Position numbers and translations under genes: made by a program
From: Bacteroidota bacterium
GTDB lineage: Bacteria > Bacteroidota > Rhodothermia > Rhodothermales > UBA10348
DNA: 64,000 bases
Direction: 5' to 3'
Assembly (NCBI GenBank): GCA_022567305.1
Contig: JADFHF010000015.1
Location: 1 to 64,000, forward strand
Part shown: piece after piece, positions 1-64,000 of the stretch
How positions within the stretch are numbered: position 1 is the first letter of the stretch
Layout: each line of letters opens with the position of its first letter
Notes under the pieces: generated by a model
The model's input: only the letters and a program-made list of their open reading frames with translations
The model's database searches: none
What the model was told of the DNA's origin: nothing

Positions 1-467
1 GTGCTCCAAGCTCATGCCCATAATCAAATATTGCGGTTCCGCCAACAAAGCTCCATCCACCGCTTCCCTCAACCCGCCTAAAAACTGTTTTTTATACTCC
101 ATTAAATCCTCTTCAGTTTTCAACTGCGGCTTCCGGGTCAAGACGTTGGCAGTGTGAAGGCCGACTCCTTTTAATCCGTCCGGTCCTTGGTTCCTGAAAA
201 TAATGCTCCAAAGTTCGTGCTCCATACTGGTATTCGTTGCAGGAATAAACAGCCCGAACTTCCTCTTAAAGCTCCTTACATCAGGATATCCCCAAGAAGA
301 ATCAATTTCGCCGAAGTCTTCGGCTTTTTTCCCATTGTGAATGACGCCGGGAGGCGCTAGAGAGGGCATGGGTGGGACATTCACATTGGGAATGGTGATC
401 TTTTTTCGGGACAATTTGCCAATAATAGTCTGGGCTCCTCGGTAGTTTGTTTTCTCGTGTTCATTCA
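1..467 (-). CDS. Asp/Glu/hydantoin-racemase superfamily protein (maleate isomerase / arylmalonate decarboxylase-like); 3' end runs off the window
   Basis: Reverse-strand translation from ATG at 465-467 gives MNEHEKTNYRGAQ...KFGLFIPATNTSMEHELWSII...LIMGMSLEH with no stop before the window edge. The GxxIPxxNTxxExE N-terminal motif is typical of this superfamily. It is absent from the ORF track because it is truncated at the edge. Confidence 0.5.
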
Positions 468-555
468 TTCCCCTGTTCCTCATTTATACATAACGGATCG
501 GCGACTCCATGTGATAGTTCAAAGCCGCAGTCAGATATAAATTTAAGAGATTAAC

Positions 556-954
556 ATGGACAACGAACGCAGAAAATTTCTCGCCATTTTCTCCACTCTT
601 TCTATTGCTTCCTTTATCCCGCACAACCGATCACAAAAAAACACGTCAAACATGTATGGTTTAATTAGCAAGATTAAGGTTGCTACTGGCAAGCGCGAAA
701 AATTAGCTTCAATTCTCCTTGGCGGTATTTCTGGAATGCCAGGCTGTCTCAGCTACGTTGTAGCAGCAGACACAACCGAAGAAGATGCAATATGGACCAC
801 AGAGGTTTGGGATAGCAAGGCTAGTCATGAAGCCTCGCTTTCATTACCCTCCGTTCAGGAGGCCATTACACTTGGTAGGCCGCTAATCGTTGGTTTTGAT
901 GCCCGGCATGAAACAGAGCCATATGGAGAATTAGAACTTGGTTCGCCTGATTGA
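556..954 (+). CDS. ABM (antibiotic-biosynthesis-monooxygenase-like / Dabb) domain protein with Tat-like N-terminus (RRKFLA)
   Basis: 132-aa ORF. About 100 aa from MYGLISKIKVATGKREKL... resemble the ABM ferredoxin-like fold family. The N-terminal RRKFLAIFSTLSIASF resembles a twin-arginine signal. Confidence 0.45.
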   Translation: MDNERRKFLAIFSTLSIASFIPHNRSQKNTSNMYGLISKIKVATGKREKLASILLGGISGMPGCLSYVVAADTTEEDAIWTTEVWDSKASHEASLSLPSVQEAITLGRPLIVGFDARHETEPYGELELGSPD

Positions 955-1074
955 TCGGTGCAGACCATTTTATATTTTCGTAAATCTTCAAGTATTTTTG
1001 GGACGAAACTGCGCCCCCTTTTTCGTAGTGGTTCAGGAGCCTACCCAGCCAGTCTACTCCCTCACACCGGGCTG

Positions 1075-1172
1075 TCGACCTAGCAAACCCTGCGGACATG
1101 AGAACAACCCGCATTTACGACAGACGTGATCGGATTATACGACGGACGTCAGTTGAGCGGATCGTCTATTAA
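1075..1172 (+). pseudogene. 3' remnant (about 32 codons) of a tyrosine recombinase/integrase gene
   Basis: The frame reads ...LANPADMRTTRIYDRRDRIIRRTSVERIVY* and is about 78% nt-identical to the 3' end of the integrase fragment at 5589-5852. The upstream frame is closed at 1026-1028, so only the C-terminal catalytic-Tyr region survives. Confidence 0.5.
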
Positions 1173-1427
1173 ACGAGTTTCGAAGTTCCTGCCCTACTGC
1201 GAAATAACGTCCGGTCTGCGGACTTCCAGGCGAGAGACGCGGGGCTTCGTCCCCGTTTCTCTTTCGACGCTTCGATAAACCTACATTTTCGGAACGACGA
1301 AAATCGTGGTTGGACGAGTGACCTCACCGATCGCGAGTGCGTACCGAGATAGTCTCCCGACTCACAGCGCGGCAATTAGCGGAAACCGAATTAACGCGTA
1401 GGTTTTCTCCTACATTGCTTAGTTATG

Positions 1428-1922
1428 CTACTTTTCTTCATTTAAAGTGTATTCAAATTCGTACGAGTGCTTGCCTTCAGATTGATTAATTTGCATTGTT
1501 CCAGATATGCCTTCTAATTCTCCGGTTCCGGAGTCAGGCACAACATTTACCTCTAAAGACGATGTTCCACGATTCATAATTCCCGTATGCAGGAGTGTAA
1601 ACGAACCATGTTTTTCTTGAATGCTCCCATTAAATACCTCAATCGCAACGTAACCCGCTGAACCTTCGATCTCAGTACGTTTACTTAACATCTGCCCTTG
1701 ACCGGAGCCATCAAGACCCCCACGATAGGTTTTGCTAATTAACATTCTACCTACATTGATCTCATCTTCTGTTTGCGGCGAAAGTTGAAGTTCAAAAGCC
1801 CCTGTGACAACCATTGTCTCCCCATGTTTATTATTATCTCTAATGTTTACAGCAATATAAAAGCTCATAAGAATTAAACTTGTTAACCCAAAACCAATCC
1901 ATCCAAATTTATTTTTCAGCAT
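1428..1922 (-). CDS. DUF3224 domain protein with N-terminal TM helix
   Basis: 164 aa. The motifs FELQLSPQ, GSAGYVAIE, GSFTLLHTG and VVPDSGTGELEGISG match my memory of the DUF3224 family. Confidence 0.5.
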   Translation of the reverse strand: MLKNKFGWIGFGLTSLILMSFYIAVNIRDNNKHGETMVVTGAFELQLSPQTEDEINVGRMLISKTYRGGLDGSGQGQMLSKRTEIEGSAGYVAIEVFNGSIQEKHGSFTLLHTGIMNRGTSSLEVNVVPDSGTGELEGISGTMQINQSEGKHSYEFEYTLNEEK

Positions 1923-2226
1923 TTTCTATCTCTGAAGAATTTTTAGCATAACGCCGAGACCACCTGACGACACCTTGATGCTCTCCCAGCGTCCTTTGAA
2001 TGCCTCTTCCTGGGCTTGTGCGGGCTCAGAGCAGATCACAAGTAAAGAGACGCCGAATCACTTCATACTCAGATTACCGAGGAGACTACCTTTCACCCAT
2101 GCCTCACGCTGAGCAAAGGTATAAAGCTCGCTGCCATCTCGTTCGAAAAGAACACTGAGAAACTGAGTTCCTGTGTGGCCTAAAATTTCGCTCACTTAGT
2201 TCTACCACAGATTTATCGATAAGTCC

Positions 2227-2712
2227 ATGAAAACCCTTCGAATAGCTGTGCGAGTTGTGCTCGCCTCTCTCTTTCTGCTTCCGTTTTCAACCGGTATCTC
2301 GATCGCTCAACAGAATGGTCCTGCACCGCCTGATTTTCTTGTGACGCTGCCATCCAGCTTCGACTTCGATGACACGGTCGACATTCTAAAAGGTGCTATT
2401 GAACAAGAAAACTTGATGGTCGTCCACGAAATCGATGCGCAGCGAATGCTACGAATGGTAGAGGTCCAGACCGGTGGGATGAAACAAATCCTGTTTTTTC
2501 ACCCCCGGTATATGAAGCGCATCATCGAATCGAACCGACACGGTGCAATCGTTCCTCCGCTGAAAATTGCCGTGATGGAAATGCCGGATGGCCGAGTCAT
2601 GGTTCGCTATGACCGTCCGACACATCTATTCGAAGCGTATGACGGGCTTTCGGAATTGGCCGCCGAGCTAGAAGGTGTTATTCAGCAAATACTCGACGAG
2701 ATTAAAGACTAA
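2227..2712 (+). CDS. DUF302 domain protein, signal peptide
   Basis: 161 aa with N-terminal signal MKTLRIAVRVVLASLFLLPFSTGISIAQQ. The core SSFDFDDTVDILKGAI...VHEIDAQRML...LKIAVMEMPDGRVMVRYDRP resembles DUF302 (PF03625). Confidence 0.5.
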   Translation: MKTLRIAVRVVLASLFLLPFSTGISIAQQNGPAPPDFLVTLPSSFDFDDTVDILKGAIEQENLMVVHEIDAQRMLRMVEVQTGGMKQILFFHPRYMKRIIESNRHGAIVPPLKIAVMEMPDGRVMVRYDRPTHLFEAYDGLSELAAELEGVIQQILDEIKD

Positions 2713-2744
2713 TCCTTGATGCTGAGATAACGAGTAGAGTTGCG

Positions 2745-3473
2745 ATGAAAGACCGGAAACGAGCGATTGTAATCCTCCTCGCGTTTATCGCGGGAGGCGT
2801 TGTGCCGATTCAGCTAGTTACGCTTTCCTTCGGCTATGCACAGTACGTAAAAGCGGTTTCTCTCGGCCCGAAGGTCATTATCACGGCACACGATTTCGCG
2901 GCGTACTATGTGCCATTTATCTATGTGCCCGCGCTTCTTCTTCTCGCAGGTATTGCTTGGTATTCACGTAAACAATACCCAGATGTTTTTCGGCGAATTA
3001 TGGTCGGTCTGGGTGTGGGTGTCCTGGCGACAGTATCGCTCGACTTCTTCCGCGAGATGGGAGTTATTAACAGTTGGCTCCCAGGAGATACGCCAAACAT
3101 GTTCGGCAAGATGACGACGGGCAGCAACAATTTTTCATACTTCTACCCAGTAGGAGTTTTTGTTCACTTCATGAATGGGGCCAGCTTCGGCCTCTTCTAT
3201 ACCTTCGTCTGGGGGAGGCGAAGCACGTTTAGATCGGCGCTTCTATGGGCCACATCCTGGGCACTCGTCATGGAGCTTGGTATGATGACCCTCCCTCCCA
3301 TGGCTCCGATGGTAGGTGCATTCGGCACCCGATTCGCCTGGCCTCAACTGTTTCTCCTGACACTGGCCGCACACATCGCTTACGGTATTACACTGGGACT
3401 CCTCTCACAGTACTTCCTCAAATCAGAAGACAAGGGCGGGCTCTTCCGTTTTCTTCGGGGCTCCCCGTCCTGA
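2745..3473 (+). CDS. Hypothetical polytopic membrane protein (about 6 TM)
   Basis: 242 aa, hydrophobic throughout with no recognisable motif. It sits between the DUF302 gene and merA. Confidence 0.4.
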   Translation: MKDRKRAIVILLAFIAGGVVPIQLVTLSFGYAQYVKAVSLGPKVIITAHDFAAYYVPFIYVPALLLLAGIAWYSRKQYPDVFRRIMVGLGVGVLATVSLDFFREMGVINSWLPGDTPNMFGKMTTGSNNFSYFYPVGVFVHFMNGASFGLFYTFVWGRRSTFRSALLWATSWALVMELGMMTLPPMAPMVGAFGTRFAWPQLFLLTLAAHIAYGITLGLLSQYFLKSEDKGGLFRFLRGSPS

Positions 3474-3617
3474 GCCTCAAGGTGACATTAAGTCCCCCGC
3501 GCTTCTGGTCGTAATCTTTGCTGTACTCGCTACCGACACGGTGTGCCGTCAGAAACCTTGAATAATTGTTCGTTGAACGCAAAGCGAAATTCATCTTTTA
3601 CACCGGATCGGGGAGAG

Positions 3618-5429
3618 CTACCCCGCGCAGCAGGATAACTGCGCCACGTTTTTGTCGAATGCCTGCGCGGCCAGTTTGACTCCCTCAGCCAGGGTCAGGT
3701 ATGGATGGAACGTCGACGTGATGTCCTCAATCGTGAGACCGAGCTTAATGGCAAGCGCCAACTCGGTGATCATCTCGCTCCCTTCGGAGGCCAGGATGTG
3801 GGCGCCAATAATCTTCCGCGTATTTGCATCAGCCACGAGCTTTACGAAGCCGCGCGTGTCGCGCGCCGCAAGGGCGCGTGGCACATGTTCCAAAGGCAAT
3901 TCCGATGTAATGGGCAGCATCCCCTGCACCCGCGCCTCTTCCTCGCTTACTCCTACCGATGCTACCTGCGGATCGGTAAAGGTCACCTTGGGCAGCGCAG
4001 CAAGGTCAAAAGGACGCGTGTTGCCGGTAAGTGCGTTTTCCGCAGCAATGGTCCCGCCATAGGCTGCGACGTAAACGAACATAGGCTCGCCGGTCACATC
4101 ACCAGAAGCGTAGATGCTAGAATTCTCGCTCTGTAGATACTCGTTCACAACGATTTCGTCCTTCTTGCCGAGACTTACGCCAGCTTCCTCGAGTCCGAAT
4201 CCCTCGGTGTTGGCGCGTCTGCCAGTCGCCACCAGGAGCTGTTCGGCCGATACGGTTTCCACTCTTCCGTCTTCGCCGAATCGTACCATGTAACTTCCAT
4301 TTCGCTCTACACGCTCGATCGTTATCCCGGTATGGATTACCATTTCCTCGGCCGCGAGATACTCGGCCAACGCTTCTCCGATCGCCGGATCTTCAGTGGG
4401 CACGATCCTTGATAATGCCTCGAGTACGGTCACGCGCACGCCAAGTCGCAAAAACATCTGTGCGAGTTCGAGTCCGACAGAACTGGCACCGATCACAATC
4501 ATGGATGAGGGCAGCGTTTCGAGGGCCATTGCCGACGTACTGTCCAGACATCCGGCCTCTGCGAGTCCCGGTATCGGTGCAAACCATGCCGATGCCCCGG
4601 TAGCGATCAAGAGTTTCCCGGCCGTAATGTCGCGCCCGTCGGCTAATGTGATAGAATTGCCCGACGTCACAATCGCCCGCTGCTCGAAGAGAGTCACGGC
4701 TTCATATGAACTCAGGACGTCTCGGTATTTCGTCTCTCGCATTCCAGCGACCAACGCATCTTTTTCCTCGCGCACGACCGTCCAGTCCGGCCGTTCATTC
4801 GCTATCGAGATGCCCTTGAACGGATGTTGCGATCGCCGGAAGTGCGCTTCGGCTGCCCGGATTAGTGTTTTCGAGGGAATGCACCCAACGTTTACACACG
4901 TCCCACCCAGTGTGCTTGACTCGGCCATTGCAACCCGCGCCCCAAGTTCTGCAGCCCTAATCGCAGCGCCGAAAGCGGCCGATCCACCACCAACGATGAA
5001 TAGGTCAAAGTCGCCGTCGCCCCGCGAAATGGCCGTTACGGCTCCCCGGGCTGAGGATTCGCGGGTGTGCGCCTCTGCATCGGCTGTTTCGATGGACCCG
5101 TCGCCTTCCAGGCGTCCTCGGTAGTACTTGGGGGCTTTGAGAAACACTTCTTCGCAATACGGACAACCGCAATAGTGGATCTCCTCCCCCGCATACTCAA
5201 ATGTGAAGGTCAGTTCTGGTGGTTTTTCCGCCAGGCACGTCGGGCATACGATCACTTCCTTCGTTCGTCGGATGTGTTCCTCGGGATCGGTGGCAAAAAT
5301 ATCGGCGCAACCCTGGCAGCAGAAATGGTATTCTATTCCATCGTGACTCTGGGTCGGAGCCCTATCCTCACTGATTCCCAGCCTCACCAGTGAACAGCTA
5401 CACGTGGGACAAATCGTTGCTTGAATCAT
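3618..5429 (-). CDS. merA: Mercuric reductase MerA with two N-terminal TRASH/YHS-like Cys-rich modules instead of an HMA (NmerA) domain
   Basis: 603 aa. It has the FAD/NAD fold (DLFIVGGGSAAFGAA), the redox-active disulfide GGTCVNVGCIPSK and a C-terminal ...QLSCCAG Cys pair, all MerA hallmarks. The N-terminal 100 aa contain CPTC-x24-CCQGC and CPTC-x22-CGCPYC. Confidence 0.8.
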   Translation of the reverse strand: MIQATICPTCSCSLVRLGISEDRAPTQSHDGIEYHFCCQGCADIFATDPEEHIRRTKEVIVCPTCLAEKPPELTFTFEYAGEEIHYCGCPYCEEVFLKAPKYYRGRLEGDGSIETADAEAHTRESSARGAVTAISRGDGDFDLFIVGGGSAAFGAAIRAAELGARVAMAESSTLGGTCVNVGCIPSKTLIRAAEAHFRRSQHPFKGISIANERPDWTVVREEKDALVAGMRETKYRDVLSSYEAVTLFEQRAIVTSGNSITLADGRDITAGKLLIATGASAWFAPIPGLAEAGCLDSTSAMALETLPSSMIVIGASSVGLELAQMFLRLGVRVTVLEALSRIVPTEDPAIGEALAEYLAAEEMVIHTGITIERVERNGSYMVRFGEDGRVETVSAEQLLVATGRRANTEGFGLEEAGVSLGKKDEIVVNEYLQSENSSIYASGDVTGEPMFVYVAAYGGTIAAENALTGNTRPFDLAALPKVTFTDPQVASVGVSEEEARVQGMLPITSELPLEHVPRALAARDTRGFVKLVADANTRKIIGAHILASEGSEMITELALAIKLGLTIEDITSTFHPYLTLAEGVKLAAQAFDKNVAQLSCCAG

Positions 5430-5588
5430 AGCGAACCTCCAAGTGATGTTGCTCTCTCTGTATTATAAGAAATTGAGATTTGCTTCTGGGGAGGAGGCGT
5501 TATGAATTCCTTTCCCTTATAGGAGGAAATACTACTAAGTCTAGAAAATATAAATCCCCATACTAAGACCTCTCCTCTATTCCGGTCC

Positions 5589-5852
5589 ATGCCTCACAAA
5601 CAGATGTCCGCCGTTCGGCTATTGGAACGAAATGCGCTCGACATGATTAAGCGCCGTGCAAAGAAAGCCGGTCTACCGGACTGGATTGGAAATCATGTCT
5701 GCAGAGCAACCGGCATAACGAGGTTCCTCGAGGCCGGTGACACGCTGGAAGAAGCGGCCATCCTTGCGAATCATGCAGACATGAGAACAGCCCGCATCTA
5801 AGACAAGCGCGATCGGGTTATTCGATGGACGTCTGTTGAGCAGATTGTATAC
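5589..5852 (+). pseudogene. Tyrosine recombinase C-terminal catalytic-domain fragment with in-frame nonsense codon (TAC to TAA at the catalytic-Tyr position)
   Basis: The ORF reads ...NHVCRATGITRFLEAGDTLEEAAILANHADMRTARI*, then continues in-frame DKRDRVIRWTSVEQIVY*. The N-terminal two-thirds of an integrase are absent. It is paralogous to the remnant at 1075-1172. Confidence 0.55.
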
Positions 5853-5987
5853 TAATTGAGCTTGGCACTTCCTTTCGTGATCGGAAATACCGGTGCTGCA
5901 TTGAATTGCTGGTTAGTACGTGAGCTTTGCTAATTGTGATTGTTGTCCGAACAGCGTTTCTTTCAGCCGAATCCACCCGGAATCGTC

Positions 5988-6149
5988 ATGATCGGTAAAT
6001 CACTTTCGCATTATCGCATCCTCGACGAACTCGGCCCTGGCGGAATGGGTATCGTCTACAAAGCCGAGGACACGAAACTAGACAGGACGGTTGCGATCAA
6101 AGTACTATCGTCCGCCCCGCATAACTATTTCCATTATCCTGTGGCATAG
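5988..6149 (+). pseudogene. N-terminal fragment of a Ser/Thr protein kinase
   Basis: [40 protein letters not shown] (Gly-loop and VAIK Lys) is followed by unrelated sequence and a stop after about 50 codons. Confidence 0.4.
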
Positions 6150-6198
6150 CAGATCGCATGGTATGCACGTGATACGAAGACCGTTAGACTGCTAAAGC

Positions 6199-6929
6199 AT
6201 GTACATACCCGACGTCACAAGCGATATTCCATATCTGACGGTCGACCAGATGATTGAAGTGGATCGGTCAATGTTAGAAGACTATAAGATCGAACTGCTT
6301 CAAATGATGGAGAATGCCGGGCGTAGTCTGGCTCATTTGGCTCGAACGTGGTTCTTTGGAGGCAACCTCAGCGGTAAGAAAGTAACTGTTATGGTGGAAA
6401 AGGTGGCGGTGCGATGGTCTGTGCACGACGGTTATTTACCTATGGGGCGAGGGTGACCGTTTGCCTTACCAAGGCAGAAGATAGCTTCACAGGCGTTCCC
6501 GCTCATCAACTCAATATTCTTCTCCGTATGGGTCTCGATATGGCTGAAGGCGACAAAATCGGCGTCCTACTAGATCCTGATTTAATTATAGATGGCATCA
6601 TTGGTTACAGTCTTCGCGGTGCGTCGCGCGGAATCGCCGGTGATTTGATCCGTTGGGCTAATCAGAAAGACGCCCCTATCCTAGCCTTGGATGTACCTTC
6701 TGGAGTTGATGCGACGACCGGAACCGCTATTTATCCCACCATCAAGGCTGTTGCGACTATGACGCTTGCTATGCCAAAAAGGTGCTTGCGGGCCACTGGT
6801 GCCGAGGAAAGAGTGGGCGAGCTTTATTTGGCCGATCTTAGTGTACCACCAGCACTTTATACCGGACCACGCCTTGGACTTGAAGTGGGTTACATTTTCG
6901 CTGAGAGCGACATCGTCCGGTTGAAGTGA
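6199..6929 (+). pseudogene. NAD(P)H-hydrate epimerase (YjeF N-terminal domain) gene interrupted by a frameshift near 6395-6420
   Basis: ORF 6199-6456 carries ...LTVDQMIEVDRSMLEDYKIELLQMMENAGRSLA...GKKVTV. ORF 6414-6929 in another frame reads YGGKGGGAMVCARRLFTYGARVTVCL...IIDGIIGYSLRG...ILALDVPSGVD, i.e. the GxGNNGGDG-like and IxDxxxGxGL motifs of YjeF_N. Confidence 0.55.
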
Positions 6930-7072
6930 CCAATAAATAATTAGGTTTTACGTACTAGGGCGTGTTGAAGGGAACTACCCCGACCGGCGAGGTGGAAGCT
7001 TATCGCCAGACCGTTAGGCCATGCTCCATCGATCATGAAATGGATTAAAACGCAAATTCACCACGAACCAAG

Positions 7073-7561
7073 ATGAATGACATGTCGATAGACCAAAATA
7101 CTCGCCCCCCATTTCCCCCCTTTACAAGAGAAACCGCGTCCCAGAAGGTGCGAGGTGCTGAAGACGCCTGGAACACACGTGATCCTGAACGAATTACCCT
7201 CGCATATACCGTTGACAGCACTTGGAGAAACCGTGCTGAGTTTCTTTCGGGGCGAGAGGCAATTGTGCAGTTCCTCCATCGTAAATGGGCGATGGAATTA
7301 GACTACCGACTGATCAAAGAGCTATGGACCTTTAATGACTCACGAATTGCGGTACGCTTTGCCTACGAGTGGCATGACGATTCTCTCAATTGGTTTCGCT
7401 CTTATGGCAACGAAAACTGGGAGTTCGACGAGAACGGTCTTATGCGTCGTCGCATTGCGAGTATTAATGACCTCCCTATTGAGGAATCGGACCGCAAGTA
7501 CCGCTGGCCTCTGGGTCGTCGCCCGGACAAACACCAAGGGCTATCCGAGCTTGGCCTTTGA
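7073..7561 (+). CDS. DUF1348 family protein (NTF2-like fold)
   Basis: 162 aa. [43 protein letters not shown]...[31 protein letters not shown]...[18 protein letters not shown] matches the DUF1348 family as I remember it. Confidence 0.55.
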
Positions 7562-7660
7562 TACATTTGGCATAACGTGGCACTCCAGTGGACGCTCCCA
7601 TCGTTGCGGCTTGCGCCCAGCTCCTGTGCCGGGCACAGCGTAAGGGTCTTCCGTTACGAC

Positions 7661-8334
7661 TTATGAGTCTAATTTCTTGACTTTCCGGTCTACGAACGAC
7701 CGCATGAGCTCCGCGATCTTATGGCCATCCTCCTCGAGTGCGAAGTGCCCGGTATCCAGAATATGGACTTCAAGGTCCTCGAGGTCGCGCTCGAGGGATG
7801 GGCGCCCTCCTCCGGAAATATAGGATCGTGCTTTCCCCAGACGACGAGCGTTGGCGGCTGGTACGTGCGGAAGTATTCCTGCCATGCTGGGTAGAGCGGC
7901 GGATTGCTTCCGTAGTCATAGAACAGAGCCAGTTGAATCTCATTGTTACCCGGCCGATCCATTAGCTGCTGTACATGGTTCCATGTATCAGGGCTGATCG
8001 CCGTGGAATCTCGCACCCCGGTGAAGTACTGCCACTTGGTGGCGCCAAGCGTCAGGAGTCCCCGTAGCGGCTCGGCGTTTCCCGGTGTCTTATCCGCCCA
8101 GTATATTTTGATCGGATCCCAGAATCCAAGTAGACCCTCATCATAGGCATTCCCATTCTGAACGATCTGTGATTGGATTTTCTCGGGGTGATTAGCTGCA
8201 ATTCTGTAGCCCACAGTTGCGCCGTAGTCCATTAGGTAAATGCTGTACGACTCGAGATTCATCCTCTCGGTAAGGATCTCAACAATCTCCGATAGCCTAT
8301 CGAACGTGTAGTCGAACTCATCAACGGAGGGCAT
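7661..8334 (-). pseudogene. alpha/beta-hydrolase (epoxide hydrolase / haloalkane dehalogenase-like) gene, N-terminally truncated and frameshifted near 7860
   Basis: ORF 7690-8334 begins at the nucleophile-elbow region ([10 protein letters not shown]) and lacks the first 80-90 aa of the fold. Its last 35 aa are out-of-frame junk. The true C-terminus ([34 protein letters not shown]) is in ORF 7661-7885. The upstream space is occupied by the nuclease gene. Confidence 0.5.
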
Positions 8335-9118
8335 CGTTAAGAAGCGCCGCTAGACGGATACCTGCTTTCTTCAATTGCTCCTCTAGAGTGTGCAGATTTG
8401 TTAGGTAGTAGTCGTCTCCAATCTCTGCATCGGGTCCAACGTCGTAGATGTAATTCTCCGTGATCTGAAAGGATTCATTGGCCCAATCCTCGACGTTCTT
8501 AGAGGCCCAGAGCGTACGGTCTACTGCTGATATTCCCCCTAGCAATTGCGCCGCGTACGCTTCCCACGAGAGCATTTTGTATTCGATTAGACTTCGGTCC
8601 CAAACCTGATGCAGGTTTCGTTCCTCGCCCCAAATCGTAACGTCAGTAGAGTTGCCACCTCGGTCCTCCGCGTAGCCTACGTGGAGGGGCTGATGTAGAT
8701 CTCCGACAAAGTGACCAATGAATTTGAGGGCTTCGAGGCGAGCTGTCTCAGTTGATGCTCTGTTTTCAAGGATCGACGTCTGCTCAGTGATGGCTTTCAC
8801 TACACATAGATTATCTGCGCAGTCTCGGGTTAGATCAATTCCTTCTACTCCATGAGGCAGGTTTACATAGTGAGCCGTTACAAATCTTTCATACTGGGAT
8901 TCACGCCGAATCACATCTGCCCAGATGCAAGACTCCGAGAAGCGATCATACGCGGAGTCGCCTGAGAGCAAGGCGCGGACAGAGTTCTTTACTGCAGGTG
9001 TCAAATTTTGCCAGGCAATCTCGCAAACGATGCGGTGGCCGTCGAAGCTCCAGCTCACATCACTCAGTCCAGCATGAGACCCCTGTAGGCTATTCAGAAT
9101 TATCAGCAGAAGGATCAT
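8321..9118 (-). CDS. S1/P1 nuclease family protein, signal peptide
   Basis: 265 aa with WSFDGHRIV...HYVNLP...[12 protein letters not shown]...[19 protein letters not shown], the Zn-ligand motifs of S1/P1 nucleases. Confidence 0.7.
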
Positions 9119-9703
9119 TCCCGACTTGTAGGCTCATCGTTGTGTATAGGCGAATCGCAAAGAAACGCGGTTCAAGTCGGAAGTGCAATTACGAGAGTCT
9201 GAGTAAACGAGTGACCAGAGGTGGGGGTGGGTGCGCCTCAGAATATCCACGGTATTTCAACCCTTAGAACATCCTCCCAGACGCCCTCATTGGCTGTCTA
9301 ACGAACGCTAGTTTTGGTGGGGTACTCCTATTTATTATTAAAGTATCACTGGAGTTAAACCATGTATACATATGGTCTTTAAGTGTTTAAACAACCATGA
9401 TATGATAATTATTAATCTGTCGATTGGCGATACCTAAACCGAGCCCGAATTGTCGCCCCTTCTTGCATTATGCCATTGTGGCTATTACACTTATGCAAAC
9501 TCGGGATTGTACTCGCTTCAAAATTTGAGACAGGGCAGTCCGTAGAATACCTGTTAGGCGTAAACGCGTGGCGTGAACGGAGTATTAGCGTTCTACGTCC
9601 GCTCTGGGCATCTTGATTGCGCAGCAGAACCAAAGATTCGTTATGCCGCTCTGGGCAAAATGTGAATGAGCCTTTTAGATACGTCTACCTATAGCGAATC
9701 TCC

Positions 9704-10855
9704 ATGAGTGACACGGAAACGACCACGGTGCCCAAGACCGCGGATGCTGCTCGTCGGTCCATCTTCGAGGATGTGCTGGCGATGGGTGATATTCAAATCA
9801 ACGGGTCGCGTCCCTGGGACATTCAGATTCATGATGAACGATTCTACAAACACGTCCTGGCCGAGGATGCACTCGGACTGGGCGAGTCCTACATGGAAGG
9901 GTGGTGGGAAGCGGAGGAGTTGGACGCTTTCTTCTTTCATTTGCTCGGAATCGACCTCCGCAAAGTCCGGGTATCCAGGAAGCAGAAATGGACGCTGCTC
10001 AAGGACCGCTTCTTGAACCGGCAGAACACGGCACGCGCCTTTCTAATCGGCGAGCACCACTACGACCGCGGCAACGATCTCTTCCGGGTGATGCTCGATC
10101 GGCGGTTGACGTACACGTGCGGATACTGGAAGGATGCCACTTCGCTGGACGAGGCGCAGGAGGCGAAGCTTGATCTCGTATGTCGCAAGATTGGACTACA
10201 ACCGGGGCAGAAGGTGCTCGATATCGGTTGTGGGTGGGGCAGTTTTATGAAGTACGCGGCCGAAAACTACGGCGTCTCAGCAGTGGGCGTCACCGTCTCA
10301 GAAGAGCAGGCCGCGCTCGGACGCGAGCTTTGCAAGGGATTGCCTGTAGAGATTCGGCTGCAGGACTACCGTGACGTCACCGACCAATTCAATCACGTGG
10401 TCTCCCTCGGCATGTTCGAGCACGTCGGGCCCAAAAACTACCGCACCTTTTTCGAGAAGGTCGACCAGTGCCTGAAAGAAGACGGGGTGCTGCTCTTGCA
10501 CACCATCGGCAACAGGTTCTCCGTTCGCTCCACTGATCCGTTCACGGAGAAGTACATTTTTCCGAACAGCGTCATTCCGTCCATCCGTCAGATCGGAGAT
10601 GCGACGGAGCACCTGTTTGTGATGGAGGACTGGCACAATTTCGGGCAGGATTACGACCCCACCCTGATGGCCTGGAACGAGAACTTCGAGGCTGGTTGGG
10701 AGGAACTGCGCCCGCACTACGGCGACACGTTTTACCGCATGTGGCGCTATTTCCTACTGTCCGGTGCGGGCTCCTTCCGGGTGCGAAAGATGCAGCTATG
10801 GCAGATCGTATTCTCAAAAAGCAGCATCATTGGGGGGTATACGCCTGTCCGGTGA
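9704..10855 (+). CDS. cfa: Cyclopropane-fatty-acyl-phospholipid synthase
   Basis: 383 aa with the SAM-MTase motif VLDIGCGWGSF, VTVSEEQ, LGMFEHVG and the typical Cfa C-terminal region. Confidence 0.85.
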   Translation: MSDTETTTVPKTADAARRSIFEDVLAMGDIQINGSRPWDIQIHDERFYKHVLAEDALGLGESYMEGWWEAEELDAFFFHLLGIDLRKVRVSRKQKWTLLKDRFLNRQNTARAFLIGEHHYDRGNDLFRVMLDRRLTYTCGYWKDATSLDEAQEAKLDLVCRKIGLQPGQKVLDIGCGWGSFMKYAAENYGVSAVGVTVSEEQAALGRELCKGLPVEIRLQDYRDVTDQFNHVVSLGMFEHVGPKNYRTFFEKVDQCLKEDGVLLLHTIGNRFSVRSTDPFTEKYIFPNSVIPSIRQIGDATEHLFVMEDWHNFGQDYDPTLMAWNENFEAGWEELRPHYGDTFYRMWRYFLLSGAGSFRVRKMQLWQIVFSKSSIIGGYTPVR

Positions 10856-10994
10856 CCTGGTAGAAGGAGGATGATAGAGACGGGGCGTGTTTTCCGGATG
10901 ATTCCTTCCAGAACATTCGAGCTTCCTCCTTTATCTCACCGTTTGGTGTGTGCGTTAGAGAATTAAGGAAATGCTGTAGCTGAGTCCGCTCGAT

Positions 10995-11207
10995 ATGTTT
11001 TTCAGAAGTGTGGCTCGTCCTGCTGATGTGAGACTAGAGGTCTTCGGCCTTCTCGGAAAGCGAATTCGAGTGTTGGACCGGGGATTCAAGTCTGGCGGTA
11101 AACTCACAGTCAGATTCGATGCCACTGGCCTCGCTACTGGCGTCTACTTCTACACCCTCCGAACCGGCGACTTCAGCCTGACGAAGAAGATGGTGGTGTT
11201 GAGATAA
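10995..11207 (+). pseudogene. Orphan T9SS C-terminal sorting domain (Por secretion CTD) with no upstream cargo protein
   Basis: The 70-aa ORF ...LEVFGLLGKRIRVLDRGFKSGGKLTVRFDATGLATGVYFYTLRTGDFSLTKKMVVLR is a typical TIGR04183-like CTD. Only 140 nt separate it from the end of cfa. Confidence 0.45.
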
Positions 11208-12282
11208 GCACCTGGTTACGAATGCATCGACATTCACGACGAATAGCTCAGCAGTTGTCACCACCACGTCGACACGTTCTCGAGACGGCTGGCAGAAACC
11301 CGTCAGAAAATTTTTCAAAAAAATATTTCAGAACCCATTGCGTGGCCGAGATAGAGAGCCTGGTGAATCGGCTCAATCCCGTTGAAACGTAATTCGTAAA
11401 AGTGAATTCGAAACTGTTCGAGAGTTCGTACGGGTGATATACATTACATGGTACCCCCTTTTCCTGGGGGGTGGCGCCGTAAACGACCGGTCAGGGACGG
11501 GGATTAATCTTTCTCAAGATGCGCCCCGTTTTTCAGGGAAACCACTGCTGGCTTTTGAGTGGGAATCTGGCCATTTCAAGTCCAACCTCCGGCGCCATAT
11601 CGTTCGAAGCCGATCTTCCTTCTTCATGTTGGACCACGTCCTTGGTGCGTCTTCTCGCTTCTTTACCTTTCCTTGTCGCAGCACGTTCATTGATTCACCC
11701 GCAGCCGCCTGGTTATTACTCAAACTCTACTGCTCAGTGTATCGGCACTCATGTCGAAGACGATAGCCCCGTTATTTGCGTGAGCAGCATCCGATCTTAG
11801 GTACGGAATCTCGTGTCTGAAGGCCTTAATAACCGCAAAGAAACCCGCTAAAGTGGCGAGTTAATCCAAGAGACCGGTCTCCCCCTCTGGGAGGCCGATT
11901 TTATCGTCTAGTAGATCATCTCTCGCAAGAAAAATTGTCCTCCCCCCGTCCCCGGCTCCGTAGAGATTTTCAGCGTGAGAGAGAAATTGAAAAACTCCGA
12001 GCGCGAGATAGACCCGGAGTTTGATGGTCAAAGAGCTGAATTCAATATTCTTTCGGAAGCCACATCGTCCAGTGGTCATACTCTTCAACTGGCGCAGGAG
12101 CATAATCTCCGTTCTCTTTCATCAACCCACCGAGCGGCTCCATCTACGTTTTTTACGAGATGGATCAGCGCCATCCAATTAAAGGGTCCACGCGACTATG
12201 CCACCACGAGGCTTCGAGGATCTATGAAATAACGTGTAAACTCATGGACCCTCTTGAACAAGGACGAATCAAAGAGCACGAA

Positions 12283-13806
12283 CTACCATCGCCCAAGTAA
12301 CGCCGCCGCATCTTCACTGTTATAGCAGCCCAGCGGATCCTCCATAATTTCTGAAAGATATTTTTTCGCCCGGTCCAGGTTTGATTCAACCAACAGCTTC
12401 GCCAACGGCAATTTGGTCCAACAACCGAAGCGGTGGTGGAGTCGATCTTTCTGTTGATTCGGTAACTCGAGGATATGTTCATACAGCATGATTGCCTGAT
12501 CTTTTTTTCCCGCTCTCGCGAATAGCATAGCCTGGGAATCAAGAATCCACCGGTTGTTGGGGTGACGGATCAAAAGCGAATTTCCCATCTCGATTCCTGC
12601 ATCAAGAAACACATCGTCCATAAATTCAGCGAAATAAAAATGTGAAACAATATCACTGGATTCGTTAATTCCGTACCGATCGCGGACCACTTGATACATC
12701 AGCGCGGCCTGATCCTGATTGCCCGTAAAACTGAATAACGGTGCCTGCGCAAGCAATTCACTTTCAAACGTGTACGAGTGCGTCTTTTCAATCTCTTCCA
12801 ATTCATCAATCAAAGAAGCCGACTGAAAATCCGGTTGCGGAATCAGCTCCTCGCCTGAAAAAACGAACAACCTCATAAAACTGTGTGCCAGCGGAGATCT
12901 TTCAACATTTCCCATCAGAAGGCGGAAAGGATCGCTTAATACTCCGCTATTCGCCTGCAAATAAAGACTGATTCCACGCCCAGGAACCCGAAGGAGCAAT
13001 CCGCCTGCCGTATCATCTTGCCCGTAACTCCACATTACACGCTCGCCTTTGAATTGCTGCGTAAACCACCCGAGGCTCACGGGAAGAACATGGCCATCCC
13101 TGTTTCGAGATGGCGTAGTTAAACGGGCAAGGGTACTTGAAGTCAGCAATACGCCGGAGTCAAGAGCTTGAACATACTTCGTCATATCCTGAAGCGTACT
13201 AAACATCCACATGCTAGACGACCCTGCCGGTGAAGGATACAATTTCATGCCTGCGGGTCTCAGTATGAGTTCGTAGAGAACGTCCTCGAACGGTCTGTCC
13301 GTAGCGCCTTCAACGACGTTTACGAGCATCCCGAACCGCGTCGAACCGTACACAAATTCTTGGCCGATCAATCCTTCGGAAGTATGCGTCAATATGTGTC
13401 TGATCGTTACTTCAGGAGGGACATCCAGCGACCGGTCGTATTGGATGACGGGATCAGAAAGATTAATCTGCCCATCTTCCTCCAACTTCAATAACAGGGA
13501 AGCGACGAATATCTTAGCGATGGAGGCAATGTCCTGAAGGGTTGTCGAGCTATACGGTATTTCTGATTCAGCATCTTCGAAGCCCATTTCGCGATTTGCC
13601 AACACCTCTCCGTCTTTGATGATCACGTAAGCAAGACCGGGGATGTCGAGTCTTGTTTTTAAATCGAATACTTCGTGATAGAACGACTCAAATCGATCCA
13701 TTTTTTCTGTGGACTGTGCTGCTATCGGCGACATATAAGCAGCATCGCTCGCACTGATCAAGGTTACGAGTACGACTACGGAGAATCGGCGACAAACGGG
13801 ACTCAT
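12283..13806 (-). CDS. Serine hydrolase, beta-lactamase/PBP-like family, with C-terminal helical (TPR-like) extension
   Basis: 507 aa with a signal peptide. It has the SxxK motif (DIASIAKIF) and a class C beta-lactamase-like fold. The C-terminal 200 aa is helical. Confidence 0.65.
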   Translation of the reverse strand: MSPVCRRFSVVVLVTLISASDAAYMSPIAAQSTEKMDRFESFYHEVFDLKTRLDIPGLAYVIIKDGEVLANREMGFEDAESEIPYSSTTLQDIASIAKIFVASLLLKLEEDGQINLSDPVIQYDRSLDVPPEVTIRHILTHTSEGLIGQEFVYGSTRFGMLVNVVEGATDRPFEDVLYELILRPAGMKLYPSPAGSSSMWMFSTLQDMTKYVQALDSGVLLTSSTLARLTTPSRNRDGHVLPVSLGWFTQQFKGERVMWSYGQDDTAGGLLLRVPGRGISLYLQANSGVLSDPFRLLMGNVERSPLAHSFMRLFVFSGEELIPQPDFQSASLIDELEEIEKTHSYTFESELLAQAPLFSFTGNQDQAALMYQVVRDRYGINESSDIVSHFYFAEFMDDVFLDAGIEMGNSLLIRHPNNRWILDSQAMLFARAGKKDQAIMLYEHILELPNQQKDRLHHRFGCWTKLPLAKLLVESNLDRAKKYLSEIMEDPLGCYNSEDAAALLGRW

Positions 13807-14073
13807 TCTCAGGGATTGGCTAGGTTGGAAACGAACAGAATACGGCTTTTCAAACCGGTACCGTTAGCTACGTAATCGGAACACATACGATTCAAAAAGG
13901 GGCCCGCTAATATTGGACAGGGCCGTTGGTGGAATCTCGCATGCTGATTGCAGGCGCGAGGAGCGACCAAATACTGGCCGCGAGCATCACGCCTTCGGCA
14001 AAGCCGAGCATCGTATCGAGGGCAGCCCTGGACAGCGTGCTGGTGAATACGACACCTGCTGCGCCAGACGCCG

Positions 14074-15381
14074 TTAGTTTTGTCGCAGCATGTTCCCTCG
14101 TGGCTGCTTACGGCGTGGATTGTTCAGCACTACAGGAGTCTCCCAGATGAACTGTCCGCCTCTTTTGTACACCTTCCCGTCTTTCATAACGAATACGACA
14201 TCGCGTAGCGCATGAATGTCATTCAGAGGATTGGCTGGCATGGCAATCAGATCAGCATTTTTTCCGGCTTTTACCTCACCGCTGTTCGCCCCGAGTAGAT
14301 CCGCAGCGTTCATCGTTGCCATACGAAGAATGAATTCGTTCGGGAATCCGGCGTGCACGTAGCTGTCGAGAAATTCGAGCGTCTGCTGACCGCGGGTTTT
14401 TCCCTCTTCATAGTAAACCACGTCCGATCCAAATGCCATTGGAACTCCAATGGCGTACGCTCTCTTGTTTCGTTCAACATTGGCCTGGTGACGGCGCTCA
14501 CCAACTCGAGATGCCGGGAAATCTGTTCCTACCAGGTAGGTACCCCGTTCCTTCATGAGCTCAAGCGTTTCGTCGGACGGATTGAAGCCATGTTCAATGG
14601 AATCCACACCGCCGAGTACAGCATTTCGAATTCCTTCATCGCTGGTAGCATGCGACATGACCTTGACGCCCATGTCGTGTGCCTCCTCCACTGCGACACG
14701 AACATCCTCTTCGGAATAAATGTACGGCTGGTTGTCGATGATGAGCTTAATGAAGGTTGCTCCGTAGTGTACATTTTCACGAACGCCCCTAATAATTTCG
14801 GCGTGTGAATCGGCATACAGGTATTCAGGGTTACCCAGACCAGGCTTTTCGGGCTGCATCTGAAACTGGCCCCCGAACGGTGCGATCATCCTGCCTGCGG
14901 TAACCATATTAGGGCCTGGTATCCAACCTCCTTCAATGGCACGACGGAGTGTCACATCGCCATACAACCCATTATTACCGGTATCGCGGACCCAGACAAA
15001 TCCAGATTCCAACATGGAACGTGCCATCATGGTCCCCTGAGCCACCCGCATGGAGGTGTCTTCAATCAGCGAAGCGTAGTAGTACGATCCGTGATCGTTG
15101 ATGTCAGAGCCGTCCATTTCCATAAGCGCCAGATGGGTATGCGCGTCGATCAATCCGGGCATGACATAATCGTCCATAAGATCAATCACCTCAGCGCCAT
15201 CAGGCGCTGCAACTCGGTCTCCAACGGCGGTTATCATACCATCTTCCACAAGGATCGATTGATTGGTGATGACGCGGCCGGTCGCCACATCAATCAGGTG
15301 CCCAGCACGAATGACAACGGTCTGTGCCGACGACGGGAAAACGGACAACACAAGAAGAAGAAAAGGAAATACGACGCGCAT
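14074..15381 (-). CDS. Amidohydrolase family protein (metal-dependent hydrolase), signal peptide
   Basis: 435 aa with PGLIDAHTHL, a His-rich metal site and a TIM-barrel amidohydrolase signature. Confidence 0.65.
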   Translation of the reverse strand: MRVVFPFLLLVLSVFPSSAQTVVIRAGHLIDVATGRVITNQSILVEDGMITAVGDRVAAPDGAEVIDLMDDYVMPGLIDAHTHLALMEMDGSDINDHGSYYYASLIEDTSMRVAQGTMMARSMLESGFVWVRDTGNNGLYGDVTLRRAIEGGWIPGPNMVTAGRMIAPFGGQFQMQPEKPGLGNPEYLYADSHAEIIRGVRENVHYGATFIKLIIDNQPYIYSEEDVRVAVEEAHDMGVKVMSHATSDEGIRNAVLGGVDSIEHGFNPSDETLELMKERGTYLVGTDFPASRVGERRHQANVERNKRAYAIGVPMAFGSDVVYYEEGKTRGQQTLEFLDSYVHAGFPNEFILRMATMNAADLLGANSGEVKAGKNADLIAMPANPLNDIHALRDVVFVMKDGKVYKRGGQFIWETPVVLNNPRRKQPRGNMLRQN

Positions 15382-15815
15382 GGGAGGACCTCTGATTCTA
15401 GTGGGAGAGTTGACTTACGACAATTCTGCATGAGGATCAAGTACGCATGGCGACCGCGAGGATGCCGGTCTATGACGGGTTGCCAGCGTGATGAACGGGC
15501 GCGACGTGGTGATCAACGCTCTTCAGAGCGGACACGCGGATGCCCATAAAGAGTTTAGCTCCATCTGCTCGGAGCACGTGGATTATGTTTGGAACAACCT
15601 GCTCCCCGAGAGCGGCGGCTAGCGGCGACACGGAGTTCCGGCCTGTAACCTGAACTGACCCCTTCCTGAGTCTCGTTTTTTGGGGGTCAGGTCAGGCTGT
15701 GATTGCGCAAGCTACCCACCTTGCCAACCATTTATAGTTCTTATAGGATCGTAATTTTATGATTCTCCTCGGCCTATTCTGAGACTGGTCGGTCGATGGC
15801 TGGCAAGCTACCACG

Positions 15816-16553
15816 TTAGAAACTCCGGGAGACTCCAAGATTCAGGATGACCGGCGGGCCACCAATCCATTCTGATCCAGCCAGTCGGTAGCCTTTCATC
15901 ACGGCCGATAAATCCGCCCGAAACGAGACGCCGAAACGGGTCGGAACAGAAATGCCGACAGAGACGGTATTCGAGAGGTCACCCATAAATCCATGCTCGT
16001 CTGTTTGATCGAACATAGAATTGAATCCCATATCGGAGCGCGCATCAATATTTTCATGACCAGAAATCGTATGTGTATCCGCGACTAACGATTTGCCAAA
16101 AAGGCCGTTAACGCAAGCACTACCCACCATCCCTACACCCAGCGAGATCTGCATTCCGGACGGATACTTCCATTCTGCATGGACCGATGGCCAGGCAAGT
16201 ATCCAGGGCTCTCCGCCTAATCCATCGGTTGCGGGATAGTAAAAGGCAGGCATTTTGGCGAAGACTCTAAACTTTTCGCCTTTTTGAGAGACGATGCCAC
16301 GAACTCGAAATCCGTAGCCGAAAACACTCGGAGTTCTACCTATAATGGCACCGACAGTAAATCGATCCGAAACACCGTAACTGAGCTCTGTAATTCCCAG
16401 ATACGGAATCCCCGTCGTGGCCGTGATCATCGCCTTGCCGCGCGCCGGGAATAAGTAGTCACCTTTTGATGGCCGAGCGGAAAGCCGTTGTCCGGCTGCA
16501 TTTCCTGGAGCCAAAACGGCTGCCAACACGAGAAACAAACTAATTCGATACAT
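15816..16553 (-). CDS. Hypothetical outer-membrane beta-barrel-like protein, signal peptide
   Basis: 245 aa with signal peptide MYRISLFLVLAAVLAPGNAAGQ. The composition is Gly/aromatic-rich with alternating hydrophobic residues and a C-terminal F. Confidence 0.4.
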   Translation of the reverse strand: MYRISLFLVLAAVLAPGNAAGQRLSARPSKGDYLFPARGKAMITATTGIPYLGITELSYGVSDRFTVGAIIGRTPSVFGYGFRVRGIVSQKGEKFRVFAKMPAFYYPATDGLGGEPWILAWPSVHAEWKYPSGMQISLGVGMVGSACVNGLFGKSLVADTHTISGHENIDARSDMGFNSMFDQTDEHGFMGDLSNTVSVGISVPTRFGVSFRADLSAVMKGYRLAGSEWIGGPPVILNLGVSRSF

Positions 16554-16759
16554 GACATCCTCCCCTATAGTTGAGTGTTTGGGTCGTGACAGCTGGTTTC
16601 GTTTGCTGTCGATGCCAAGATCTCTAGAACCCTACTGGTCAAATCCGACGCTGATAGGGAAAAAAACGAAGTGTCTCGTATGTCTGTGGAAAATGTCTCT
16701 TCAGTCCCTGTCGCGGCTCAACCAAACAGCACACGGGCGATAGCCCCGATACGGTCGTC

Positions 16760-17650
16760 TTATTGGGAAAGCGAATCGGTACAAATGGCGTCCAAGACGG
16801 GCAACCTCGCTATAACATTCTGTAGCTGTTCGCGAATCCAGGTCGTAATCCTGGGATCCGGAAGAAATCCGAGGCTATCCGCGCGGTAGTTGAGACCCTC
16901 AAATACATCCGAATACGGCCCAAAGCCGAAGAGCCGGAAGGGTATGATCAGGACGATTCGGCCTTCAGCTTCTTCTGCGCGCAAGAATGACCTCAGCTCT
17001 TCTTCAACGACCCCTCTTTTGTCGGTCCAGTCCTCGCGAAGTGTATTCACGACAACCTTGTGGAAGGGAGCAGCCGTTCTTACCTGGTCTGCAAGGTCGT
17101 CCATGCGCTGAATCCAGATGTCGTTTTCAACATCATCGCCAGTTCCGTGTCCAACAATGAGAACCGTCTCTTCGGTTGGTTCTGAACTCAGACCCAGTGC
17201 CCGGTCGGCAAGTATGCCGCCCACGGTATACGCATCCAAGAGTCCTGATCGGCTAATCGATGCGGGAACTGCCAGATCAAGGCGCTTTGCCGTTGCACCA
17301 TCATAAGATGGTTTAGGAGGATCGTCCCGTAATCCAAAGGCATATTCCGTCGAATGAAGGAACGATTCAGCGGACATAAAAAGACGCACGATACCGATGC
17401 GAGTGACTCGCCGGTTTAGAAGCTCGTTGACCGCCGTCTGGAGCGTTTTCGGGTCGGCCATTCCAAACGCGACCGCAGTCGGTTGAGCTTCAGTAAGCGG
17501 CACGACGGCATCCAAGACTGCTTTATTCCACTCAGAACTTCCCCCGTGGGCCATTACAAGCAGTCCGACTCTTTCCTCCTCTTGGATTTGCGCTGAGGCC
17601 GAATCGTAGAAATGAAAACATAAAATGGCGAGTAGAACGAGATAGCGCAT
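16760..17650 (-). CDS. CbiX/SirB-like two-domain chelatase-fold protein, predicted secreted
   Basis: 296 aa. Two halves each carry a LLVxxHGS-like motif (VGLLVMAHGGSSEW and VLIVGHGTGDD). There is an N-terminal signal peptide. Confidence 0.45.
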   Translation of the reverse strand: MRYLVLLAILCFHFYDSASAQIQEEERVGLLVMAHGGSSEWNKAVLDAVVPLTEAQPTAVAFGMADPKTLQTAVNELLNRRVTRIGIVRLFMSAESFLHSTEYAFGLRDDPPKPSYDGATAKRLDLAVPASISRSGLLDAYTVGGILADRALGLSSEPTEETVLIVGHGTGDDVENDIWIQRMDDLADQVRTAAPFHKVVVNTLREDWTDKRGVVEEELRSFLRAEEAEGRIVLIIPFRLFGFGPYSDVFEGLNYRADSLGFLPDPRITTWIREQLQNVIARLPVLDAICTDSLSQ

Positions 17651-17659
17651 ACAATCTAA

Positions 17660-17686
17660 CCTTATTTAGATTTAATCTAAATAAGG
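17660..17686. promoter_or_regulatory. 27-bp perfect palindrome (13-bp arms) 10-36 nt upstream of the CbiX-like gene start
   Basis: ccttatttagatt-t-aatctaaataagg in an AT-rich 5' region. It is a candidate operator. Confidence 0.35.
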
Positions 17687-18087
17687 AATCTTGCGTTAAT
17701 ACGCTATCTGATTTTTGTGAATGACGCTTCTTACCGCCGAGCTCCAAAAGACATATACGGCTGGCTGAGATATTGAGGGTGGTTTACACGGAAATCAGCC
17801 ATATTATCTTCCCACGTAGCATCATCATAGGCCTGCATGACGTGCTCGTCGAGTCGCTGAATCTCTTTAAATTCCAGGTACTCCTGAAACTGTCCCAGTC
17901 GGTACAGAAGAACGAAAAACGCTGCGAGTGCCAAAAGGAGCATGGGAAAAAGGGGTCATATCGAGACTATAATATATTGTTACGCCACGAACGGTTCCAG
18001 GATGCACGTATAGGATGCACGAATACATTTGGGAACCTGAAGTGTATATTTTCGCATTTGTATCGCTCCTTTATTACCAACCATAAT

Positions 18088-18633
18088 ATGGCCAACTCCG
18101 AACACGTCAAAATATTGGATCAGGGAATTCCGGCCTGGAACGCCTGGCGCGTGGAGCAACCCAGTATTCATCCAGATCTGTCCGGGATAGATCTCACCGG
18201 GCGGAATCTTGACGGAATCAATCTCGCCCGTGCAAATCTCCAGGGCACGTTTCTTACGGTTACCGAAATGGAGGAAGCGAACCTGGATGACGCGAATCTG
18301 AGTGGTGCCAACTTGACCGGAGCAGATTTGAGTGGCGCTTCACTCAAGCGAGCCACGCTGTCCGGCGTGGATTTGAGTTATGCCACACTGACGAACGCGG
18401 ATTTGTGCGACGCGGTCCTGTCTGAGACGCGTCTCGTGGAAACCATTCTCTTCAACGCCACGATGAGGGGAGTAAGCCTTCGCGATGCCTATTTGAAAAG
18501 AACTATTTTAACTGGAGCCGATCTTACAGGCGCCGACATGTCTGGCAGTCGGATTCGAAATGCAATATTGGAAGGAGCCATTCTCCCCATCAATATTCCG
18601 ATCGATTCCGGTGATCACGGAGAAAACCAGTGA
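18088..18633 (+). CDS. Pentapeptide-repeat protein
   Basis: It starts at MANSEHVKIL (the ORF-track extension from 17773 looks spurious). Many A(D/N)LxxANLxGA pentapeptide repeats follow. Confidence 0.65.
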   Translation: MANSEHVKILDQGIPAWNAWRVEQPSIHPDLSGIDLTGRNLDGINLARANLQGTFLTVTEMEEANLDDANLSGANLTGADLSGASLKRATLSGVDLSYATLTNADLCDAVLSETRLVETILFNATMRGVSLRDAYLKRTILTGADLTGADMSGSRIRNAILEGAILPINIPIDSGDHGENQ

Positions 18634-19388
18634 TCTGCTGATGACCACTGGGTCGGGCTGAATAGCCTCGAATCGAACTCGATGCCGTCGCTCATACTGT
18701 GGTAGAATTCTTCCATCTGTAGATTGCCATCTACGTAGAAAAGAACTTCCGGCGCAACCCAACCGTCACCCAACGGTTCGTACTGGTTGAATTGGATGTC
18801 TTGCTGCGAGGATCCGTCCGGTCCAACATCCTGAAGAAGACGCACGAAATAAAGGCGCTCCTTGTCGATCCAAAATTGTTGCGTCTCCATGTCACCGGCC
18901 TCCGCTCCAACGATATATACCTCCCTTCCCTGCCAGGTCGTGTCGCTGAGGAGACCCAGATCGAATCCGAGTGAATCCAGCTTATTGATGAGCGAAGCCG
19001 AATCCAGGAAGTAGGCATCAAACCCCAACAGGAGTAGAGGATGAAACGTGGGGCGTCCGTCGGTGAGTGTGCCCTGATTGAATACATAGATCGAATCGTT
19101 TCGGAAAATCCAGGTATTACCCGAGGTTGGCTCACCGATATCGATCCGGAGTTTACCGGGAAGCTCCATGGCCTCAAACCACGTCGTCGTATCGGTAGAA
19201 CCATCTGCGCTGTGCTGGATGGTCGTCTGGATGAAGGTCATCGATTCATACCAGGAGCCCTCATACTGGGCTTTCATCGCCACAAGCACTTCAGCCGGAG
19301 TTGTATACTCGATAGGAGCGCTCTCCTCTCCGCCACACGATATCAGGGTGAGTACAATAAATACCGGTGCAAATCGAAACGATTTCAT
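18615..19388 (-). CDS. Hypothetical lipoprotein (lipobox LISCGG)
   Basis: 257 aa with signal peptide plus Cys. No recognisable catalytic motif. Confidence 0.45.
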   Translation of the reverse strand: MKSFRFAPVFIVLTLISCGGEESAPIEYTTPAEVLVAMKAQYEGSWYESMTFIQTTIQHSADGSTDTTTWFEAMELPGKLRIDIGEPTSGNTWIFRNDSIYVFNQGTLTDGRPTFHPLLLLGFDAYFLDSASLINKLDSLGFDLGLLSDTTWQGREVYIVGAEAGDMETQQFWIDKERLYFVRLLQDVGPDGSSQQDIQFNQYEPLGDGWVAPEVLFYVDGNLQMEEFYHSMSDGIEFDSRLFSPTQWSSADHWFSP

Positions 19389-19398
19389 TGACTGAATT

Positions 19399-21660
19399 TC
19401 ACTGGATAAAGGTGTGCGTGTATTTGAGTAGAACCGTTCGACTTTCGATGACCGGAAGCGCCAATTCTTCTCGCATGCGATCCGTGTTCATATTCTGGTT
19501 GAATACCAGCCAGAAGTCGTTTCCTTCTCTGATGTTGTAGCGAAATCGAACGATTCCGTTCACGAGTTTCTCAGCCGTATTGTATTGTACGAACGAGTTG
19601 ATCGAGACTCGTGTTGTGAATCCGATCTGCGTCTTGAGCCCCACGAGATGGACGTCCACCGATTGATTGCGGTCCGTAAACCGCAGCCGGCTGTATCGAT
19701 ATGGAACCGTAAACTCGAGGTGTTTCGACGGTGACCAGACGGGGCTGATCATGACATTAAATTGCGATCCATCATAGAACGATCCATAACTGATTTCATT
19801 ACCCTGCCGCTCCGTCCGAATGGGTCCAATCCCCCCTTCAGGAAGCGAAAATGACACGGCCGCGGTCACAAACGAATATCGACCCACGGGGACATCCACG
19901 TTTCCTGGAAATGACAATTCCTCGTTCAGATCCTCGACTCTGAATCGCACTCGAGGAGTGATCTCCCCACCTGACTTCGTATTTAGTTTCCAGGAATGAC
20001 TGGCTGACAACGATTCAAGGCTTCCATCCATATTCCGGAAAAAGGATCGGACATCAACAACGGGGCGGATTTCTCGGAGCGTTGAGGACTCGCTGGCAAA
20101 CCAACCGTAACGGAGCTCACCGACTCCGCTCGTATAACCTCGACGCTGGACGAAACCGATCCCCGGATTGTAATCCTGTCCCGAATAGCTGAGCATGGAT
20201 ATGAAACCAAAGCCCAGGTTGCCTCGACGCTCCAATCTCACTTGTGCAAAGGCCGACTCGGCAAAATCAAATTTCGAAGAGGCGAACGGATTGTCCTCAA
20301 ACGTCTGAATCCACTTCGTCGAGAGATACTCCCTCTCTGATACCTTGAACGCTCCATCCAGACCATAAACGAGGTTGTACGATCCGTCATCTCCAACCCG
20401 ACTCGTAACGATGGTCCCGGCATAGGACTGTTCGTTAAAAACCTGTTTGCGGAGTCGCAATACGCCGAAGTTTTCGGCAGGAGAACTTGGACTTGATTCG
20501 GTCTGCATATTCAAAAGACCGATATCCCATCCTCCTATTCTTCCAACAAGCCGCGCGCCTCCGAGAATTCGGACGACTCCATCGTCACTCAGGCCAATCC
20601 GACGGCTGTAGAATACACGATCGAACAGATCCGTCGAGAAGCTGAATATGCCTGACCGCTCCTGAAAGAATTGTCTTTTTTCAGGAAAGAACAAAGAGAA
20701 TCGTGTCAGATTTACCTGCTGATTGTCGGCTTCGACCTGAGCAAAATCTGTGTTTATCGTGGCGTCGAATGTAAGATTGTTCGCCATTGGGAATTTGAAA
20801 TCGAGCCCGACATTCCGTTGATAATTGTCGACTCGTTCGTAAGAACTCTCCTGATCATTTAGCTCCGATACCTGTCCGACCCCGCCCGTTAAGTACGGCG
20901 TAAAATACATGGGTTTTGAACTTTCGACGTTCTCCAAAATCACCGTCCGAGCCTGTGAGGGCTTCGCGAATCCGAGTCCCCAGTCTGGTGGAATCGCCGG
21001 AAAAATATGTCTCTCGCTGTTGCGGACTATAAATCGGTACGCAATGAGTCCCATTTCGACGCGTCCGTCGACCACTTGAAATCCGAGGCTGGAGTAAGGG
21101 ATGCGCATTTCTGTAAACCAGCCCTTCCCGTTTTGGATGGCCGCGACCTCCCAATACGTGTTCCAACTATCGTTCATCACCGATTCAAAACCACCGCCTG
21201 TAAACTCGGCATCGTTCGCAACCGATCTGTCGATACGGATACCAGCCGGTGTGGTCGAAAACCAGAGTGCGTTCTCGTTGTCATTGAACGTATCCAGCAC
21301 GATGCCAAACACATCGTCGCCACTATACCGATCGCGGTAAAGTGAATTGGTCCTTATTTCTTCGGGTTCACTGTCAAAAAATTGACCGGATACGTACAGA
21401 AACTGGTCGTCGTATCCTATTCGAATATCAGATTTCTCCGTCATGGGTCCGTTGGGAATCGGCCCGTACTGGATCAGAGGAAGCGGTTCTACTTCAGCCC
21501 ATGCCGCCTCGTTGCTGAGCCCGTCCAGAACGATCGGTCCGTTGAGCCGATGCAGATAATACGGATCCTGACCTGACGCCAATGAAGGCGCAAGGAGACC
21601 AAGAGGGAGTAGAAGAAAGAGGACGCTACCGAGGCGGGATCGTATCAATAGAATGCCCAA
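19399..21660 (-). CDS. Large secreted protein of the CBM9-like / DUF5916 type
   Basis: 753 aa with a signal peptide. The N-terminal LDGxLxExxW pattern resembles CBM9-like. The long C-terminal beta-rich region resembles Bacteroidota DUF5916 proteins. Family assignment is from memory. Confidence 0.45.
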   Translation of the reverse strand: MGILLIRSRLGSVLFLLLPLGLLAPSLASGQDPYYLHRLNGPIVLDGLSNEAAWAEVEPLPLIQYGPIPNGPMTEKSDIRIGYDDQFLYVSGQFFDSEPEEIRTNSLYRDRYSGDDVFGIVLDTFNDNENALWFSTTPAGIRIDRSVANDAEFTGGGFESVMNDSWNTYWEVAAIQNGKGWFTEMRIPYSSLGFQVVDGRVEMGLIAYRFIVRNSERHIFPAIPPDWGLGFAKPSQARTVILENVESSKPMYFTPYLTGGVGQVSELNDQESSYERVDNYQRNVGLDFKFPMANNLTFDATINTDFAQVEADNQQVNLTRFSLFFPEKRQFFQERSGIFSFSTDLFDRVFYSRRIGLSDDGVVRILGGARLVGRIGGWDIGLLNMQTESSPSSPAENFGVLRLRKQVFNEQSYAGTIVTSRVGDDGSYNLVYGLDGAFKVSEREYLSTKWIQTFEDNPFASSKFDFAESAFAQVRLERRGNLGFGFISMLSYSGQDYNPGIGFVQRRGYTSGVGELRYGWFASESSTLREIRPVVDVRSFFRNMDGSLESLSASHSWKLNTKSGGEITPRVRFRVEDLNEELSFPGNVDVPVGRYSFVTAAVSFSLPEGGIGPIRTERQGNEISYGSFYDGSQFNVMISPVWSPSKHLEFTVPYRYSRLRFTDRNQSVDVHLVGLKTQIGFTTRVSINSFVQYNTAEKLVNGIVRFRYNIREGNDFWLVFNQNMNTDRMREELALPVIESRTVLLKYTHTFIQ

Positions 21661-21665
21661 GCGAA

Positions 21666-22841
21666 TCAGTATTTCGTAATGGATGCGTCGACGGTATCCG
21701 ACCAGGCGAGCAGACCACCCTTCAGATTTCTGACCTTTGAGAACCCACTCTTCTTCATGAAGGCAACGGCAGATCCAGAGCGTGCGCCAGAACGACAGAC
21801 GACAACGATTTCCTGTTCACGAAAGTCATCCAATTCATGGAGGCGCTCTTGCAGCTCCGGCAATGGAATCAGTGTCCCGCCGATGTTGGTCATTTGATAT
21901 TCAACCGGTGTACGGACGTCAAGCAAGAGCAGATCGTCTGCGGCATCGAGTTTTGCTTTCAACTCCAGCGCGCTGAGCTCTGGAATTCCGGGTGAGTTCA
22001 TCTGGCCAGCTGTCAAAGTTTCGGTTGCATCTTCCGTCGAATGATGAGATCCATTGCAGAATTCCTCATAGTCGATGAGATTTGAAATGGTTGGCGATGT
22101 ACCGCAAACCGGGCATTCAGGGTCCCGATGAATCTTCAGTGTTCTGAAATGCATATCGAGAGCATTGAAAAGCAGCAGTCGACCGACCAGTGGATCGCCT
22201 ATCCTGCAGATCATCTTGATGACCTCGGTCGCCTGGATCGAACCTAAAATACCTGGTAGTACGCCCAAAACGCCCCCTTCTGCGCACGACGGAACCATGC
22301 CTGGTGGCGGTGGCTCCGGATAAACGCAGCGATAACAGGGTCCATCCGGCGTACCAAAGACGGATACTTGACCATCGAATCGAAAAATCGAAGCGTAGAT
22401 GTTGACCTTCTTCGCCAGTACGCAGGCATCATTGACCAGATATCGCGTCGGGAAATTATCGGTACCGTCGGCTACGAGATCGTATTGAGGGACAATGTCG
22501 AGCGCGTTTTCGCTGGAAAGATGCGTGTCGTATCGCTCTACCGATATGTAGTCGTTGAGGTCATGAAGTCGACGTACCACAGCGTCCAATTTCTTCTCAC
22601 CAACATCGCCTTTTCCGTACAGGACCTGTCGCTGTAGATTCGATTCGTCGACCGTGTCAAAATCGACCACTCCGATGCGTCCCACCCCTGCGGCCGCCAG
22701 ATACATCATGAGCGGCGAACCCAGGCCTCCGGCACCCACGACGAGGACAGACGCAGCTTTAAGGCGCTCCTGCCCTTCCATTCCTATTTCCGGCAACAGG
22801 AGATGGCGACTGTATCGGGAAATTTCAGCGCTCGTGAGCAT
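21666..22841 (-). CDS. moeB: Molybdopterin-synthase adenylyltransferase/sulfurtransferase (ThiF/MoeB domain + C-terminal rhodanese)
   Basis: 391 aa with the LVVGAGGLGSP Rossmann motif, a CxxC pair (CYRC...CPVC) and a C-terminal rhodanese with active-site CRSGARS. Confidence 0.8.
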   Translation of the reverse strand: MLTSAEISRYSRHLLLPEIGMEGQERLKAASVLVVGAGGLGSPLMMYLAAAGVGRIGVVDFDTVDESNLQRQVLYGKGDVGEKKLDAVVRRLHDLNDYISVERYDTHLSSENALDIVPQYDLVADGTDNFPTRYLVNDACVLAKKVNIYASIFRFDGQVSVFGTPDGPCYRCVYPEPPPPGMVPSCAEGGVLGVLPGILGSIQATEVIKMICRIGDPLVGRLLLFNALDMHFRTLKIHRDPECPVCGTSPTISNLIDYEEFCNGSHHSTEDATETLTAGQMNSPGIPELSALELKAKLDAADDLLLLDVRTPVEYQMTNIGGTLIPLPELQERLHELDDFREQEIVVVCRSGARSGSAVAFMKKSGFSKVRNLKGGLLAWSDTVDASITKY

Positions 22842-23076
22842 TTCTCAGAGATTTGATCCGCTTTGGTTTTCCGGCCTCATATACGGTCGAGGTAGAGGAA
22901 AGTCCCGCGAGCCGGCGGCAACGTAAGATGTGAATAATCGTTCATGATTCGGGGCCTAGACGTTTAACAGAGACGTCAGATGGCCCAGTTCGGCTATCTT
23001 CTGAATCGGTTGACGATTCACGCAACAGCGATTATCCTGTCTGCGTATCAGTCTGTCTATATCGGAGGACGATGCC

Positions 23077-23724
23077 ATGGATTCGGTTTATTTGATTAGC
23101 CTGATAGTCGGTGGTTTTTTCGTAGTGCTCTCGATTTTCGGCGGATCGGAGCACGAGGCCGACTCCGACGTGGATGCGGATTTCGATACGGACTTTGACG
23201 CAGATACAGACGTCGACTTCGAGGCTGATTTTGATGCGGATTTCGATGTCGACGCAGATGTGAATCACGACTTTCACATCGGTGGATCAGACCTTGATGC
23301 CTCCACGGATGTTGGCTTTGTCGATCTTTTTTCGCTCAGGGCGCTCTTCCTATTTGCGGCTTTTTTTGGCCTCACAGGATCGCTCTTCACGTGGTTCGGT
23401 GGCGTTGAGCCCATGACGGCGATCCTTTCGACCGTGACTGGAATGATGGTGGGCCTCGGCGGGAATTACGTAATCAAAAAGTTTGCCTATGAGCACGTTT
23501 CAAGTAACGTGACAATAGAGCATCTTCGAGGCAAAACCGGAAGTGTTTTGCTCCCATTTGGACCAGAGGACAAAGGGAAAATATTGGTCGTAGCCAAGGG
23601 TCAGCGACTTCAATTGACCGCCAGATCATTGTCGGACGAGGCCGACCAATCCTTTGAGCCTGGAGAAGAAATTGTCGTTGTTCGAATTAACGATGGGGTT
23701 GCTGAGGTGATCAAACCGAATTAA
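23077..23724 (+). CDS. NfeD-like membrane protein (short YuaF-type) with an unusual Asp-rich repeat insert
   Basis: 215 aa with N-terminal TM helices and a C-terminal OB-fold segment (GKTGSVLLPFGPEDKGKILVVAKGQRL...EEIVVVRINDGVAEV). An acidic insert reads EADSDVDADFDTDFDADTDVDFEADFDADFDVDADV. Confidence 0.65.
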   Translation: MDSVYLISLIVGGFFVVLSIFGGSEHEADSDVDADFDTDFDADTDVDFEADFDADFDVDADVNHDFHIGGSDLDASTDVGFVDLFSLRALFLFAAFFGLTGSLFTWFGGVEPMTAILSTVTGMMVGLGGNYVIKKFAYEHVSSNVTIEHLRGKTGSVLLPFGPEDKGKILVVAKGQRLQLTARSLSDEADQSFEPGEEIVVVRINDGVAEVIKPN

Positions 23725-23855
23725 CGAACCGAAAAGTGATGCCCTCATGAGCAGGGCTGGAATAGAGCAGTCGAATTGATTTTCAACGCTTGAGAAGGTG
23801 CCCTACTAATAAAACCGCCAAACCGGGTTAATCCCCGACCGGTAGGAGGTGAAAG

Positions 23856-25190
23856 ATGGAAATGTTTATTATTCCTGTTGTTCTGATTCTTGGCATTCTA
23901 GCCATTCTCGGAATCGTTCGCGCGAATCTGAAAATCTGTCAACCGAATGAAATCTTGATATTCAGTGGCCGAAAAAGGAAGCTGAGTGATGGCTCACGGG
24001 TTGGATATCGGATTATTCAGGGCGGGCGCGGATTTCGTATCCCGATCATCGAGAAAGTTGATCGGCTGATCTTGAATACGATCCCTATTGACCTGACGGT
24101 TTCGAACGCCTATTCAAAGGGCGGAATTCCGCTGACCGTTCGAGCGATCGCCAACGTAAAAATTGCCTCTTACGAGCCAGCGCTGAATAACGCGGTTGAG
24201 CGACTTCTTGGAAAGCATCTTGACGACCTCGCGATGCTGGCCAAAGAAACGCTCGAGGGAAATCTTCGAGGAGTCGTGGCTTCCTTAACTCCAGAAGAGG
24301 TCAATGAGGACAGACTGAAATTCGCAAAGGAGCTGGTCGAAGAAGCCGACAACGACCTCGGGGCACTTGGGCTGCAGCTCGACACGCTTAAAATTCAAAG
24401 CGTGGAAGATGATCGCGGCTACTTGGATGCTATCGGGCGTCAAAGTACAGCTCACATCATTTCGACTGCCGAGGTCGTAGAAGCCGAGAATCGTGAGCGC
24501 TCCAAACTGGCGGAAGCGGAGGCCGATCAGGCAATCGTGAAAGCCCAAAACGAGGTGCGTATCCTCAGGGCTCAACTTTCTGCCAAGGCCTCTGCCGAAG
24601 AGGCTAAGATTGATGTTGCAGCACAGGTCGCCCAGGCCAAAGCTGAGCAGGAATTGGCCGAGCAGGAAATCCTTCTCGCCGAAAAGAGGCAGCGTGCCGA
24701 AGTCGTTGTAAAAGCGGAGGCGAGTCGGGCGGCCAAGGAAGAGGAAGCCAAAGGAGACGCTGCCCGAATTCTAGAAGATGGTCAGGCGGAGGTTAACATA
24801 CTGGCCAAAAAACTGGAAATCTGGAAAAAAGCCGGATCGGACGCCGAACGTCTTTTCTTGATTCAGATGTTGCCGGATATTCTGAAAGAGATCGTCAAGA
24901 CGGTCGATCATCTTGAAATTGACAAAATTACCGTCGTGGACTCGGGCGGTAGCGGCCAAGGCATCCCGGCTGTATTCAATCAGATAGCAGGGGCGACTCC
25001 CGCGCTACTGGAGAGCCTGAAAACCTCGACAGGAATCGATATAGCCGGACTTTTGAGTCGAGCTTCCGAATCTTCTTTGGCGGCTCCTCAGGCGACAACC
25101 ACTCAACCTCTTGCGGCCATCGAATCCACGCCCGAGATGACCCCTCCAAGTGGAGACGGTGAAGCGGGCGACACCGATTCATCTGAATAA
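23856..25190 (+). CDS. Flotillin / SPFH-domain protein (FloT/YuaG-like)
   Basis: 444 aa with an N-terminal TM, an SPFH domain, then a long Ala/Glu-rich coiled coil (EAEADQAIVKAQNEVRILRAQLSAKASAEEAKIDVAAQVAQAKAEQELAEQ). Confidence 0.8.
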   Translation: MEMFIIPVVLILGILAILGIVRANLKICQPNEILIFSGRKRKLSDGSRVGYRIIQGGRGFRIPIIEKVDRLILNTIPIDLTVSNAYSKGGIPLTVRAIANVKIASYEPALNNAVERLLGKHLDDLAMLAKETLEGNLRGVVASLTPEEVNEDRLKFAKELVEEADNDLGALGLQLDTLKIQSVEDDRGYLDAIGRQSTAHIISTAEVVEAENRERSKLAEAEADQAIVKAQNEVRILRAQLSAKASAEEAKIDVAAQVAQAKAEQELAEQEILLAEKRQRAEVVVKAEASRAAKEEEAKGDAARILEDGQAEVNILAKKLEIWKKAGSDAERLFLIQMLPDILKEIVKTVDHLEIDKITVVDSGGSGQGIPAVFNQIAGATPALLESLKTSTGIDIAGLLSRASESSLAAPQATTTQPLAAIESTPEMTPPSGDGEAGDTDSSE

Positions 25191-25249
25191 TTACCGTCCA
25201 GGGCCCATCCCGATCGTGGATAGCCCCAATGGACGTTTTATGATGATCT

Positions 25250-25894
25250 TTATCGCGGACGCGCCATTCGTACATCCGCGTATGAAACCAACTTTGGTGG
25301 AGACAGAGCGCGCTCAAAGGCCGTGACCCAGTCCGATGCCCGTGAGAGTCTGATCCGTTTGAGCAGAGCCCCGGGTAGCTGCAGAACACCTTTCCACGCC
25401 AGGCGATCAGCGTGTAAGAGCGCTTCAGATCCTGCCGATCGACCGGCCGCCACTCTTCCTTCAGACGTAAACCAGCTCGGATACATCGAGACAATGGAAT
25501 AAGAAATGTCTCCCGCTTCAACGACGACCGATCCTCGCGTCAAATGCGTGATTCGATAAAGTGCATCGAATCGACCGTACACCAACACGAGCGCATCAGC
25601 GTTATCGCTTTCGGTTTCGTAACGACTCGAGAAACGGATTCCGATGCGTCGATTTTTTCGCTCGATGACGATATCTACAGGGTCTTCCCCGTTAGGTGTC
25701 GGAATCCAGACACCTTGAGCAACGATCGTATTCCCTTTACACCAGGACTTAAGTTGGTCGGCTACGGAGTTGGAGGTGTTGCATGATTTCAGGCCTTTGA
25801 CGGGACCATCTTCAGATTCTAATCTCTGGGTAACGGGTGCACGAGTCGTTCGAATGAGCCATTCTACGGTCGGATATGCTGAAGTGCGAACCAT
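25250..25894 (-). CDS. Hypothetical protein
   Basis: 214-aa ORF with no confident family. The PVDIVIERKNRRIGIRF / ALVLVYGRFDALYRI segments are faintly nuclease-fold-like but unconvincing. Confidence 0.35.
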   Translation of the reverse strand: MVRTSAYPTVEWLIRTTRAPVTQRLESEDGPVKGLKSCNTSNSVADQLKSWCKGNTIVAQGVWIPTPNGEDPVDIVIERKNRRIGIRFSSRYETESDNADALVLVYGRFDALYRITHLTRGSVVVEAGDISYSIVSMYPSWFTSEGRVAAGRSAGSEALLHADRLAWKGVLQLPGALLKRIRLSRASDWVTAFERALSPPKLVSYADVRMARPR

Positions 25895-25989
25895 GATAAC
25901 TGGATTTTTGAATTCATGATTTTCTTTGCCAGCAATCTAAAAATGGGGTGTGACATCTAAATGTCATAGGGTAATTCGTACTCTGAACC

Positions 25990-26397
25990 TTATTCTGCCG
26001 CATCCCATGCTTCGCACAACCATTCTTTCATTTCCTGGTCGAGATCCGAAATCGAATGCAGTTTGAATCGGTTTTCGAAAACCGAAGGACTCATCTGGAA
26101 GACCCTCTCCACCCGATCGGCGGACAGTTCACGCAGGAGACGAATGCCAAGTCCGACGTAGGATTTCCTCATCTTGACGGCAACAAACGTGACACGTCGT
26201 TTAACGAGAATCGCCGTCTTCGCCGGTTCCACACGACACTCCCCACAGGAGGTCAGCACCTGTTCGATTTCGTGATACAGGGCAACAAATTCGGGAGATC
26301 TGCCAACGAAGTGATCCGTGAGCTCGTACTTGCCACAGGAATGCCACTGGTTTTCCTTGGCAAACTCCCTCTCGCATGTCGGGCAAGTCCAGGTCAC
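25990..26397 (-). CDS. Small Cys-containing protein, DUF5655-like
   Basis: 135 aa. The N-terminal MTWTCPTCEREFAKENQWHSC resembles the start of DUF5655 family proteins as I recall them. Confidence 0.4.
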   Translation of the reverse strand: MTWTCPTCEREFAKENQWHSCGKYELTDHFVGRSPEFVALYHEIEQVLTSCGECRVEPAKTAILVKRRVTFVAVKMRKSYVGLGIRLLRELSADRVERVFQMSPSVFENRFKLHSISDLDQEMKEWLCEAWDAAE

Positions 26398-29300
26398 TAC
26401 CTCAAGCCGGCTCCCAAATTTGCGGGAGGATCGTTTTGTTTGGTCAACGGTGCCGGACGCACTTCTGGCCAGACTTCAGAAAGATCATCACCACTGTAGA
26501 GCCGACCGTTCTTCATCACGTACCGGATCGTATTCGTATTTCGAATGTCATCCAGCGGATTTTCGTTCATGATAACCAGGTCAGCAAGCTTCCCAGACTC
26601 GATCGAACCCAAATCCTCACCAAGACCGATGGCATCAGCGCCAAATATGGTTGCTGCACGAAGCGCATCGTGGGGTTTCATTCCGCCAGATGCGAGAGAC
26701 CAGAGCTCCCAATGATAGCCGAGACCTTGCAATTGCCCGTGGCTTCCAACACCGATTCGACCCCCTTCCTCGATAATCTCCTTGGCCATCTTCGCATGTT
26801 TCTGGAAGACATGCTCGTCATACATGAACCATCCGGATCCCGCCCCACCTCTTCGGCGGGTTTTCTGATCGATCTCCTCGTGCGGTGTAAAACGTCTGAG
26901 TTTCGGATCGTCATGGGGATTTTCGGTTGCGTAGTAGTACTCTTCGGCGAATGGACCCCCGTAGGAAACAAGTAAAGTCGGCGTGTAGGTGATTCCGCTT
27001 GTTGCCATCAGTTTGACGACATCGGAATAGAGCGGGAAAATCGGTAAGGCATGTTCCTGGCCTGGATACCCGTCGATCATCATCGTCAGATTGTATTTCA
27101 GGTCCAAACCCCCTTCCGTCGTCGGCATCAAACGCTGTTCCCGAGCAGCAATGATGATCCACTGACGTTGTTGTCGGTTACCCGCCATGTACATTTTTAT
27201 GGTCTTCGTGTCGTAATACTCGCTGTATCGTTTCAGAAGATCCCGAGCTGCGTCGAGGTCCTTGATCGGATCCGTTACATACCCACCGAAAACGCCAGGG
27301 CCGGTTGAGTAAACCCGTGGCCCAATCATCATCCCGGCCGTGACTTCGTCTCCGTAGGTGAGCACGTCTGTCGTCGCCGTCTGAGGATCACGAGTTGCCG
27401 TGACTCCATAGGCCATGTTGGCCTGATAGATCCAAGACGAAGGCTTATGAATTCCCCAAGCCGGCCACATATGACTGTGCGTGTCAACGAAGCCCGGAGT
27501 AATCGTCGTTCCCGACACGTCAATCTCGTCGGCACCGGAAGGTGTCATGACGCTACTGGAAGTGCCCACCTCCGTAATTCGATTGTTCGTGATGACGATC
27601 GCGCCGTCTTCGATCACTTCATCGCCATTCATGGTTATGAGCCTGGCCCCGCGGAGAACGACCGTGCCTTGAGGAATATCGCGGGACGCCTCTATAAGGA
27701 CTCGATGTTCGTCTGGCTCGTATGGTTTCGTGCCTTCATCTTCGTCGTCATCTTCTTCGCTTTCGCCGTTTTCGTCTCCGTCCTCGTCTTCTCCGTCGTC
27801 CTCATCCTCGTCGCCTTCATCCCCGTCCTGTTCTTCCTCGTCTTTCTTTTTCTTCTCTTCTTCCTCCTTCTTCTTCGCCTCTTCAGCCTCTTCCTTCGCC
27901 TTCTTTTCGGCGGCGATGATATCGTCTATCCGTTTGCCTTCAGCCAGATCGTAGCGGAAGTGCGCATTACCGATCGACCAATGGACTAATTCGGCGTTTG
28001 AACTCCAGGTCGGAAACTGCCCCCCTATTTTGGTGAGTTTTCGAGCCGGGAAGGACGCCTTCTCTGGATCGGCAACGCTGATTGTTGGTGTGTCGCCTCC
28101 CAACACAGGTACTGTGACCACATAGATCTCATTATTCATCTCAACCAGGGCCTGGTCTCCAACCGGAGCCATGCGTATCAAGCCTGGACGATTTGGTTGC
28201 TTCTGCCCAGGCCGGGTTTGACCCGTCACTTTCAGATGGGCCTTTTCATCGGTTCCGTCCCAACGAATCGACACCAAACCTTTCGAACCCCCGAAGAGGT
28301 AAATACGATTTCTGTCGGCCGTGAAATGAGGTGTGCCTCGTCCTTCGGTCGGTGCAATAAAGTGAGTCTCTCCACCGTCTGCGGACACCCAAACGATGTC
28401 GTCTGCCGTCCCGAATCCTCCTGGACCCGTCATATCTCTGTAGGCGCGAGCCGATCCTCGGATGGCAACAATCCTCTGACCTCCCGGTGACCAGGCCAGT
28501 TGGGTGTAAATCCCCGAAAGTGACGTCAGTTGCTCGGGATTCCCCCTACCGTTGGCTCTGGCTTTCATGATTTGGCCTTCGGACCCATCCCACATCACGT
28601 AGGCAATCCACTGACCATCCGGTGACCAGGCCGGATGCGCATCGACCGCGTCGCTTTGCGTGATACGCTCGGGGTCCCCATCGGGATAGTCCATTACGTA
28701 GAGGTCGTCCAGCGCCGTGAAGGCAAGCTGCGATCCATCGGGCGACGGAACCGCGTCGCGAATCTGGCGCACCGTAAACGTTGGCGTGTCCTCGATCGGA
28801 TAATCGAAATCAACCTCCGGCCCCAGATCGATATCTACGTCGATTTCAAATGGGATTTCAGTCTCTCCGCTGCCGTCAATCGGGATCCGCCAGATCTTCC
28901 CCCCATACGAAGCAATCAGTGCCTCAGAATCAGGAGTGAATGACATCCCGGGCAGGGCATCGCGCGAGGCAACCGATTCCTGATCATCGTGCTGAATCGG
29001 GTAGGCCAACCAGCTTTCATCACCGGTTTCCAGGTTTCGCAGGATCAGACCCGTTTCGGCTTCATAACGCGTTCCGTAAACCAACCATTTGCCATCTGGA
29101 GATAGTGTTGGCCGAATCGCTGATCCATATCTGAACGCGCGCGTAACCTTCTTTCCCGTCTCGCGATCGTACTTGACGATCCAATACTGCGGGAAAACGG
29201 CATTGTACTGCCACGTTCGCGTCCGTTGCGCATACCAAATGTATCGACCGTCAGTACTGAATGCAGGACCGGTTGTGCGAGCGTTCTCGGGTTCCTTGAT

Positions 29301-29864
29301 CAGCTGCGATCCGGAGCCGCCATCCACATGAGCCATCTGCAGCTTCACGGGGCTGAAACCGATCCCTTTCGCCACCACGAAATAATTACCGTCAGGAGCC
29401 CACTCCGGCGATTCGTATTTATTGTCCTTCCCCTCCGTTAGCTGCTTGGTATCCAGGGAGTCAAGGCCAATGGTCCAGACATTCTCTCCGCCATCACGGT
29501 CGGAGACGAAGAGTACCTTTTTTCCATCCGGACTGTACCGGGGCTGAGAATCAAAGGCCATTCCTGTTGTCAGCGTATCGGCTTTTCCGCCGGAAATCGG
29601 AATCGTAAAGAGGTCCCCCAGAAAATCAAACACGAGCCGCTGACCGTCCGGACTGACGTCAAGAGAAATCCAGGACCCTTCGGTCGCGGAATAGATCAGT
29701 TTCCGCTCAGCGGGAAGAGGCAGGTCGGCCTCCTCATCGATCTTCGATTTGGTGGAATCGTCGACGGCCTCCGTTTTGTCTTCATCCTGCGCCTTCGTGT
29801 CGGGAATGCCTACGTTTAGAATAAAACACGCGAAGAGGAGCGATAGAAGGGATCGAATTCTCAT
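26397..29864 (-). CDS. TolB-like beta-propeller (PD40 repeats) fused to a C-terminal amidohydrolase domain, with a charged low-complexity linker
   Basis: 1155 aa with a signal peptide. The N-terminal two-thirds carry many SPDG(K/Q) PD40-type repeats. A linker reads KKAKEEAEEAKKKEEEEKKKKDEEEQDGDEGDEDEDDGEDEDGDENGESEEDDDEDEG. The C-terminus has ITPGFVDTHSHMW and amidohydrolase motifs. Confidence 0.7.
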   Translation of the reverse strand: MRIRSLLSLLFACFILNVGIPDTKAQDEDKTEAVDDSTKSKIDEEADLPLPAERKLIYSATEGSWISLDVSPDGQRLVFDFLGDLFTIPISGGKADTLTTGMAFDSQPRYSPDGKKVLFVSDRDGGENVWTIGLDSLDTKQLTEGKDNKYESPEWAPDGNYFVVAKGIGFSPVKLQMAHVDGGSGSQLIKEPENARTTGPAFSTDGRYIWYAQRTRTWQYNAVFPQYWIVKYDRETGKKVTRAFRYGSAIRPTLSPDGKWLVYGTRYEAETGLILRNLETGDESWLAYPIQHDDQESVASRDALPGMSFTPDSEALIASYGGKIWRIPIDGSGETEIPFEIDVDIDLGPEVDFDYPIEDTPTFTVRQIRDAVPSPDGSQLAFTALDDLYVMDYPDGDPERITQSDAVDAHPAWSPDGQWIAYVMWDGSEGQIMKARANGRGNPEQLTSLSGIYTQLAWSPGGQRIVAIRGSARAYRDMTGPGGFGTADDIVWVSADGGETHFIAPTEGRGTPHFTADRNRIYLFGGSKGLVSIRWDGTDEKAHLKVTGQTRPGQKQPNRPGLIRMAPVGDQALVEMNNEIYVVTVPVLGGDTPTISVADPEKASFPARKLTKIGGQFPTWSSNAELVHWSIGNAHFRYDLAEGKRIDDIIAAEKKAKEEAEEAKKKEEEEKKKKDEEEQDGDEGDEDEDDGEDEDGDENGESEEDDDEDEGTKPYEPDEHRVLIEASRDIPQGTVVLRGARLITMNGDEVIEDGAIVITNNRITEVGTSSSVMTPSGADEIDVSGTTITPGFVDTHSHMWPAWGIHKPSSWIYQANMAYGVTATRDPQTATTDVLTYGDEVTAGMMIGPRVYSTGPGVFGGYVTDPIKDLDAARDLLKRYSEYYDTKTIKMYMAGNRQQRQWIIIAAREQRLMPTTEGGLDLKYNLTMMIDGYPGQEHALPIFPLYSDVVKLMATSGITYTPTLLVSYGGPFAEEYYYATENPHDDPKLRRFTPHEEIDQKTRRRGGAGSGWFMYDEHVFQKHAKMAKEIIEEGGRIGVGSHGQLQGLGYHWELWSLASGGMKPHDALRAATIFGADAIGLGEDLGSIESGKLADLVIMNENPLDDIRNTNTIRYVMKNGRLYSGDDLSEVWPEVRPAPLTKQNDPPANLGAGLR

Positions 29865-29991
29865 GGTACCGGAATGATCGGGTAAGAAGGTGAATGGCGC
29901 ACGCTGCGTTCGCGGCCGTGAAGATTAAGGAATCAGATTCGAATCCAGAAATGATTTTTTCCTTCAGCGGTGCACGTTGATCGCGACTCAG

Positions 29992-32349
29992 TCAGAGCGT
30001 CGCGCGACCTATGGTTGCGGAGAACTCACGCCCGTTTAGGCGGGCAGCCACGTCAATACGAAAAGGCAGACGAAACGGGTACGTCAATCCCAGACCAATC
30101 TCGTGAACTTCGCCGCCCGGCCAGAGGGTTTCTTCGGTCTCCCATACTTTTCCGTGTGCCCCGAACAAAACGATTCCGGAGCCCTGCTGGGCCAGGCGCC
30201 ACAAGCCCAGACTCTCCATAAGCGCTGTCGTAAAGTCATGCTCCCAGAAAACCGCCACCAGCCGCCGCCCGACGATCGGTCGTTCTGAAACCGTCCGAAA
30301 CGACCCCGAGAGAGCATAAAATCCGGCTGAGCCGTCGAGCAGAGTCGAACGCTGAACCGGAACGTCTCCGGAATACGTGGCTCCAATCATCGTTACGAGG
30401 AGTCTGTTCGGGCGACCACGATTTCGAAAAAACGTACGAGTTTTCAGCGTCAGTGTGCCGTAGATCTTGGCAAAATCGAAATCGGATTGTAGAAGCGTCG
30501 GTATCGCTCGCTCGAACTCGATCGAGAGCCTCGCCTTCTCGGTGCCCAGATCAACTTTTGCAGATAGAGAAGTCAGTTTTCCGTCTGAGATTTTCGGGTT
30601 TGGCCTCTGAACATTTCGAAACACGGACCCATTGAACTCAGCGTTTTTTTTCACTGACGAATGTTCTTCAATGCGGGCAAATACTCGGAAGTGATTGTGC
30701 TTTGAATGGCTATCAAGTTGTAACCCAACCCGTAACTGCTTCATCCTGTAGTAATCGAAGTAGTCATCATACCCCAAATAAGTCATCAAGCCGGGTACGA
30801 ACAGGCCGTACCTCGAGGACGTCGCCACCGGTTGAGTAGCGTCCAGACCAGAAAGAAAAAATGAGCCTGAATTCTCCGCAAATGAAAACGGAACCCCCAC
30901 GCTCGCGCCGTAGGAGAACTTCTCTCGATCGCTTGCATATCCAATTCGGCCTCCAATCTTCAGACCGCTTCGCGTCGTCGATGACATCTTTAGTCCAGGA
31001 TGCCATCCGTCCACACGGTTGTACCACACCCAGGAATTTCGAATCAAATATTCCACCCAGTTGGCCGACCTTGATTCATCTTCAGCGGTGTTCTCCGTCA
31101 CATCAATCGCCGTGTATTGCCTCAGCAACCCATCCGGCCGAAAAGCTCGATCAATCGTCATTTTCGGATCCAGTTTCGAGAGGGATTCCGTCTCTCGCGG
31201 CGTCAACGGAACGATCGTCGGGTTTCGGACAAACAAAAAATCAGAATGGTCAACCAACGGGTGATACCTCTGTGTGCGGTCATCACTGAACATGGAATCC
31301 GGGACGGGTGCGTCAATTGCGTAGTTCGATATGCTTGAGATCTGTTCGAAGCGAGCCGGAGGATACGTGGCTCCCAGTCGTCCAAACACGACCTCTCCGC
31401 GGGCCGTCAGATCCAAGGGTACGATGATCCCACCATCCAGTGCGAGGAAGTGCTGTTGATAACGGACGTTGTATAATTGAACCGGAGGGGTAACAACCGT
31501 CGGTGGTTCCGGATGAGCCTCCAATTCCAAGATGGCAAACAGCGAATCGATTACCGCAATGTGCCCCGTAAACGACGGTCGAGTCGTGGTTCTTGGGGTG
31601 AAGTATATATCCCAAACCGTGGTATCATCGATCATCCGCCTTCCACCGAGACGAAATCGATAAATATCGAGGGCATCCGGATGCGTTGGCGTGGCGTACA
31701 GCGTTCCACGAAGCCGTACCTCGTCGTCGTAAAAATTCGGAACGGTTACGGGACCGGCAAAACGGAACGTTCCGCCTCCTCTGGGACGTATTCGTCTGGC
31801 GCGAACGATCTCCCGGCTGCCGTATTCATTCTTCCAAAAGGCAGATCGGACCGATTCGTTGACCTGAATCGGATCAAAATCGCGAAACAGCCAGAATCGC
31901 GTGTAGACTTCCGAATAGCTTGATACGTACTGAGCTCGCCAGACGGATTTCCTTTGAAGGACCTGTCGCATGATGTTCACGGCAGGGTTTTCTCCCGACA
32001 CGATCACCTCACTGAGTTCAACAGGTACGGGATGTAAAGCGAACGAAATCTGATCGTCCGCGCCGCCAACGATTTCACGAAATTCAGTTCGATATCCGAT
32101 ATGCCGAACAATGAGCACGGCGGGAATTCGATCCAGGGTGATCAGAAAACGACCGTTTTCGTTCGTGACCGAACCCCTATACGTTCCTTCAATCTGCACG
32201 GTGGCTGAGTTCAGAACCTGCCCGGTAACGGCATCCGTCACGAGGCCACGAATCTGTATTTGCGCTGTTGACTGAAGTGCGGACAGATCGAATAACACGA
32301 TAGCAACAACGATAAATCTGCCCATATCTCCGGTACTTTGGAGCCACAC
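29992..32349 (-). CDS. Carboxypeptidase-regulatory-like domain + DUF5686-type protein
   Basis: 785 aa (the start may be the internal Met 8 codons in). The N-terminal GLVTDAVTGQVLNSATVQIEGTYRGSVTNENGRFLI is CarbopepD_reg-like. The remainder is typical of Bacteroidota DUF5686 proteins, assigned from memory. Confidence 0.55.
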   Translation of the reverse strand: MWLQSTGDMGRFIVVAIVLFDLSALQSTAQIQIRGLVTDAVTGQVLNSATVQIEGTYRGSVTNENGRFLITLDRIPAVLIVRHIGYRTEFREIVGGADDQISFALHPVPVELSEVIVSGENPAVNIMRQVLQRKSVWRAQYVSSYSEVYTRFWLFRDFDPIQVNESVRSAFWKNEYGSREIVRARRIRPRGGGTFRFAGPVTVPNFYDDEVRLRGTLYATPTHPDALDIYRFRLGGRRMIDDTTVWDIYFTPRTTTRPSFTGHIAVIDSLFAILELEAHPEPPTVVTPPVQLYNVRYQQHFLALDGGIIVPLDLTARGEVVFGRLGATYPPARFEQISSISNYAIDAPVPDSMFSDDRTQRYHPLVDHSDFLFVRNPTIVPLTPRETESLSKLDPKMTIDRAFRPDGLLRQYTAIDVTENTAEDESRSANWVEYLIRNSWVWYNRVDGWHPGLKMSSTTRSGLKIGGRIGYASDREKFSYGASVGVPFSFAENSGSFFLSGLDATQPVATSSRYGLFVPGLMTYLGYDDYFDYYRMKQLRVGLQLDSHSKHNHFRVFARIEEHSSVKKNAEFNGSVFRNVQRPNPKISDGKLTSLSAKVDLGTEKARLSIEFERAIPTLLQSDFDFAKIYGTLTLKTRTFFRNRGRPNRLLVTMIGATYSGDVPVQRSTLLDGSAGFYALSGSFRTVSERPIVGRRLVAVFWEHDFTTALMESLGLWRLAQQGSGIVLFGAHGKVWETEETLWPGGEVHEIGLGLTYPFRLPFRIDVAARLNGREFSATIGRATL

Positions 32350-32505
32350 GTGGTGTTACGGTGCTAGTCCGTTGACGAATCTGGTGCGGTCGAACAGTCG
32401 ATTACAACCACTGCCAAGACGAAACTGCCTGCGTGATTACGTGTTATTGGCTGGAATATTCTGTTCGACTTCGAAGATTTAAACGGGTGGTCGCGACGAT
32501 ACCGA

Positions 32506-32778
32506 ATGTATGATCTAATCGGCAAACGGGTACGAATCCACCTTTACGATAAGACGGGTATCGTCCTGGGCACTGTTCTTGGGCGCGTCGCCGATGTAGC
32601 GGTTGACGTCGAGGTGTCCGAAGGGATGAATAAGGATTTAGTCTATGTGGTCGACCTTGAGACCGGCGACCCTGATGTCCCGTACAGGAACAGTATGGGA
32701 GAAGAAAATGAATCGTGGTTTGCGATCCAGGACGTGGAAGTTATCGATGACGAATCTCCGCGTCTATTTGTGAATTGA
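32506..32778 (+). CDS. Small hypothetical protein (90 aa)
   Basis: Isolated ORF with plausible composition and no homolog recognised. Confidence 0.25.
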   Translation: MYDLIGKRVRIHLYDKTGIVLGTVLGRVADVAVDVEVSEGMNKDLVYVVDLETGDPDVPYRNSMGEENESWFAIQDVEVIDDESPRLFVN

Positions 32779-32786
32779 CGATTCCG

Positions 32787-33947
32787 TCAGAAGTAGATGC
32801 GGCCGCGAAGAAACCCACCGATTTGATCCAAGCCATACTCATCACCCGGCCCACCCAGGTTGAGTAATCCGTTGAATAGCAGATCCACGTTTTCGGCAAA
32901 TGAATAAGCGATTGACGGGATGACGACCGCACTTCCATCTCCGGGATTGATCAACGAAACCATCCCGAGCGTCCACAACTGACCCACCGATCGTCGCACC
33001 ATGCCGACGACGGTAGTGTTACCAAGTGTTCTCCGCGTCCCGGATAGTTTTTCAAGCCAGGCTTGAGCCGAATACGGCCCCTCCGACTTTCCTCTGCCAT
33101 TGAAGAAGGCCTCAACGAGAATCAGGGTGCCGTCGGCGAGCGAGTAATTTCCGCCAACAGTGAGTTCACCCCAAGTCTGATCGCCTCTTCTTGACCAGGT
33201 GCCTTCTGACCATACTCCCAGACCCAACAGCTCTCCGGTGATATCACCGCCGACGACCAATCGGCGCTCGCTTGAAACCGTTTTCAGCAGTAAAGATTCA
33301 TCGGAGATCGACGCAACAAGACCCGTCACATCGAACCCGGCTACGTGATGCCTTAACCGTACGACTCTGCCGCTCTGATCGATACTACCGTTCGGGACGA
33401 AACCCACCAGCAGTTCACTCATCGGACCCAGAGCGAATCGAACGGACAGGGCAGCGATGCCTTCCCGATCGTATCCCGGCTCCAGCGCATTCTTCGGACG
33501 AAACAATTCGGTTGGATTGAAAACCCATGCAGCCCCCCAATTCAGGTATTGCTTACCGGCCGTGACTTCGATTAACCGCGAACCCAAAACGACGTATGCA
33601 TGATTCAAATAATTACGATTGGTGAGCACGGCGAGAACTGAATCCTGACCGAATTGAATCCCGTCCGGGAGAAAGTCTGACGATTCCAGCCGTGTATCGC
33701 CGCGGTAAAGCTGGTAAATGACACTGACCGAAGCACGACTTCCCTTTCCAGCACGAACATTTAAATCGGCTCGAAAACGATCGTAATCAATCTGGCGCCA
33801 TCGATCCTGAACACGGGTCAAACTGTATTGGTGTTCCAGATACCCTGAAAGTCGAGTATCCAGCTGAGCTTGGGCCGGTCTGACATCGATACTGGCCACC
33901 ATGACGAGCGAGAACGAAACTGCTCGGATCCATCCGATTCGACTCAT
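32787..33947 (-). CDS. Hypothetical outer-membrane beta-barrel protein, signal peptide
   Basis: 386 aa. It is the last gene of the LolA-like/ABC operon, with a beta-strand-like alternating pattern and a C-terminal F. Confidence 0.4.
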   Translation of the reverse strand: MSRIGWIRAVSFSLVMVASIDVRPAQAQLDTRLSGYLEHQYSLTRVQDRWRQIDYDRFRADLNVRAGKGSRASVSVIYQLYRGDTRLESSDFLPDGIQFGQDSVLAVLTNRNYLNHAYVVLGSRLIEVTAGKQYLNWGAAWVFNPTELFRPKNALEPGYDREGIAALSVRFALGPMSELLVGFVPNGSIDQSGRVVRLRHHVAGFDVTGLVASISDESLLLKTVSSERRLVVGGDITGELLGLGVWSEGTWSRRGDQTWGELTVGGNYSLADGTLILVEAFFNGRGKSEGPYSAQAWLEKLSGTRRTLGNTTVVGMVRRSVGQLWTLGMVSLINPGDGSAVVIPSIAYSFAENVDLLFNGLLNLGGPGDEYGLDQIGGFLRGRIYF

Positions 33948-33948
33948 G

Positions 33949-34731
33949 CTACGTACCGGACTCCAGGTGACGAATCGTAAATATGTAGTCAGGTACGTCT
34001 GCGTTGAAATCGAGCTCTATAAACTGGAGGGTCGTCTGTGTCTCGGATTGAAGGGCGTTATTCAAATCGATCCGAAACGGATACCAGCGATCGCCTAACT
34101 CCCTTACATCACTCATGTGAGCCGTCTTCAAGAGTTTCCCACTCCGGGCGTAGCGTTCCTCCTTGAGAGGTACCCATCTTTCGGCATCCACCCAGATGCG
34201 CCGGGATGGATAGGAGACGTCTTTTCTCTTTGCTGTCAAATAAAGTACGAGGCTGGGCCTTCCCGAGAGCGTATCCGATCGTTCGATGACGGCATCGTAA
34301 TCCTCACTCATGCTGGGATTCTCACTTGCATCGCCATACGAAAAATCACTCCCCATGAGACCCTGCCGGAGCATGTGTCCTTGAATTCTAATGCTCTTTC
34401 CGGCGCGTGGGAGATAGATCCACATGTTGTCGTCCAGCCTGAGAAACCGACTACCCGCGTCTCTTGCAGGCGAAACAAATTCCAGGAAAGACTTTTCTGT
34501 ACCGACACCCCATGAATTAAACTCCAGCTCACGAACGTCCCCCCCTCGATACGTGATGGTCATGACAGCCTTCGTTTGTGCGGTACGTATGGTCATGTTT
34601 TCGTCCACGCGTCGAAGTATTTCCTCCGGCGTCGGCTGGGCGACGCATTCATTCATCGTCCATGGTCCAAAAAAGAGGGCAACCACAACGAAGAGGCTCA
34701 AACGGGTCATTTTCACGAATAGGTTGTCCAT
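33949..34731 (-). CDS. LolA-like outer-membrane lipoprotein-sorting family protein
   Basis: 260 aa with a signal peptide. It resembles the DUF4292/LolA-fold proteins that accompany FtsX-type ABC transporters in Bacteroidota. Confidence 0.5.
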   Translation of the reverse strand: MDNLFVKMTRLSLFVVVALFFGPWTMNECVAQPTPEEILRRVDENMTIRTAQTKAVMTITYRGGDVRELEFNSWGVGTEKSFLEFVSPARDAGSRFLRLDDNMWIYLPRAGKSIRIQGHMLRQGLMGSDFSYGDASENPSMSEDYDAVIERSDTLSGRPSLVLYLTAKRKDVSYPSRRIWVDAERWVPLKEERYARSGKLLKTAHMSDVRELGDRWYPFRIDLNNALQSETQTTLQFIELDFNADVPDYIFTIRHLESGT

Positions 34732-34770
34732 TTAATCGTGCACTTTAACCTTGCACATTAATCATGCATT

Positions 34771-36045
34771 TTAGTCATGCATGGCTTCAGCAGGGGTTTT
34801 CCGAACGGCCCGCCAGGCTGGATAGCAGGAGGCGAGTACCGCCGTCAACATACCAAGCAAAGCGCTTGCCAGACTGTAGGCGGGAGTCCAATTCGGATAC
34901 ATGATACTCTTGAAGGGCACGTCGATGTTCGTGGTTGCAGCGCTTACGTCAATTCCAATTTTCGAGATCCAGATGGCGACGGTAGTACCTAACGCTCCTC
35001 CCACGAGGGCACCGACGAAGCCGATGGCCAGACCCTCCAAAATGATCAGTCGCACGATATCCGATCGCCGTAATCCAAGGGCTGCGAGCATCCCGAATTC
35101 CCGCGTACGTTCCATGACGGTCATCATCATCGTATTTACGATAATCAGGCTGGCCATCAACAATAAAATGAACAAGATGATGCCCATCATCGGGCGCGTT
35201 GTATTCATGATCTTAACGAGCGGTCCCTGCTCTGTCCACGATAATACCTCGATATCCTCCAGGGCGGCCTGCTTAAATCGAGAGATAAGATCAGCGGCGA
35301 GTGCATCCGCGAAATTCGGCTCGGCGGTGAAGGCGACAATTTCGGTAGCGCCGTTCTCGAGATCGATGAGTAACTGTGCTGATTCGATCGAACTAAGCAT
35401 CAAACGACTGTCAAGCGCAGACAGACCCGTCGTTCCAATTCCGCTGATGATGAACCGCAACGCGCCCAGTGATCGATAGGATGTCTGAGTAAGGAGCGTC
35501 AGTGTGTCGCCGATGCTCGCGTCAAGACGCTCTGCCATTCCTTCTCCTATCATCATTTCTGGGAGACCAGGTGAAAAACCGGCCCGCGATCCCGGATGTG
35601 GTAAACGACCAGACGTGACCATGGCGGACGGATTCAAATAGCCTTCCTCGGCATCCAGATCTACGCCCAGAAGCAGGCCGGGCCTATTGGAATCAACCCC
35701 ATCAACGAGTACAGCCGCCCGTATTCTGGGTAGAACAGCGACAACCTGTTCGTGCATCTCAATAATGGGCATAATTTCCGACAGATTGCGAATACTGAGA
35801 TGTGCCGGCAACGAGCGATCACGTTCTGAATACCCTTCTTTCCGAATTCGCACGTGCCCGGACTCCGTCTTTGCATAGGTCTCGAGCATGCTATTCATGA
35901 CGCCGTCGATGTGGGAAATCGCATACGTCATTGAGGCAACGGCCACTGCAACGGCGGTGGCCGTTAACAGCGTTCGTCTCGTATTACGACGCGTATTTCG
36001 CCACGAGATTCGCCAGAAAGGAATATTTCTTTCGACCTCAGACAA
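34771..36045 (-). CDS. ABC transporter permease, FtsX/MacB/LolE-like
   Basis: 424 aa with an N-terminal TM, a large periplasmic domain and a C-terminal 3-TM FtsX domain (MERTREFGMLAALGLRRSDI). Confidence 0.75.
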   Translation of the reverse strand: MSEVERNIPFWRISWRNTRRNTRRTLLTATAVAVAVASMTYAISHIDGVMNSMLETYAKTESGHVRIRKEGYSERDRSLPAHLSIRNLSEIMPIIEMHEQVVAVLPRIRAAVLVDGVDSNRPGLLLGVDLDAEEGYLNPSAMVTSGRLPHPGSRAGFSPGLPEMMIGEGMAERLDASIGDTLTLLTQTSYRSLGALRFIISGIGTTGLSALDSRLMLSSIESAQLLIDLENGATEIVAFTAEPNFADALAADLISRFKQAALEDIEVLSWTEQGPLVKIMNTTRPMMGIILFILLLMASLIIVNTMMMTVMERTREFGMLAALGLRRSDIVRLIILEGLAIGFVGALVGGALGTTVAIWISKIGIDVSAATTNIDVPFKSIMYPNWTPAYSLASALLGMLTAVLASCYPAWRAVRKTPAEAMHD

Positions 36046-36050
36046 TGAGT

Positions 36051-37328
36051 TTATACATAGCGTAGGGCGGTAGCTGGACGAAGTCTGCTGGCTCGCGTCG
36101 CAGGATATAGAGATGCAATGGCAGACAGAATTCCCGTTAGAACCCAGCTCACGAGAAATAAGGTCATGCTCATGGCCGGGTACATCATGTCTTTGATGGG
36201 ATAGCCTATGTCAATTTCTCCATAAAGCGCGTTGAGATCGATCCCTGTACTGGCAAAATATCCGACGACCAGCATGGCTACGATCGTTCCGATCGCACCG
36301 CCAACGAATCCGGTCAGGGCGCCTTCGACCAGAAATAAACCTCGAATGCCGCTCGGCCTGAATCCCATGGCCATCATAGTCCCGATTTCTCGTGTGCGTT
36401 CATACGTTGCCATCACAATCGTATTTGTGATGCCCACGATCGCCATAATCACAAAGATGGAAAGGAAAACCCCCTGCGCTGTGCGCTTCATCTCAACCAG
36501 AGCCATGAAGTCCTCTTCGACTTCCTTCCAGGTCTTGATTTCTAGATTGGACTGATCGCCGAGCACAGCCGAGAGGCGCCGAACAACGGAGGTTTCTGCC
36601 GCAGACGGTTGAAAACGTATTGCAATTTCCGTGGCCTCACCTCTCGTATCCAGCATTTCCTGAGCGATCTCCAATGGCAAAAGGAATCCGTTCCGATCTA
36701 TCGCCGGAAATCCCGTTCCCAAAAGGCCAATAATTTCGAGGTCAAGCGCTTCATAGGCCCCATCACGTGTTTTCAAAAGAACCGTCAGGTAATCACCACT
36801 TTTCACCTCGAAAAATTCTGCCAGACTAACGCCTAATAGCATCCCTTCGACTCCCTCTTCCAGATAAAAACCGTCTACAACCGCGTCCTTGATCCGGAAC
36901 ACTTCTGAGTCGCTCCCTCTGATTCGAATTCCGGTCCCGATACTCGTGATTTGATCGACTCCATCGGACAACTGCGCCGAAAAGGCGAGGCGTGATGTGG
37001 TCGCCGCGACCCCTTCAACCGCACGAATCAGTGCTTCCGTTTCATCCAGAGACGTTAACGTAAAGTTGAGAGGCAATTCATCTCGATTCTCGAAGTACCC
37101 AGCGGCATACACTTTTGCGTGCGCCGTCTGATAATTGATCAAGTTGTCGAATGATTGGCGCTCGATTCCGATGAGCAAGGCCGTTAGCACTTCCAGAAGA
37201 AAAACTGCAAACCCGACGGTGCTCGCCGTGAGTAGTGTTCGACGGCGAGATCGGGCTAGATTCCGCCACGCTATTCGCACGGTCGTCCCGATTCCTATCT
37301 TACCGGCAATGAGATCTTCAGATGGCAT
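36051..37328 (-). CDS. ABC transporter permease, FtsX/MacB/LolE-like (second copy)
   Basis: Same architecture as the first permease (YERTREIGTMMAMGFRPSGI). The start is taken at MPSEDLIAGKIG, 8 nt after the ATPase stop. The ORF-track start at 37418 overlaps the ATPase gene and is probably too long. Confidence 0.7.
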   Translation of the reverse strand: MPSEDLIAGKIGIGTTVRIAWRNLARSRRRTLLTASTVGFAVFLLEVLTALLIGIERQSFDNLINYQTAHAKVYAAGYFENRDELPLNFTLTSLDETEALIRAVEGVAATTSRLAFSAQLSDGVDQITSIGTGIRIRGSDSEVFRIKDAVVDGFYLEEGVEGMLLGVSLAEFFEVKSGDYLTVLLKTRDGAYEALDLEIIGLLGTGFPAIDRNGFLLPLEIAQEMLDTRGEATEIAIRFQPSAAETSVVRRLSAVLGDQSNLEIKTWKEVEEDFMALVEMKRTAQGVFLSIFVIMAIVGITNTIVMATYERTREIGTMMAMGFRPSGIRGLFLVEGALTGFVGGAIGTIVAMLVVGYFASTGIDLNALYGEIDIGYPIKDMMYPAMSMTLFLVSWVLTGILSAIASLYPATRASRLRPATALRYV

Positions 37329-38037
37329 TCTGTACGGGCTCCGTTCTTTCGTCTGACTCGATTTTCCCGTCTCTGAGCAGAACCAGGCGGGTCGCATACT
37401 CCATAACGAGCGGATCATGTGTGGAGAACACGAATGTGGTCCCGAATTTTTCGTTCATCGCCTGCATCAGGACCATAATCTCCCTTGCCGTCTCGCTGTC
37501 CAGGTTGGCCGTTGGTTCATCGGCAAGCACGATGGTAGGATTCTTGACAAGGGCTCTGGCTATCGCGACCCGTTGCTGCTGGCCACCGCTCAGTTCATTG
37601 GGCCGGCGATCCAGTAAATCACCGAGCCCCACTTCCACCAGGATCTTTTCCACTTTATCCCTCCTCTCGTCCCGATCGGTCATGCCTCTGAGCTGGAGAG
37701 GCAATTCTGCATTCTCAATCACCGTCAGGACGGGAACCAGATTAAAGGTCTGAAACACGAACCCAAGATTTGTATTTCGGAAGTCTGCCAATTCTTTATT
37801 GGAGAGCCCGTTAATCGAGTGTCCACCAATCCAGATATCCCCTGAAGTCGCCGTATCGAGCGCTCCCAATAAGTTGAGTAGTGTTGTTTTTCCTGAGCCC
37901 GACGGACCGGCCAGAGAAAGAAAGGCGCCTTTCTCAATATCGAGATCAACGCCACGAACGGCCGGGACAGATAAATTGCCTACGCGGTATGTCTTCGTCA
38001 CGTTTCTGACGCGAGCAGCCAGTTCAGCTTCGTTCAT
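37318..38037 (-). CDS. ABC transporter ATP-binding protein (LolD/MacB-type)
   Basis: 239 aa with Walker A GPSGSGKTT, signature LSGGQQQRVAIARAL and Walker B LADEPT. Confidence 0.85.
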   Translation of the reverse strand: MNEAELAARVRNVTKTYRVGNLSVPAVRGVDLDIEKGAFLSLAGPSGSGKTTLLNLLGALDTATSGDIWIGGHSINGLSNKELADFRNTNLGFVFQTFNLVPVLTVIENAELPLQLRGMTDRDERRDKVEKILVEVGLGDLLDRRPNELSGGQQQRVAIARALVKNPTIVLADEPTANLDSETAREIMVLMQAMNEKFGTTFVFSTHDPLVMEYATRLVLLRDGKIESDERTEPVQNAI

Positions 38038-38180
38038 CTCTTCTTATCCTCATCTGGGTCGTTCTCTTCGAGCGTGATGGACTTCGCACAGCACGTAATA
38101 TCGGGTTTCCAGAGCCGCCTGTTCTGAATACGATTCCTATTTCATACTATTATCTCTCTCTAAATCGACCTGGATGACCC

Positions 38181-39041
38181 ATGAATAGCCGTGTAATTGG
38201 CCGTTATCCCCTGGTTTCCCTCGTTCCGATGATACTTGCCGTTGCCCTTCTCTGTGCACGATGCGCAGCGCCTGGTGATTCAAGGCCGCCCGATTCAGGG
38301 CCGGACCACTCAGGGCCTGTCACTCTTGAGCAACTTTTCACCGGGGAAGTTACCGTCCTTGATCTTTCACACGCCCTGAGTTCAACCAATCCGGTTTGGC
38401 GTGAAGGAGCGGAAAGCCCTTTTCAATATGAAGTGCTGGCGGCCCACGAAAGTGGACTGCCCATTATGGGTGCATTTAGAACAGCCGAGCACTACGGTAC
38501 CCACATCGACGCGCCCATTCATGGAGGCGATCATCTTCCAACGGTCGACGAAATTGATCTGGATAATTTGTTTGCCCCTGCTGTTGTCATCGACATTTCG
38601 GCGCAGAGCGCTCTAGACGCCGACTACGCGCTTACCGTAGAAGATATTCAGAACTGGGAGGCCGAATACGGTCGGATGCCGACGGGGTCGATCGTTCTGC
38701 TCTACACCGGCTGGAGTGAAAAATGGGACGATCCCGAGGCCTACCCAAACCGCGATACCGATGGCCGACTTCACTTTCCGGGATTTTCGAGTGAGGCCGC
38801 GCAGTACCTGATCGACGAACGATCCATAAAAGGTGTTGGAATTGACAACATGAGCATCGATCCGGCGGCCGGAAACGGCTTCCCGGCGCACCGTGTAGTC
38901 AACGGCTCAGGGCGAATTCATCTTGAAAACGTAGCCAACGTTCACTTGCTCCCCGCAGCGGGTGCCTATCTGATCGTGGCGCCGATAAAGATCGAGCGCG
39001 GATCAGGGGGACCCGTACGCATTTTTGGAATCGTTCCCTAG
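38181..39041 (+). CDS. Cyclase-family protein (kynurenine formamidase-like), lipoprotein signal
   Basis: 286 aa with the HYGTHIDAPIH motif typical of the PF04199 cyclase / arylformamidase family. Confidence 0.65.
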   Translation: MNSRVIGRYPLVSLVPMILAVALLCARCAAPGDSRPPDSGPDHSGPVTLEQLFTGEVTVLDLSHALSSTNPVWREGAESPFQYEVLAAHESGLPIMGAFRTAEHYGTHIDAPIHGGDHLPTVDEIDLDNLFAPAVVIDISAQSALDADYALTVEDIQNWEAEYGRMPTGSIVLLYTGWSEKWDDPEAYPNRDTDGRLHFPGFSSEAAQYLIDERSIKGVGIDNMSIDPAAGNGFPAHRVVNGSGRIHLENVANVHLLPAAGAYLIVAPIKIERGSGGPVRIFGIVP

Positions 39042-39046
39042 CTCGT

Positions 39047-41227
39047 CTAGAGCGCGTTCAGGATCTGGAGTGCCAGTTTGTTGGAAGGGGCGAATTCGAG
39101 TACCGCCTCCGCTTCTTCTCGGGCGCGAATGAACTGGTCATTTCTGAAATAGGCCAGCGCTAGATTTACCCGTGCCTCCACATATTCTGGAGCAATCTCA
39201 GTGGCTTGGCTGAGGAGCGGGATGGCCAAAGCAAGACTGTCGGCCTGAAGGTAGTGAGCGCCGAGATTTGCGAGAGCAAGCGGGTGGCCAGGTGATACGC
39301 CGACCGCTGTTTTAAATGCCTCGAGCGCATCTCCCAGTCGTTCATTGGTGGCGAATAGAATACCCAGATTTACCCACGCGTCTGGATTCAAGGGGTCGAG
39401 ATCGAGCGCATCTCCCAGCACCTTCTCGGCCGCGTCCGAATCGCCAAGCTGAACCAGCGCCGTCCCCAGATTATAATGGGCTGTCGCAAACCAGGGCTGT
39501 TCGACCAGAGCCATTCGATACTCTCCAACAGCTTCGACGAGACGTCCTCTCGACTCCAGGAATCGACCGTAGTTGATCCGATAATCAGCTCGCGCCGGTT
39601 GAACGGCCAGGGCCCGCTGGTACAGACGTTCAATACGAACCGGATCTCTGGCGCCCGTTTCGTATGCCTGCGCTAACGCATTCAGGCGTTCAGGGATATC
39701 GGATTCTACGATTACGGCTTGTTCAAGCCATGGAATTGCGCTTTCCACGTCTCCGACTCGATGATATCCCAGGCCCAGTTGAAATACGGCCTCGTCGTAA
39801 TCAGACTCGAGGGTCAGCGTTTCTTCGAGCATACCGATGCCCATTCTCATGTAGACATCGTTTAGGTTGCGGGTGCCGTAAACGAGGTATGCCAGTCCTT
39901 CGTAAATCTGATCGTCCAAATCTTGAGCGAATACGGGCAACAGTTTCGGCGGATCACCAATGGAATTTAATTGGACGGGTTCGTCTGGATCAACCACCCG
40001 TATCCAGTGATCCGTGAAATCGGAATGTGCCACTTTAGAGATGCCTGCCTTTGGCATGTGGCACGAAATGCAGTTGGATGATTCCTGATGGTCCGGGAGA
40101 GACGTCGAACCGGCCAGGCGTTCAATCAAGTTTGCTGATTCATGACAGGTGCGACAGGTGCCGTTGAAGTATTCCGGCCCGGCCTGTCGGAATCCAGAAT
40201 GGGGATCGTGACAGGTCACACAGTCCATTGGGTTGCCTAAAGCCAGTGAAGACCGAAAACACTCGCTGGCTTTCATTCTCCCTACATGAGATGTAAGGCC
40301 GATCATTTCGTTGGACGCCGGCTTCTCCATGGCGTAGAGCGACAAGTACTTGGAGAGGTCCTGGGACGGGCGGAAATCATACGGTGTTCTTCCCTCCCTG
40401 AGAATTGAGACCGTCGCATTCAAATGGCACTGCTGGCATACATCCAGCCTCCGCTCGAGGGTCAAGTGCGCCGGGTTAACGATGGAATAATCGACCGAGT
40501 CTGCTTCGGGAAGCGCAAGACGCTCTTCCACGTGAAGCTCACCGGGTCCGTGGCAACGCTCGCAGCTTATACCAAGCGGAAGGTGCTCGTATTTACCTTC
40601 CGTGAACGGAACCTCGGTCGGGTAGGCATTGTGGCAGTTCATGCATCGAGGGACAATTTTTCGATCAAATCGCTTGTTTGCCACCCGGTATCCGGGACTG
40701 AAATCCCACTTCCCCTCCTGGGTATACCAGGAAATCGGAAGCTCGTTGAACCAACCATTGTTCAAGATGAAATAGGAGCGGGCTGAAATGCCGCTTCCTA
40801 TCACATATTGCATCTCGCGGACCTGGCTGTGCGTTTTCTGCCCGTTCTCATCGATCCGAAACTCTTCCTGATAGAATTTGCCGTCCTCTTCAGAGATGGT
40901 ATAGGAATAGCCAAGGGTTGTATCGTGGACGACGGAACCGTCCAGCTTTTCGATTCGGGTGTCGGCGTTCAGGAGATAAAGAGAGTTGGCCATTCCGTGC
41001 TCCTTATAGCCACGGTACTCGGACTCGTGACAATCGAAACAGGCATCATCCCCTACAAATGAAACGCCGTCTACTAGATTTCGGTATGGCGAACGGGGTT
41101 CTTCAGTTGCAGATGTCGTCGCAGCTGGATCTGAACCCGGAGTGCATCCTGATATTAAACCGACACACGACACGACCAGAAATGAAGAAAATAACACCGT
41201 TTGGGCTAATTTCTCCCTCATTGTCAC
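39047..41227 (-). CDS. Heptaheme c-type cytochrome lipoprotein with C-terminal TPR repeats
   Basis: 726 aa with lipobox VVSCVG. Seven CxxCH motifs are present (CFDCH, CMNCH, CERCH, CQQCH, CVTCH, CRTCH, CISCH). The C-terminal 250 aa are TPR-like. Confidence 0.7.
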   Translation of the reverse strand: MTMREKLAQTVLFSSFLVVSCVGLISGCTPGSDPAATTSATEEPRSPYRNLVDGVSFVGDDACFDCHESEYRGYKEHGMANSLYLLNADTRIEKLDGSVVHDTTLGYSYTISEEDGKFYQEEFRIDENGQKTHSQVREMQYVIGSGISARSYFILNNGWFNELPISWYTQEGKWDFSPGYRVANKRFDRKIVPRCMNCHNAYPTEVPFTEGKYEHLPLGISCERCHGPGELHVEERLALPEADSVDYSIVNPAHLTLERRLDVCQQCHLNATVSILREGRTPYDFRPSQDLSKYLSLYAMEKPASNEMIGLTSHVGRMKASECFRSSLALGNPMDCVTCHDPHSGFRQAGPEYFNGTCRTCHESANLIERLAGSTSLPDHQESSNCISCHMPKAGISKVAHSDFTDHWIRVVDPDEPVQLNSIGDPPKLLPVFAQDLDDQIYEGLAYLVYGTRNLNDVYMRMGIGMLEETLTLESDYDEAVFQLGLGYHRVGDVESAIPWLEQAVIVESDIPERLNALAQAYETGARDPVRIERLYQRALAVQPARADYRINYGRFLESRGRLVEAVGEYRMALVEQPWFATAHYNLGTALVQLGDSDAAEKVLGDALDLDPLNPDAWVNLGILFATNERLGDALEAFKTAVGVSPGHPLALANLGAHYLQADSLALAIPLLSQATEIAPEYVEARVNLALAYFRNDQFIRAREEAEAVLEFAPSNKLALQILNAL

Positions 41228-41230
41228 AGA

Positions 41231-41755
41231 GTGGCAGATATTGAGATTCTGTTCGATCTTGGTGAGAGGTTTTTTCGTCGATTTCCTATGTCTGAAACTC
41301 CGTTCCCAGAAGATTCATCGGTTCGATCGAGGGTGCTCGATACGCTCGTACTCATACACCGCTCCGAGCATTTGGTCTCTATTCGACCGGATATGCCGCC
41401 GCAAAATATCGCCTTTGCGTTGTGCAGGCTATGGTTTGACCACATATTTACGCCGAGTATGCGATATCTGGATGGTTGGAAGGGTGACTCCGACCCGGTG
41501 GCCACGGCCGAATTTATAGCTGCGTTCACGGAAGAGGAATATGGATGGCTCGAACGTTTTCATCGATTTCTGGAACTGCGTATCGACCGACTGTCCAAAA
41601 CGCAGATGAAGGAGGGTGTTTTCCCCATCAACGACACTTGGAAGGGCATAACACGCGATGCGGGGAATCTGCTGGATCTCTTGGATCAGGACGGAAGTCG
41701 AAAAACCGACCGGTTGGAGACCGTCATGCGCGCTCTTGTGCCGCCTGGTGAATAG
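41231..41755 (+). CDS. Hypothetical protein
   Basis: 174 aa, the only plus-strand gene inside the large minus-strand array. The true start may be the internal MSETPF. Confidence 0.3.
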   Translation: MADIEILFDLGERFFRRFPMSETPFPEDSSVRSRVLDTLVLIHRSEHLVSIRPDMPPQNIAFALCRLWFDHIFTPSMRYLDGWKGDSDPVATAEFIAAFTEEEYGWLERFHRFLELRIDRLSKTQMKEGVFPINDTWKGITRDAGNLLDLLDQDGSRKTDRLETVMRALVPPGE

Positions 41756-41784
41756 ACGTCAGGCTCCGATCACCCCCAGTCGTT

Positions 41785-42354
41785 CTAGAAACCGAACTTT
41801 TCTCGAACGATTTTCAACATGTCTTCGTCGACTATCGTAGCATCGTTCGCTTTTGCATAGTCTTCGATGCCTCGTTCAACCATCGGCCGAATGAAAGAAG
41901 GAATGCGGTCCATTCGCTCTTCAGCTTCTGGCGTCCAATGCAGGCCTTGAAGGCTCCCGTTGGATTCGGTCGACCCCTCAGGGTCTGTGGAATCTGCGAA
42001 ATCTGTGGCATCTTCGGGGCCGGCAACCATGGCCGAGAACGGACAGCCGCCCGATGAATTTTCCTTTGCGGATAAGGCGGTGGATGACTTGGTGGATGAT
42101 TCGATGTCAGCATGGGCTCCCTGATGACCGATCAGCGAAGAGCTTATCGTTTCCATCGGCGGGGCCTCTTCCGTCGCACCGCCAATTTTCACGCCCAGCG
42201 AGTGCACCATCTGGGTTTCCATGGAATTTGTGAGCATCGCGATCTCGCGGCCACAAGTTCCACATCCAAACACGACCGTTAACGATCCATTGTCGGGTCC
42301 AGAGGTACTCTTTAAAGCCATCGGCTCGTCGCAGTCCACACAAAGAAATTTCAT
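41785..42354 (-). CDS. Zn-ribbon (CxxC...CxxC) + PCP_red-like (BchB C-terminal-like) domain protein
   Basis: 189 aa. N-terminal CVDCDEPM...CGTCGREI. The C-terminal LHWTPEAEERMDRIPSFIRPMVERGIEDYAKANDATIVDEDML closely matches the ChlB/BchB C-terminal consensus WTxEAE...IPFFVRGK...IT.E.L. Confidence 0.5.
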   Translation of the reverse strand: MKFLCVDCDEPMALKSTSGPDNGSLTVVFGCGTCGREIAMLTNSMETQMVHSLGVKIGGATEEAPPMETISSSLIGHQGAHADIESSTKSSTALSAKENSSGGCPFSAMVAGPEDATDFADSTDPEGSTESNGSLQGLHWTPEAEERMDRIPSFIRPMVERGIEDYAKANDATIVDEDMLKIVREKFGF

Positions 42355-43343
42355 GTTGCTTCCTTTACTGTTACTTCCTTCACAGGTCCGTTCTCCACAG
42401 TTGCAGTCTCTATAGTCGCCTTCTCTACGTTCGCGACCCCCACAACGGTCGCTGTTCGTTTAGATTTTCCCAGAAGATTGCATAATTCTAGAGCGGTGGC
42501 TCGAAGAGCACCTGCAGCAGGTCGATCCGGGTACATGGTCAAATACGGATTTCCACTGTCGGTTTCCTCGCCGAGTCTGGGGTCGAATGGTATTCTTCCA
42601 AGTAGCTGCACACCGTCCTCGCTCAGCAATTCGTTTGAACCGGGATCCTGAAACAGGTGATGAACGGTGTCACACGCGTCACAGACAAATTCCGTCATGT
42701 TCTCCACCAGCCCGATGGGTCGGTCGTCCACGTGACGCCGCGCAAGCAAAATCGATTTTCGGACCACATAGGTTGAAGCTCTCGAAGGCACACTGACGAC
42801 GACTGCACATGACAGTGTAGGAACCAGGTCCAGCAGATTGGGAAGTCGGTCTGTTCCGGGGGGCAAGTCTACGAGGAGAATGTCCAGACCATCCCAGACG
42901 GTATCCGCTAGCATTTCTCTTATGGCAGCTACTTCAACCATACCGCGCCACGTGAATGCGCTGCGCTGCGTTTCCGCTTCCCATTCTACCGGAATACCCT
43001 CCTTCAGAAACAAGTCGATCGACATGACCTGGACTCCACCATGCGATACGGAAGGAGCAATTCCATCGTCGGTCCGCTCAGGGTTTCGGGCAACGCCGGT
43101 CATTTTTACGACTGACGCTCCATTGATATCCGCATCAACGATGCCTACTCGCCAACCGGTCTCGGTAAGTGCGGTCGCCAGGTTCACCGTCAACAAACTT
43201 TTCCCAACGCCACCTTTTCCACTCATCACCGCGACCACATAGTCAATCTGATCCAGACGGTGGCGCAGTTTCCGTTCCTGTTCCTGGACCTGCCCCGCGA
43301 CGTTGGAGCCACCGTCAGTAAGAATGTCGTGATAGGTCTTCAA
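42351..43343 (-). CDS. apbC: Mrp/NBP35-family ATPase (Fe-S cluster carrier, ApbC-like)
   Basis: 330 aa with deviant Walker A VMSGKGGVGKS and a C-terminal Cys pair CDACD. Confidence 0.75.
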   Translation of the reverse strand: MKTYHDILTDGGSNVAGQVQEQERKLRHRLDQIDYVVAVMSGKGGVGKSLLTVNLATALTETGWRVGIVDADINGASVVKMTGVARNPERTDDGIAPSVSHGGVQVMSIDLFLKEGIPVEWEAETQRSAFTWRGMVEVAAIREMLADTVWDGLDILLVDLPPGTDRLPNLLDLVPTLSCAVVVSVPSRASTYVVRKSILLARRHVDDRPIGLVENMTEFVCDACDTVHHLFQDPGSNELLSEDGVQLLGRIPFDPRLGEETDSGNPYLTMYPDRPAAGALRATALELCNLLGKSKRTATVVGVANVEKATIETATVENGPVKEVTVKEAT

Positions 43344-43361
43344 CGATTTGCTGGTACCGTA

Positions 43362-45305
43362 CTACTCTTGTTTCCCGTTCTTCTTGCCGTTCTGCTTTTT
43401 GATCATGTCCTCCATCACTTTCATGCCCACCTTGATGCCTTCCTCTACGATTTCGAGATCGATCAAATCTGACTTCCTGGATGCGGCACCCGTTTCAATT
43501 CTCTTTTTGGTAGCGGTTCGCATAAATCCCTCCGGGACTCGATTGAGCCGCTCGACTGCGGCCGGCGTCCAGGAATACTTACCGTCTCGAATGTTCTGCG
43601 CTCGGCTCTTTACGTCGGGCTGTGGTCCATCGACGGCGCGCTGACCCAGTTTCCCTCGATCTTCGAGGTTTTCTGTAGCGGCTTCCGTTTTTCCAACCAC
43701 ATCTTCAACCATGTCTTTCGTAATCAGGAATATTTTCCGGACGCGAGCGCGCTTTTCAATCTGTGCCTTTGCTCGACGCCGCTTATATCCGTCCGAAAGA
43801 GTTTTTACCAGCATCCGAGCATCGTCCGTCCATTTGATCTTGACGTTGTCGAAGGCCTTTTCTTCGTGAATGGCGCCTTCCAGCGGCGCGAGTTTCTCAA
43901 TCGCGTCCCGGTCCAACTTCTGGATCTGATCCGGCGGGGCATTACAAACCGTGCATTTAGTGGGCTCGAAGCCGCGCCCAACCCAGCCGCACTTCTGACA
44001 GACATAGACCGACGTGTTCTCCTCTCCGATTTTTTTGGTGGCAAGGTCTTCCGAAATGATACCCATAGCCTTCATCGACGACTTGGGAAGAATGGTCGAA
44101 AGAGCGCCTTCCAAAACAGATGTGGTGATGACGGAGTGTCCACGCTCCATCGCCCATCGATGCACAATGGTGCGGGCAATTCCTTTCGCGAAATCAGGGG
44201 CCTTGTCGAGTATCCGCTGCGCCTCTTCTACCCAGATCATAGATTCCTCAGCCTTGACGTCCACGTCCGGTGAAAATCTCTTGCTCGATAGAAGGACATT
44301 GCAGGGGACCAGGCGAAGCAAATTTTCTGTGTTACTTCCGACGTCCATCGATTCATCGCTATGAACACCGATCCGGCCCATCACGAGCATCCAGGGCCGC
44401 TCGCGCCGGACGTATTCCAGAATTTTCTCAAACGCCTTGCCGTCCAAGAGTGTGATCTTGAGATCGACATCCTCGTCTGCAGCGATACGCCGGGATACTT
44501 CCAGGTGCGACTGGTAGATTTTGGCGAGGCCCGTATCGATGACGTCCTCGTGGAGCTGCTCTTGCTCTTCGAACTTGAATACCTTGGACGCCTTTTCCGT
44601 GAGAACACCCACCAGGCTGTTGAACATCGCGTAATGGAGGTACGGATCGTAAACCGAAATTGCCTCTACCGGTTTATCGAGCGCCTTACCGAGCTTGATG
44701 GCGGATTTCAGTCCTGCGTAGGCTTCCGGGCTTCCGTCGATAGCAACGACAATCCCACCGCCGTCCTTATGCTGAACACCGTTTGAACCGGTCGACAACT
44801 GATCTTCAATCGGCGCCGTATTTTTGATAACGATCGTGTCGGTGCGCGTTCGTCGGACCACCCGCTCGCACACGCTCCCGATCTGGCTATCGCGTACAGC
44901 CCCGAGACCCAGAGCGCCCATGATGACCAGGTCGTAATCGTTACTGTTTATGTCGTCTGCGATGACCTCAAAATTCTTTCCGTCGTACAACTTCGGTTCA
45001 AACTGGAGATTGGCTTCGACCGCCTGCTTATGCATGACCGTCAAGTAAGAATCAGAAATCAGCTCTAGACCCATCGTAATGAGTGAATCATGGATCTTGC
45101 GCTGCTTCTCCATCTCCGCTTCGACCAGGTATTCCTCGGGGAGAGTGAATTCCATCTGCTTGAATCGGTAGTCGTGAAGCCGGGCAGCATAGGCGTGGCT
45201 CCCCACGAGGGTCGCGCCAAACTGGCCCGCTAGATGAACGGCAAGTTCAATGGAGGCTCTGGAGTGGTCAGAATTGTCAACGGGGACAAATATTTTCTCG
45301 TACAT
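43362..45305 (-). CDS. Multidomain protein: two universal-stress-protein (UspA) domains + PCP_red-like domain + rubredoxin-like Zn ribbon + two further PCP_red-like domains
   Basis: 647 aa. The USP-like halves contain IFVPVDNSDHSRASIELAV...VIMGALG and GIVVAIDGSPEA...LVMGRIG. The PCP_red-like segments are WVEEAQRILDKAPDFAKGIARTIVHRWAMERGHSVITTSV, KIKWTDDARMLVKTLSDGYKRRRAKAQIEKRARVRKIFLITKDMVED and KYSWTPAAVERLNRVPEGFMRTATKKRIE. The Zn ribbon is CQKCGW...CTVC. Confidence 0.55.
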   Translation of the reverse strand: MYEKIFVPVDNSDHSRASIELAVHLAGQFGATLVGSHAYAARLHDYRFKQMEFTLPEEYLVEAEMEKQRKIHDSLITMGLELISDSYLTVMHKQAVEANLQFEPKLYDGKNFEVIADDINSNDYDLVIMGALGLGAVRDSQIGSVCERVVRRTRTDTIVIKNTAPIEDQLSTGSNGVQHKDGGGIVVAIDGSPEAYAGLKSAIKLGKALDKPVEAISVYDPYLHYAMFNSLVGVLTEKASKVFKFEEQEQLHEDVIDTGLAKIYQSHLEVSRRIAADEDVDLKITLLDGKAFEKILEYVRRERPWMLVMGRIGVHSDESMDVGSNTENLLRLVPCNVLLSSKRFSPDVDVKAEESMIWVEEAQRILDKAPDFAKGIARTIVHRWAMERGHSVITTSVLEGALSTILPKSSMKAMGIISEDLATKKIGEENTSVYVCQKCGWVGRGFEPTKCTVCNAPPDQIQKLDRDAIEKLAPLEGAIHEEKAFDNVKIKWTDDARMLVKTLSDGYKRRRAKAQIEKRARVRKIFLITKDMVEDVVGKTEAATENLEDRGKLGQRAVDGPQPDVKSRAQNIRDGKYSWTPAAVERLNRVPEGFMRTATKKRIETGAASRKSDLIDLEIVEEGIKVGMKVMEDMIKKQNGKKNGKQE

Positions 45306-45341
45306 AGTGGAATTTTAAGGTGGAATGTCTCTGTTCGGCTG

Positions 45342-45719
45342 TCACCGTAGCCGCTTCATCTGGGCAAGAATATAACCGAGGCGGTCGGCAACATATACCA
45401 TGGTGTCCCGGGTTGTTTCCGTAGTCTCTGAATCGGGAAATGACAGACAAACAATGGCCGCATCCAGGTGCTCGAAGCTCCGCGCATCCACGTCTCGATT
45501 CAGCTCGTCATGAAATAACGACAGGTGGTGACGCACGGTCACGAGCGTTGTATGGATATCGGATCCGGGTTCGATGTCATGAAGCATGTCGCCCAAACGT
45601 GAGATTTCAAGCTGTACGATGGCCGGTCCCATTTGAACAAATTCGTCGCGCTCGATAAAGTGAATCTCGTTCAGTCTTTCGTATCGCCTGGACCTGGTAT
45701 GCTGCACGGGTGATGTCAT
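45342..45719 (-). CDS. Hypothetical protein (His/Glu-rich, possibly hemerythrin-like; weak)
   Basis: 125-aa ORF 1 nt downstream of the 198-aa ORF. HHLSLFHDELNRD and HDIEPGSDIH are faintly reminiscent of HHE cation-binding motifs. Confidence 0.3.
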   Translation of the reverse strand: MTSPVQHTRSRRYERLNEIHFIERDEFVQMGPAIVQLEISRLGDMLHDIEPGSDIHTTLVTVRHHLSLFHDELNRDVDARSFEHLDAAIVCLSFPDSETTETTRDTMVYVADRLGYILAQMKRLR

Positions 45720-45720
45720 G

Positions 45721-46317
45721 TCAACTCACCGCTATACCGACTGCGACGTGTGACTGTCGATTCTCCCACATCTGCCAGAGGCTGCCCATACGGCGTCTGA
45801 ACTCGGCTGGATCCTGCTGGATGGTGTCGAACGAGAACTCAGGAAGCAAGAGCTCCAACCGTTCGATCATTTCGTCTTCTAGAATCCACCCATGCTCTAA
45901 ATAGTCCAGTACAACCTTATAGTCGAGTTCCCCGCCGCGTGCCACGCAACGATAGCTAACCGAATACGGGTCGAAGTGAAGCACGACGAGTGGGAGATCG
46001 AATGGCCAATGGGCATCGGCCACGGCTCGATGTCTCGCCGCATAACCATCGGGCAAAGGAATCACTTCTCCTGGAAATTCATCCGAAACTTTAATACCCA
46101 TTTGACCCGCCACCTGGACCACCGCCCGATTGAAGGGATTTCGATCCACTAAATCCACGGATGAGCAGAATTCAAGTCGATCCGTAAACCTGCGCAAACC
46201 CTCCACGACGAGCGAGGTCTCCCCCACCAGATAGATCGTTCCAGATCCTGAAAAGACGGCACCAATCTCGCGAAAGAAACGAACGATCATCGCTTGATTG
46301 ATCAGTTGAATCGCCAT
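45721..46317 (-). CDS. Hypothetical protein
   Basis: 198-aa ORF 4 nt downstream of the ferredoxin gene. No confident family was recognised. Confidence 0.3.
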   Translation of the reverse strand: MAIQLINQAMIVRFFREIGAVFSGSGTIYLVGETSLVVEGLRRFTDRLEFCSSVDLVDRNPFNRAVVQVAGQMGIKVSDEFPGEVIPLPDGYAARHRAVADAHWPFDLPLVVLHFDPYSVSYRCVARGGELDYKVVLDYLEHGWILEDEMIERLELLLPEFSFDTIQQDPAEFRRRMGSLWQMWENRQSHVAVGIAVS

Positions 46318-46321
46318 GGCT

Positions 46322-46615
46322 TTATTCGAGTGACTTGTTCACTAGTTCGTTCTCGATGTCTTCCGGTGCAGCGTCTTCCGGTACATGGTCGTTCAATACA
46401 TGGTCGTTCAGTACATCGTCGCTCGGTACATCGTCGTTCGGTACATCGTCCTCATGCACGATCGCGTCTTCGGGACACACGGCGACGCATTCCTGAAACT
46501 CGCAACAGGTATCATCGATGACATAGATGGGATCTCCCACGCTGATGGCTTCGATCGGACATTCGTCCAGACAGAGTCCGCACGTATTACAGGTATCGAG
46601 GATGACGTAGGCCAT
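46322..46615 (-). CDS. 2x[4Fe-4S] ferredoxin with C-terminal acidic pentapeptide-repeat tail
   Basis: 97 aa with CNTCGLCLDECP and CCEFQECVAVCP. The tail DDVPNDDVPSDDVLNDHVLNDHVPED is encoded by a 15-bp tandem DNA repeat. Confidence 0.7.
   Translation of the reverse strand: MAYVILDTCNTCGLCLDECPIEAISVGDPIYVIDDTCCEFQECVAVCPEDAIVHEDDVPNDDVPSDDVLNDHVLNDHVPEDAAPEDIENELVNKSLE
46378..46455. repeat. 15-bp tandem repeat x about 5 (catggtcgttcaata-like units) inside the ferredoxin gene
   Basis: Units catggtcgttcaata / catggtcgttcagta / catcgtcgctcggta / catcgtcgttcggta / catcgtcctcatgca are visible directly. They stay in frame, encoding a 5-aa period. Confidence 0.6.
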
Positions 46616-46655
46616 AGTTCGAAACGCACAAAAAGTGCAGAAAGTGCGACGTCAG

Positions 46656-47462
46656 CTAGGCTTTGTGGTCGATCTGCCCCTTCCCCTCGTTAACGGTGTT
46701 GTCACTCCGCTTTCCCGGATACCGTCTTATCGGTGTTTTATTCTTGAAACCGTTTACCCAGAAGCAATACGCATACGGGTACATGGTCTGGACGACATGA
46801 AACGGTTCGTACTCAAATAGTCTACGCATGGCCCACGCAAATCGATATCTGAGATCTTCTGGAGTTATGATCTCCACGATACAATCCACTTGGTAACTAA
46901 AAAACACGGGCGAGTTGCCTGTCCAGAGAACCGATGCCATCGGATTTTCCTTCAGGTTATTGAAGGTCGTACCCTCAAAAATTTCCAGGAGCGCCAGGCG
47001 TCGCCAGTCAAGGTGATCCGGGTTCGAATAGATTTCTCTCGCCGTATTGACGCGTAACGACCGAGTTTCGTGAACGGCGTGGGGAGGCAGTTTTTCTATT
47101 TCCGAGACCGCGCTCTCAACCAGGTTCAGGTAGTGTTCCAGGTATTCATTGCGAGGCGTAAATCCAATTCCCTTGTTGGCGAGATTGAGGAAGTGTCCGT
47201 CAGCGGACCATGTTCCGACAACCGGCAGGTGGCCGACGTTAAATGCGATATACTCATTTTTTTCGATGGAATCGTATATACTGTGCTTCATATCCAGTTG
47301 CCAGCGAACGAATTCATCGGGGAGCTCCTGGATCTGAAAATCCTGCGATACACCATCCGTATGGACGCTTACCGTGTTTCCATCAATGGTCACGCGATCC
47401 AATAATTCTTGACCGTTGGTGGTTGAAACGTCTGCTGCGACTACGTCGATTGATTCTGCCAT
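46656..47462 (-). CDS. Hypothetical protein
   Basis: 268-aa ORF between the radical SAM and ferredoxin genes. No family was recognised. Confidence 0.35.
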   Translation of the reverse strand: MAESIDVVAADVSTTNGQELLDRVTIDGNTVSVHTDGVSQDFQIQELPDEFVRWQLDMKHSIYDSIEKNEYIAFNVGHLPVVGTWSADGHFLNLANKGIGFTPRNEYLEHYLNLVESAVSEIEKLPPHAVHETRSLRVNTAREIYSNPDHLDWRRLALLEIFEGTTFNNLKENPMASVLWTGNSPVFFSYQVDCIVEIITPEDLRYRFAWAMRRLFEYEPFHVVQTMYPYAYCFWVNGFKNKTPIRRYPGKRSDNTVNEGKGQIDHKA

Positions 47463-47502
47463 GGTTGTTTTTCTGCTTCGGAAACTGAATGATTCTGCGA
47501 AA

Positions 47503-48756
47503 TTATGATTTGCTCGGTGGTGTTTTGAATAGACTCGCGCCTACCATCTGCCCAAATCCACTTCTTTTACTGCCAGCCATAGCCCGATCCATATCGTCTG
47601 ACGTGATTACTCGGAGGCCATGTCTCGCACCATAGGCCCTCAATCCTTTCTTGACCTTACTGCGGATGAACTCAATGGGGATCCTCTCCATTCGATGGAG
47701 AACGGGATCCGAGAATATAATCTCGGATGATTCGGGAAGCGTAATTTTTCCGGGCTGATACGTACACGCCGGATCTTCGGCCAGGTAATCGCCTTCGGCT
47801 GAAAAGGCTCTACAACGACATCCGCCACAAAGCTCCTTGAACTCACAGGCGCCACAGCGTCCTTTCAAGAGAGACAAATCCCTAAGCTCTGTGAATACGT
47901 GTGACGAATTCCAGATCTGCGTAAACCCTTCGTCGCGCACATTCCCGGCTACCACATCCATATACGGGCACGGCGTTACGTTCCCTTCCGGTGTAATTCG
48001 GCAATATTCTGTGGCTGCCATGCACCCACCACTTTCCAGGCCTCCTTTGCCCATTTCGTAAGAGATCTGCTTAAACTGCGGGGCGCATTTGGCGCGGACG
48101 AGCATGGGCGCATAGTCTTCCTGGGATTCGACCAGTTGCCTCAGGCAATCCTCGGTCTCCTGGGGTGTGAGATCGTTCATTTCAAGCCCCCTTCCCGTGC
48201 GCACCAGGAAGTACAGGTTAAACGACCAGGCATCACGGTCCTTCGCAAATTGGATGAGGTCGCCGATTTCGTCCATATTCTCGCGGGTAACGGTCGACTG
48301 GACCAGCACTTCCATTCCGTGCTCCCTGCAGATCTCGAGGGCGCGAACGGAATACTTCCACGCATCCGGGCCTCCACGGAATGCGTTGTGGGTCTCCGGG
48401 TCGACCGAATCGATACTGATCCCCACTCCCTTGACTCCGCACTCCACCATTTTGGCGGCTACGTGTTCGTTCACGAGTACGCCGTTGGTTCCCATCACGA
48501 CCCAGATGCCTTTCGACGAGGCACATGATGCGATATCGTAAATATCTCGGCGGAGAAGCGGTTCGCCGCCGGTCAGGATCAGCATCTCCGTGCCCAGCGA
48601 ATGCATCTCATCTACCAGGCGAAGACACTCGTCGGTGGTTAGTTCATCCTCAGCGCTGTCTCCGGCATCCAGATAGCAGTGCGGACACGCCAGATTACAT
48701 TTCTTGGTGAGATTCCACGAAACGAGCGAGGGGCGGTATGTCTGCAGCGTTTCGAT
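47503..48756 (-). CDS. Radical SAM / SPASM-domain enzyme with C-terminal PCP_red-like domain; no canonical start codon upstream of the CxxxCxxC motif
   Basis: The ORF-track version starts at ATG 48606 (MHSLGTEMLILTGGEPLL). The same frame stays open 58 codons upstream and contains the radical-SAM cluster motif CNLACPHCY. SPASM Cys motifs read CGACEFKELCGGCRCRA. The C-terminal PVLHRMERIPIEFIRSKVKKGLRAYGARHGLRVITSDDMDRA is PCP_red-like. The only start candidate is ATC, overlapping the upstream gene's TAA (TAATC). Confidence 0.6.
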   Translation of the reverse strand: METLQTYRPSLVSWNLTKKCNLACPHCYLDAGDSAEDELTTDECLRLVDEMHSLGTEMLILTGGEPLLRRDIYDIASCASSKGIWVVMGTNGVLVNEHVAAKMVECGVKGVGISIDSVDPETHNAFRGGPDAWKYSVRALEICREHGMEVLVQSTVTRENMDEIGDLIQFAKDRDAWSFNLYFLVRTGRGLEMNDLTPQETEDCLRQLVESQEDYAPMLVRAKCAPQFKQISYEMGKGGLESGGCMAATEYCRITPEGNVTPCPYMDVVAGNVRDEGFTQIWNSSHVFTELRDLSLLKGRCGACEFKELCGGCRCRAFSAEGDYLAEDPACTYQPGKITLPESSEIIFSDPVLHRMERIPIEFIRSKVKKGLRAYGARHGLRVITSDDMDRAMAGSKRSGFGQMVGASLFKTPPSKS

Positions 48757-50297
48757 TACGCTTCTTCTCCACGCTTGTCGTCAGAAGATGCTCTTGCGCC
48801 ATGAACTTTTTTCCGGGTAACAAACGTGACGACGAGCCCCAGAAGCAGTGTGGCAAATCCGTATGCCATCATGGGTAGGACAGGAGACTCTTTTACGGCA
48901 ACATCCATATACAGGTAAGCCCAACTGGTAAGACCTCGTTTGTTACCTCTTTCTCTGCTGAATCCGTCCCATATCGAAAAGGCGATCGGTACGAACGTTC
49001 CTTCTTCAAAAGCAATGTGGGCCTCCTCATTTCGGGCGCGTCGGAAGATGACCGTCCACTCGCCTTCCTGGAATGACGCCGAGACATCCAGTTCAGGACC
49101 CTCTTCGCTCATATTCGAAGCGCCCTTGCCGACGTAGTGCCTGGCCCCTGATCCAGCAAGATCCGCAAACCAGATGTCTGTACTCAGTTTTCGATCCCCG
49201 AAGATGAAATAGGGCATCTCGGTACCCGCCGAAAGAACGGTCGGAAACTGAATGGCGACGGCATCTGAAAACACCAGCGTTGAGTCCGAATCAGCATCCA
49301 AGGCCCCTGGTGCAATGAGATCGGGTGCATTTGATCCGCTCGTTTCGGCGGCCATGTCGTGCCACTGAAGCATGATGGAGATATGTTCATCGTTGTAAAC
49401 CGCCCGTACGTCGACTCCATTGACTCCTGGGAAGAATGCTCGTCCCGGCTCGATAATCTGTCCTACCACCGGGAAATAGGCCGGCTCGATATCTGCGAAA
49501 GATTCTTGGGAGAGATCCATCGTCCTGGTGGTCGCATGCGCCGTTACCATCGTTGCATAATTTGGCTCGTCCCGAGAGAGAGAATAGACGTAATCGACCA
49601 GCGCCCACTGATCTTCCGTCGGTGAGATTTCGAATGACGGCATGGGTGAGCCGTCGAGTCCAGTCGTAAAGGTCTGGTAAATATCCTCACGGGTTCCTCC
49701 CCCCCGGAATGTCCAGCGCTTCGTCATGTCAGCTGCCCGGATTGGATACCCCCACCGATCTTCCAGCGTGGGCGCAGATGGCCCGTCTCCCAGCCCCCGG
49801 TTTCCGTGGCAGTCAGAACATTGATTCGTTTCGTACACCTCGCGTCCACGGGCTATGGATTCATCCGTCATTGAAGGCGGACTAGGCATTTCGAGCGCGG
49901 TGACCTCTCCAAACGGGCCCGAAAAATCAGATGAAAACGTTTTGATGTGGTACATCAGATTGGTCACATCCGCATTCGAGAGCGACGGCCACGGCGGCAT
50001 GGCCGTATATGGCATGCCGTTCCGAATGCTGTTCCTGATATCCTCATCGGTTGGCAGTTCCCCACTGGCGGTCGTCCGAAACTTAAACGTACCGGTCGTG
50101 AAGTTTCGTGGGGCAGGACGAAAGACAGAGGCAACTGTCGGGCGAGGCACACCGTCTGACCCATGGCAATGGGCACATTTTGCTTCGTAAACGACCCGTC
50201 CCGCTTCACGTTGCTCGTCGGTTCCCAGATCGACATTCTGCGCAGCGACGCTGAAAACCGGAATAACCAAGGCCATCATGCAAGCCAGAATTCTCAT
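48756..50297 (-). CDS. Membrane-anchored dihaem c-type cytochrome (CcoP-like tandem class-I domains) with a 250-aa extra domain and C-terminal TM
   Basis: 513 aa with signal peptide, CAHCHG and CSDCHG haem motifs, and the TAMPPWP motif. A C-terminal hydrophobic helix reads LPMMAYGFATLLLGLVVTFV. Confidence 0.65.
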   Translation of the reverse strand: MRILACMMALVIPVFSVAAQNVDLGTDEQREAGRVVYEAKCAHCHGSDGVPRPTVASVFRPAPRNFTTGTFKFRTTASGELPTDEDIRNSIRNGMPYTAMPPWPSLSNADVTNLMYHIKTFSSDFSGPFGEVTALEMPSPPSMTDESIARGREVYETNQCSDCHGNRGLGDGPSAPTLEDRWGYPIRAADMTKRWTFRGGGTREDIYQTFTTGLDGSPMPSFEISPTEDQWALVDYVYSLSRDEPNYATMVTAHATTRTMDLSQESFADIEPAYFPVVGQIIEPGRAFFPGVNGVDVRAVYNDEHISIMLQWHDMAAETSGSNAPDLIAPGALDADSDSTLVFSDAVAIQFPTVLSAGTEMPYFIFGDRKLSTDIWFADLAGSGARHYVGKGASNMSEEGPELDVSASFQEGEWTVIFRRARNEEAHIAFEEGTFVPIAFSIWDGFSRERGNKRGLTSWAYLYMDVAVKESPVLPMMAYGFATLLLGLVVTFVTRKKVHGARASSDDKRGEEA

Positions 50298-51106
50298 TCG
50301 TGTACCTCCTTCGCCCTTGGCCTCTGATCCGTGAAGTCGTACATAAACAAAATGACATCCCAGATATCTTCCTCAGAGAGAAATGTCTCCCAGGCCGGCA
50401 TGGCCGACGACCACGGAGTGGACTCTACAGGAAGCCCGGGGGCTCCCTTCGCAATTCGCCAAAACAGGTACGACTCCTGGAGCATCGCAATGGTGGTCGG
50501 ATCCTGGAAATTGGCCGGAATGGGGTTAAAGCCGCGTGCAAACAGGCCGTCGCCTACCATATTGTCGCCGTGACATTTTACACAGTTCTGGTAGTACACG
50601 AGTCGACCGTTGCTCACATGTTCGGCAAACGCAGTCGGATCACTCGTTTCCAACTCTCGATACGGGTTGTCCTCATCAACCAGGTCGACCTGCCGGCCCT
50701 TAAATGTGATCGTAGCCGGTGGCGGCGGGTGGATCGTGCGTCCGACGACCGGCGGATCCGGCAGCTGAGTCAGGTTCTGATACACGCGAAATGCCACGAT
50801 AAACGGCAGGCCAATCAGGGCGACTACGAGCGGAATCGTATACTTTTTGTCCGTAAAAAAGCTGACGAAAGCGTTGGATACTTCCTTCAGACGATCTTCG
50901 GTCGTTGTCAGATAGACCGCCAACGACAACGTAATAATGAACATAAACATCGTCAGGACCGAGGCGGGAACGGGCGGAACGACACCGTATCTCAAGAAAA
51001 CGTAGACGGCTACCCACGTCGCAGACGACCAGGCCAGCGAGTTGGGTTTCAGAAATCGGAGGGCGATCAGTCCTGCGGCGATCGCCAGAAGTACGACGAT
51101 ATTCAC
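50294..51106 (-). CDS. Monohaem c-type cytochrome with N-terminal 3-4 TM anchor
   Basis: 270 aa with CVKCHG and a C-terminal class-I cytochrome c fold (SSAMPAWETFLSEEDIWDVILFMYD). Confidence 0.6.
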   Translation of the reverse strand: MNIVVLLAIAAGLIALRFLKPNSLAWSSATWVAVYVFLRYGVVPPVPASVLTMFMFIITLSLAVYLTTTEDRLKEVSNAFVSFFTDKKYTIPLVVALIGLPFIVAFRVYQNLTQLPDPPVVGRTIHPPPPATITFKGRQVDLVDEDNPYRELETSDPTAFAEHVSNGRLVYYQNCVKCHGDNMVGDGLFARGFNPIPANFQDPTTIAMLQESYLFWRIAKGAPGLPVESTPWSSAMPAWETFLSEEDIWDVILFMYDFTDQRPRAKEVHE

Positions 51107-51916
51107 CTAGTTACCCTGTTGATCTGCGAGATAGTTGACGAGCGCCCGAAGCTCCTCAGGAGACACCTTTTGATAGAATCCGAGGGCATTTAACGTGGTC
51201 AGCATGACACCGCCCGGAAATCCTTCTGCCAGTGTAGCATCGGGCTCCATCACCGCCTCATAGATTTCCGCCTTGGAAAGCCTGGATCCAACGTCAAATA
51301 AACTGGGACCCACCAATGGGTCGGGTGAATCTATGGAGTGGCACGTGTTACACAAGTACGTCGTAAAAACGCCCGGCCCGTCTAGACCGGCGCCGAGGGT
51401 AGCTCCTCCGGAAGGAGCCGGAGCAATCGCTGAGACTTCAGTTACGTATCCCACATCGGTGGCGAGCGTCACGGAAGGCGTCCCTCCCAGGCTTTGGAGG
51501 TAGGCGATGACTGCTTTGATCTCGTCGTCAGTCAATCCAATAGGAGGCCGGTTTATGGCCGGCATTCCCGCAAGAAAGCCATCCACAATGAACTCATTGG
51601 GCTCATAAAGAGAGTGAGCCAGGTATTCCAACGCTGACATCCCGGCAATTCGGGTCGAGGCTTTGGTAGCGATTCCTCCCAGGTCTGGGAAGCGAAGGCC
51701 CGAATCTCGTGATCCTACCGTATGGCATCCGAGGCAAGTACCTTTCCCCGCGACAATGTCCGCTCCGGCAATCGCGAGTTCATCAGGCGTCATGTCCGCA
51801 GAGAGGTCTGCGGACTCAGGTGGATACGTAATTTTCTGAGGTACGGTATTGCCTACATAGCTGTAAAAAGCCAGCACGACGATCACGAATCCGAATATTT
51901 TCAATGAAGATTTCAT
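51107..51916 (-). CDS. Dihaem c-type cytochrome, N-terminal TM anchor
   Basis: 269 aa with CLGCHT and CNTCHS. Confidence 0.6.
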   Translation of the reverse strand: MKSSLKIFGFVIVVLAFYSYVGNTVPQKITYPPESADLSADMTPDELAIAGADIVAGKGTCLGCHTVGSRDSGLRFPDLGGIATKASTRIAGMSALEYLAHSLYEPNEFIVDGFLAGMPAINRPPIGLTDDEIKAVIAYLQSLGGTPSVTLATDVGYVTEVSAIAPAPSGGATLGAGLDGPGVFTTYLCNTCHSIDSPDPLVGPSLFDVGSRLSKAEIYEAVMEPDATLAEGFPGGVMLTTLNALGFYQKVSPEELRALVNYLADQQGN

Positions 51917-53811
51917 TCGGGTGCCTCCACTGCTCGTTCGGTACCAACTGATTCTGCAGATCTTACTGCATCAACCGCTTTCGGCTCCCACGGCTTTTTG
52001 CCGGACAATCCGGACAGCCAGAAGACAATCGAAATGAATAAGAAAAAAATTAGTACGGTTACTGAAATCACATTTGATGCAAACCCGAGCGTGGGAGTGA
52101 ACGCATCGGGCGACGTGTCCTGCAAGACGCCGAACACATGCCAGTGCTGCCGCATACCGGCTCTCACGTAGCCCATCAGGCCCATGGTCCAGGCAAACGT
52201 CAGGGCAATGAAAAACAACGCGTATTGGGCTCGATCGGGCATCTGACCCCATTTGATCTCACCCGTCTTCTTGGCGTTTTTGAACATGAAAATGTCAATC
52301 GCGGTGACGGATATCATGGCCGTCAGCACCGCCAACACCTGCGGAACGGAGAGTGCGATCCTCACGCGTGCCTCCACGAAGTATCCGTACACACCGAGGA
52401 AAATGACGAAGAGAATCGTTACTGCGAAGATGGCAAACTGAACACGGTTTCCCGTTTTTGCCCACGGAACGATCGCTTCCTTATTTCCGCGTCTATATAA
52501 AAGGAAGCTGATGTAGGTCGTCAATATCATCACGTTCACGGCCGTATTCTTGGCCGACATGACCCCCAGCACACCCAGCATCGGGTGGTGGGCGCCGCCC
52601 ATCTGACGTGCTTCTTCGACCGTGGCCACCAGCGAATGCGGGGTCGCCCACACGATGAACGTGATCGTAACGGATGCCAGCAAGTATTTAATGAAGCGCC
52701 GGAATCGCTCGGCCCCTTCAATGCGCTCCATACTGACCCAGAGATAGTAATTCGCCGCGAGAAAGAGATTCCCGATCAGAATCGCCTGGATGATAAACAG
52801 CCAGGAAAACGTCCCACCCATGAGCGTGATGCCCAGACTTTGAGAGTAGGCATAGATTTCCTTCCCTAAATAATACCCGGCGAACGGGAGCGGGAGAAGC
52901 GCACTGATCGCAATAAAGTTGCCGATGTAGCCCATCCAGTCATAATGCGCTTTCTCTTCCTCTGTCTTGGCTCCGAGGAACTTGTAGGCGCCGTAGGCCG
53001 CAGCAATCGAACCACCGAACGCCATATTGGCGATGAGGCGGTGGATATTGATGGGCATCCAGATGAAATTGTTGATGGCATCCGGCAGGCTAACGAGCGC
53101 CCCCGTCTCCGAAATTCCATTCGGTGTGTTCATAAACGTCAGCCATGCATCCGCGATGAACATGATTGCCGTTCCAACAATGTTCAGACAGACCCCCAGG
53201 GCTAGGTGAACCTTCGGAGAGAATTTTCCCCATCCGTAGTAGTAGCTGTACAGGAACAACGCCTCTAGGAAAAAGAGAAATACATACGGGAAAAAGGTCC
53301 AGCTGAATATCGAGACCATGTAGGTGGCCACACGCGGATAGAGAATGAAGAGCATAAACGTCAACATCGCTCCAAGCGTCGCCGTAAAGGAGAACGAAAC
53401 GGAGAGGAGTTTCGTGAATTCGTACGCCAGATCGTCATAACGCTTGTCTTTCGTCACGTACCCGATGATTTCGATAATCAGTGCGAACATCGGGACGGCA
53501 AGAACAAACGCGGCAAACATCAGGTGCAGCTGGGCAACCACCCACATGGCTACGCGACTACCGACGATAGGGAACGGCCGATAGTCGGGATTGGCCGCAT
53601 CCTGAAGGGCTTCCTGCGGAGACGCCCCGGCGGGGAGAGCAAGGATACCAACGATCGCCACGGCCAACAGAATCGCGGCGCAGATGGGCAGATAGCATAG
53701 GCGGAACGGATGCCGATTTCGGGGCCGCAGCTCCGTGGGTTCCCACGGACGTTCATTGACGGAACTTGACTTCCAGGGGTTGAAAAGCTTGCGGAGCCGG
53801 GTCTCGGGCAT
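51913..53811 (-). CDS. Cytochrome bd ubiquinol oxidase subunit I (CydA) homolog, standalone (no cydB)
   Basis: 632 aa, polytopic. VAQLHLMFAAF...FTKLL..SFSFTATLGAML and FLEALFLYSYYYGWGKFSPKVHLALGVCLNIVGTAIMFIADAWLTFMNTP align with the E. coli CydA helices (AMYHFLF..., [50 protein letters not shown]). The Q-loop-like motif reads RAGMRQHWHVFG. Confidence 0.55.
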   Translation of the reverse strand: MPETRLRKLFNPWKSSSVNERPWEPTELRPRNRHPFRLCYLPICAAILLAVAIVGILALPAGASPQEALQDAANPDYRPFPIVGSRVAMWVVAQLHLMFAAFVLAVPMFALIIEIIGYVTKDKRYDDLAYEFTKLLSVSFSFTATLGAMLTFMLFILYPRVATYMVSIFSWTFFPYVFLFFLEALFLYSYYYGWGKFSPKVHLALGVCLNIVGTAIMFIADAWLTFMNTPNGISETGALVSLPDAINNFIWMPINIHRLIANMAFGGSIAAAYGAYKFLGAKTEEEKAHYDWMGYIGNFIAISALLPLPFAGYYLGKEIYAYSQSLGITLMGGTFSWLFIIQAILIGNLFLAANYYLWVSMERIEGAERFRRFIKYLLASVTITFIVWATPHSLVATVEEARQMGGAHHPMLGVLGVMSAKNTAVNVMILTTYISFLLYRRGNKEAIVPWAKTGNRVQFAIFAVTILFVIFLGVYGYFVEARVRIALSVPQVLAVLTAMISVTAIDIFMFKNAKKTGEIKWGQMPDRAQYALFFIALTFAWTMGLMGYVRAGMRQHWHVFGVLQDTSPDAFTPTLGFASNVISVTVLIFFLFISIVFWLSGLSGKKPWEPKAVDAVRSAESVGTERAVEAPE

Positions 53812-53813
53812 GT

Positions 53814-54575
53814 TTAGAAGTCTAGTTCAGACATATCCTGGAGCCATGTTTCCAATTCGTCTGGCGACTCGACCGTCACAAAGCCGCGCATTCGATAATG
53901 GCTAAGACCGCACAACTGCGCGCATGCGATTTCGTATTCACCTGCTTTGATTGCCGTAAACCAAATCGGGATGGCGATGCCCGGAACAACATCCTGTTTG
54001 ATTCGAAGCTGCGGTACACCAAAACTATGAATGACATCCTTGGATGTCAGTGTGATTACGATCGGTCTATTGATCGGAAGGTGCAATTCATTAATCGTTA
54101 CGACGTCGTCGGCCGATGCCGGATCGTCTGGGTCCAATCCGATTGGATTGGATAGAACATCGATAAGATGAATATCCCGCGCCCCAAACGTACCATCGGC
54201 GCCCGGATAATGGACGTTCCATGCAAACTGTTCAGCGATGACGTTGACCTCAAAAGACTCTTCTGCAGACGGAAACTCATTCTTGAGCACACCCCAGATC
54301 GGAAACGCAAATCCAACAAGCAAGACCGCCTCCGCCAGAATGACAGCGGTCTCTTGAACCTTCGAGTATTTGCCGACTGCCCCTTCGTAACTCGCAACAG
54401 GATTTTTCTTCGTCCGGAATCGGATCAGAACATAGATGAAATACACCCCCCAACCCACTAAAAGAAGGAGCATAAGCAAGTGAACCAGCGACATCATGTA
54501 ATCAATGTCTCCCGCATGCGCAGATGCCTGTTCCGGAAGACCCAAGGAACCACTGATATCAAGAAATTCTCTCAT
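53814..54575 (-). CDS. coxB: Cytochrome c oxidase subunit II (CuA)
   Basis: 253 aa with two TM helices, then INELHLPINRPIV...DVIHSFGVPQLRIKQDVVPG...CAQLCGLSHYRM (CuA ligands H, C, C, H, M). Confidence 0.8.
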   Translation of the reverse strand: MREFLDISGSLGLPEQASAHAGDIDYMMSLVHLLMLLLLVGWGVYFIYVLIRFRTKKNPVASYEGAVGKYSKVQETAVILAEAVLLVGFAFPIWGVLKNEFPSAEESFEVNVIAEQFAWNVHYPGADGTFGARDIHLIDVLSNPIGLDPDDPASADDVVTINELHLPINRPIVITLTSKDVIHSFGVPQLRIKQDVVPGIAIPIWFTAIKAGEYEIACAQLCGLSHYRMRGFVTVESPDELETWLQDMSELDF

Positions 54576-54594
54576 GATTGTCGAAAGCTAGATG

Positions 54595-54861
54595 TCATGC
54601 AGTCGTAGTGTCCGAAGATTCCCGCTCATCTTCTGCGATGGATCGAGAGCGATTGTGCGCCTGGTTGAAAAATGAAATAATGCCGGTGAATACGACACCG
54701 ATCATAGCCAGAAGTGCAAGCATAGAGATTCCAATCGCAGTGACGATCGGTGAATCCAACCCGGCTCCAAAACACCGTTCACATGCCAGGGTTACTTCTG
54801 GAAGAATCATCCATGCACCGACAAGTGCACTCGTTGACGCTATGTATCGCAGTGTTTTCAT
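54595..54861 (-). CDS. Small membrane protein (88 aa)
   Basis: Two predicted TM helices. It sits inside the cox cluster at tight spacing. Confidence 0.35.
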   Translation of the reverse strand: MKTLRYIASTSALVGAWMILPEVTLACERCFGAGLDSPIVTAIGISMLALLAMIGVVFTGIISFFNQAHNRSRSIAEDERESSDTTTA

Positions 54862-54865
54862 ATTC

Positions 54866-55063
54866 TCAAGTGGATCCGAGATGTTTCATTTTCTTCAGAA
54901 AACGCATCCCGTAAACGATTAAAAGGATTCCAGCCAACAGAGCCGCCAGTGTCCAAACGAATCGCATGGCGCCATCAACTTCCAAAAACGCATACACGCC
55001 CATTCCGAACGTCAATAGTGTGGAGACGGTGATGAATGCGATATGGAAGGCCTTAAGAGACAA
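54866..55063 (-). CDS. Small membrane protein (65 aa)
   Basis: Two predicted TM helices. It overlaps the coxD stop. Confidence 0.35.
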   Translation of the reverse strand: MSLKAFHIAFITVSTLLTFGMGVYAFLEVDGAMRFVWTLAALLAGILLIVYGMRFLKKMKHLGST

Positions 55064-55370
55064 GGTAGCCCCCCTCTTGGGAATTGTGCGCCCAGATGAA
55101 CAGCGTCAACATAATGAACAGGAAAACGGCCGAAGCAATCAATAGCCAGAAAATCAGCTTTTTCTCGGTGATCAGATGCATGAAATAGCTGCCCACCAGA
55201 CCACCCTTGACGCAGGCGATAAACAAAGCCACGATCATCGCCGGAACGATCGGCAACTTTAGATATCCCACCGACACCGTCACGATCGTTAATACCGCAA
55301 GCGATCCAAACACCATCATGTAAACACGAACGTGTTTACGAATTTCTTCGGGACTGTGTAATTCAGCCAT
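55053..55370 (-). CDS. Cytochrome c oxidase subunit IV (bacterial caa3-type CoxD)
   Basis: 105 aa with three TM helices. It lies immediately downstream of coxC, as in aa3/caa3 operons. Confidence 0.5.
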   Translation of the reverse strand: MAELHSPEEIRKHVRVYMMVFGSLAVLTIVTVSVGYLKLPIVPAMIVALFIACVKGGLVGSYFMHLITEKKLIFWLLIASAVFLFIMLTLFIWAHNSQEGGYLVS

Positions 55371-55373
55371 ATT

Positions 55374-55991
55374 CTAAAGCAGGTAGATGGTCGGGAAGAG
55401 AAAAATCCAAACGATGTCGACGAAGTGCCAATACAGACCCGCGACCTCAATGCGGTTAGTGAAGTACTTGGGATTGGTTTTCCAGAGTTTAGTGCCCGGA
55501 CCCAGAAAATACGAGTTTATGATAATCCCACCGATCACGTGCACGGCATGAAGACCCGTCAGGACAAAATAGATCCCCAGAAAGTTGGACTCACTCGGAA
55601 ACAACCCGTGCGAGAATTTAGACGTGTATTCGATACCTTTGATGATCAGAAAGCCAAACGCTAGCAAGATCGTCGCGCCCATAAACAGGCGGTACTTGTC
55701 GAAACGATTCATCATCAGAGACGCCCAGGCCATAACGATCGTAACGCTCGATCCAATCAGAATGAACGTATTCAGCGTTGCGAGGGGTACGCTCAGCACT
55801 TCCGACGCCCGCCCGTACATATGGCCGGCCATCATGCCCGGCCACTCGGGCGCGCCAATTCGCAGAAAAATGTACGCGGAGAAAAGACCTCCGAACAACA
55901 TGATCTCGGACGCCAAAAAGAGCCAAATTCCTAATTTGGCGTTATTCACACCGGTATCGGGTCTCGCTTCTACGGTATACGGTATATCCAT
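55374..55991 (-). CDS. coxC: Cytochrome c oxidase subunit III
   Basis: 205 aa with the C-terminal HFVDIVWIFLFPTIYLL signature. Confidence 0.8.
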   Translation of the reverse strand: MDIPYTVEARPDTGVNNAKLGIWLFLASEIMLFGGLFSAYIFLRIGAPEWPGMMAGHMYGRASEVLSVPLATLNTFILIGSSVTIVMAWASLMMNRFDKYRLFMGATILLAFGFLIIKGIEYTSKFSHGLFPSESNFLGIYFVLTGLHAVHVIGGIIINSYFLGPGTKLWKTNPKYFTNRIEVAGLYWHFVDIVWIFLFPTIYLL

Positions 55992-56003
55992 TTTAGATAG
56001 GAA

Positions 56004-57791
56004 TTACGGCTGGTTCTGTGGCGTGAAATCGGAATCGGAATCAGGTACGCTGTACTCGTACGGGCCCCGATAAACGGTCGGAACCGTTTCAAAATTTACA
56101 TGCGGAAGAGGAGGCGTGGGTGTGGCTGTCCACTCCAGTGTCGTGGCTTTCCACGGATTATCGTCCACTTCTTTCCCCTTCTTGATACTCAGGAAGAAGT
56201 TGATGAAAAACGGTATCTGAGCGAGAGCGAGCACCCACGCAAATATCGACATGAGTTCGTTGTACTGCACCACGTTCGCCGCGAAATCATACGTGGCTCC
56301 ACCGTCATAGAGACGACGGGAGACACCCGCCAGACCCTGAATGAACATCGGCATAAAGATGCCATTCATGCAGATGAACGTCCCCCAGAAGTGAATCCGA
56401 CCCCAAAAATCGTTGAGCTTTCGCCCGGTGACTTTCGGATACCAATAGTAGATGCCAGCGAAAAGGGCCAATATGGTTCCCGGAGCCACGATATAGTGAA
56501 AGTGCCCGATCACGTACATGGTATCATGCAGAGGAATATCCGTTGGCGCCAGGCCGAGTGGAAGGCCTGTAAGCCCTCCGATTCCAAACATGGGGAGGAA
56601 CGCCAAAGCGAACAACATCGGGGTCGTAAATCGCATCGATGCCCCCCACAGTGAAAGGAACAATCCCGAAAGAATGATGACTGACGGAATGGATATGATC
56701 ATCGTGGTCACCTGGAAGAAAGCTCCCATAGTCGTTCCCATTCCCGTGATGAACATGTGGTGGGCCCATACGATGAATGACATCGCTCCCAGGAAAAGGA
56801 GTGAATAGACCATCAACTTATATCCCCAGAGCGGTTTCCTCGTATTGTTCGCGATGATCTCGGCTACAATTCCCATTGCCGGAAGGATCAGAACGTAGAC
56901 TTCGGGGTGGGCGAGGAACCAGAATAAATGCTGCCACAAGAGCGGACTCCCCCCGCCAGCAATATCCAAAACCTGGCCACTCACGACGAGTCCGCTGGGC
57001 ATAAAGAAACTGGTCCCTATCAATCGGTCAGCGAGCTGAAGAAATGCGGCCGCCTCAAGCGGAGGAAAGGCCAGGAGTAGCAGAAAAGCCGTTACGAACT
57101 GCGCCCAGACAAAGAACGGCATCCTGAAATAGCTCATCCCGGGAGCTCGAAGCTGAATGATCGTCGTCAGAAAGTTCACCGCGCCGAGCAGGGACGATGT
57201 GATCAGGAACATCATGCCGATGAGCCACATAGTTTGGCCCATGGTCTCTATGTTGGCAAGGGGTGGATAGGATGTCCATCCCGCTTTGGCCGCGCCTGCC
57301 GGTACGAAGAAACTCGCCAGCATCACCACGCCGCCACAGAAATACACCCAATAGCTCGCCATGTTGAGCTTGGGAAACGCCATATCGGGCGCACCGATCT
57401 GAAGCGGAACGATGTAATTACCGAAAGCACCCACCGCAAGCGGAACCACACCCAGGAAGACCATAATGGTCCCGTGCATGGCACCGAGCTGATTGTAGAA
57501 CTCCGGCACCATCACTCCACCCGGCATGGTATCATCACTGAACAACCATCCGATCAGGGGTATCGGTTGGCCGGGATACGCCAGCTGCCACCTCATTAGC
57601 ATCATAAACGTGAAGCCAGTGAGTAAAAAAAACAGCGCCGTTAGGGCGTACTGGATGCCGATCATCTTGTGATCGGTCGCGAAGATGTATTTCCGCCAGA
57701 AAGGCTCTTCGTGATAACGATGAACGTCGTGAACCGACTCGTCGCCTCCACTAACAGAGTCGGTCATTTCGCGTTCAGTGCCGTAGGTCAT
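56004..57791 (-). CDS. coxA: Cytochrome c oxidase subunit I (heme-copper oxidase catalytic subunit)
   Basis: 595 aa with WAHHMF, HFHYIV and GGxTG motifs and 12+ TM helices. Confidence 0.9.
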   Translation of the reverse strand: MTYGTEREMTDSVSGGDESVHDVHRYHEEPFWRKYIFATDHKMIGIQYALTALFFLLTGFTFMMLMRWQLAYPGQPIPLIGWLFSDDTMPGGVMVPEFYNQLGAMHGTIMVFLGVVPLAVGAFGNYIVPLQIGAPDMAFPKLNMASYWVYFCGGVVMLASFFVPAGAAKAGWTSYPPLANIETMGQTMWLIGMMFLITSSLLGAVNFLTTIIQLRAPGMSYFRMPFFVWAQFVTAFLLLLAFPPLEAAAFLQLADRLIGTSFFMPSGLVVSGQVLDIAGGGSPLLWQHLFWFLAHPEVYVLILPAMGIVAEIIANNTRKPLWGYKLMVYSLLFLGAMSFIVWAHHMFITGMGTTMGAFFQVTTMIISIPSVIILSGLFLSLWGASMRFTTPMLFALAFLPMFGIGGLTGLPLGLAPTDIPLHDTMYVIGHFHYIVAPGTILALFAGIYYWYPKVTGRKLNDFWGRIHFWGTFICMNGIFMPMFIQGLAGVSRRLYDGGATYDFAANVVQYNELMSIFAWVLALAQIPFFINFFLSIKKGKEVDDNPWKATTLEWTATPTPPLPHVNFETVPTVYRGPYEYSVPDSDSDFTPQNQP

Positions 57792-57929
57792 ACTCGATTC
57801 GTTAGGTGCTCACTCCGGACGTCGAAAGCGATCATGTATAGTTTGCTTGCGCAGTCTGTCAAGGACAGCTGTGAAGTAGACATCGAGCTCGCGCAGTAGC
57901 GGCTCGGGTTGGGTGAACGAGCTAAAGCA

Positions 57930-58685
57930 CTATGAACCGAAAGAAAAGTCAACGGATACGGCTTCACCGTCTGTTACCGTGACCGTCTCTGTCGCAGTGC
58001 CGTACTTCTCGTGCCAGGCCTCAAATACGTACTCGCCAGCCGGCAGTTGGCCGATGGAAAAGCTTCCGGTATCGTCCGATACGGAATGGAACGGGTGATC
58101 AACAACTCCTGCATAGGCATTCATCCAGGCATGGACATCGCACTTAATCCGGAGCATTAATTCGGGTACACGGAAGGATCGCTCCCGTTCGTCGCCTTGA
58201 TTGGGCATCCCCATATTGAAAGGACGATTCTCGTTTGCGAGAGCATTGACGTTGTGCATCAAGGGATCACCATTGATAATTTTCAATGTCTGTCCGACCT
58301 GGATACCGAAAACGTGCGGTGTATAGACGCAGCCATCTTGATTAAAGACGACCGGTTCCGAGGGAATAGCGAAACTGTAATCGCCCAACCCTTCTTTTAC
58401 ATAAACGAATACATTGCGAAGGGTCCCATTATCATTCACAACAACTGACTCGTTCAGTACGGGATCGGCATTTAGTTCGGCACACTCTCGATCTTGACGA
58501 ATCCGATTCCTATCCGGCGCGGTGCCCGTAAAAGAAATCGAACCGGAAACGCTAGCCGATCCGAGCGGGGTCGTATCAGCGGTAGCAGCAGGTTCCGAAG
58601 ATGAATCCGAGCTGTCTGAACTGGAATCACCACCACAAGCTGAAAAGAGTAGAACAGCTGTTAGTAGAGTTAGAAATAAACGCAT
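57930..58685 (-). CDS. Cupredoxin-like (amicyanin/pseudoazurin-type) lipoprotein, first gene of the array
   Basis: The start is taken at MRLFLTLLTAVLLFSACGG (the ORF-track N-extension looks spurious). It has a Ser/Asp-rich linker, then YTPHVFGIQ...KCDVHAWMNAY. C-x2-H-x2-M plus an upstream His matches amicyanin CTPHPFM-type type-1 Cu ligands. Confidence 0.45.
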   Translation of the reverse strand: MRLFLTLLTAVLLFSACGGDSSSDSSDSSSEPAATADTTPLGSASVSGSISFTGTAPDRNRIRQDRECAELNADPVLNESVVVNDNGTLRNVFVYVKEGLGDYSFAIPSEPVVFNQDGCVYTPHVFGIQVGQTLKIINGDPLMHNVNALANENRPFNMGMPNQGDERERSFRVPELMLRIKCDVHAWMNAYAGVVDHPFHSVSDDTGSFSIGQLPAGEYVFEAWHEKYGTATETVTVTDGEAVSVDFSFGS

Positions 58686-58910
58686 AAAACTTGATAATAT
58701 TGGTAAGAAATAATCGACTTTTTTGCCTGCAAGAACTGGTTCTGGATTCAGGCTCGACGAAAATATATAAATTGAGCCAAAGGAGCAACGACCCGAAATC
58801 GCTACGAATCTCCCAGCCACCGAATCCATTGATACTTGGGAAAAAGCTCTACTCCCTCGTACATTGGACCGGTCTTCCAAGGCCTCTCTGAAGCATTATC
58901 TGGCGCATAT

Positions 58911-59690
58911 ATGACCGAACGTTCCAGCTTTTTCGAGTTGAATAAGACGCATGATGACGTTGCACTTGACATCATTCGAGGGTTTCTCGGCGTAGCACTC
59001 TTTGTCCGCGGCCTTCTTTTTATTTCGGATTCATCGAGAATTATTACGCTCGTCGAGATGGGTAACATGGATTACCTGGTGCCGGCGTTACTTCTTTACG
59101 CAGCGATCCTCACGCACACCATGGGAGGACTGATGCTTGCCGTTGGTCTACTCACTCGCATCGCGGCGCTGATTCAGATTCCGGTATTGCTGGGTGCGGT
59201 TTTCATCGCCATTATCCAAGGCGGCCTTTTCCTGCCGGAGCAGTCCCTGGAGCTGTCGGCGCTTGTTCTGGTTCTGCTCGGGATTCTATTCGTGTTCGGT
59301 TCGGGGCCATTCTCACTGGATCGGGTCATCTTCAAACCCGGCGCTGCGGCCTCTGCTCTTGAGCGTGAAAAGGAAGAGTCGGAGGAGTATAGAAGCAGAG
59401 TAGCGGAATGGGGAGAAAAACGAGCGGCGGCGGCCGCCGTTGCAGAGGCCGCTGCTGATCATGGAGCCCGCGCCGCCACCGGCACGTGGTTCCGAGCGGC
59501 CACGCTTCTACGATATGGATTTGCTTCCGGTATTGCCGGAGTCTTGCTCTATTTCGCCATTCGCAGTCTTCCATTCGAGATCAGCCTCGTAGAGCTGGCC
59601 GCCATTGGAGGCATTCTCTTTCTCATCCTGGGTTTCTTCTTTCTCTTTTTTGGTTGGGCCCTCAAGGACGACGAGACGACAAGCAACTAA
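58911..59690 (+). CDS. DoxX-family membrane protein with C-terminal extension
   Basis: The start is taken at MTERSSFF. TM helices have a DoxX-like pattern (LLGAVFIAIIQGG...SLD). Confidence 0.55.
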   Translation: MTERSSFFELNKTHDDVALDIIRGFLGVALFVRGLLFISDSSRIITLVEMGNMDYLVPALLLYAAILTHTMGGLMLAVGLLTRIAALIQIPVLLGAVFIAIIQGGLFLPEQSLELSALVLVLLGILFVFGSGPFSLDRVIFKPGAAASALEREKEESEEYRSRVAEWGEKRAAAAAVAEAAADHGARAATGTWFRAATLLRYGFASGIAGVLLYFAIRSLPFEISLVELAAIGGILFLILGFFFLFFGWALKDDETTSN

Positions 59691-60049
59691 TGGATTGGGT
59701 CTGGCAATTATATGAGGGTTATATCATGCGACTTTTTAGTCGTCGCGGAATCAGCGAGCCCACGGACGAGGAGGCAGAAGCCATGTTTGTTGAGGTCCTA
59801 AGAGATTCCACGGTCACGATCCTTGTTCAGGAGCCCTGGCAGGGCTCGGTTCGTTTCAAATGCCTGGCGAAGTACGACGCCGCAGATATATTTGAACTGT
59901 TCAATGGTCCGTTTGAGTTTTTATCGTCGAGTTTTGGGGGCGGAAAATTCAAAATCAATTTTCATCATGGATGGAATTTCGTAGCCACCAAAAATTTTAA
60001 ACCGGCAGGCGATCCGCTCTGGATGGGCCTACCCTCACTAGAATTTTAA
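59691..60049 (+). CDS. Hypothetical protein (119 aa)
   Basis: An ATG lies immediately after the DoxX stop (TAATGG). The longer ORF-track version overlaps DoxX and is probably spurious. Confidence 0.3.
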
Positions 60050-60057
60050 TCTTTGAT

Positions 60058-60504
60058 ATGAGTTCTTCCGAAATTTCGCGACGCCAGCGCCTCGTAACGT
60101 GGCAATGGAAGCACAATTCGCTGGGTGTCGATCTGGTGAGGATGTTTTTGGGCGCCGCCCTTTTAGTCCGAGGGGCGTGGTTTGCACTGAACCCGGATGC
60201 ATTTGCTCAAATGGCGGGTGAACGGCCCGTGGATTGGCTGACGTACTACGTTTTGATTGGTCATATCGTTGGTGGATTGCTGCTCCTGATTGGTCTGTAT
60301 ACGCGGTTTGCAGCGGTCATACAGATACCCATCCTGGTTTCTGCCGTGTTCTTCGTCAGCATCGACCGCGGCCTGGCGAGCGGGAATCAATCGCTCGAGC
60401 TGTCCGGGTTGGTGCTCATCATTCTTGCCGTCATTCTGATTTTCGGACCGGGCCAACTGTCGCTGGACTACAAGCGATTTGAAAAGAAAAGCGGCGCTGA
60501 GTAG
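60058..60504 (+). CDS. DoxX-family membrane protein
   Basis: 148 aa with four TM helices and the shared motifs IQIPILVSAVFF and GPGQLSLD. Confidence 0.55.
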   Translation: MSSSEISRRQRLVTWQWKHNSLGVDLVRMFLGAALLVRGAWFALNPDAFAQMAGERPVDWLTYYVLIGHIVGGLLLLIGLYTRFAAVIQIPILVSAVFFVSIDRGLASGNQSLELSGLVLIILAVILIFGPGQLSLDYKRFEKKSGAE

Positions 60505-60553
60505 CCGCGTCCAGACTCCGTCTAGATGTCGCGGATCCACGTATTCCGCCCGA

Positions 60554-61282
60554 CTAAAGTTCGCGGATCCAGATATTCCGATAACTCACCGGATTCCCGT
60601 GTTCCTGTAGCATTAACGGTCGGCGACCGTGCGGCGTATAATCAATATGCCCTATATATGCGGTCGGCCCTGTCAACTCTTTTCTGTTGATAATCAGGAC
60701 TCCATTGTGGAGGACCGTTACGATTGCCGGCCGAACCACGTCTCCGTCGTCAGCGAACACGGGGGCTTCATATATAATATCGTATGATTGCCATTCGCCC
60801 GGGCCGCGCGATGCATTGACGAGCGGGATGTGCTGCTTATAGATCGATCCAGCCTGTCCGTTCGAATACGTGACGTTTTGGAACGAATCCAGGATCTGTA
60901 CTTCGTATAGCTCTTGAAAGTAGACGCCACTGTTGCCTCTATCCTGCCCTTCGCCTTCTATGTTTGGAGGTGTTCGCCACTCGATGTGCAATTGGACATT
61001 CCCAAAACTTCGCTGCGTTCGAATATCTCCCCCTCCAGCCGCCACGGTCACGACTCCGTTTTCCACCGCCCATCTAGCTGCACCGCCGCGGACCCGTTCC
61101 CACTCAGACAAATCCGACCCGTCAAATAAGACGATCGCGTCTGACGGTGCATGGGTCCCTTCACCGGGAGTAACGATTGCGGGTACTGGATGCCACTTTT
61201 CGGTCTGTTTGGGATCCCAGTCCTGACCTCGCGCAGCCTGAAGGGCCACAAATCCAAGAAGTACGAATGTCAGTCGATTCAT
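60554..61282 (-). CDS. DUF1080 (3-keto-disaccharide hydrolase-like) domain protein, signal peptide
   Basis: The start is taken at MNRLTFVLLGFVALQAARGQ. It has the typical LFDGSDLSEWE...GNSGVYFQ DUF1080 pattern. Confidence 0.65.
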   Translation of the reverse strand: MNRLTFVLLGFVALQAARGQDWDPKQTEKWHPVPAIVTPGEGTHAPSDAIVLFDGSDLSEWERVRGGAARWAVENGVVTVAAGGGDIRTQRSFGNVQLHIEWRTPPNIEGEGQDRGNSGVYFQELYEVQILDSFQNVTYSNGQAGSIYKQHIPLVNASRGPGEWQSYDIIYEAPVFADDGDVVRPAIVTVLHNGVLIINRKELTGPTAYIGHIDYTPHGRRPLMLQEHGNPVSYRNIWIREL

Positions 61283-61289
61283 TTCTACT

Positions 61290-62627
61290 CTAGTAATTCG
61301 GCAACGACCATGGCGACCGATACGTGGGTGTAAGAAGGGCATTTGCTTCTTTATCATTTCTAAAGCTGCCGTTCTCCCAGTGCACTTTTCGACCGGTCTT
61401 GAAAGCCACATTTCCCATGTGAGCGACGACGGCGGCCGAGTGACCCACCTTGATTCCACCGTTCAGCTCTTCGCCCGTTGTAATTGCACTGATAAAGTTC
61501 TTTGTGTGCCGATCCAGATCATTACCGGAACGAGGAGTGGGGTCCGGTACGATGAGCTTGGGTACCGAAGCCTCTAGATCCGGGTCGTATTCTTCTTCGG
61601 GGATTACCTCCCAGCCTCCCCTGTCGATGATGGCTGTTCCGTTGTTTCCGATGAAGGCCACTCCGTGGGTTCTTCCGTATGGTCCCAGGTCGATCCCCGT
61701 CGCATGCTCCCAGAGCATCGTAAAATCGTCAAACTCGTAGACCGCTTGTAAGGTATCTGGCGTTTCGGAGGCATCGTCCGGATACGCGAATTTCCCACCG
61801 GATGCCATCACGGATTTCGGATACGTCGCCTTCATTCCGTACAGCGCGAAATCGATGATGTGCACTCCCCAATCGGTCATCAATCCACCTGCGTAGTCCC
61901 AGAACCAACGAAAATTGAAATGGAATCGGTTTCGATTGAAAGGGCGGCTTGCCGCAGGGCCCAGCCACATATCGTAATTCACACCGTCCGGGGCCGCTTC
62001 ATCGGCGTACATCGGTACCGGTTTCATCCATCCCTGGTAGGCCCAGGTTTTTACGGTTCGAATCTTTCCAAGAGCGCCCGAGTGAACAAACTCGATGGCG
62101 TTCTGCCAATGGGGACCGCTTCGTTGCCACTGCCCCATTTGAACCACTTTCCCGTGATGTGTGGCTGCCCGGAGCATCACATCGCACTCGTGGATCGAGT
62201 TCGCAAGCGGCTTTTCAACATAGACGTGTTTACCCGCTTCGAGTGCGTCCACCAGGTTCAAGCAATGCCAGTGATCCGGCGTCCCGATCACCACAAAGTC
62301 GAGGTCCTTGTTCTCGAGCATCTGACGGTAGTCGCCATAAATCTGAGGCGCCGGTCCTCCCATTTCAACCAGGTTTTTGGCTCGCCGATCAGATACGTTC
62401 GTATCAACATCGCAAACGGCAATGCACTGCGTATTTGGGTTTTTGAGAAGGGATCTCGTATCGGAAAACCCCATTCCGTTGCATCCGATGACGCCGAAAA
62501 GAAGCGTATCACTCGGAGCGACCGGAGCCGTGTGGAGGAATCTCAGAGATGGAATGACGGGAAGAATAGCCACCGATGACACAACCGTCGCGGCGTGCTT
62601 AATAAAGCGTCTTCTGGAGTGTGACAT
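61290..62627 (-). CDS. Gfo/Idh/MocA-family oxidoreductase with Tat signal
   Basis: The start is taken at MSHSRRRFIKHAATVVSSVAILP (twin-arginine). It has the Rossmann FGVIGCNGMG and EKPLANS motifs. Confidence 0.7.
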   Translation of the reverse strand: MSHSRRRFIKHAATVVSSVAILPVIPSLRFLHTAPVAPSDTLLFGVIGCNGMGFSDTRSLLKNPNTQCIAVCDVDTNVSDRRAKNLVEMGGPAPQIYGDYRQMLENKDLDFVVIGTPDHWHCLNLVDALEAGKHVYVEKPLANSIHECDVMLRAATHHGKVVQMGQWQRSGPHWQNAIEFVHSGALGKIRTVKTWAYQGWMKPVPMYADEAAPDGVNYDMWLGPAASRPFNRNRFHFNFRWFWDYAGGLMTDWGVHIIDFALYGMKATYPKSVMASGGKFAYPDDASETPDTLQAVYEFDDFTMLWEHATGIDLGPYGRTHGVAFIGNNGTAIIDRGGWEVIPEEEYDPDLEASVPKLIVPDPTPRSGNDLDRHTKNFISAITTGEELNGGIKVGHSAAVVAHMGNVAFKTGRKVHWENGSFRNDKEANALLTPTYRSPWSLPNY

Positions 62628-62695
62628 GGCGCACGTAGGATTATCCTCTGGTGGTGGGACCGTACAGTAGGATACAGCGCCGAAATAGGCAAGCT

Positions 62696-63418
62696 TTAAG
62701 CAGTCGGCACGAAGAGAGCCGTCATTTCTCTTGTTCGGATCTCGGCTTGCTTTTTCTCCGACGTCAAATGCTCGATGAGTTTGTCCAGTGATTGTGAGTC
62801 GCCGCCACGAGAAACGTCCCATTCCCACGTCGTGTGAAGTGTCGTGACCAACGAAGGCATGTCGTAATCAAAATCGGGTGAGATCCCGTAGAAGTCCGAG
62901 CGTATCCAAGGCAGCTCGCGGCTTGGGATCTTCTTTTCTGAAAAATATCTGGAGTAGCCGGAGTCCAGCAGGGCACGAGCTGTCTTTCGATCACCGATGT
63001 TACAGGGTGGTATATAAGAGTTCGCTGCGCAGTTCAGCCGATCTTCCAATATCCGTCTCGCTTCGGAGAGCTTCTGCCTGATTGCGCCGTAGCTCTGACC
63101 CTTGAATTCATTGAATACGCCAATGGGACTCTTATTATAGATGTCTCCTTTTGCCTCCAGTATGGCCGAATACTCAGGATATCCGTGGTCAAATCCGTGA
63201 ACGACCGGAATCATGTACTCAAGTCGTTCGAGAAACTGAAACACCACTTCCGTTAGGATTGCGGGGACAATTCCGAGATGATAGAACAACCCGGCCGACT
63301 CAAACTTCATCAGAATGTCGTGCAGCGGTGTGAGGTCCGGGAGAAGCGGCCGAATACCGGTCGGGGAGTCATCGATTCGGACGACCGGATCGGCCAAGTC
63401 CCCTTTGATTAAGGCCAA
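62696..63418 (-). CDS. Polysaccharide-deacetylase-like (DUF2334-type) protein
   Basis: 240 aa with VVRIDDSP and HGFDHGYPEY motifs reminiscent of NodB-like/DUF2334 deacetylases. The reading frame stays open upstream to a TAG at about 63536 with no ATG, so the start is uncertain. Confidence 0.4.
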   Translation of the reverse strand: MALIKGDLADPVVRIDDSPTGIRPLLPDLTPLHDILMKFESAGLFYHLGIVPAILTEVVFQFLERLEYMIPVVHGFDHGYPEYSAILEAKGDIYNKSPIGVFNEFKGQSYGAIRQKLSEARRILEDRLNCAANSYIPPCNIGDRKTARALLDSGYSRYFSEKKIPSRELPWIRSDFYGISPDFDYDMPSLVTTLHTTWEWDVSRGGDSQSLDKLIEHLTSEKKQAEIRTREMTALFVPTA

Positions 63419-63535
63419 TACGTGAATGGGCTTGTCGTCGGTCGGATTGCTTCCACCATAAAACGTTTTGTAGGTAAGAAGACGATTGCCAAGCGTGTGG
63501 AGATCAAAGAACTCGTCGCCTCTCGGCCGCTCCTC

Positions 63536-63900
63536 CTAGACGCCGTAGCGCATATAATCATTGTCCGATCCAAATTCCGAGTTCTCATCACGCCGACGCC
63601 GGATCGGGTCGAGCATGATGAAATATTTGCACGATGCCAACACGTTGCGAAACCACCTATCAGGATCCGGCGAGTACATGAACACATTGGACGCAAGGAG
63701 CACGTCGAAGCGTTTCCGAGTGGGCTTGTTCAAGTCCCATTTTCAGCGCGGCAGCGCGATGGCGTTTGGAAATAGCTTCTTCTCGCCTTCCTTAATCGGC
63801 GAGAACACGCCAATGCGCTCGAAACCGGGAAGATTCTCAGCGATTCGTTTGAGTTCGACGAAGTCTTCTTTCGTCATGCAGATAATACTTGAAGCAACTC
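63536..63900 (-). pseudogene. Fragmented class-I SAM-methyltransferase-like gene (two frames)
   Basis: One frame gives MTKEDFVELKRIAENLPGFERIGVFSPIKEGEKKLFPNAIALPR*. The next frame gives ...RFDVLLASNVFMYSPDPDRWFRNVLASCKYFIMLDP..., a typical MTase C-terminal motif. Together this is consistent with a frameshift. Confidence 0.3.
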
Positions 63901-64000
63901 TTCTTTCGTCGGGCCGGACGGAATGGTGCGAAAGAAAGATAGGAACGTGGTTGGGAGGATATGTTGTATCTAAAACCCATTACAGCACGACATCCTCAAT

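Follow-up and report, generated by a model that had tools for sequence, protein, structure and literature searches.

A known bd-like system joined to an aa3 oxidase and cofactor-maturation-type genes in a Rhodothermales genome

The window analysed here (the whole stretch of DNA, 64,000 nucleotides) carries a 17-kb run of minus-strand genes for a haem-copper oxidase, a bd-like membrane protein, c-type cytochromes and Fe-S proteins. The question is whether these genes form one respiratory unit and whether such a unit is known. An earlier sequence-only reading had not recognised the arrangement; however, a bd-like gene with three cytochromes has already been described from nitrite-oxidiser and anammox genomes. 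The locus holds this known but unsolved bd-like system, joined to an ordinary aa3 oxidase and to maturation-type genes.

Layout of the gene array

The ORF listing and the gap table gave an unbroken chain from 58685 to 41785, with 19 ORFs instead of the 21 genes counted earlier (Table 1). The gaps from g01 to g19 are 138, 12, 3, -11, 4, 19, 2, -4, 0, -4, -1, 40, 40, 4, 1, 36, 18 and -4 nt. The claim that all genes overlap or lie at most 40 nt apart holds for every junction but one, that of the lipoprotein gene with coxA, where the spacer is 138 nt. Single distances given before were confirmed for coxB/cydA-like (2 nt), cydA-like/dihaem (4-nt overlap), cyt c/cyt c (0 nt), ferredoxin/198-aa (4 nt), 198-aa/125-aa (1 nt) and Mrp/Zn-PCP_red (4-nt overlap). 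The overlap between the cytochrome c and radical-SAM genes exists only with an ATC start at 48756; the CxxxCxxC motif is 5' of the first ATG (48606). This ATC, overlapping the g11 stop codon, is the probable start of g12. The CNLACPHC motif is in frame 5' of the first ATG, ATCGAA at the start is conserved in three related loci (L002-L004), and the full-length homologue in Rhodocaloribacter litoris has 427 aa.

Pfam and NCBIfam bore out the gene identities: COX1, COX3, COX4_pro, two small membrane ORFs and COX2; Cyt_bd_oxida_I (N-terminal half only), three c-type cytochromes and Radical_SAM with SPASM; ferredoxin, Usp with PCP_red, Mrp/ParA and PCP_red. As had been stated, the array contains no CydB. 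The array is real and has three modules, an oxidase (A, g02-g07), a bd-like core (B, g08-g11) and a cytoplasmic set (C, g12-g19).

Stop/start overlaps (ATGA, TAATC, 0 nt) are kept in relatives, and the g01-coxA spacer is the largest gap there too (45-214 nt). This spacer may be a promoter site. The promoter-like element in it, which was not flagged by a consensus promoter scan, counts against a single operon; promoter and terminator scans of the array were uninformative. We infer that the array is co-transcribed.

Table 1. Genes of the array and a putative promoter-like element
Feature	Position	Strand	Description	Evidence
g01	57930..58685	-	251-aa lipoprotein, type-1-copper (cupredoxin-like) ligands, C-terminal CarboxypepD_reg/transthyretin-like domain	
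Promoter-like element (putative)	57835..57862	-	TTGACA-16 nt-TATACA, within the 138-nt g01-coxA spacer	Read from sequence
g02 coxA	56004..57791	-	Haem-copper oxidase subunit I, A-family, HPEVY motif	COX1 E 1e-134
g03 coxC	55374..55991	-	Subunit III	COX3 E 7e-24
g04 coxD	55053..55370	-	Subunit IV	COX4_pro E 2.5e-11; TIGR02229 40.6 bits, above cut-off
g05	54866..55063	-	65 aa, two predicted membrane helices	Conserved within this cox operon
g06	54595..54861	-	88-aa membrane protein, CERC motif	
g07 coxB	53814..54575	-	Subunit II, CuA site	COX2 E 2.7e-14; TIGR02866 142.7 bits
g08	51913..53811	-	632-aa CydA-like ('bd-like', OR-N2-type) membrane haem protein, 14 helices	
g09	51107..51916	-	Membrane-anchored dihaem cytochrome c	Two CxxCH; Cytochrom_C E 2.6e-15
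g10	50294..51106	-	Monohaem cytochrome c, three N-terminal membrane helices	One CxxCH, three hydrophobic segments
g11	48756..50297	-	Dihaem cytochrome c, EB_dh (EbdC/NxrC-like haem b) domain, C-terminal membrane anchor	Cytochrome_CBB3 and Cytochrom_C matches; EB_dh E 1.9e-13; TIGR03477 E 2e-19
g12	47503..48756	-	Radical-SAM/SPASM, AhbD/NirJ2 clade, C-terminal PCP_red-like tail	
g13	46656..47462	-	268-aa PNPOx-like split-barrel (flavin- or haem-binding fold)	
g14	46322..46615	-	Small 4Fe-4S ferredoxin, acidic tail	Fer4 family matches; NF058577 E 8e-15
g15	45721..46317	-	198-aa cytoplasmic protein	Matches in 11/80 loci
g16	45342..45719	-	125-aa cytoplasmic protein	Matches in 22/80 loci
g17	43362..45305	-	Tandem Usp, PCP_red, rubredoxin-like CxxC...CxxC, second PCP_red	Usp E 6e-37
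g18	42351..43343	-	Mrp/NBP35-type Fe-S carrier P-loop ATPase, CDAC motif	ParA (NUBPL) E 7e-63
g19	41785..42354	-	Zn-ribbon (CxxC...CxxC) and PCP_red	PCP_red E 2.7e-12

The oxidase, the bd-like core and electron transfer

The oxidase had been called caa3. Its CoxB carries the CuA motif CAQLCGLSHYRM but no CxxCH and no haem-c domain in its sequence, so the enzyme is an aa3 oxidase and needs an external electron donor. CoxA scored 578 bits with TIGR02891 (cut-off 671). Neither small membrane ORF matched a family; tblastn matches to g05 were found in 11 related loci, and g06 has matches in 8. The description of g01 as a cupredoxin lipoprotein is supported: with the start Met at 58685 the protein has an LFSAC lipobox, and its H...C-D-x-H-x-x-M ligands do not vary among 23 homologues drawn from several phyla. 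In addition, it matches the Pfam family CarboxypepD_reg (E 1e-8) and, weakly, the PDB entry 5fc9, a blue-copper protein (E 0.075). This protein, probably a periplasmic electron carrier, accompanies the bd-like cluster even in loci without cox.

The match of g08 to Pfam Cyt_bd_oxida_I covers profile positions 2-240 of 418 only, and PDB alignments to CydA span residues 79-320. In these alignments H96, E183 and H257 are the equivalents of CydA H19, E107 and H186; the position of E99 is occupied by Tyr, and no counterpart of the E445 ligand could be recognised. Neither a Q-loop nor a quinol site was identifiable in the profile and PDB alignments, and a CydB partner is lacking. Homologues of g08 (more than 7,600) share 70-86% identity across phyla. 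Nine histidines are invariant. The conserved part is the N-terminal four-helix bundle, in which H96, E183 and H257 are invariant; five further invariant histidines (H392, H408/H409, H556/H558) face the periplasm. The AF2 model (pLDDT 63.6) has 14 helices, and all structural matches at E <= 0.001 (n=10) were CydA-type subunit-I chains.

The four-gene core corresponds to the OR-N2, TO_1 or 'bd-like + alt-NxrC' module of the Nitrospira, Nitrospina and Kuenenia NXR clusters, an assignment made without direct alignment to Nitrospira or Kuenenia sequences. In Kuenenia, a strict anaerobe, the nxr cluster has the same order (bd-like, dihaem, monohaem, dihaem) and also a uspA-like gene, kustd1706 (PMC6423088).

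Our preferred explanation, held tentatively, is a single conserved three-module respiratory cluster, in which module B would be an electron hub feeding the aa3 oxidase and module C would provide its cofactor maturation. Together with g01, module B would form a complex in which a CydA-like haem protein of 14 helices is connected to five c-haems and, on the periplasmic side, one b-haem. Most likely it would link the quinone pool reversibly with periplasmic carriers of high potential, as alternative complex III does; a role like that of this complex was proposed by Lucker et al. (PMC3578206). Electrons would then pass via the c-haems and the blue-copper protein g01 to the co-encoded oxidase. The missing quinol site and Q-loop count against a hub, and the invariant H96 (O2-site haem ligand) and E107 equivalent fit a catalytic oxidase better than a pure conduit.

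Module B could also reduce O2 itself with cytochrome c (or a cupredoxin) as donor and so be a second terminal oxidase, derived from bd and of high affinity, in parallel to a low-affinity aa3 enzyme and with module C as its maturation set; we consider this possible, though doubtful. The conserved four-helix bundle holds the O2-reduction site of CydA, the periplasm-facing histidines are reminiscent of Cu and haem sites that have been proposed in bd-like oxidases of Nitrospira, and the cross-phylum identity is typical of a catalytic core subunit. Specialists class the family accordingly: Murali et al. placed OR-N2, which lacks a Q-loop, among the oxygen reductases and considered cytochrome c its likely donor. 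In a Mn oxidiser, expression of TO_1 exceeds that of every other oxidase-like cluster, and the haem-copper oxidase is weakly expressed. However, the residues at the E99 and E445 positions argue against O2 reduction, as does retention of the module within the nxr cluster of anammox bacteria, which are strict anaerobes. A maturase of the radical-SAM type, being O2-labile, points to assembly where O2 is very low. It would also be unusual for one operon to couple two terminal oxidases translationally (2-nt gap), whereas operons combining complex III and complex IV are common. On the best reading, module B is a modular electron hub in the membrane that either resembles alternative complex III or reduces O2 itself.

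The cytoplasmic genes

None of the module C proteins has a signal peptide or a membrane helix. The radical-SAM protein g12 scored 276 bits with NirJ2 and 267 bits with AhbD, both under the 500-bit cut-offs, and 127 bits with PqqE; its best solved relatives are PqqE and SkfB. NirJ2 and AhbD act on iron tetrapyrroles. The top structural match of g13 is the haem-binding HupZ; among proteins with its split-barrel fold, FMN is as frequent a ligand as haem. In g17, which has more than 5,500 homologues, the G-x2-G-x9-G-S ATP motif is kept in both Usp domains and PCP_red matches two stretches (E 7e-21). PCP_red is the C-terminal domain of the tetrapyrrole enzyme BchB and is present in four copies in three module C proteins. 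The score of g18 with MrpORP (214 bits) was under the cut-off. The least conserved members, g15 and g16, matched no family.

Under the preferred explanation, the role of module C would most likely be O2-independent synthesis or insertion of the cofactors of module B, both tetrapyrrole and Fe-S. Ferredoxin g14 could reduce the AhbD/NirJ-type radical-SAM enzyme, the Mrp ATPase g18 could load Fe-S clusters and the four PCP_red domains could hold the tetrapyrrole, with the HupZ-like split barrel and the tandem ATP-binding USP protein as further parts. We found no description in the accessible literature of a dedicated radical-SAM cofactor-maturation set with a bd-like module. Against a maturation role stand the sub-cut-off scores of g12, the equal frequency of FMN as a ligand of the g13 fold and the fact that SPASM enzymes often modify peptides.

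It is unlikely that module C is instead a regulatory or stress (USP) module, or a SPASM peptide- or protein-modifying system acting on g15, g16 or a complex subunit. USP proteins beside electron-transport operons of Nitrospira marina do increase at low O2, the nearest solved radical-SAM relatives are peptide modifiers, and g15 and g16 lack a recognisable family. However, the NirJ2 and AhbD scores of g12 are about twice that with PqqE, the BchB domain occurs four times in three of the proteins, the g13 fold is common to the haem binders HupZ, HutZ and ChuZ, and a precursor peptide should stay with its maturase, whereas g15 and g16 are found in few loci. The earlier 'stress-responsive' label, which had the Usp domain name as its sole basis, is not supported.

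Distribution and partners of the cluster

As judged from the best-scoring 80 of at least 576 loci, a set biased to close relatives, the cluster is conserved over several bacterial phyla. The four-gene core was present in 77-79 of the 80 genomes, from at least five phyla (g09 in 79, g10 and g11 in 77 each). A g12 or g17 homologue was found in 59 of the 60 core loci with at least 5 kb of downstream flank; these 59 span Rhodothermales, Calditrichota, Fibrobacterota, Acidobacteriota and Opitutales, and the view that the core has its own maturation-type genes thereby gained support. With a full downstream flank, 48 of 51 loci had g17; g19 was present in 42/80. In one locus (L082) the USP protein is a fusion that includes g13 and a PCP_red domain. 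The arrangement is far beyond chance: related genomes repeat the order, and linkage between the core and the accessory set extends across phyla. Comparison of loci supports the array as a coherent respiratory unit with cofactor-maturation-type genes of its own.

The bd-like family lies 3' of coxA-C-D-x-x-B in Rhodothermales and Opitutales, and in Acidobacteriota the bd-like cluster is convergent to an orthologous coxB (48-58% identity); the odd cox order noted earlier is thus a recurrent one. In relatives the coxB and bd-like genes overlap by 4 nt at the closest and are about 100 nt apart at the widest. Of the 17 Rhodothermales-type loci with enough upstream flank, just 6 have cox directly 5' of the core. 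The oxidase is a recurrent, lineage-specific partner and not a universal one, since R. litoris has the bd-like cluster alone and one lineage (L082 and L083) has it directly after an NxrA/NxrB/NarJ/NxrC-like molybdoenzyme set instead.

Least probable of all is that the array consists of co-directional independent operons (cupredoxin, cox, bd-like, accessory) with a functionally uncoupled oxidase: the loci without adjacent cox, the spacer with its promoter-like element before coxA, 36-40-nt gaps in module C that could hold promoters and the uninformative scans would allow it, but this unusual cox operon (50-68% identity) accompanies the bd-like cluster in three phyla and in two orientations, only 2 nt separate the coxB stop from the bd-like start here, and g01, upstream of cox in this array, is part of the bd-like cluster elsewhere. 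From this position of g01, the oxidase genes are embedded within the bd-like system and not beside it. The cultured R. litoris carries the system, which makes it testable.

Layout of the array and its flanks

According to the ORF list and the gap table, the array consists of 19 consecutive minus-strand ORFs, here called g01 to g19. The gaps from g01 to g19 are 138, 12, 3, -11, 4, 19, 2, -4, 0, -4, -1, 40, 40, 4, 1, 36, 18 and -4 nt, respectively. The sequence-only reading had counted 21 genes with gaps of 40 nt or less throughout. Its quoted spacing examples were all correct and its observation was essentially right; the gene count, the spacer between g01 and coxA and the oxidase type needed correction. 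For the description below the array is divided into module A (the blue-copper lipoprotein gene g01 and the cox genes g02-g07), module B (the core g08-g11, encoding a bd-like protein and c-type cytochromes) and module C (the cytoplasmic set g12-g19). The coordinates are collected in the table.

Features of the array, its flanks and the relative loci
Feature	Coordinates	Strand	Description
Array g01-g19	58685 to 41785	minus	19 ORFs
g01-coxA spacer	57792-57929	minus	138 nt; perfect TTGACA-16 nt-TATACA at 57862-57835
g08	51913-53811	minus	bd-like protein
g09			membrane-anchored dihaem cytochrome c; 2 CxxCH
g10			one haem c, three membrane helices; 1 CxxCH
g11			dihaem cytochrome c + EB_dh (EbdC/NxrC-like haem b), C-terminal anchor; 2 CxxCH
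Probable ATC start of g12	48754-48758	minus	overlaps TAA of preceding cytochrome gene (TAATC)
First ATG of g12	48606	minus	3' of CNLACPHC, same frame
ATCGAA in close relatives	L002 4906; L003 5802; L004 7326		in-frame stop just upstream
Rejected ORF g20	41224-41529		101 aa
Heptahaem cytochrome c/TPR gene	39047-41227	minus	726 aa, seven CxxCH, C-terminal TPR array; 255 nt 3' of cluster
DoxX-family genes (two)	58836-59690; 60058-60504	plus	membrane proteins, divergent upstream
IS605 OrfB/TnpB (Cas12f-like)	L081 15447-16607		R. litoris CP076718.1; between third cytochrome and radical-SAM genes
NXR-like set	L082 2061-9863; L083 2025-9827		NxrA/NarG-like 1183 aa; NxrC-like = cytochrome c/EB_dh subunit

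The g01-coxA spacer is the largest gap of the array in relatives too (45-214 nt). Together with the TTGACA/TATACA pair that it contains, this suggests a conserved internal regulatory region before coxA. In a consensus scan of 40.5-60 kb, promoter and terminator counts were at shuffle background, which is uninformative either way on internal signals; the host is probably Bacteroidota-like, with promoters of a non-sigma-70 consensus. An Rfam scan of the whole window gave zero matches, and no riboswitch or leader was found. The G + C content of the array (0.49-0.55) is the same as that of the remainder of the window, and a genomic island was rejected.

The array is flanked upstream by the divergent DoxX genes and downstream, after a 255-nt gap, by the heptahaem cytochrome gene. 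In some organisms, proteins of the DoxX/DoxD type have a link to quinones. The flanking genes (DoxX, sugar oxidoreductases, an ABC transporter, amidohydrolases and others) were judged unrelated to the system. Genes for alternative complex III, bc1, ctaA/ctaB or SCO were not present near the array among the flanking genes examined. The candidate ORF g20 was not accepted as a gene, since family matches and homologues in the relative loci are lacking and its composition is odd.

The oxidase operon and the bd-like module

The cox genes are ordered coxA-C-D-x-x-B (g02-g07), in which g05 and g06 are small membrane ORFs, confirming the unusual order that had been pointed out earlier. COX1 (E 1e-134, with AHPEVY), COX2, COX3 and COX4_pro are all present, as in A-family haem-copper oxidases. 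CoxB (g07, 253 aa) carries the CuA motif CAQLCGLSHYRM, has no CxxCH and has no Pfam match to cytochrome c, which makes the enzyme aa3-type and not caa3 as claimed. On sequence grounds the oxidase is thus an A-family haem-copper oxidase of the aa3 type, a label in which haem a versus haem o/b is not readable.

When its start is taken as the Met at 58685, the lipoprotein g01 shows an LFSAC lipobox; its C-terminal domain is CarboxypepD_reg-like. The type-1-copper ligand set of His, Cys, His and Met was found with C-x2-H-x2-M spacing (MHN...KCDVHAWM), and these ligands (His...Cys-Asp-x-His-x-x-Met) were invariant in 23 homologues. Pfam gave no cupredoxin match for g01, and in the PDB it aligned weakly to 5fc9. 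The g01 family accompanies module B even where cox is absent.

The bd-like protein g08 (632 aa) matched the Pfam profile of cytochrome bd subunit I by residues 85-322 only (positions 2-240 of 418), and its alignments to CydA chains in the PDB stop near residue 320. Among the haem-ligand and proton-channel residues of CydA, H19, E107 and H186 (E. coli numbering) have H96, E183 and H257 as their equivalents, and all three are invariant. The position of E99 is occupied by Tyr (Y176), and the M393 and E445 equivalents had no confident placement in the alignment to solved CydA chains. In total more than 7,600 homologues were found, with 70-86% identity across MAGs labelled as Rhodothermales, Calditrichia, KSB1, Fibrobacteres, Gemmatimonadaceae/Latescibacteria and others. 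Nine His are invariant across 42 family members. Some homologues were called as fusions, P0086 with an N-terminal COX4_pro and P0105, P0111, P0119 and P0120 with a cytochrome c domain, possibly as a gene-calling artefact.

An AF2 model of g08 (pLDDT 63.6, moderate; pTM 0.59) has 14 long helices, and a hydropathy scan agrees. Applying the positive-inside rule to these helices predicts that H392, H408/H409 (GGAHHP) and H556/H558 (RQHWHV) face the periplasm. Two His-rich loops were modelled at pLDDT below 50, so no conclusions on metal sites were drawn from the model. Foldseek gave 10 significant matches in the PDB (E <= 0.001); because all of these are CydA-type subunit-I chains, no solved structure of the g08 family was found in the PDB search. 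The invariant His-rich stretches at residues 392-409 and 556-558 are reminiscent of HH and HxH motifs in subunit I of haem-copper oxidases; even so, Foldseek showed no likeness of g08 to that subunit.

Compared with canonical CydAB[X], g08 has homologous N-terminal helices and keeps the H19/E107/H186 equivalents, but it differs in the Tyr at E99, in five extra helices and in the absence of the Q-loop, the quinol site and a match to the full 9-helix CydA profile. In addition, CydB is missing (none of the 19 products matched Cyt_bd_oxida_II) and three cytochrome c subunits are present.

By gene order, residue pattern and published descriptions, module B appears to correspond to the bd-like/alt-NxrC module of NXR clusters, to OR-N2 and to TO_1. 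Named examples of the module are Kuenenia kustd1706-1713, Nitrospira bd-like_3/alt_NxrC_2 and Nitrospina (PMC6606698, PMC3578206, PMC6423088), and the combination of bd-like_3, alt_NxrC_2 and two membrane cytochromes c is conserved in Nitrospira, Nitrospina and anammox bacteria (PMC6606698; PMC3578206). The nxr cluster of Kuenenia contains kustd1712 (cydA-like), 1711 (dihaem), 1710 (monohaem), 1709 (dihaem) and the uspA-like kustd1706 (PMC6423088), an order identical to g08-g11 and with a USP neighbour as well. Lucker et al. reported cupredoxin-like and zinc-finger proteins in these clusters and suggested an action like that of alternative complex III (PMC3578206). OR-N2 members are 14-helix proteins whose operons also encode an EbdC homologue and several cytochromes c (Murali, Gennis & Hemp, bioRxiv 10.1101/2021.01.16.426971), and TO_1 was described from Ca. 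Manganitrophus (Yu & Leadbetter, 10.1101/2021.11.15.468770).

With the bd-like/alt-NxrC module of NXR clusters, OR-N2 and TO_1, module B shares about 14 helices of which only the N-terminal part is CydA-like, the lack of a Q-loop, and the gene order bd-like, dihaem c, monohaem c, dihaem c/EbdC-like, the last being the EbdC/NxrC-like haem-b subunit; cupredoxin, zinc-finger and uspA-like neighbours are also common to them. The OR-N2 residue pattern (Y...E, YxY, H, H) can be read in g08 as Y176/E183, Y190/Y192, H96, H202 and H257. All elements of the signature in Table S6 of Murali et al. (Tyr at E99, Glu at E107, Y-x-Y and the equivalents of H19, H126 and H186) were found and are invariant, by pattern matching and not by alignment to reference sequences.

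The loci L082 and L083 give indirect support for this kinship. Here a gene of the same bd-like family, 78% identical to g08 at the protein level, directly follows genes for an NxrA-like molybdoenzyme, an NxrB-like Fe-S protein, a NarJ-like chaperone and an NxrC-like subunit. The two loci are identical in DNA and come from a non-nitrifier MAG, labelled Gemmatimonadaceae in one case and Latescibacteria in the other. They could represent an unrecognised nitrite-oxidising or periplasmic nitrate-reducing lineage.

The earlier interpretation was right in part. The arrangement had been called unrecognised, which is not borne out for the core: this appears to be an already known system. What appears to be new is that it lies within an aa3 operon, that an accessory module accompanies it across phyla and that a cultured heterotroph is among its hosts. 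Unlike the OR-N2/NXR clusters, the window has no NXR, an aa3 oxidase operon is attached and the organism is a Rhodothermales-like heterotroph. It also adds an AhbD/NirJ-like radical-SAM protein, an Mrp ATPase, a split-barrel protein and several PCP_red proteins, which were not found in descriptions of the nitrifier and anammox clusters; no description of this accessory set was found in the literature searched.

Alternative complex III is encoded beside caa3 oxidase genes in Rhodothermus marinus and Flavobacterium johnsoniae. Module B likewise encodes a membrane complex other than bc1 that carries multihaem c subunits, its genes lying in a common array with those of an A-family oxidase and in the same bacterial group. 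However, ActB (Fe-S/molybdopterin-like) and the NrfD-type ActC/ActF were absent from the 19 products and the flanks, the membrane subunit is CydA-like and the oxidase has no fused cytochrome c. The resemblance is only a functional one, proposed by analogy, with quinol oxidation as the putative shared activity.

The accessory module and the linkage in relatives

None of the module C proteins (g12-g19) has a signal peptide or membrane helix. The first, g12, is a radical-SAM/SPASM enzyme (SPASM E 5.8e-11) with a PCP_red-like tail. Its best HMM scores were 276 bits for NirJ2 and 267 bits for AhbD, both under the 500-bit NCBIfam equivalog cut-offs; it belongs to a sister clade and is not an orthologue of either. 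With AhbD and NirJ/NirJ2, which belong to alternative haem and haem d1 biosynthesis, g12 shares the CxxxCxxC motif and the SPASM auxiliary-cluster domain; it differs by its C-terminal tail and by its location in a respiratory cluster instead of with ahbABC or nir genes.

The radical-SAM motif of g12 (CNLACPHC) is included when translation starts at an ATC codon, and there is no ATG, GTG or TTG upstream of the first ATG. This ATC is the only plausible start. The sequence ATCGAA with the stop just upstream is kept in three close relatives, and the more distant relatives of g12 start with ATG, GTG or TTG.

The remaining products are a 268-aa split-barrel protein of no known family by profile search (g13), a 4Fe-4S ferredoxin (g14), two proteins to which family searches assigned no function (g15 and g16), a USP protein (g17), an Mrp/NBP35 ATPase (g18) and a Zn-ribbon + PCP_red protein (g19). 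Protein g17 contains two Usp domains, each with a G-x2-G-x9-G-S ATP motif, two PCP_red domains and a rubredoxin-like CxxC...CxxC element. The PCP_red motif (W-x-x-E/A...R-x-P-x-F-x-R...E...A...G) thus occurs four times, in g12, g17 (twice) and g19. It is also found in the C-terminal domain of BchB/ChlB of the dark protochlorophyllide reductase, but the window has neither the BchN/BchB core nor the NifH-like BchL. Here PCP_red is attached to radical-SAM, USP and Zn-ribbon proteins, with a presumed role.

For comparison, 80 loci were fetched from GTDB species representatives and all window proteins were mapped by tblastn; Acidobacteriota loci were viewed with up to 10 kb of flank. Some of the MAG labels are clearly unreliable. 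The cluster was found to be conserved and tri-modular: modules B and C are closely linked, module B is combined with varied periplasmic or terminal partners, and the blue-copper carrier is conserved. The four-gene core was detected in 77-79 of the 80 loci, which are the best-scoring of at least 576 and therefore a sample tilted to close relatives. A homologue of the radical-SAM or USP-PCP_red gene was present in 59 of the 60 loci with at least 5 kb downstream, and the USP-PCP_red gene in 48 of the 51 with a full flank. Linked loci came from Rhodothermales/Bacteroidota, Calditrichota, Fibrobacterota, Acidobacteriota and Opitutales. Among phyla the accessory genes are arranged in different orders, yet they remain linked to the core. 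In the L082/L083 lineage the g13 domain and PCP_red are even fused to the USP protein in one polypeptide of 1039 aa.

The full g01-g19 order was found in L016, and shortened collinear forms in L001, L003-L007, L013, L015 and L021. The junctions g08/g09 (-4), g09/g10 (0) and g10/g11 (-4) are conserved in relatives. A co-directional cox operon lies upstream of the core in 6 of the 17 Rhodothermales-type loci and in all four Verrucomicrobiota loci. In eight Acidobacteriota-type loci a coxB orthologue (48-58% identity) is convergent just past the accessory genes. The oxidase operon is therefore a recurrent, not a universal, partner of module B. In the cultured Rhodocaloribacter litoris (CP076718.1, 728-750 kb) modules B and C are present and cox is absent.

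Possible function of the cluster

Our reading of the whole cluster is a tentative one: module B would be a reversible electron hub feeding the aa3 oxidase, and module C would serve its O2-independent maturation. The hub would connect the quinone pool with high-potential carriers, and electrons would pass from the c-haems of module B and the cupredoxin to the CuA site of the co-encoded oxidase. Module C would provide tetrapyrrole and Fe-S maturation for module B. In a simpler variant, g12 would be an O2-independent coprohaem decarboxylase, supplying haem b to the haem-rich complex at low O2. Operons that place complex III with complex IV follow a common logic; this logic and the lack of a cytochrome c domain in CoxB are among our reasons for preferring a hub.

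In the main alternative, module B would act as a cytochrome c:O2 reductase in its own right. The active-site-type haem ligand is invariant, the sequence conservation is extreme and the published classification points the same way. Nevertheless, we consider this somewhat less likely and prefer the electron hub because module B swaps partners and occurs in strictly anaerobic anammox bacteria. We give little credence to a wider proposal, in which the OR-N2 complex would be a third kind of quinol:cytochrome c/cupredoxin oxidoreductase beside bc1 and alternative complex III, interchangeably coupled to aa3 oxidases or NXR-type molybdoenzymes, and would need a new modified haem or an O2-independent haem-insertion route via the radical-SAM/PCP_red/USP/Mrp/split-barrel set. 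Such a route would be shared by lineages ranging from Rhodothermales to Acidobacteriota, and perhaps also by anammox bacteria and nitrite oxidisers.

Ever since Nitrospira and Kuenenia were first sequenced, it has been a standing question whether the bd-like/alt-NxrC module, whose expression is high in Mn oxidisers, nitrite oxidisers and anammox bacteria, reduces O2, couples to quinone or anchors NXR. The present analysis adds that the module occurs widely among heterotrophs from at least five phyla, some of which have it inside an aa3 oxidase operon, that AhbD/NirJ-like radical-SAM, PCP_red, USP and Mrp proteins are almost always alongside, and that it occurs in a cultured, fast-growing organism. 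Together these make the old question testable. Hypotheses on the cofactor chemistry and the partners are now concrete, and R. litoris is tractable, unlike slow-growing nitrifiers and anammox enrichments. In this strain, the IS605 element located between the two modules could uncouple the transcription of modules B and C.

What the first reader, a model, noticed from the sequence alone, without database searches (positions are those of the whole stretch)
41785..48756. Five PCP_red (BchB C-terminal-like) domains distributed over three proteins, next to Mrp/NBP35, ferredoxin and radical SAM
Segments matching the ChlB/BchB C-terminal consensus (WTxEAE..L..IPFFVRGK...IT.E.L) occur five times: once at the C-terminus of the radical-SAM/SPASM protein, once in the 189-aa Zn-ribbon protein, and three times in the 647-aa USP-USP-ZnRibbon protein. 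This domain normally belongs to nitrogenase-like protochlorophyllide reductases. Here no NifH/D/K-like partners are present, and the neighbours are instead Fe-S and redox maturation-type proteins. The domain may act as a docking or recruitment module that tethers the radical-SAM enzyme, the USP protein and the small Zn-ribbon protein into a complex. That would make this a candidate uncharacterised cofactor- or protein-modification system serving the adjacent respiratory proteins.
Basis: partly seen in the sequence, partly recalled or inferred. Interest (0 to 1): 0.75.

Follow-up and report, generated by a model that had tools for sequence, protein, structure and literature searches.

The report
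PCP_red-tethered haem-enzyme module beside oxidases
A conserved and apparently undescribed set of cytoplasmic genes sits next to respiratory oxidase genes in hundreds of bacterial species and probably makes or delivers their haem; it comprises an AhbD-like radical-SAM haem enzyme, a double 'universal stress protein' scaffold, an iron-sulfur-cluster ATPase and a small zinc-ribbon protein, and three of these (not the ATPase) carry a small helical domain otherwise known from chlorophyll enzymes.

Summary
Five PCP_red (PF08369) domains lie at the stated places. Three pass Pfam's cut-off. The other two are sub-threshold alone, but profile-profile comparison shows they are homologous (92.8-99.7% probability; control below 0.4%). 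They are also conserved in orthologues.

The genes form a conserved module. Relatives of the USP protein were found in at least 584 species-level genomes across about ten phyla. The core is a tandem-USP/rubredoxin-like/PCP_red x3 protein, an Mrp/NBP35 ATPase, a Zn-ribbon/CPF/PCP_red protein and a radical-SAM/SPASM/PCP_red enzyme. Frequent extras are p125, p174, p268, a ferredoxin and p198.

In 42 of 45 loci with full flanks the module lies within 10 kb of an A-type haem-copper oxidase and/or a bd-like oxidase with a cytochrome c/EB_dh operon.

The radical-SAM enzyme is AhbD/NirJ2-like and has the exact AhbD auxiliary-cluster motif, but it scores below the equivalog cut-offs. p268 is a split-barrel (flavin- or haem-binding) protein, and it is fused to the USP protein in five independent protein clusters.

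Best reading (inferred): PCP_red tethers a cytoplasmic haem-synthesising or haem-tailoring complex that serves the neighbouring oxidases.

An alternative haem A synthase role and a DPOR remnant are rejected.

The function remains untested, and no literature on the module was found.

The parts
47503..48756 (-). Radical-SAM/SPASM enzyme, AhbD/NirJ2-like, 417 aa, with a C-terminal PCP_red domain. CX3CX2C at C20/C24/C27. Auxiliary motif C301X2C304X5C310X2C313X17C331. Probable ATC start at 48756.
   Evidence: Pfam Radical_SAM and SPASM. NCBIfam NirJ2 340 bits and AhbD 312 bits, both below the 500 cut-off. Translation and start codon. Motif compared with PMC10114771.
47578..47700 (-). PCP_red domain of the radical-SAM enzyme (residues ~353-393).
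   Evidence: Pfam 20.4 bits, sub-threshold. Family HMM. hhalign 95.8-99.7% probability against the other four classes. PF08369 is precomputed on the orthologues.
46656..47462 (-). p268: orphan, highly conserved protein with a split beta-barrel (PNPOx-like) fold, binding flavin or haem. Accessory member of the module.
46322..46615 (-). Small dicluster-type 4Fe-4S ferredoxin. Accessory member.
   Evidence: Pfam Fer4 families and NCBIfam FdxA_fam 54.7 bits. Present in 26 of 45 full loci.
45721..46317 (-). p198: conserved protein of unknown function. Accessory member that travels with p268.
   Evidence: No family hit. No PDB relative by profile search. Present in 17 of 45 full loci.
45342..45719 (-). 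p125: small soluble protein encoded directly upstream of the USP gene. It has no conserved Cys or His.
   Evidence: No family or PDB hit. Present in 34 of 45 full loci. Not detectable in NC10, Rokubacteria or TA06 loci.
43362..45305 (-). 647-aa hub protein: USP (res 1-161), USP (~185-340), PCP_red 1, rubredoxin-like Zn ribbon (C436, C439, C451, C454), PCP_red 2, PCP_red 3.
   Evidence: Pfam Usp x2 127.7 bits and PCP_red. 72% mean column identity across phyla. Both G-x2-G-x9-G-S nucleotide motifs and all four ribbon Cys are invariant or nearly so. 295 representative clusters at E<=1e-30.
44094..44243 (-). PCP_red domain 1 of the USP protein (res ~355-404).
   Evidence: Pfam 38.7 bits. hhalign.
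43698..43835 (-). PCP_red domain 2 of the USP protein (res ~491-536).
   Evidence: Pfam 19.0 bits, sub-threshold. hhalign 92.8-98.3% probability against the other classes.
43428..43577 (-). PCP_red domain 3 of the USP protein (res ~577-626).
   Evidence: Pfam 40.4 bits. hhalign.
42351..43343 (-). Mrp/NBP35-type P-loop ATPase with a conserved CxxC (bridging Fe-S cluster motif) and a family-specific N-terminal peptide, KTYHDIxGDGGSNVxGQV.
   Evidence: PF10609 212.8 bits. MrpORP 214 bits, below the 450 cut-off. Cfd1 and archaeal Mrp structures at E 1e-36. Conservation.
41785..42354 (-). 189-aa protein: Zn ribbon (2 x CxxC), conserved [K/G]CPF[T/S]G motif, PCP_red. Its start overlaps the Mrp stop by 4 nt.
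   Evidence: Pfam PCP_red 47 bits. 2kru and 2ynm_D hits. CPF conserved: C 60/64, P 63/64, F 60/64. Two CxxC in 60/64. Median Mrp-to-small-protein gap is -4 nt.
41797..41946 (-). PCP_red domain of the small protein (res ~137-186).
   Evidence: Pfam 50.6 bits.
41231..41755 (+). p174: convergently transcribed all-alpha protein, conserved next to the module.
48756..53811 (-). Context: bd-like (CydA-like, no CxxCH) oxidase subunit 51913..53811; two cytochromes c 51107..51916 and 50294..51106; di-haem cytochrome c with EB_dh domain 48756..50297. All lie directly upstream in the same orientation with overlapping or abutting stops and starts.
   Evidence: Pfam. TM segments and CxxCH counts. The cyt c/EB_dh gene is in 40 of 45 full loci and the bd-like gene in 35 of 45.
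53814..58880 (-). Context: A-type haem-copper oxidase genes COX2 (53814..54575), COX4 (55053..55370), COX3 (55374..55991) and COX1 (56004..57791); lipoprotein with a cupredoxin-like motif plus a CarboxypepD_reg domain (57930..58880).
   Evidence: Pfam. Alignment motif PHV...HN.H...KCDVHPWM. COX1 in 30 of 45 full loci and the cupredoxin/CarbReg gene in 33 of 45.

Best explanation
This is a cytoplasmic multi-protein module for haem cofactor supply to terminal oxidases.

Catalytic core: an AhbD-type radical-SAM/SPASM enzyme that acts on the side chains of an iron tetrapyrrole. The most likely reaction is coproheme to haem b. A further haem tailoring is less likely.

Supporting parts:
- The Mrp/NBP35 ATPase builds or repairs the enzyme's oxygen-labile Fe-S clusters.
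- The ferredoxin, the two rubredoxin-like Zn-ribbon domains and the split-barrel protein p268 carry electrons to and from it, or hold the tetrapyrrole.
- The ATP-binding tandem-USP protein is the hub.
- The PCP_red domains are small three-helix units on flexible linkers: one on the enzyme, one on the small Zn-ribbon/CPF protein and three on the hub. They are the tethers that hold the parts together.
- The product goes to the haem-copper oxidase and the bd-like/cytochrome c/EB_dh oxidase encoded alongside.

Shown: domain identities, homology of the five PCP_red domains, conservation and synteny of the module, the AhbD-type cluster motifs, the p268 fold, the p268-USP fusions, and cytoplasmic location.

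Inferred: the substrate, the direction of electron and cluster flow, that PCP_red is a protein-docking unit, and that the oxidases are the clients.
For: 1. The radical-SAM enzyme's best families are NirJ2 (340 bits) and AhbD (312 bits). All close relatives modify iron-tetrapyrrole side chains. Its auxiliary motif, C301X2C304X5C310X2C313X17C331, equals the AhbD motif CX2CX5CX2CX17C. NirJ and AhbC have CX2CX5CX20-21C.

2. At least 584 genomes encode a relative of the USP protein. In 45 loci with at least 8 kb on both flanks, the radical-SAM gene is present in 43, Mrp in 44, the small PCP_red protein in 41, cyt c/EB_dh in 40, bd-like in 35 and COX1 in 30. COX1 or bd-like is present in 42.

3. In the window, genes from COX2 to the small protein follow each other with -4 to +40 nt between them. 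The radical-SAM start overlaps the stop of the cyt c/EB_dh gene.

4. In NC10, TA06 and Rokubacteria loci the module abuts the oxidase assembly genes CtaA, CtaB and DUF420. CopD-like, DoxX, UbiA and DUF420 genes are the other recurrent neighbours.

5. PCP_red copy number varies from 1 to 6, and the domain lies on either side of the USP pair. This is the behaviour of a tethered adaptor.

6. p268 is fused to the USP protein in five representative clusters, in both orders. The two therefore work together.

7. Mrp has an invariant CxxC and matches Cfd1/Mrp structures at E 1e-36. Its stop overlaps the small protein's start (median gap -4 nt).

8. No module protein has a TM segment.

9. Precedents from the literature: AhbD needs both an electron donor and an acceptor. 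HemW, a protein with a radical-SAM fold, inserts haem into a respiratory enzyme (PMC10114771). AhbD-like enzymes are proposed for the last step of the coproporphyrin pathway (PMC7242693).
Against: - The radical-SAM enzyme scores well below the AhbD and NirJ2 equivalog cut-offs (312 and 340 against 500). It may have a different substrate.
- No haem b biosynthesis gene (ferrochelatase, CgoX, ChdC, AhbA-C) recurs in the flanks.
- Whole genomes could not be checked for ChdC or HemN.
- No partner of PCP_red is demonstrated. In DPOR the role of this domain is itself unclear.
- Some loci with full flanks lack a nearby radical-SAM gene, for example Entotheonella L063 and NC10 L068. One locus, L062, has a five-PCP_red USP protein but no Mrp or small protein within 10 kb.
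- p268's ligand is undecided between flavin and haem.
- Most hosts are aerobes, where an oxygen-sensitive haem synthase is unexpected.
Confidence: 0.4

Rival explanations
1. Haem relay. PCP_red domains, together with the CPF motif of the small protein, bind the tetrapyrrole themselves. The five domains would then form a chain of haem or coproheme carriers. These would pass substrate to the radical-SAM enzyme and product to the oxidases, rather than acting as protein-protein tethers.
For: - In DPOR the C-terminal part of BchB covers the protochlorophyllide cavity (PMC4071322).
- PCP_red is otherwise tied to tetrapyrrole enzymes.
- The small protein has a highly conserved Lys/Gly-Cys-Pro-Phe motif (C 60/64, P 63/64). 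It resembles Cys-Pro haem regulatory motifs; this resemblance rests on my own knowledge, not on a test.
- p268's fold family includes the haem binders HupZ, HutZ and ChuZ.
- An HmuY haem-binding protein lies near the module in Entotheonella locus L063.
Against: - The alignments of the PCP_red regions show no obvious conserved His, Cys, Met or Tyr that could ligate haem iron. This was not counted column by column.
- The helix said to cap the substrate in BchB probably lies upstream of the PF08369 region (ChlB Leu426 against a domain start near 475).
- The Rokubacteria variant of the small protein lacks the CPF motif and the Zn ribbon, yet keeps 3-4 PCP_red repeats.
Confidence: 0.2
2. Regulatory stress module. 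The ATP-binding tandem-USP protein, together with an oxygen- or NO-sensitive Fe-S ATPase (Mrp), senses energy or redox state and controls assembly or activity of the neighbouring oxidases. The radical-SAM enzyme would be a separate co-located biosynthetic gene.
For: - Both USP domains keep the G-x2-G-x9-G-S nucleotide motif.
- USP-Mrp-small protein occur without a nearby radical-SAM gene in some loci: L063, L068, L070 and L083.
- USP-USP-only relatives exist.
Against: - The radical-SAM gene is within 10 kb in 43 of 45 full loci, and it shares the PCP_red domain with the other two proteins.
- The p268 fusions point to a catalytic or redox partner, not a signalling output.
- No DNA-binding, kinase or other output domain was seen.
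- The very high conservation (72% mean column identity) is more typical of a multi-partner structural or enzymatic core.
Confidence: 0.12
3. Protein or peptide maturase. The SPASM radical-SAM enzyme modifies a protein substrate, such as an oxidase subunit or the small p125 protein. PCP_red would act like an RRE/PqqD-type recognition element.
For: - SPASM enzymes are often peptide maturases. PqqE and SkfB are the closest solved structures.
- A small conserved ORF, p125, lies in the operon.
Against: - The best-scoring families are all tetrapyrrole enzymes, far above the peptide maturases (340 bits against 172 or less).
- The auxiliary motif is AhbD's.
- p125 has no conserved Cys, Ser, Thr or Tyr core and is absent from NC10 and Rokubacteria loci that keep the enzyme.
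Confidence: 0.08
4. Oxygen-independent alternative haem A synthase. The radical-SAM enzyme would replace CtaA/Cox15 for the adjacent haem-copper oxidase.
For: No CtaA was seen in the window or in the first loci examined.
Against: CtaA (PF02628) and CtaB lie in the same clusters, next to the module, in NC10 L068 and TA06 L083. Rokubacteria L075 has a 598-aa protein whose C-terminal part is CtaB (UbiA); its N-terminal part has no Pfam match and may be CtaA.
Confidence: 0.02
5. Remnant or divergent nitrogenase-like (DPOR/COR-type) tetrapyrrole reductase.
For: The BchB-type C-terminal domain is present. Mrp gives weak P-loop-only hits to BchL, NifH and CfbC.
Against: No Oxidored_nitro, BchN/B or NifD/K core occurs anywhere in the window or the loci. 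The ATPase is a clear Mrp/NBP35 member (213 bits, against 20 bits for Fer4_NifH over the P-loop only).
Confidence: 0.01

Closest known systems
AhbD (haem b synthase; TIGR04545) and NirJ2 (TIGR04055): radical-SAM enzymes of the alternative haem and haem d1 pathways
   Same: - Radical-SAM core with CX3CX2C.
- SPASM-type C-terminal cluster region with the exact AhbD motif CX2CX5CX2CX17C.
- These are the best-scoring families over the full length of residues 11-335.
   Different: - Scores are 312 and 340 bits against trusted cut-offs of 500.
- It has an extra C-terminal PCP_red domain.
- It is not encoded with AhbA/B/C or nir genes, but with USP, Mrp and oxidase genes.
- The hosts are mostly aerobes.
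C-terminal domain of BchB/ChlB of dark-operative protochlorophyllide reductase (PF08369; PDB 2kru, 2ynm_D; stand-alone Asr4154, 2l09)
   Same: Same small helical domain by sequence (E 1.7e-4 to 5e-3 against PDB chains; Pfam up to 50.6 bits).
   Different: - There is no nitrogenase-like catalytic core and no chlorophyll pathway.
- The domain is multiplied (five copies here, one to six in relatives).
- It is attached to USP, Zn-ribbon and radical-SAM proteins.
Mrp/NBP35/ApbC Fe-S carrier ATPases, including NUBPL/Ind1, the assembly factor of respiratory complex I
   Same: - P-loop GKGGVGKS and CxxC cluster motif.
- PF10609 at 213 bits.
- Cfd1 and Mrp structures at E 1e-36.
- A role in maturation of a respiratory system has a precedent in Ind1 (established knowledge).
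   Different: - It lacks the DUF59 domain and the MrpORP C-terminal domain.
- It has a family-specific conserved N-terminal peptide.
- It is always paired with a PCP_red protein.
- The neighbouring oxidases themselves contain no Fe-S clusters.
HemW, a haem chaperone with a radical-SAM fold that serves respiratory enzymes
   Same: It is a functional analogue only: a cytoplasmic protein related to a haem-biosynthetic radical-SAM enzyme that delivers haem to a membrane respiratory complex (PMC10114771).
   Different: HemW is CgdH/HemN-like, not AhbD-like. It has no PCP_red, USP or Mrp partners.
Tandem universal stress proteins of the ATP-binding UspFG/MJ0577 type
   Same: Two Usp domains, each with the G-x2-G-x9-G-S motif.
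   Different: - It carries a rubredoxin-like ribbon and three PCP_red domains.
- It is fused to the split-barrel p268 in some lineages.
- It is exceptionally conserved (72% mean column identity across phyla).

Membership tests
PCP_red (PF08369) | Match to the Pfam HMM at or above the gathering score (32.5 bits). | tested here: met
   Met for three domains: 50.6, 40.4 and 38.7 bits. The other two score 19.0 and 20.4 bits. Those two are joined to the family by hhalign at 92.8-99.7% probability and by precomputed PF08369 hits on orthologues.
DPOR/COR nitrogenase-like reductase | BchN/BchB (or Y/Z) Oxidored_nitro catalytic core plus a BchL/BchX Fe protein. | tested here: not met
   No Oxidored_nitro protein occurs in the window or the loci. 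The only hits to BchL, NifH and CfbC cover the P-loop of the Mrp protein, at E 4e-4 to 2e-3.
AhbD haem b synthase (TIGR04545) | Radical-SAM CX3CX2C motif. | tested here: met
   C20NLAC24PHC27.
AhbD haem b synthase (TIGR04545) | Auxiliary cluster motif CX2CX5CX2CX17C. | tested here: met
   C301, C304, C310, C313 and C331 with exactly this spacing. Motif taken from PMC10114771.
AhbD haem b synthase (TIGR04545) | Equivalog HMM score at or above the trusted cut-off (500 bits). | tested here: not met
   312.3 bits.
AhbD haem b synthase (TIGR04545) | Converts coproheme to haem b. | not testable with these tools
   This needs an enzyme assay.
AhbD haem b synthase (TIGR04545) | Genomic association with AhbA/B/C or with coproporphyrin-pathway genes. 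| tested here: inconclusive
   None recur within 10 kb in 81 loci. Whole genomes could not be searched.
NirJ (TIGR04051), haem d1 pathway | Equivalog score at or above 515 bits, and a nirS/nirDLGHFN context. | tested here: not met
   216.9 bits. No nir genes were found among the neighbours that were annotated.
Mrp/NBP35/ApbC Fe-S carrier | PF10609 match, deviant Walker A GKGGVGKS, and C-terminal CxxC. | tested here: met
   212.8 bits against a cut-off of 27.1. CxxC is conserved in at least 95% of 68 orthologues.
MrpORP (NF041136) | Equivalog score at or above 450 bits, including the C-terminal extra domain. | tested here: not met
   214 bits. Only profile positions 1-261 of 365 are matched.
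Universal stress protein, ATP-binding type | PF00582 match and the G-x2-G-x9-G-(S/T) motif. | tested here: met
   127.7 bits in two stretches. G130/G133/G143/S144 and G310/G313/G323/S324 are invariant or at least 90% conserved. Nucleotide binding itself was not tested.
PNPOx-like split-barrel proteins (for p268) | Split beta-barrel fold. | tested here: met

The most novel reading that the evidence does not exclude
PCP_red would be a general docking domain for SIMIBI-class Fe-S ATPases: BchL/BchX in chlorophyll reductases and this Mrp here. On that reading the module is an ATP-dependent machine. Mrp, the USP hub, the rubredoxin-like domains, the ferredoxin and p268 would keep an oxygen-sensitive radical-SAM haem enzyme supplied with clusters and low-potential electrons inside aerobic cells. 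The enzyme would make not ordinary haem b but a tailored haem needed by the uncharacterised OR-N-type bd-like/cytochrome c/EB_dh oxidases.
Probability: 0.12. Interest if true: 0.85.

Novelty: new variant of a known kind. Interest (0 to 1): 0.62.

Why it matters
If the reading is right, a large group of environmentally abundant bacteria builds or fits the haem of its terminal oxidases with a dedicated machine that nobody has studied. The group includes Rhodothermales, Calditrichia, Latescibacterota, Marinimicrobia, NC10/Methylomirabilota, Rokubacteria and Entotheonella.

It would give a first function to several things:
- the PCP_red domain outside photosynthesis, and a testable idea for its unexplained role in DPOR;
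- a very highly conserved tandem-USP family;
- four orphan protein families (p125, p174, p198, p268).

It would also open a route into the biogenesis of the bd-like (OR-N) oxidases, whose cofactors and function are unknown. Finally, it bears on how oxygen-sensitive radical-SAM chemistry is sustained in aerobes.

Tried and rejected
1. Alternative haem A synthase: rejected. CtaA and CtaB sit beside the module in NC10 and TA06 loci, and CtaB at least in a Rokubacteria locus.

2. DPOR/nitrogenase remnant: rejected. There is no catalytic core.

3. Resemblance of the Mrp N-terminal peptide (DGGSNVxGQV) to the BchL cluster-capping tail DGEGSVQVH (PMC7948495): a PDB sequence search with the peptide found only Mrp P-loops and no BchL. 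I keep it only as an unverified visual lead.

4. Profile searches of p268, p198, p125 and p174 against PDB sequences: nothing significant.

6. p268 fold: it cannot separate flavin binders from haem binders.

7. Profile searches for p125, p174, p198 and p268 in NC10, Rokubacteria, TA06 and Entotheonella loci: none found.

8. Promoter and terminator scan: counts equal the shuffled expectation, so it is uninformative.

9. Literature searches for PCP_red, PF08369, 'bd-like + radical SAM + universal stress protein', Methylomirabilis and the Pfam product name: no paper on this module.

10. The role of the BchB C-terminal domain in DPOR could not be settled from the papers held. PMC2930732 is not held.

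The afdb50 fold library was unavailable.

Full report
**Observation**

The region holds eight co-directional genes on the minus strand plus one convergent gene. Pfam confirms the following:
- Radical_SAM and SPASM in the 47503..48756 gene
- two Usp domains and PCP_red in the 647-aa protein
- PF10609 (Mrp/NBP35) at 213 bits
- a small 4Fe-4S ferredoxin
- PCP_red in the 189-aa protein

I scanned the five claimed segments separately against PF08369, whose gathering score is 32.5 bits:

| Segment | Bits |
|---|---|
| small protein | 50.6 |
| USP protein, domain 1 | 38.7 |
| USP protein, domain 2 | 19.0 |
| USP protein, domain 3 | 40.4 |
| radical-SAM C-terminus | 20.4 |

The two sub-threshold segments are nevertheless genuine.
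- An HMM built only from the three strong window domains detects a C-terminal domain in almost all radical-SAM ORFs in the related loci. It detects three domains in most USP orthologues, 80 of 83 after iteration.
- hhalign between orthologue alignments of the five classes gives 92.8-99.7% probability for all ten pairs. An unrelated helical family used as control gives below 0.4%.
- The small protein's domain also aligns to the solved BchB/ChlB C-terminal domains 2kru and 2ynm_D.

No nitrogenase-like protein is present in the window.

The radical-SAM ORF has no canonical start before its CX3CX2C motif. ATC at 48756 overlaps the TAA of the upstream gene and aligns with the TTG start of close orthologues.

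**What the genes are**

*The radical-SAM enzyme.* It scores best against NirJ2 (340 bits) and AhbD (312 bits). TIGR04053, NirJ, NirJ1 and AhbC follow, and peptide maturases come far behind. It is below the 500-bit equivalog cut-offs. Its C-terminal cysteines, C301X2C304X5C310X2C313X17C331, reproduce the AhbD auxiliary-cluster motif CX2CX5CX2CX17C. They do not reproduce the NirJ/AhbC motif (PMC10114771).

*The ATPase.* It is a clear Mrp/NBP35 member. Cfd1 and archaeal Mrp structures match at about E 1e-36. It has an invariant CxxC and a family-specific conserved N-terminal peptide.

*The 647-aa protein.* It is remarkably conserved, at 72% mean column identity across phyla. Both USP nucleotide motifs and the four cysteines of a rubredoxin-like ribbon are conserved.

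*The small protein.* It has a Zn ribbon and a [K/G]CPF[T/S]G motif (C 60/64, P 63/64, F 60/64), followed by PCP_red.

*The four proteins with no family assignment*.
- p174 is a helical bundle with no informative match.
- p198 and p125 gave no hits.

None of the module proteins has a TM segment.

**Conservation and context**

The USP protein has homologues at 62-82% identity among the best 120 listed. The taxa were Rhodothermales, Calditrichia, Latescibacterota, Krumholzibacteriia, Marinimicrobia, NC10/Methylomirabilota, Rokubacteria, Entotheonella, TA06, Ktedonobacterales and others.

I searched ORFs of 83 loci with the window's proteins. In the 45 loci with at least 8 kb on both sides of the USP gene, the counts were:

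| Gene | Loci (of 45) |
|---|---|
| Mrp | 44 |
| radical SAM | 43 |
| small PCP_red protein | 41 |
| cyt c/EB_dh | 40 |
| bd-like subunit | 35 |
| p125 | 34 |
| cupredoxin/CarboxypepD_reg lipoprotein | 33 |
| p174 | 30 |
| COX1 | 30 |
| ferredoxin | 26 |
| p268 | 17 |
| p198 | 17 |

COX1 or the bd-like gene is present in 42 of the 45. The median distance from the Mrp stop to the small protein's start is -4 nt.

In the window, the genes from COX2 through the bd-like operon to the small protein are separated by -4 to +40 nt. They look like one transcription unit. The promoter and terminator scan was uninformative.

p125, p174, p198 and p268 are not detectable in NC10, Rokubacteria, TA06 or Entotheonella loci. 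The universal core is therefore USP, Mrp, the small PCP_red protein and the radical-SAM/PCP_red enzyme.

Clustering of the unassigned neighbours showed recurrent CopD-like, DoxX, UbiA (CtaB) and DUF420 genes, plus several recurrent families with no Pfam match. No haem b biosynthesis genes recurred.

In NC10 L068 and TA06 L083, CtaA and CtaB lie directly beside the module. Rokubacteria L075 has a 598-aa protein with a C-terminal CtaB (UbiA) part, and DUF420 is adjacent in L068 and L075. This removes my early idea that the radical-SAM enzyme replaces haem A synthase.

**Architecture variation and fusions**

An exhaustive phmmer search of 1.84 billion representatives gave 295 clusters at E<=1e-30. 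Their architectures range widely:
- USP-USP alone
- USP-USP plus one PCP_red
- proteins with up to six PCP_red repeats
- proteins with PCP_red N-terminal to the USP pair

Locus L062 has a USP protein with five PCP_red domains. Rokubacteria replace the small protein with a protein of 3-4 PCP_red repeats that lacks the ribbon and the CPF motif.

Five representative clusters fuse a p268 domain to the tandem USP. P0270, P0301 and P0319 carry it at the N-terminus. P0277 and P0356 carry it at the C-terminus. BLASTP gives 37-40% identity at E 2e-50 and 2e-54. Fusions in both orders are strong evidence that p268 and the USP protein act together. No fusions with Mrp, p125, p174 or p198 were seen.

**Mechanism (inferred)**

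All close relatives of the enzyme cut or decarboxylate side chains of iron tetrapyrroles. Its cluster motif is AhbD's. AhbD chemistry needs a reductant for SAM cleavage and an acceptor for the substrate-derived electron (PMC10114771). AhbD-like enzymes are proposed for the last step of the coproporphyrin pathway (PMC7242693; PMC10114771).

The module supplies what such an enzyme would need:
- an Fe-S cluster carrier (Mrp)
- small redox proteins (the ferredoxin and two rubredoxin-like ribbons)
- a flavin- or haem-binding barrel (p268)
- a nucleotide-binding hub (USP)

PCP_red is shared by three proteins. It is multiplied, variable in number and apparently linker-separated. I therefore read it most simply as the tether that assembles these parts.

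The persistent position among oxidase structural and assembly genes points to the oxidases as clients. HemW is a precedent for a protein with a radical-SAM fold that hands haem to a respiratory enzyme. I give this reading a confidence of 0.4.

**Rival readings**
- PCP_red and the CPF motif bind the tetrapyrrole themselves, forming a haem relay (0.2).
- The genes form a USP-centred regulatory module (0.12).
- The enzyme is a protein maturase (0.08).
- An alternative haem A synthase and a DPOR remnant are both essentially excluded.

**Comparison with known systems and novelty**

Each component belongs to a known superfamily. The radical-SAM enzyme fails the AhbD, NirJ and NirJ2 equivalog thresholds. 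The Mrp protein fails the MrpORP threshold. The combination of USP, Mrp, PCP_red and an AhbD-like enzyme is not covered by any curated family. I found it in no paper.

The neighbouring bd-like subunit lacks CxxCH motifs and lies in an operon with cytochromes c. This fits the 'OR-N' type of Murali et al. (bioRxiv 10.1101/2021.01.16.426971), whose cofactors and function are unknown.

I rate the finding a new variant of a known kind: a tetrapyrrole radical-SAM enzyme with an unprecedented accessory apparatus. It is of moderately high interest.

**Limits**
- No binding, activity or genetic data exist.
- Whole genomes could not be profiled.
- No model of a PCP_red-containing protein was made.
- The role of PF08369 in DPOR could not be established from the papers available.

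Noticed in passing
window 48754..48783: The radical-SAM gene has no ATG, GTG or TTG between the in-frame stop (48781..48783) and its CX3CX2C motif. ATC at 48756 overlaps the TAA of the cytochrome c/EB_dh gene (TAATC) and aligns with the TTG start of orthologues in L007 and L010. This suggests a rare ATC start or tight translational coupling.
   Followed up: partly
window 43275..43343 (Mrp residues 1-23): The Mrp-like ATPase has a strongly conserved N-terminal peptide, (M)KTYHDIxGDGGSNVxGQVxEQ, that is absent from solved Mrp homologues. By eye it resembles the cluster-capping N-terminal tail DGEGSVQVH of BchL. A PDB sequence search did not support the resemblance.
   Followed up: partly
window 46677..46739 (p268 residues 242-262): p268 ends in a nearly invariant but low-confidence (probably disordered) tail, K-T-P-x-R-R-Y-P-G-K-R-S-D-N-T-V-N-E-G. 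It could be a short linear docking motif.
   Followed up: no
window 57930..58880: The gene upstream of COX1 encodes a lipoprotein with a cupredoxin-like copper-site pattern (PHV...HN.H...KCDVHPWM) followed by a CarboxypepD_reg domain. It is probably a blue-copper electron donor. It accompanies the oxidase in 33 of 45 loci, and a paralogue sits directly upstream of the USP gene in Rokubacteria.
   Followed up: partly
window 39047..41227: This gene encodes a 726-aa lipoprotein-like multihaem cytochrome c (7 CxxCH) fused to a long TPR region. It diverges from p174. Weak relatives recur near the module in three distant loci (L062, L068, L070).
   Followed up: no
L075:13647-14936, L077:14041-15282, L078:14866-15897: In Rokubacteria the small Zn-ribbon/CPF protein is replaced by a protein with 3-4 PCP_red repeats and no ribbon or CPF motif. 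The gene order changes to USP, radical SAM, PCP_red protein, Mrp.
   Followed up: partly
L062:9977-12643 and L062:18462-19697: A Latescibacterota variant has an 888-aa USP protein with five PCP_red domains. No Mrp or small protein lies within 10 kb. A second radical-SAM paralogue without PCP_red is present.
   Followed up: partly
L063:14101-14778: In Candidatus Entotheonella the USP-Mrp-small protein trio lies near an HmuY-family (haem-binding) protein. No oxidase or radical-SAM gene lies within 10 kb.
   Followed up: no
L001:6684-7844: In Rhodocaloribacter litoris an IS605 OrfB/TnpB-type (Cas12f-like) transposon gene is inserted between the cytochrome c/EB_dh gene and the radical-SAM gene. 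This breaks the otherwise tight junction.
   Followed up: no
window 58836..60504: Two DoxX-family membrane protein genes flank the oxidase cluster. DoxX genes recur next to the module in 15 loci.
   Followed up: no

Follow-up and report, generated by a model that had tools for sequence, protein, structure and literature searches.

A predicted OR-N2-type cytochrome bd-like haem subunit encoded with three c-type cytochromes inside an aa3-type oxidase operon of a Rhodothermales-like bacterium

What does a CydA-like protein do if its gene is placed directly between a haem-copper oxidase gene and three genes for c-type cytochromes? This question is raised by a 64-kb stretch of DNA (hereafter the window) from a Rhodothermales-like (Bacteroidota) bacterium, in which an earlier note had pointed out an orphan homologue of cytochrome bd subunit I. 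The open reading frame, here termed N2, was found at 51913..53811 and encodes 632 aa; like all other genes for which coordinates are given below, it is located on the minus strand. Both of its junctions could be read in the sequence and bear out the reported coupling: the coxB stop codon TAA is separated by 2 nt from the ATG of N2, and the N2 stop codon overlaps the start of a dihaem cytochrome c gene as ATGA. The three adjoining cytochrome genes were likewise recovered, with two, one and two CxxCH motifs. Scans for sigma-70 promoters and terminators yielded matches at chance level only. The classification of N2 as an OR-N2-type CydA-like haem subunit draws on Pfam, PDB, AF2/Foldseek and conservation analyses. 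Pfam Cyt_bd_oxida_I (PF01654) matched N2 with an E-value of 3.4e-24 over residues 85-322 only, corresponding to profile positions 2-240 of 418, and phmmer comparison with PDB CydA chains returned 9r2g_A (2.5e-14), 5doq_A (5.5e-13) and 6rko_A (2e-3). Both the HMM and the phmmer alignments end at approximately residue 320. The alignment across the haem b558/b595 helices that had been claimed stands for the first approximately 240 core residues but does not reach the helices carrying the Met393 and Glu445 ligands. The best Foldseek matches of the AlphaFold model (pLDDT 84.9) were CydA chains (E 2e-9). A cydB gene was not detected in the 64-kb window when the large ORFs tested were compared with Pfam Cyt_bd_oxida_II, and no CydB-like polytopic protein is encoded there; the window ORFs of at least 200 aa with at least four TM-like segments are N2, CoxA, CoxC, two FtsX permeases, DoxX and one 255-aa ORF. 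CydB genes were also absent from the inspected related loci with precomputed Pfam gene calls. The core of the earlier proposal, a CydA homologue without CydB or CydX that is tied to c-type cytochromes, is thereby upheld.

The AF2 model of N2 contains an N-terminal anchor helix (residues 36-57) and 13 TM helices, 14 helices in all. A Q-loop was sought in the model and in the alignments and is absent; around its place, the modelled long helices are joined by links of 2-4 residues and extra TM helices are present, so that the reported Q-loop-like segment was a misreading. A CxxCH motif does not occur within the N2 subunit. Of the four E. coli haem ligands named in the earlier note, two are kept, as His96 of N2 aligns to His19 (98% conserved in 117 relatives) and His257 aligns to His186. 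Glu99, in contrast, is replaced by Tyr176, and the equivalent of Met393 is inferred to be Met418 (with Asn422 nearby) from a literature table and topology, without significant alignment; conservation of Met418 is 93%, and the AF2 model places it at the periplasmic end of a helix. Glu183, His202 and Trp557 are found at the positions of Glu107, His126 and Trp441, and Ala551 at that of the haem b595 ligand Glu445 (Ser 82 and Ala 29 in the family). Across the family, H96, Y176, E183, H202, H257, M418, W557 and H558 are conserved, and position 551 is occupied by Ser or Ala. All OR-N2 diagnostic residues (the corresponding row of Murali Supp. Table 6) are present in N2 and 93-99% conserved in the 117 relatives, and their spacing agrees. 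Judged from these alignments, N2 keeps the CydA four-helix bundle, in which His96 is predicted to take the part of His19 as haem ligand in the active site, and the proton channel position is bordered by Glu183, His202 and Tyr176. The haem b558 ligand His186 corresponds to His257, and the conserved Met418 is a candidate for the sixth ligand. Further conserved residues were observed in the periplasmic loops of N2 (His409, His558, Glu400, Lys421 and Asp565).

By its sequence, N2 is assigned to the named OR-N2 "cytochrome bd-like" subfamily of the Nitrospira NIDE0901 / Manganitrophus TO_1 type. The 14-TM "bd-like oxidases" without a Q-loop were described by Lücker et al. 2013 (PMC3578206), and the OR-N2 subfamily was named by Murali, Gennis & Hemp 2021 (bioRxiv 10.1101/2021.01.16.426971), according to whom its operons combine an EbdC homologue with several cytochromes c and often lack a second CydA-like gene. 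The module was named TO_1 by Yu et al. (10.1101/2021.11.15.468770), and NIDE0901, equated with OR-N2 in PMC12342949, is a reference sequence together with TKS59798.1. Given the diagnostic residues and the four-gene core shared by 80 genomes, N2 is distinct from a canonical bd oxidase but does not constitute the undescribed oxidase type suggested earlier, and no new enzyme class is reported here. To the accompanying premise that proteins of the bd family do not normally meet c-type cytochromes, both OR-N and OR-C are known exceptions. In Nitrospira, Nitrospina and Manganitrophus, the main terminal oxidase is presumed to be an OR-N "bd-like" protein; no OR-N enzyme has been purified, and the family was still termed uncharacterised in papers of 2024 and 2025.

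With NIDE0901 and TO_1, N2 shares 14 TM helices without a Q-loop, retention of His19, His186, His126, Glu107 and the Trp, the replacements Glu99->Tyr and Glu445->Ser/Ala, Met and Asn at the Met393 position, a subunit devoid of haem c motifs, several cytochromes c with an EbdC-like subunit, and the lack of a second CydA-like gene. Full-length identity to a Nitrospira/Manganitrophaceae protein (P0144/P0271) is 39%, and the Tyr/Glu signature is common to both. An operon shared with the Nitrospirota homologue P0271 found no support, as the latter is a lone gene adjoining a NuoF-like gene. The window differs from known OR-N2 systems in its Rhodothermales-like host, in the translational coupling of N2 to coxB inside an aa3 oxidase operon, in the fusion of the EbdC-like domain, lacking Met/Lys haem b ligands, to a dihaem cytochrome c, and in a downstream radical-SAM/PCP_red/Mrp set that is unmentioned in the cited OR-N2 papers. 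OR-N1 features are lacking: Glu183 is present where OR-N1 has Gly (the Glu107 position), and the window operon contains no Rieske or cytochrome b genes, whereas OR-N1 operons include petA, petB and petD. OR-C proteins, which are CydA with fused C-terminal haem c domains from Desulfobacterota and Acidobacteriota, resemble N2 in the absent quinol site and the presumed supply by cytochrome c, but have 8 TM helices, CxxCH in subunit I and a paired OR-C1b, whereas N2 has 14 helices, no CxxCH and no paralogue. Canonical CydAB(X) (qOR1-3; PDB 6RKO, 5DOQ, 7OSE) and N2 have in common the fold of the N-terminal four-helix bundle and of TM5 and equivalents of His19, His186, Glu107 and His126; N2 differs in the absence of CydB/CydX, Q-loop and quinol-site residues, in five extra TM helices, in Tyr for Glu99 and Ala/Ser for Glu445, and in having c-type cytochromes as partners.

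These partners carry five haems c, and all three are membrane-anchored. The first, c1 (51107..51916; Pfam Cytochrom_C), is a dihaem cytochrome c with CxxCH motifs at 61 and 189 and an N-terminal hydrophobic helix as anchor. It is followed without a gap by the monohaem cytochrome c2 (50294..51106; Pfam Cytochrome_CBB3; CxxCH at 175), which has three N-terminal TM-like segments (1-22, 40-69 and 87-112). The third protein, c3EB (48756..50297; Pfam Cytochrom_C twice and EB_dh; TIGR03477), combines a signal peptide, a dihaem cytochrome c, an EbdC/NxrC-like EB_dh domain and a C-terminal TM anchor, and its dihaem half matches PDB 6h5l_B (E 1.5e-48). The Met/Lys haem b ligands of EbdC are not conserved in this protein: Met108 corresponds to Phe366 (Phe 59 and Met 5 in the family) and Lys201 to Arg454, next to which position 453 is Arg or Lys (Lys453 in the window). 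A haem b in the EB_dh domain was for this reason not counted, and the presence of the assumed "periplasmic cytochrome b" is doubtful.

Gene context was counted from stop-to-stop ORFs by phmmer with the window proteins as queries in 80 loci, which are those closest to the window (64-86% identity) and thus a non-random sample of OR-N2. The four-gene core N2-c1-c2-c3EB is essentially invariant in these species-level genomes, with c1 present in 77/80, c2 in 75/75 and c3EB in 68/68 loci with enough flank, and the synteny spans Rhodothermales, Calditrichia, Fibrobacteria, Acidobacteriota, Myxococcota and Gemmatimonadota. Matches came from at least 578 species-level genomes, among them that of the cultured thermophile Rhodocaloribacter litoris. 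The four-subunit module is common in heterotrophic phyla, whose members would be much easier sources for biochemistry and cryo-EM than slow-growing nitrifiers.

On its other side, N2 is joined to a haem-copper oxidase operon. The operon is headed by a lipoprotein gene (57930..58685; Pfam CarboxypepD_reg) with a cupredoxin-like H..C..H..M motif; its product matched the blue-copper protein 5fc9_A weakly (E 0.075) with the ligand positions aligned, and other loci likewise have it next to N2 or cox genes. Next are coxA for subunit I of an A-family haem-copper oxidase (56004..57791; Pfam COX1 E 1e-134; TIGR02891 578 bits; HPEVY motif), coxC for subunit III (55374..55991; Pfam COX3), coxD for subunit IV (55053..55370; Pfam COX4_pro; TIGR02229) and orf88 for a small single-TM protein (54595..54861; no family match), whose position between coxD and coxB is kept in three other loci (L011, L017 and L019). 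The last gene before N2 is coxB for subunit II (53814..54575; Pfam COX2; TIGR02866 CoxB E 1e-41; CuA motif CAQLCGLSHYRM). In the source genome, the N2 module is read as co-transcribed with the aa3-type haem-copper oxidase. As CoxB of the window carries no fused cytochrome c domain, both oxidases probably draw on a common set of cytochrome c donors. Genes of A-family haem-copper oxidases were found within 10 kb of N2 in 20/80 loci; direct coxB-N2 coupling is confined to the lineage of the window, and one metagenome contig (P0086/L092) encodes a coxD::N2 fusion. This recurrent linkage seems to be less well documented.

The reading favoured here, at a probability of roughly 0.55, is that N2 binds haem as the membrane subunit of a "cytochrome bd-like" complex of the OR-N2 type, and that this complex serves as a second, copper-free terminal oxidase, most likely catalysing the transfer of electrons from cytochrome c to O2. 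N2, c1, c2 and c3EB would form one complex, as is suggested by an N2::c1 fusion (P0121, with c1 at the N2 C-terminus at 36% identity, E 4e-41) and by cytochrome c::N2 fusions (P0119 and P0120). Electrons would be drawn on the periplasmic side at the level of cytochrome c (or a cupredoxin) and would pass over the c-haems and the haem at His257 to that at His96, the most likely site of O2 reduction. Most Nitrospirales lack haem-copper oxidases, and a putative bd-like oxidase, NIDE0901 in N. defluvii, is considered their principal terminal oxidase for cytochrome c (PMC10579370); TO_1 of Manganitrophus is placed in the 98th expression percentile in the literature. Gene order also argues for an oxidase role, since in pattern I genomes a complete ACIII and cox cluster is found directly upstream of N2, which is the usual place for an oxygen reductase. 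On the other hand, the replacement of both Glu99 and Glu445 may mean that the di-haem active site is lost, and the strictly anaerobic anammox bacterium Kuenenia carries a bd-like gene of unspecified subfamily in its NXR cluster (PMC3578206), which counts against this role.

An alternative, unlikely as it stands, is that the N2 module is a quinone-interacting alternative "complex III", in which quinol would be oxidised at the His257 haem and the c-type cytochromes would deliver electrons to the CuA site of the aa3 oxidase, with the reverse direction in nitrite oxidisers. This idea was raised for bd-like proteins by Lücker et al. 2013 (PMC3578206) and is in line with the coupling to a coxB that lacks a cytochrome c domain, with the cox genes near N2 in a quarter of the loci and with the loss of Glu445 and Glu99. 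It also draws on 23/56 loci in which an ActA/ActB-like module without ActC/ActF is directly followed by a monohaem cytochrome c and N2; there N2 takes the place of the quinol-binding, NrfD-type membrane subunit, so that N2 itself could handle quinone. This module directly upstream of N2, found without an NrfD-type subunit in many Acidobacteriota, seems less well documented. The clusters of ACIII-caa3 supercomplexes (Rhodothermus marinus, Flavobacterium johnsoniae) are comparable in that the haem-copper oxidase genes share locus and orientation with a respiratory module, and in many relatives N2 has ActE-like and ActA/ActB-like neighbours; the ACIII membrane subunit is, however, a cofactor-less NrfD-type protein, whereas N2 has a haem-binding CydA fold and the window contains no Act genes. 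Against quinol oxidation, N2 has neither a Q-loop nor recognisable quinol-site residues, and its best conserved part is the four-helix bundle, which in bd oxidases forms the O2 site and proton channel and not the quinol site. A complete ACIII already precedes cox and N2 in seven loci, where another quinol:cytochrome c module would be redundant, both cox and Act genes are missing upstream in 22/56 loci, and Nitrospirales without haem-copper oxidases still require an oxidase.

Quite improbable is a function of the module as a haem-rich membrane hub for NO/nitrite chemistry or as the acceptor for molybdoenzymes of the NXR/EbdABC type. The EbdC/NxrC-like domain of c3EB points in this direction, as do a Nar/Nxr-like molybdoenzyme with a NarJ chaperone directly upstream of N2 in two Gemmatimonadota loci (L005 and L006), an NnrS gene adjoining the module in L007, and the clustering of NXR and bd-like genes in Nitrospina, Nitrospira and Kuenenia (PMC3578206). 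Most loci, including the window, nevertheless have no molybdoenzyme nearby, the usual neighbours are genes of aerobic respiration (cox, ACIII and SCO), and the haem ligands expected in EB_dh are not kept. The reading of N2 as a canonical cytochrome bd subunit I with cydB/cydX elsewhere in the genome, which the database annotation of relatives ("cytochrome ubiquinol oxidase subunit I") favours, is effectively refuted and was rejected on topology (14 helices, no Q-loop, a Pfam match spanning 240 of 418 profile positions), residues (Glu99 and Glu445 replaced) and partners, since no CydB gene appears in the inspected related loci with Pfam gene calls, the window has no CydB-like polytopic ORF, and the same c-type cytochromes accompany N2 in every locus with enough flank.

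Besides the terminal oxidase reading, a wider one was considered, which is speculative and on the whole unlikely: the OR-N2 module would be part of a composite machine and, separately, its catalytic haem would be a tailored tetrapyrrole. The module could physically join the A-family haem-copper oxidase, given the coxB coupling, the nearby cox genes in a quarter of the genomes and the CoxD::N2 fusion, or it could, in Acidobacteriota, replace NrfD-type subunits as the membrane arm of an ACIII-like ActA/ActB module. The catalytic haem might be made by co-located NirJ/AhbD-like radical-SAM, PCP_red and split-barrel proteins, in which case these genes would define a route to a specialised oxidase haem. 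The conserved neighbours of N2 (haem-copper oxidase, ActA/ActB-like module and putative haem-tailoring set) lead to testable hypotheses on partners and cofactor maturation.

The genes concerned follow c3EB directly. The first (47503..48756) encodes a radical-SAM/SPASM enzyme that belongs to the tetrapyrrole-modifying NirJ/AhbD clade and matches PCP_red weakly at its C-terminus. Over its full length, the enzyme scored 340 bits with TIGR04055 NirJ2 and 312 bits with TIGR04545 AhbD, both under the cut-off of 500; its CNLACPHC motif precedes the first ATG, and its start codon is probably non-canonical (ATC or CTG). Further downstream are genes for the conserved protein hyp268 (46656..47462), a small 4Fe-4S ferredoxin (46322..46615; Pfam Fer4; NF058577), hyp198 (45721-46317) and hyp125 (45342-45719), which have no family match and are syntenic in Rhodothermales and Calditrichia loci, a protein with tandem Usp domains, a zinc-ribbon motif and two PCP_red (BchB C-terminal) domains (43362..45305; Pfam Usp, PCP_red), a Mrp/NBP35-type P-loop ATPase (42351..43343; Pfam ParA (NUBPL)) and a Cys-rich small PCP_red protein (41785..42354; Pfam PCP_red E 2.7e-12). 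The ATPase fits the model of the Fe-S carrier MrpORP best (NF041136, 214 bits, under the cut-off). Within 10 kb downstream of N2, the radical-SAM gene was found in 42/56 and the Usp/PCP_red gene in 52/56 loci; the Mrp ATPase was found in 35/54 and the Cys-rich PCP_red protein in 29/50 loci. The radical-SAM, ferredoxin, PCP_red, Mrp and split-barrel proteins are most simply read, from their predicted families and models, as a putative dedicated haem (tetrapyrrole) maturation system for the complex. A conserved downstream set resembling tetrapyrrole tailoring seems to be less well documented, and a literature search on PF08369/PCP_red returned nothing relevant. Hyp268 has no Pfam/NCBIfam match and is predicted to be an FMN/F420/haem-binding split barrel; its AF2 model (pLDDT 77) gave weak Foldseek matches (E-values of at least 2e-3) to Rv1155, HupZ, alr5027, HutZ and HugZ, and L005 and L007 encode it as a fusion with the Usp/PCP_red protein. 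Its 440 homologues are each annotated as "hypothetical", and the more than 5500 homologues of the Usp/PCP_red protein only as "universal stress protein".

The 632-aa CydA-like protein (N2; 51913-53811, minus strand), which matches Pfam Cyt_bd_oxida_I, is encoded within a tight string of minus-strand genes. The string is headed by a lipoprotein gene (57930-58685) and continues with coxA (56004-57791), coxC (55374-55991), coxD (55053-55370), an 88-aa membrane ORF (54595-54861) and coxB with its CuA motif (53814-54575). N2 is followed by three c-type cytochrome genes, termed c1 (51107-51916, two CxxCH motifs), c2 (50294-51106, one CxxCH motif) and c3EB (48756-50297, two CxxCH motifs and an EB_dh domain). 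The junctions described in the earlier note were recovered: only 'ac' separates the coxB TAA from the N2 ATG, and the N2 stop and c1 start overlap as ATGA. The c1 and c2 genes abut with a 0-nt gap and c2 and c3EB overlap by 4 nt. Profile searches with Pfam and NCBIfam detected no cytochrome c domain in CoxB. The reported absence of cydB from the window also held, with none of the tested ORFs matching the CydB Pfam family; polytopic ORFs of 200 aa or more are limited to N2, CoxA, CoxC, two FtsX permeases, DoxX and one 255-aa ORF. The lipoprotein encoded first in the string contains a His...Cys-x2-His-x2-Met pattern, weakly alignable (E 0.075) to a type-1 blue copper protein and followed by a CarboxypepD_reg domain. 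In other phyla its homologues repeatedly neighbour N2 or cox genes, and its sequence makes it a possible cupredoxin electron carrier.

The Pfam match of N2 (E 3.4e-24) spans residues 85-322 only, corresponding to profile positions 2-240 of 418, and none of the NCBIfam models matched. Residues ~80-320 were aligned by phmmer to the CydA chains 9r2g_A (2.5e-14), 5doq_A (5.5e-13) and 6rko_A (2e-3) of the PDB. These alignments equate His96, Tyr176, Glu183, His202 and His257 with E. coli CydA His19, Glu99 (Geobacillus Glu101), Glu107, His126 and His186, respectively. An AlphaFold2 model, computed from an input of 37 diverse relatives (pLDDT 84.9, pTM 0.83), contains an N-terminal anchor helix (36-57) and 13 further transmembrane helices. 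A Foldseek search of the PDB with this model ranked CydA chains highest (E 2e-9 to 4e-6, target TM-score 0.5-0.68), with CydB chains far behind, and gave no solved OR-N-type structure. The Q-loop-like segment that had been proposed is not borne out, as the model has no long periplasmic loop at that place. The strongly conserved loops 389-417 and 553-574 would lie on the periplasmic side of the model according to the positive-inside rule and the order of the helices.

Relatives of N2 are numerous. More than 7600 database proteins were retrieved at E<=1e-5, the nearest of which (75-86% identical) belong to Rhodothermales/Bacteroidota, Calditrichia, KSB1, Latescibacteria, Gemmatimonadota and Fibrobacteres. 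Clustering at 50% identity yielded 226 representatives at E<1e-30, and in GTDB species-representative genomes the search matched at least 578 stretches that code for a relative. Among 117 aligned relatives, His96 (98%), Tyr176 (97%), Glu183 (93%), His202 (99%), His257 (98%), Met418 (93%), Trp557 (93%) and His558 (96%) are conserved, while position 551 is Ser in 82 sequences and Ala in 29. The reference protein of the OR-N2 subfamily is listed with 14 transmembrane helices and the residues H99, Y183, E190, H213, H269, M430/N434, S563 (S/A) and W569 (Murali, Gennis & Hemp, bioRxiv 10.1101/2021.01.16.426971), and all of these entries are matched by the target with consistent spacing. In contrast, OR-N1 proteins have Gly at the Glu107 position, and the OR-C subunit has CxxCH motifs and 8 transmembrane helices. 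The same study reports that several cytochromes c and an EbdC homologue are typical of OR-N2 operons (supplement) and that a second CydA-like protein is often absent beside OR-N2 (main text). Lücker et al. 2013 (PMC3578206) had described bd-like proteins of 14 transmembrane helices in which the Q-loop and the quinol residues are missing. The TO_1 module of Manganitrophus, expressed at the 98th percentile, combines a bd-like protein with two cytochromes c and a periplasmic cytochrome b (Yu et al., 10.1101/2021.11.15.468770). OR-N2 was equated with NIDE0901 in papers from 2024-2025, which still regard these enzymes as uncharacterised (PMC12342949). Residues, topology, operon content and these earlier descriptions therefore identify the target as a member of a named family, and its assignment to OR-N2 is secure. 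The earlier note was largely correct in what it observed and half right in its interpretation: N2 does differ from canonical bd oxidases and is wired to cytochromes c, but the 'undescribed type' of oxidase is the OR-N2 family already known from the literature. The value of the locus lies in its conserved partners and tractable host organisms rather than in a new enzyme class.

The window's proteins were searched against all ORFs of 88 related loci, and counts were restricted to loci with enough flank. Downstream of N2, c1 was found in 77 of 80 loci, c2 in 75/75 and c3EB in 68/68. One relative (P0121) has N2 fused to c1 (36% identity, E 4e-41), and two others (P0119 and P0120) carry a cytochrome c domain at the N-terminus and are followed by a gene for a shortened, monohaem c1. 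These fusions support a physical complex of N2 and the cytochromes c. The dihaem half of c3EB resembles the Kuenenia dihaem redox partner (6h5l_B, E 1.5e-48). The haem b ligands of EbdC are not conserved in the alignment with c3EB, where Met108 is replaced by Phe366 and Lys201 by Arg454/Lys453; within the EB_dh region (~residues 343-456) Phe and Arg predominate at these positions across the family. Haem b in c3EB is doubtful for this reason, and the subunit usually assumed to be a 'periplasmic cytochrome b' may, on sequence grounds, lack haem b in the window's clade.

Genes for cox subunits were present inside the 10-kb flanks of N2 in 20 of 80 loci, and coxB directly adjoins N2 only in close relatives of the window (L010, L011, L012, L017 and L019). 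The order ACIII genes (ActD, ActE and ActF were detected), SCO, coxBAC(D) and N2 is shared by six loci from Rhodothermales, of which five lie on multi-megabase contigs or chromosomes, and by one from Acidobacteriota. Locus L093 has the N2 module oriented divergently from a cluster of radical-SAM, Usp/PCP_red, Mrp, PCP_red, DUF420, coxB, coxA, ctaB, coxC and coxD genes, in this order. A single case, on a 3.4-kb metagenome contig (L092, 735-2822; P0086), has CoxD fused in frame to the N2 N-terminus immediately 3' of coxC; this fusion could be an assembly or sequencing artefact and, if real, hints at a cox-N2 supercomplex. Nar/Nxr-like molybdoenzyme genes with a NarJ chaperone lie 5' of the N2 module in Gemmatimonadota. 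In a Gemmatimonadaceae genome, L005 and L006 (2061-9863) encode a 1183-aa molybdopterin enzyme, a 4-cluster FeS subunit and a NarJ-like chaperone directly 5' of N2, together with a further cytochrome c/EB_dh protein, an arrangement of the NXR/Nar type like that described in Nitrospina and Nitrospira.

The best-supported reading is that the N2 module would be a four-subunit, copper-free oxidase fed by cytochrome c. Electrons would enter via five c-haems and pass to the His257/Met418 haem and then to the His96 haem, the predicted site of O2 reduction, with protons supplied through the conserved Glu183, His202 and Tyr of the four-helix bundle. The O2-reductase step is a prediction resting on published arguments from Nitrospirota physiology and on the conservation of this bundle. 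In the window's genome the module would be co-expressed with the aa3 oxidase, and the two probably share donors. The chief alternative is that the module interacts with quinone in an ACIII-like role, as suggested by the genes that precede N2 elsewhere. Among 56 loci with enough upstream sequence, 23, mostly from Acidobacteriota and some from Myxococcota, encode an ActA-like multihaem protein, an ActB-like FeS protein of ~1000 aa and a monohaem cytochrome c directly before N2 (including L031, L035, L038, L045, L053, L057, L060, L063, L065, L072, L078, L083 and L088). In L088, for example, the ActA-like gene (5461-6132), the ActB-like gene (5970-9233) and the cytochrome c gene (9230-9823) precede N2, which starts at ~10001. 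The NrfD-type subunits ActC and ActF are absent from these 23 loci, and the Act-like set would be an ACIII-like peripheral arm with N2 as its sole large membrane partner. The quinone-interacting role is also favoured by the replacement of Glu99 and Glu445 in N2; however, the quinol site is missing in N2, and full ACIII clusters are already found 5' of cox and N2 in other genomes. In 22 of the 56 loci, the sequence upstream of N2 contains neither cox nor Act genes.

Directly 3' of c3EB, a further minus-strand gene set (41785-48756) is present in most related loci, including loci without nearby cox genes, and no description of it was found in the literature. It encodes a radical-SAM/SPASM protein, a hypothetical protein (hyp268, 46656-47462), a small ferredoxin, two other hypothetical proteins, a Usp-Usp-PCP_red protein, an Mrp/NBP35-type ATPase and a small PCP_red protein. 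Within 10 kb 3' of N2, Usp/PCP_red was detected in 52/56 loci, radical-SAM in 42/56 and Mrp in 35/54. The CxxxCxxC motif of the radical-SAM ORF (CNLACPHC, 48606-48783 region) lies 5' of its first ATG, and the stretch from the preceding stop to the motif offers no ATG, GTG or TTG. Translation likely starts at ATC (48756-48754, sharing one base with the c3EB TAA) or at CTG (48747). Extended in this way, the protein aligns with the whole length of the NirJ2 (340 bits) and AhbD (312 bits) models, and as both scores fall below the equivalog cut-off it is considered a paralogue in the tetrapyrrole-modifying clade. The hyp268 protein has no Pfam or NCBIfam family match; its model (pLDDT 77) adopts a split-barrel fold, with weak best Foldseek matches to F420/FMN-binding and haem-binding or -degrading proteins (HupZ, HutZ, HugZ, alr5027). 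According to its Pfam description, PCP_red forms the C-terminal domain of BchB, a protochlorophyllide reductase subunit. Three features, each independent of the others, hint at tetrapyrrole handling: the radical-SAM family, PCP_red and the split barrel. The set may represent a haem/tetrapyrrole maturation or tailoring system. Just past the PCP_red gene, a 726-aa protein (39047-41227, minus strand) combines a multihaem cytochrome c region, with weak matches of the DmsE/GSU2203 decahaem type, and C-terminal TPR repeats.
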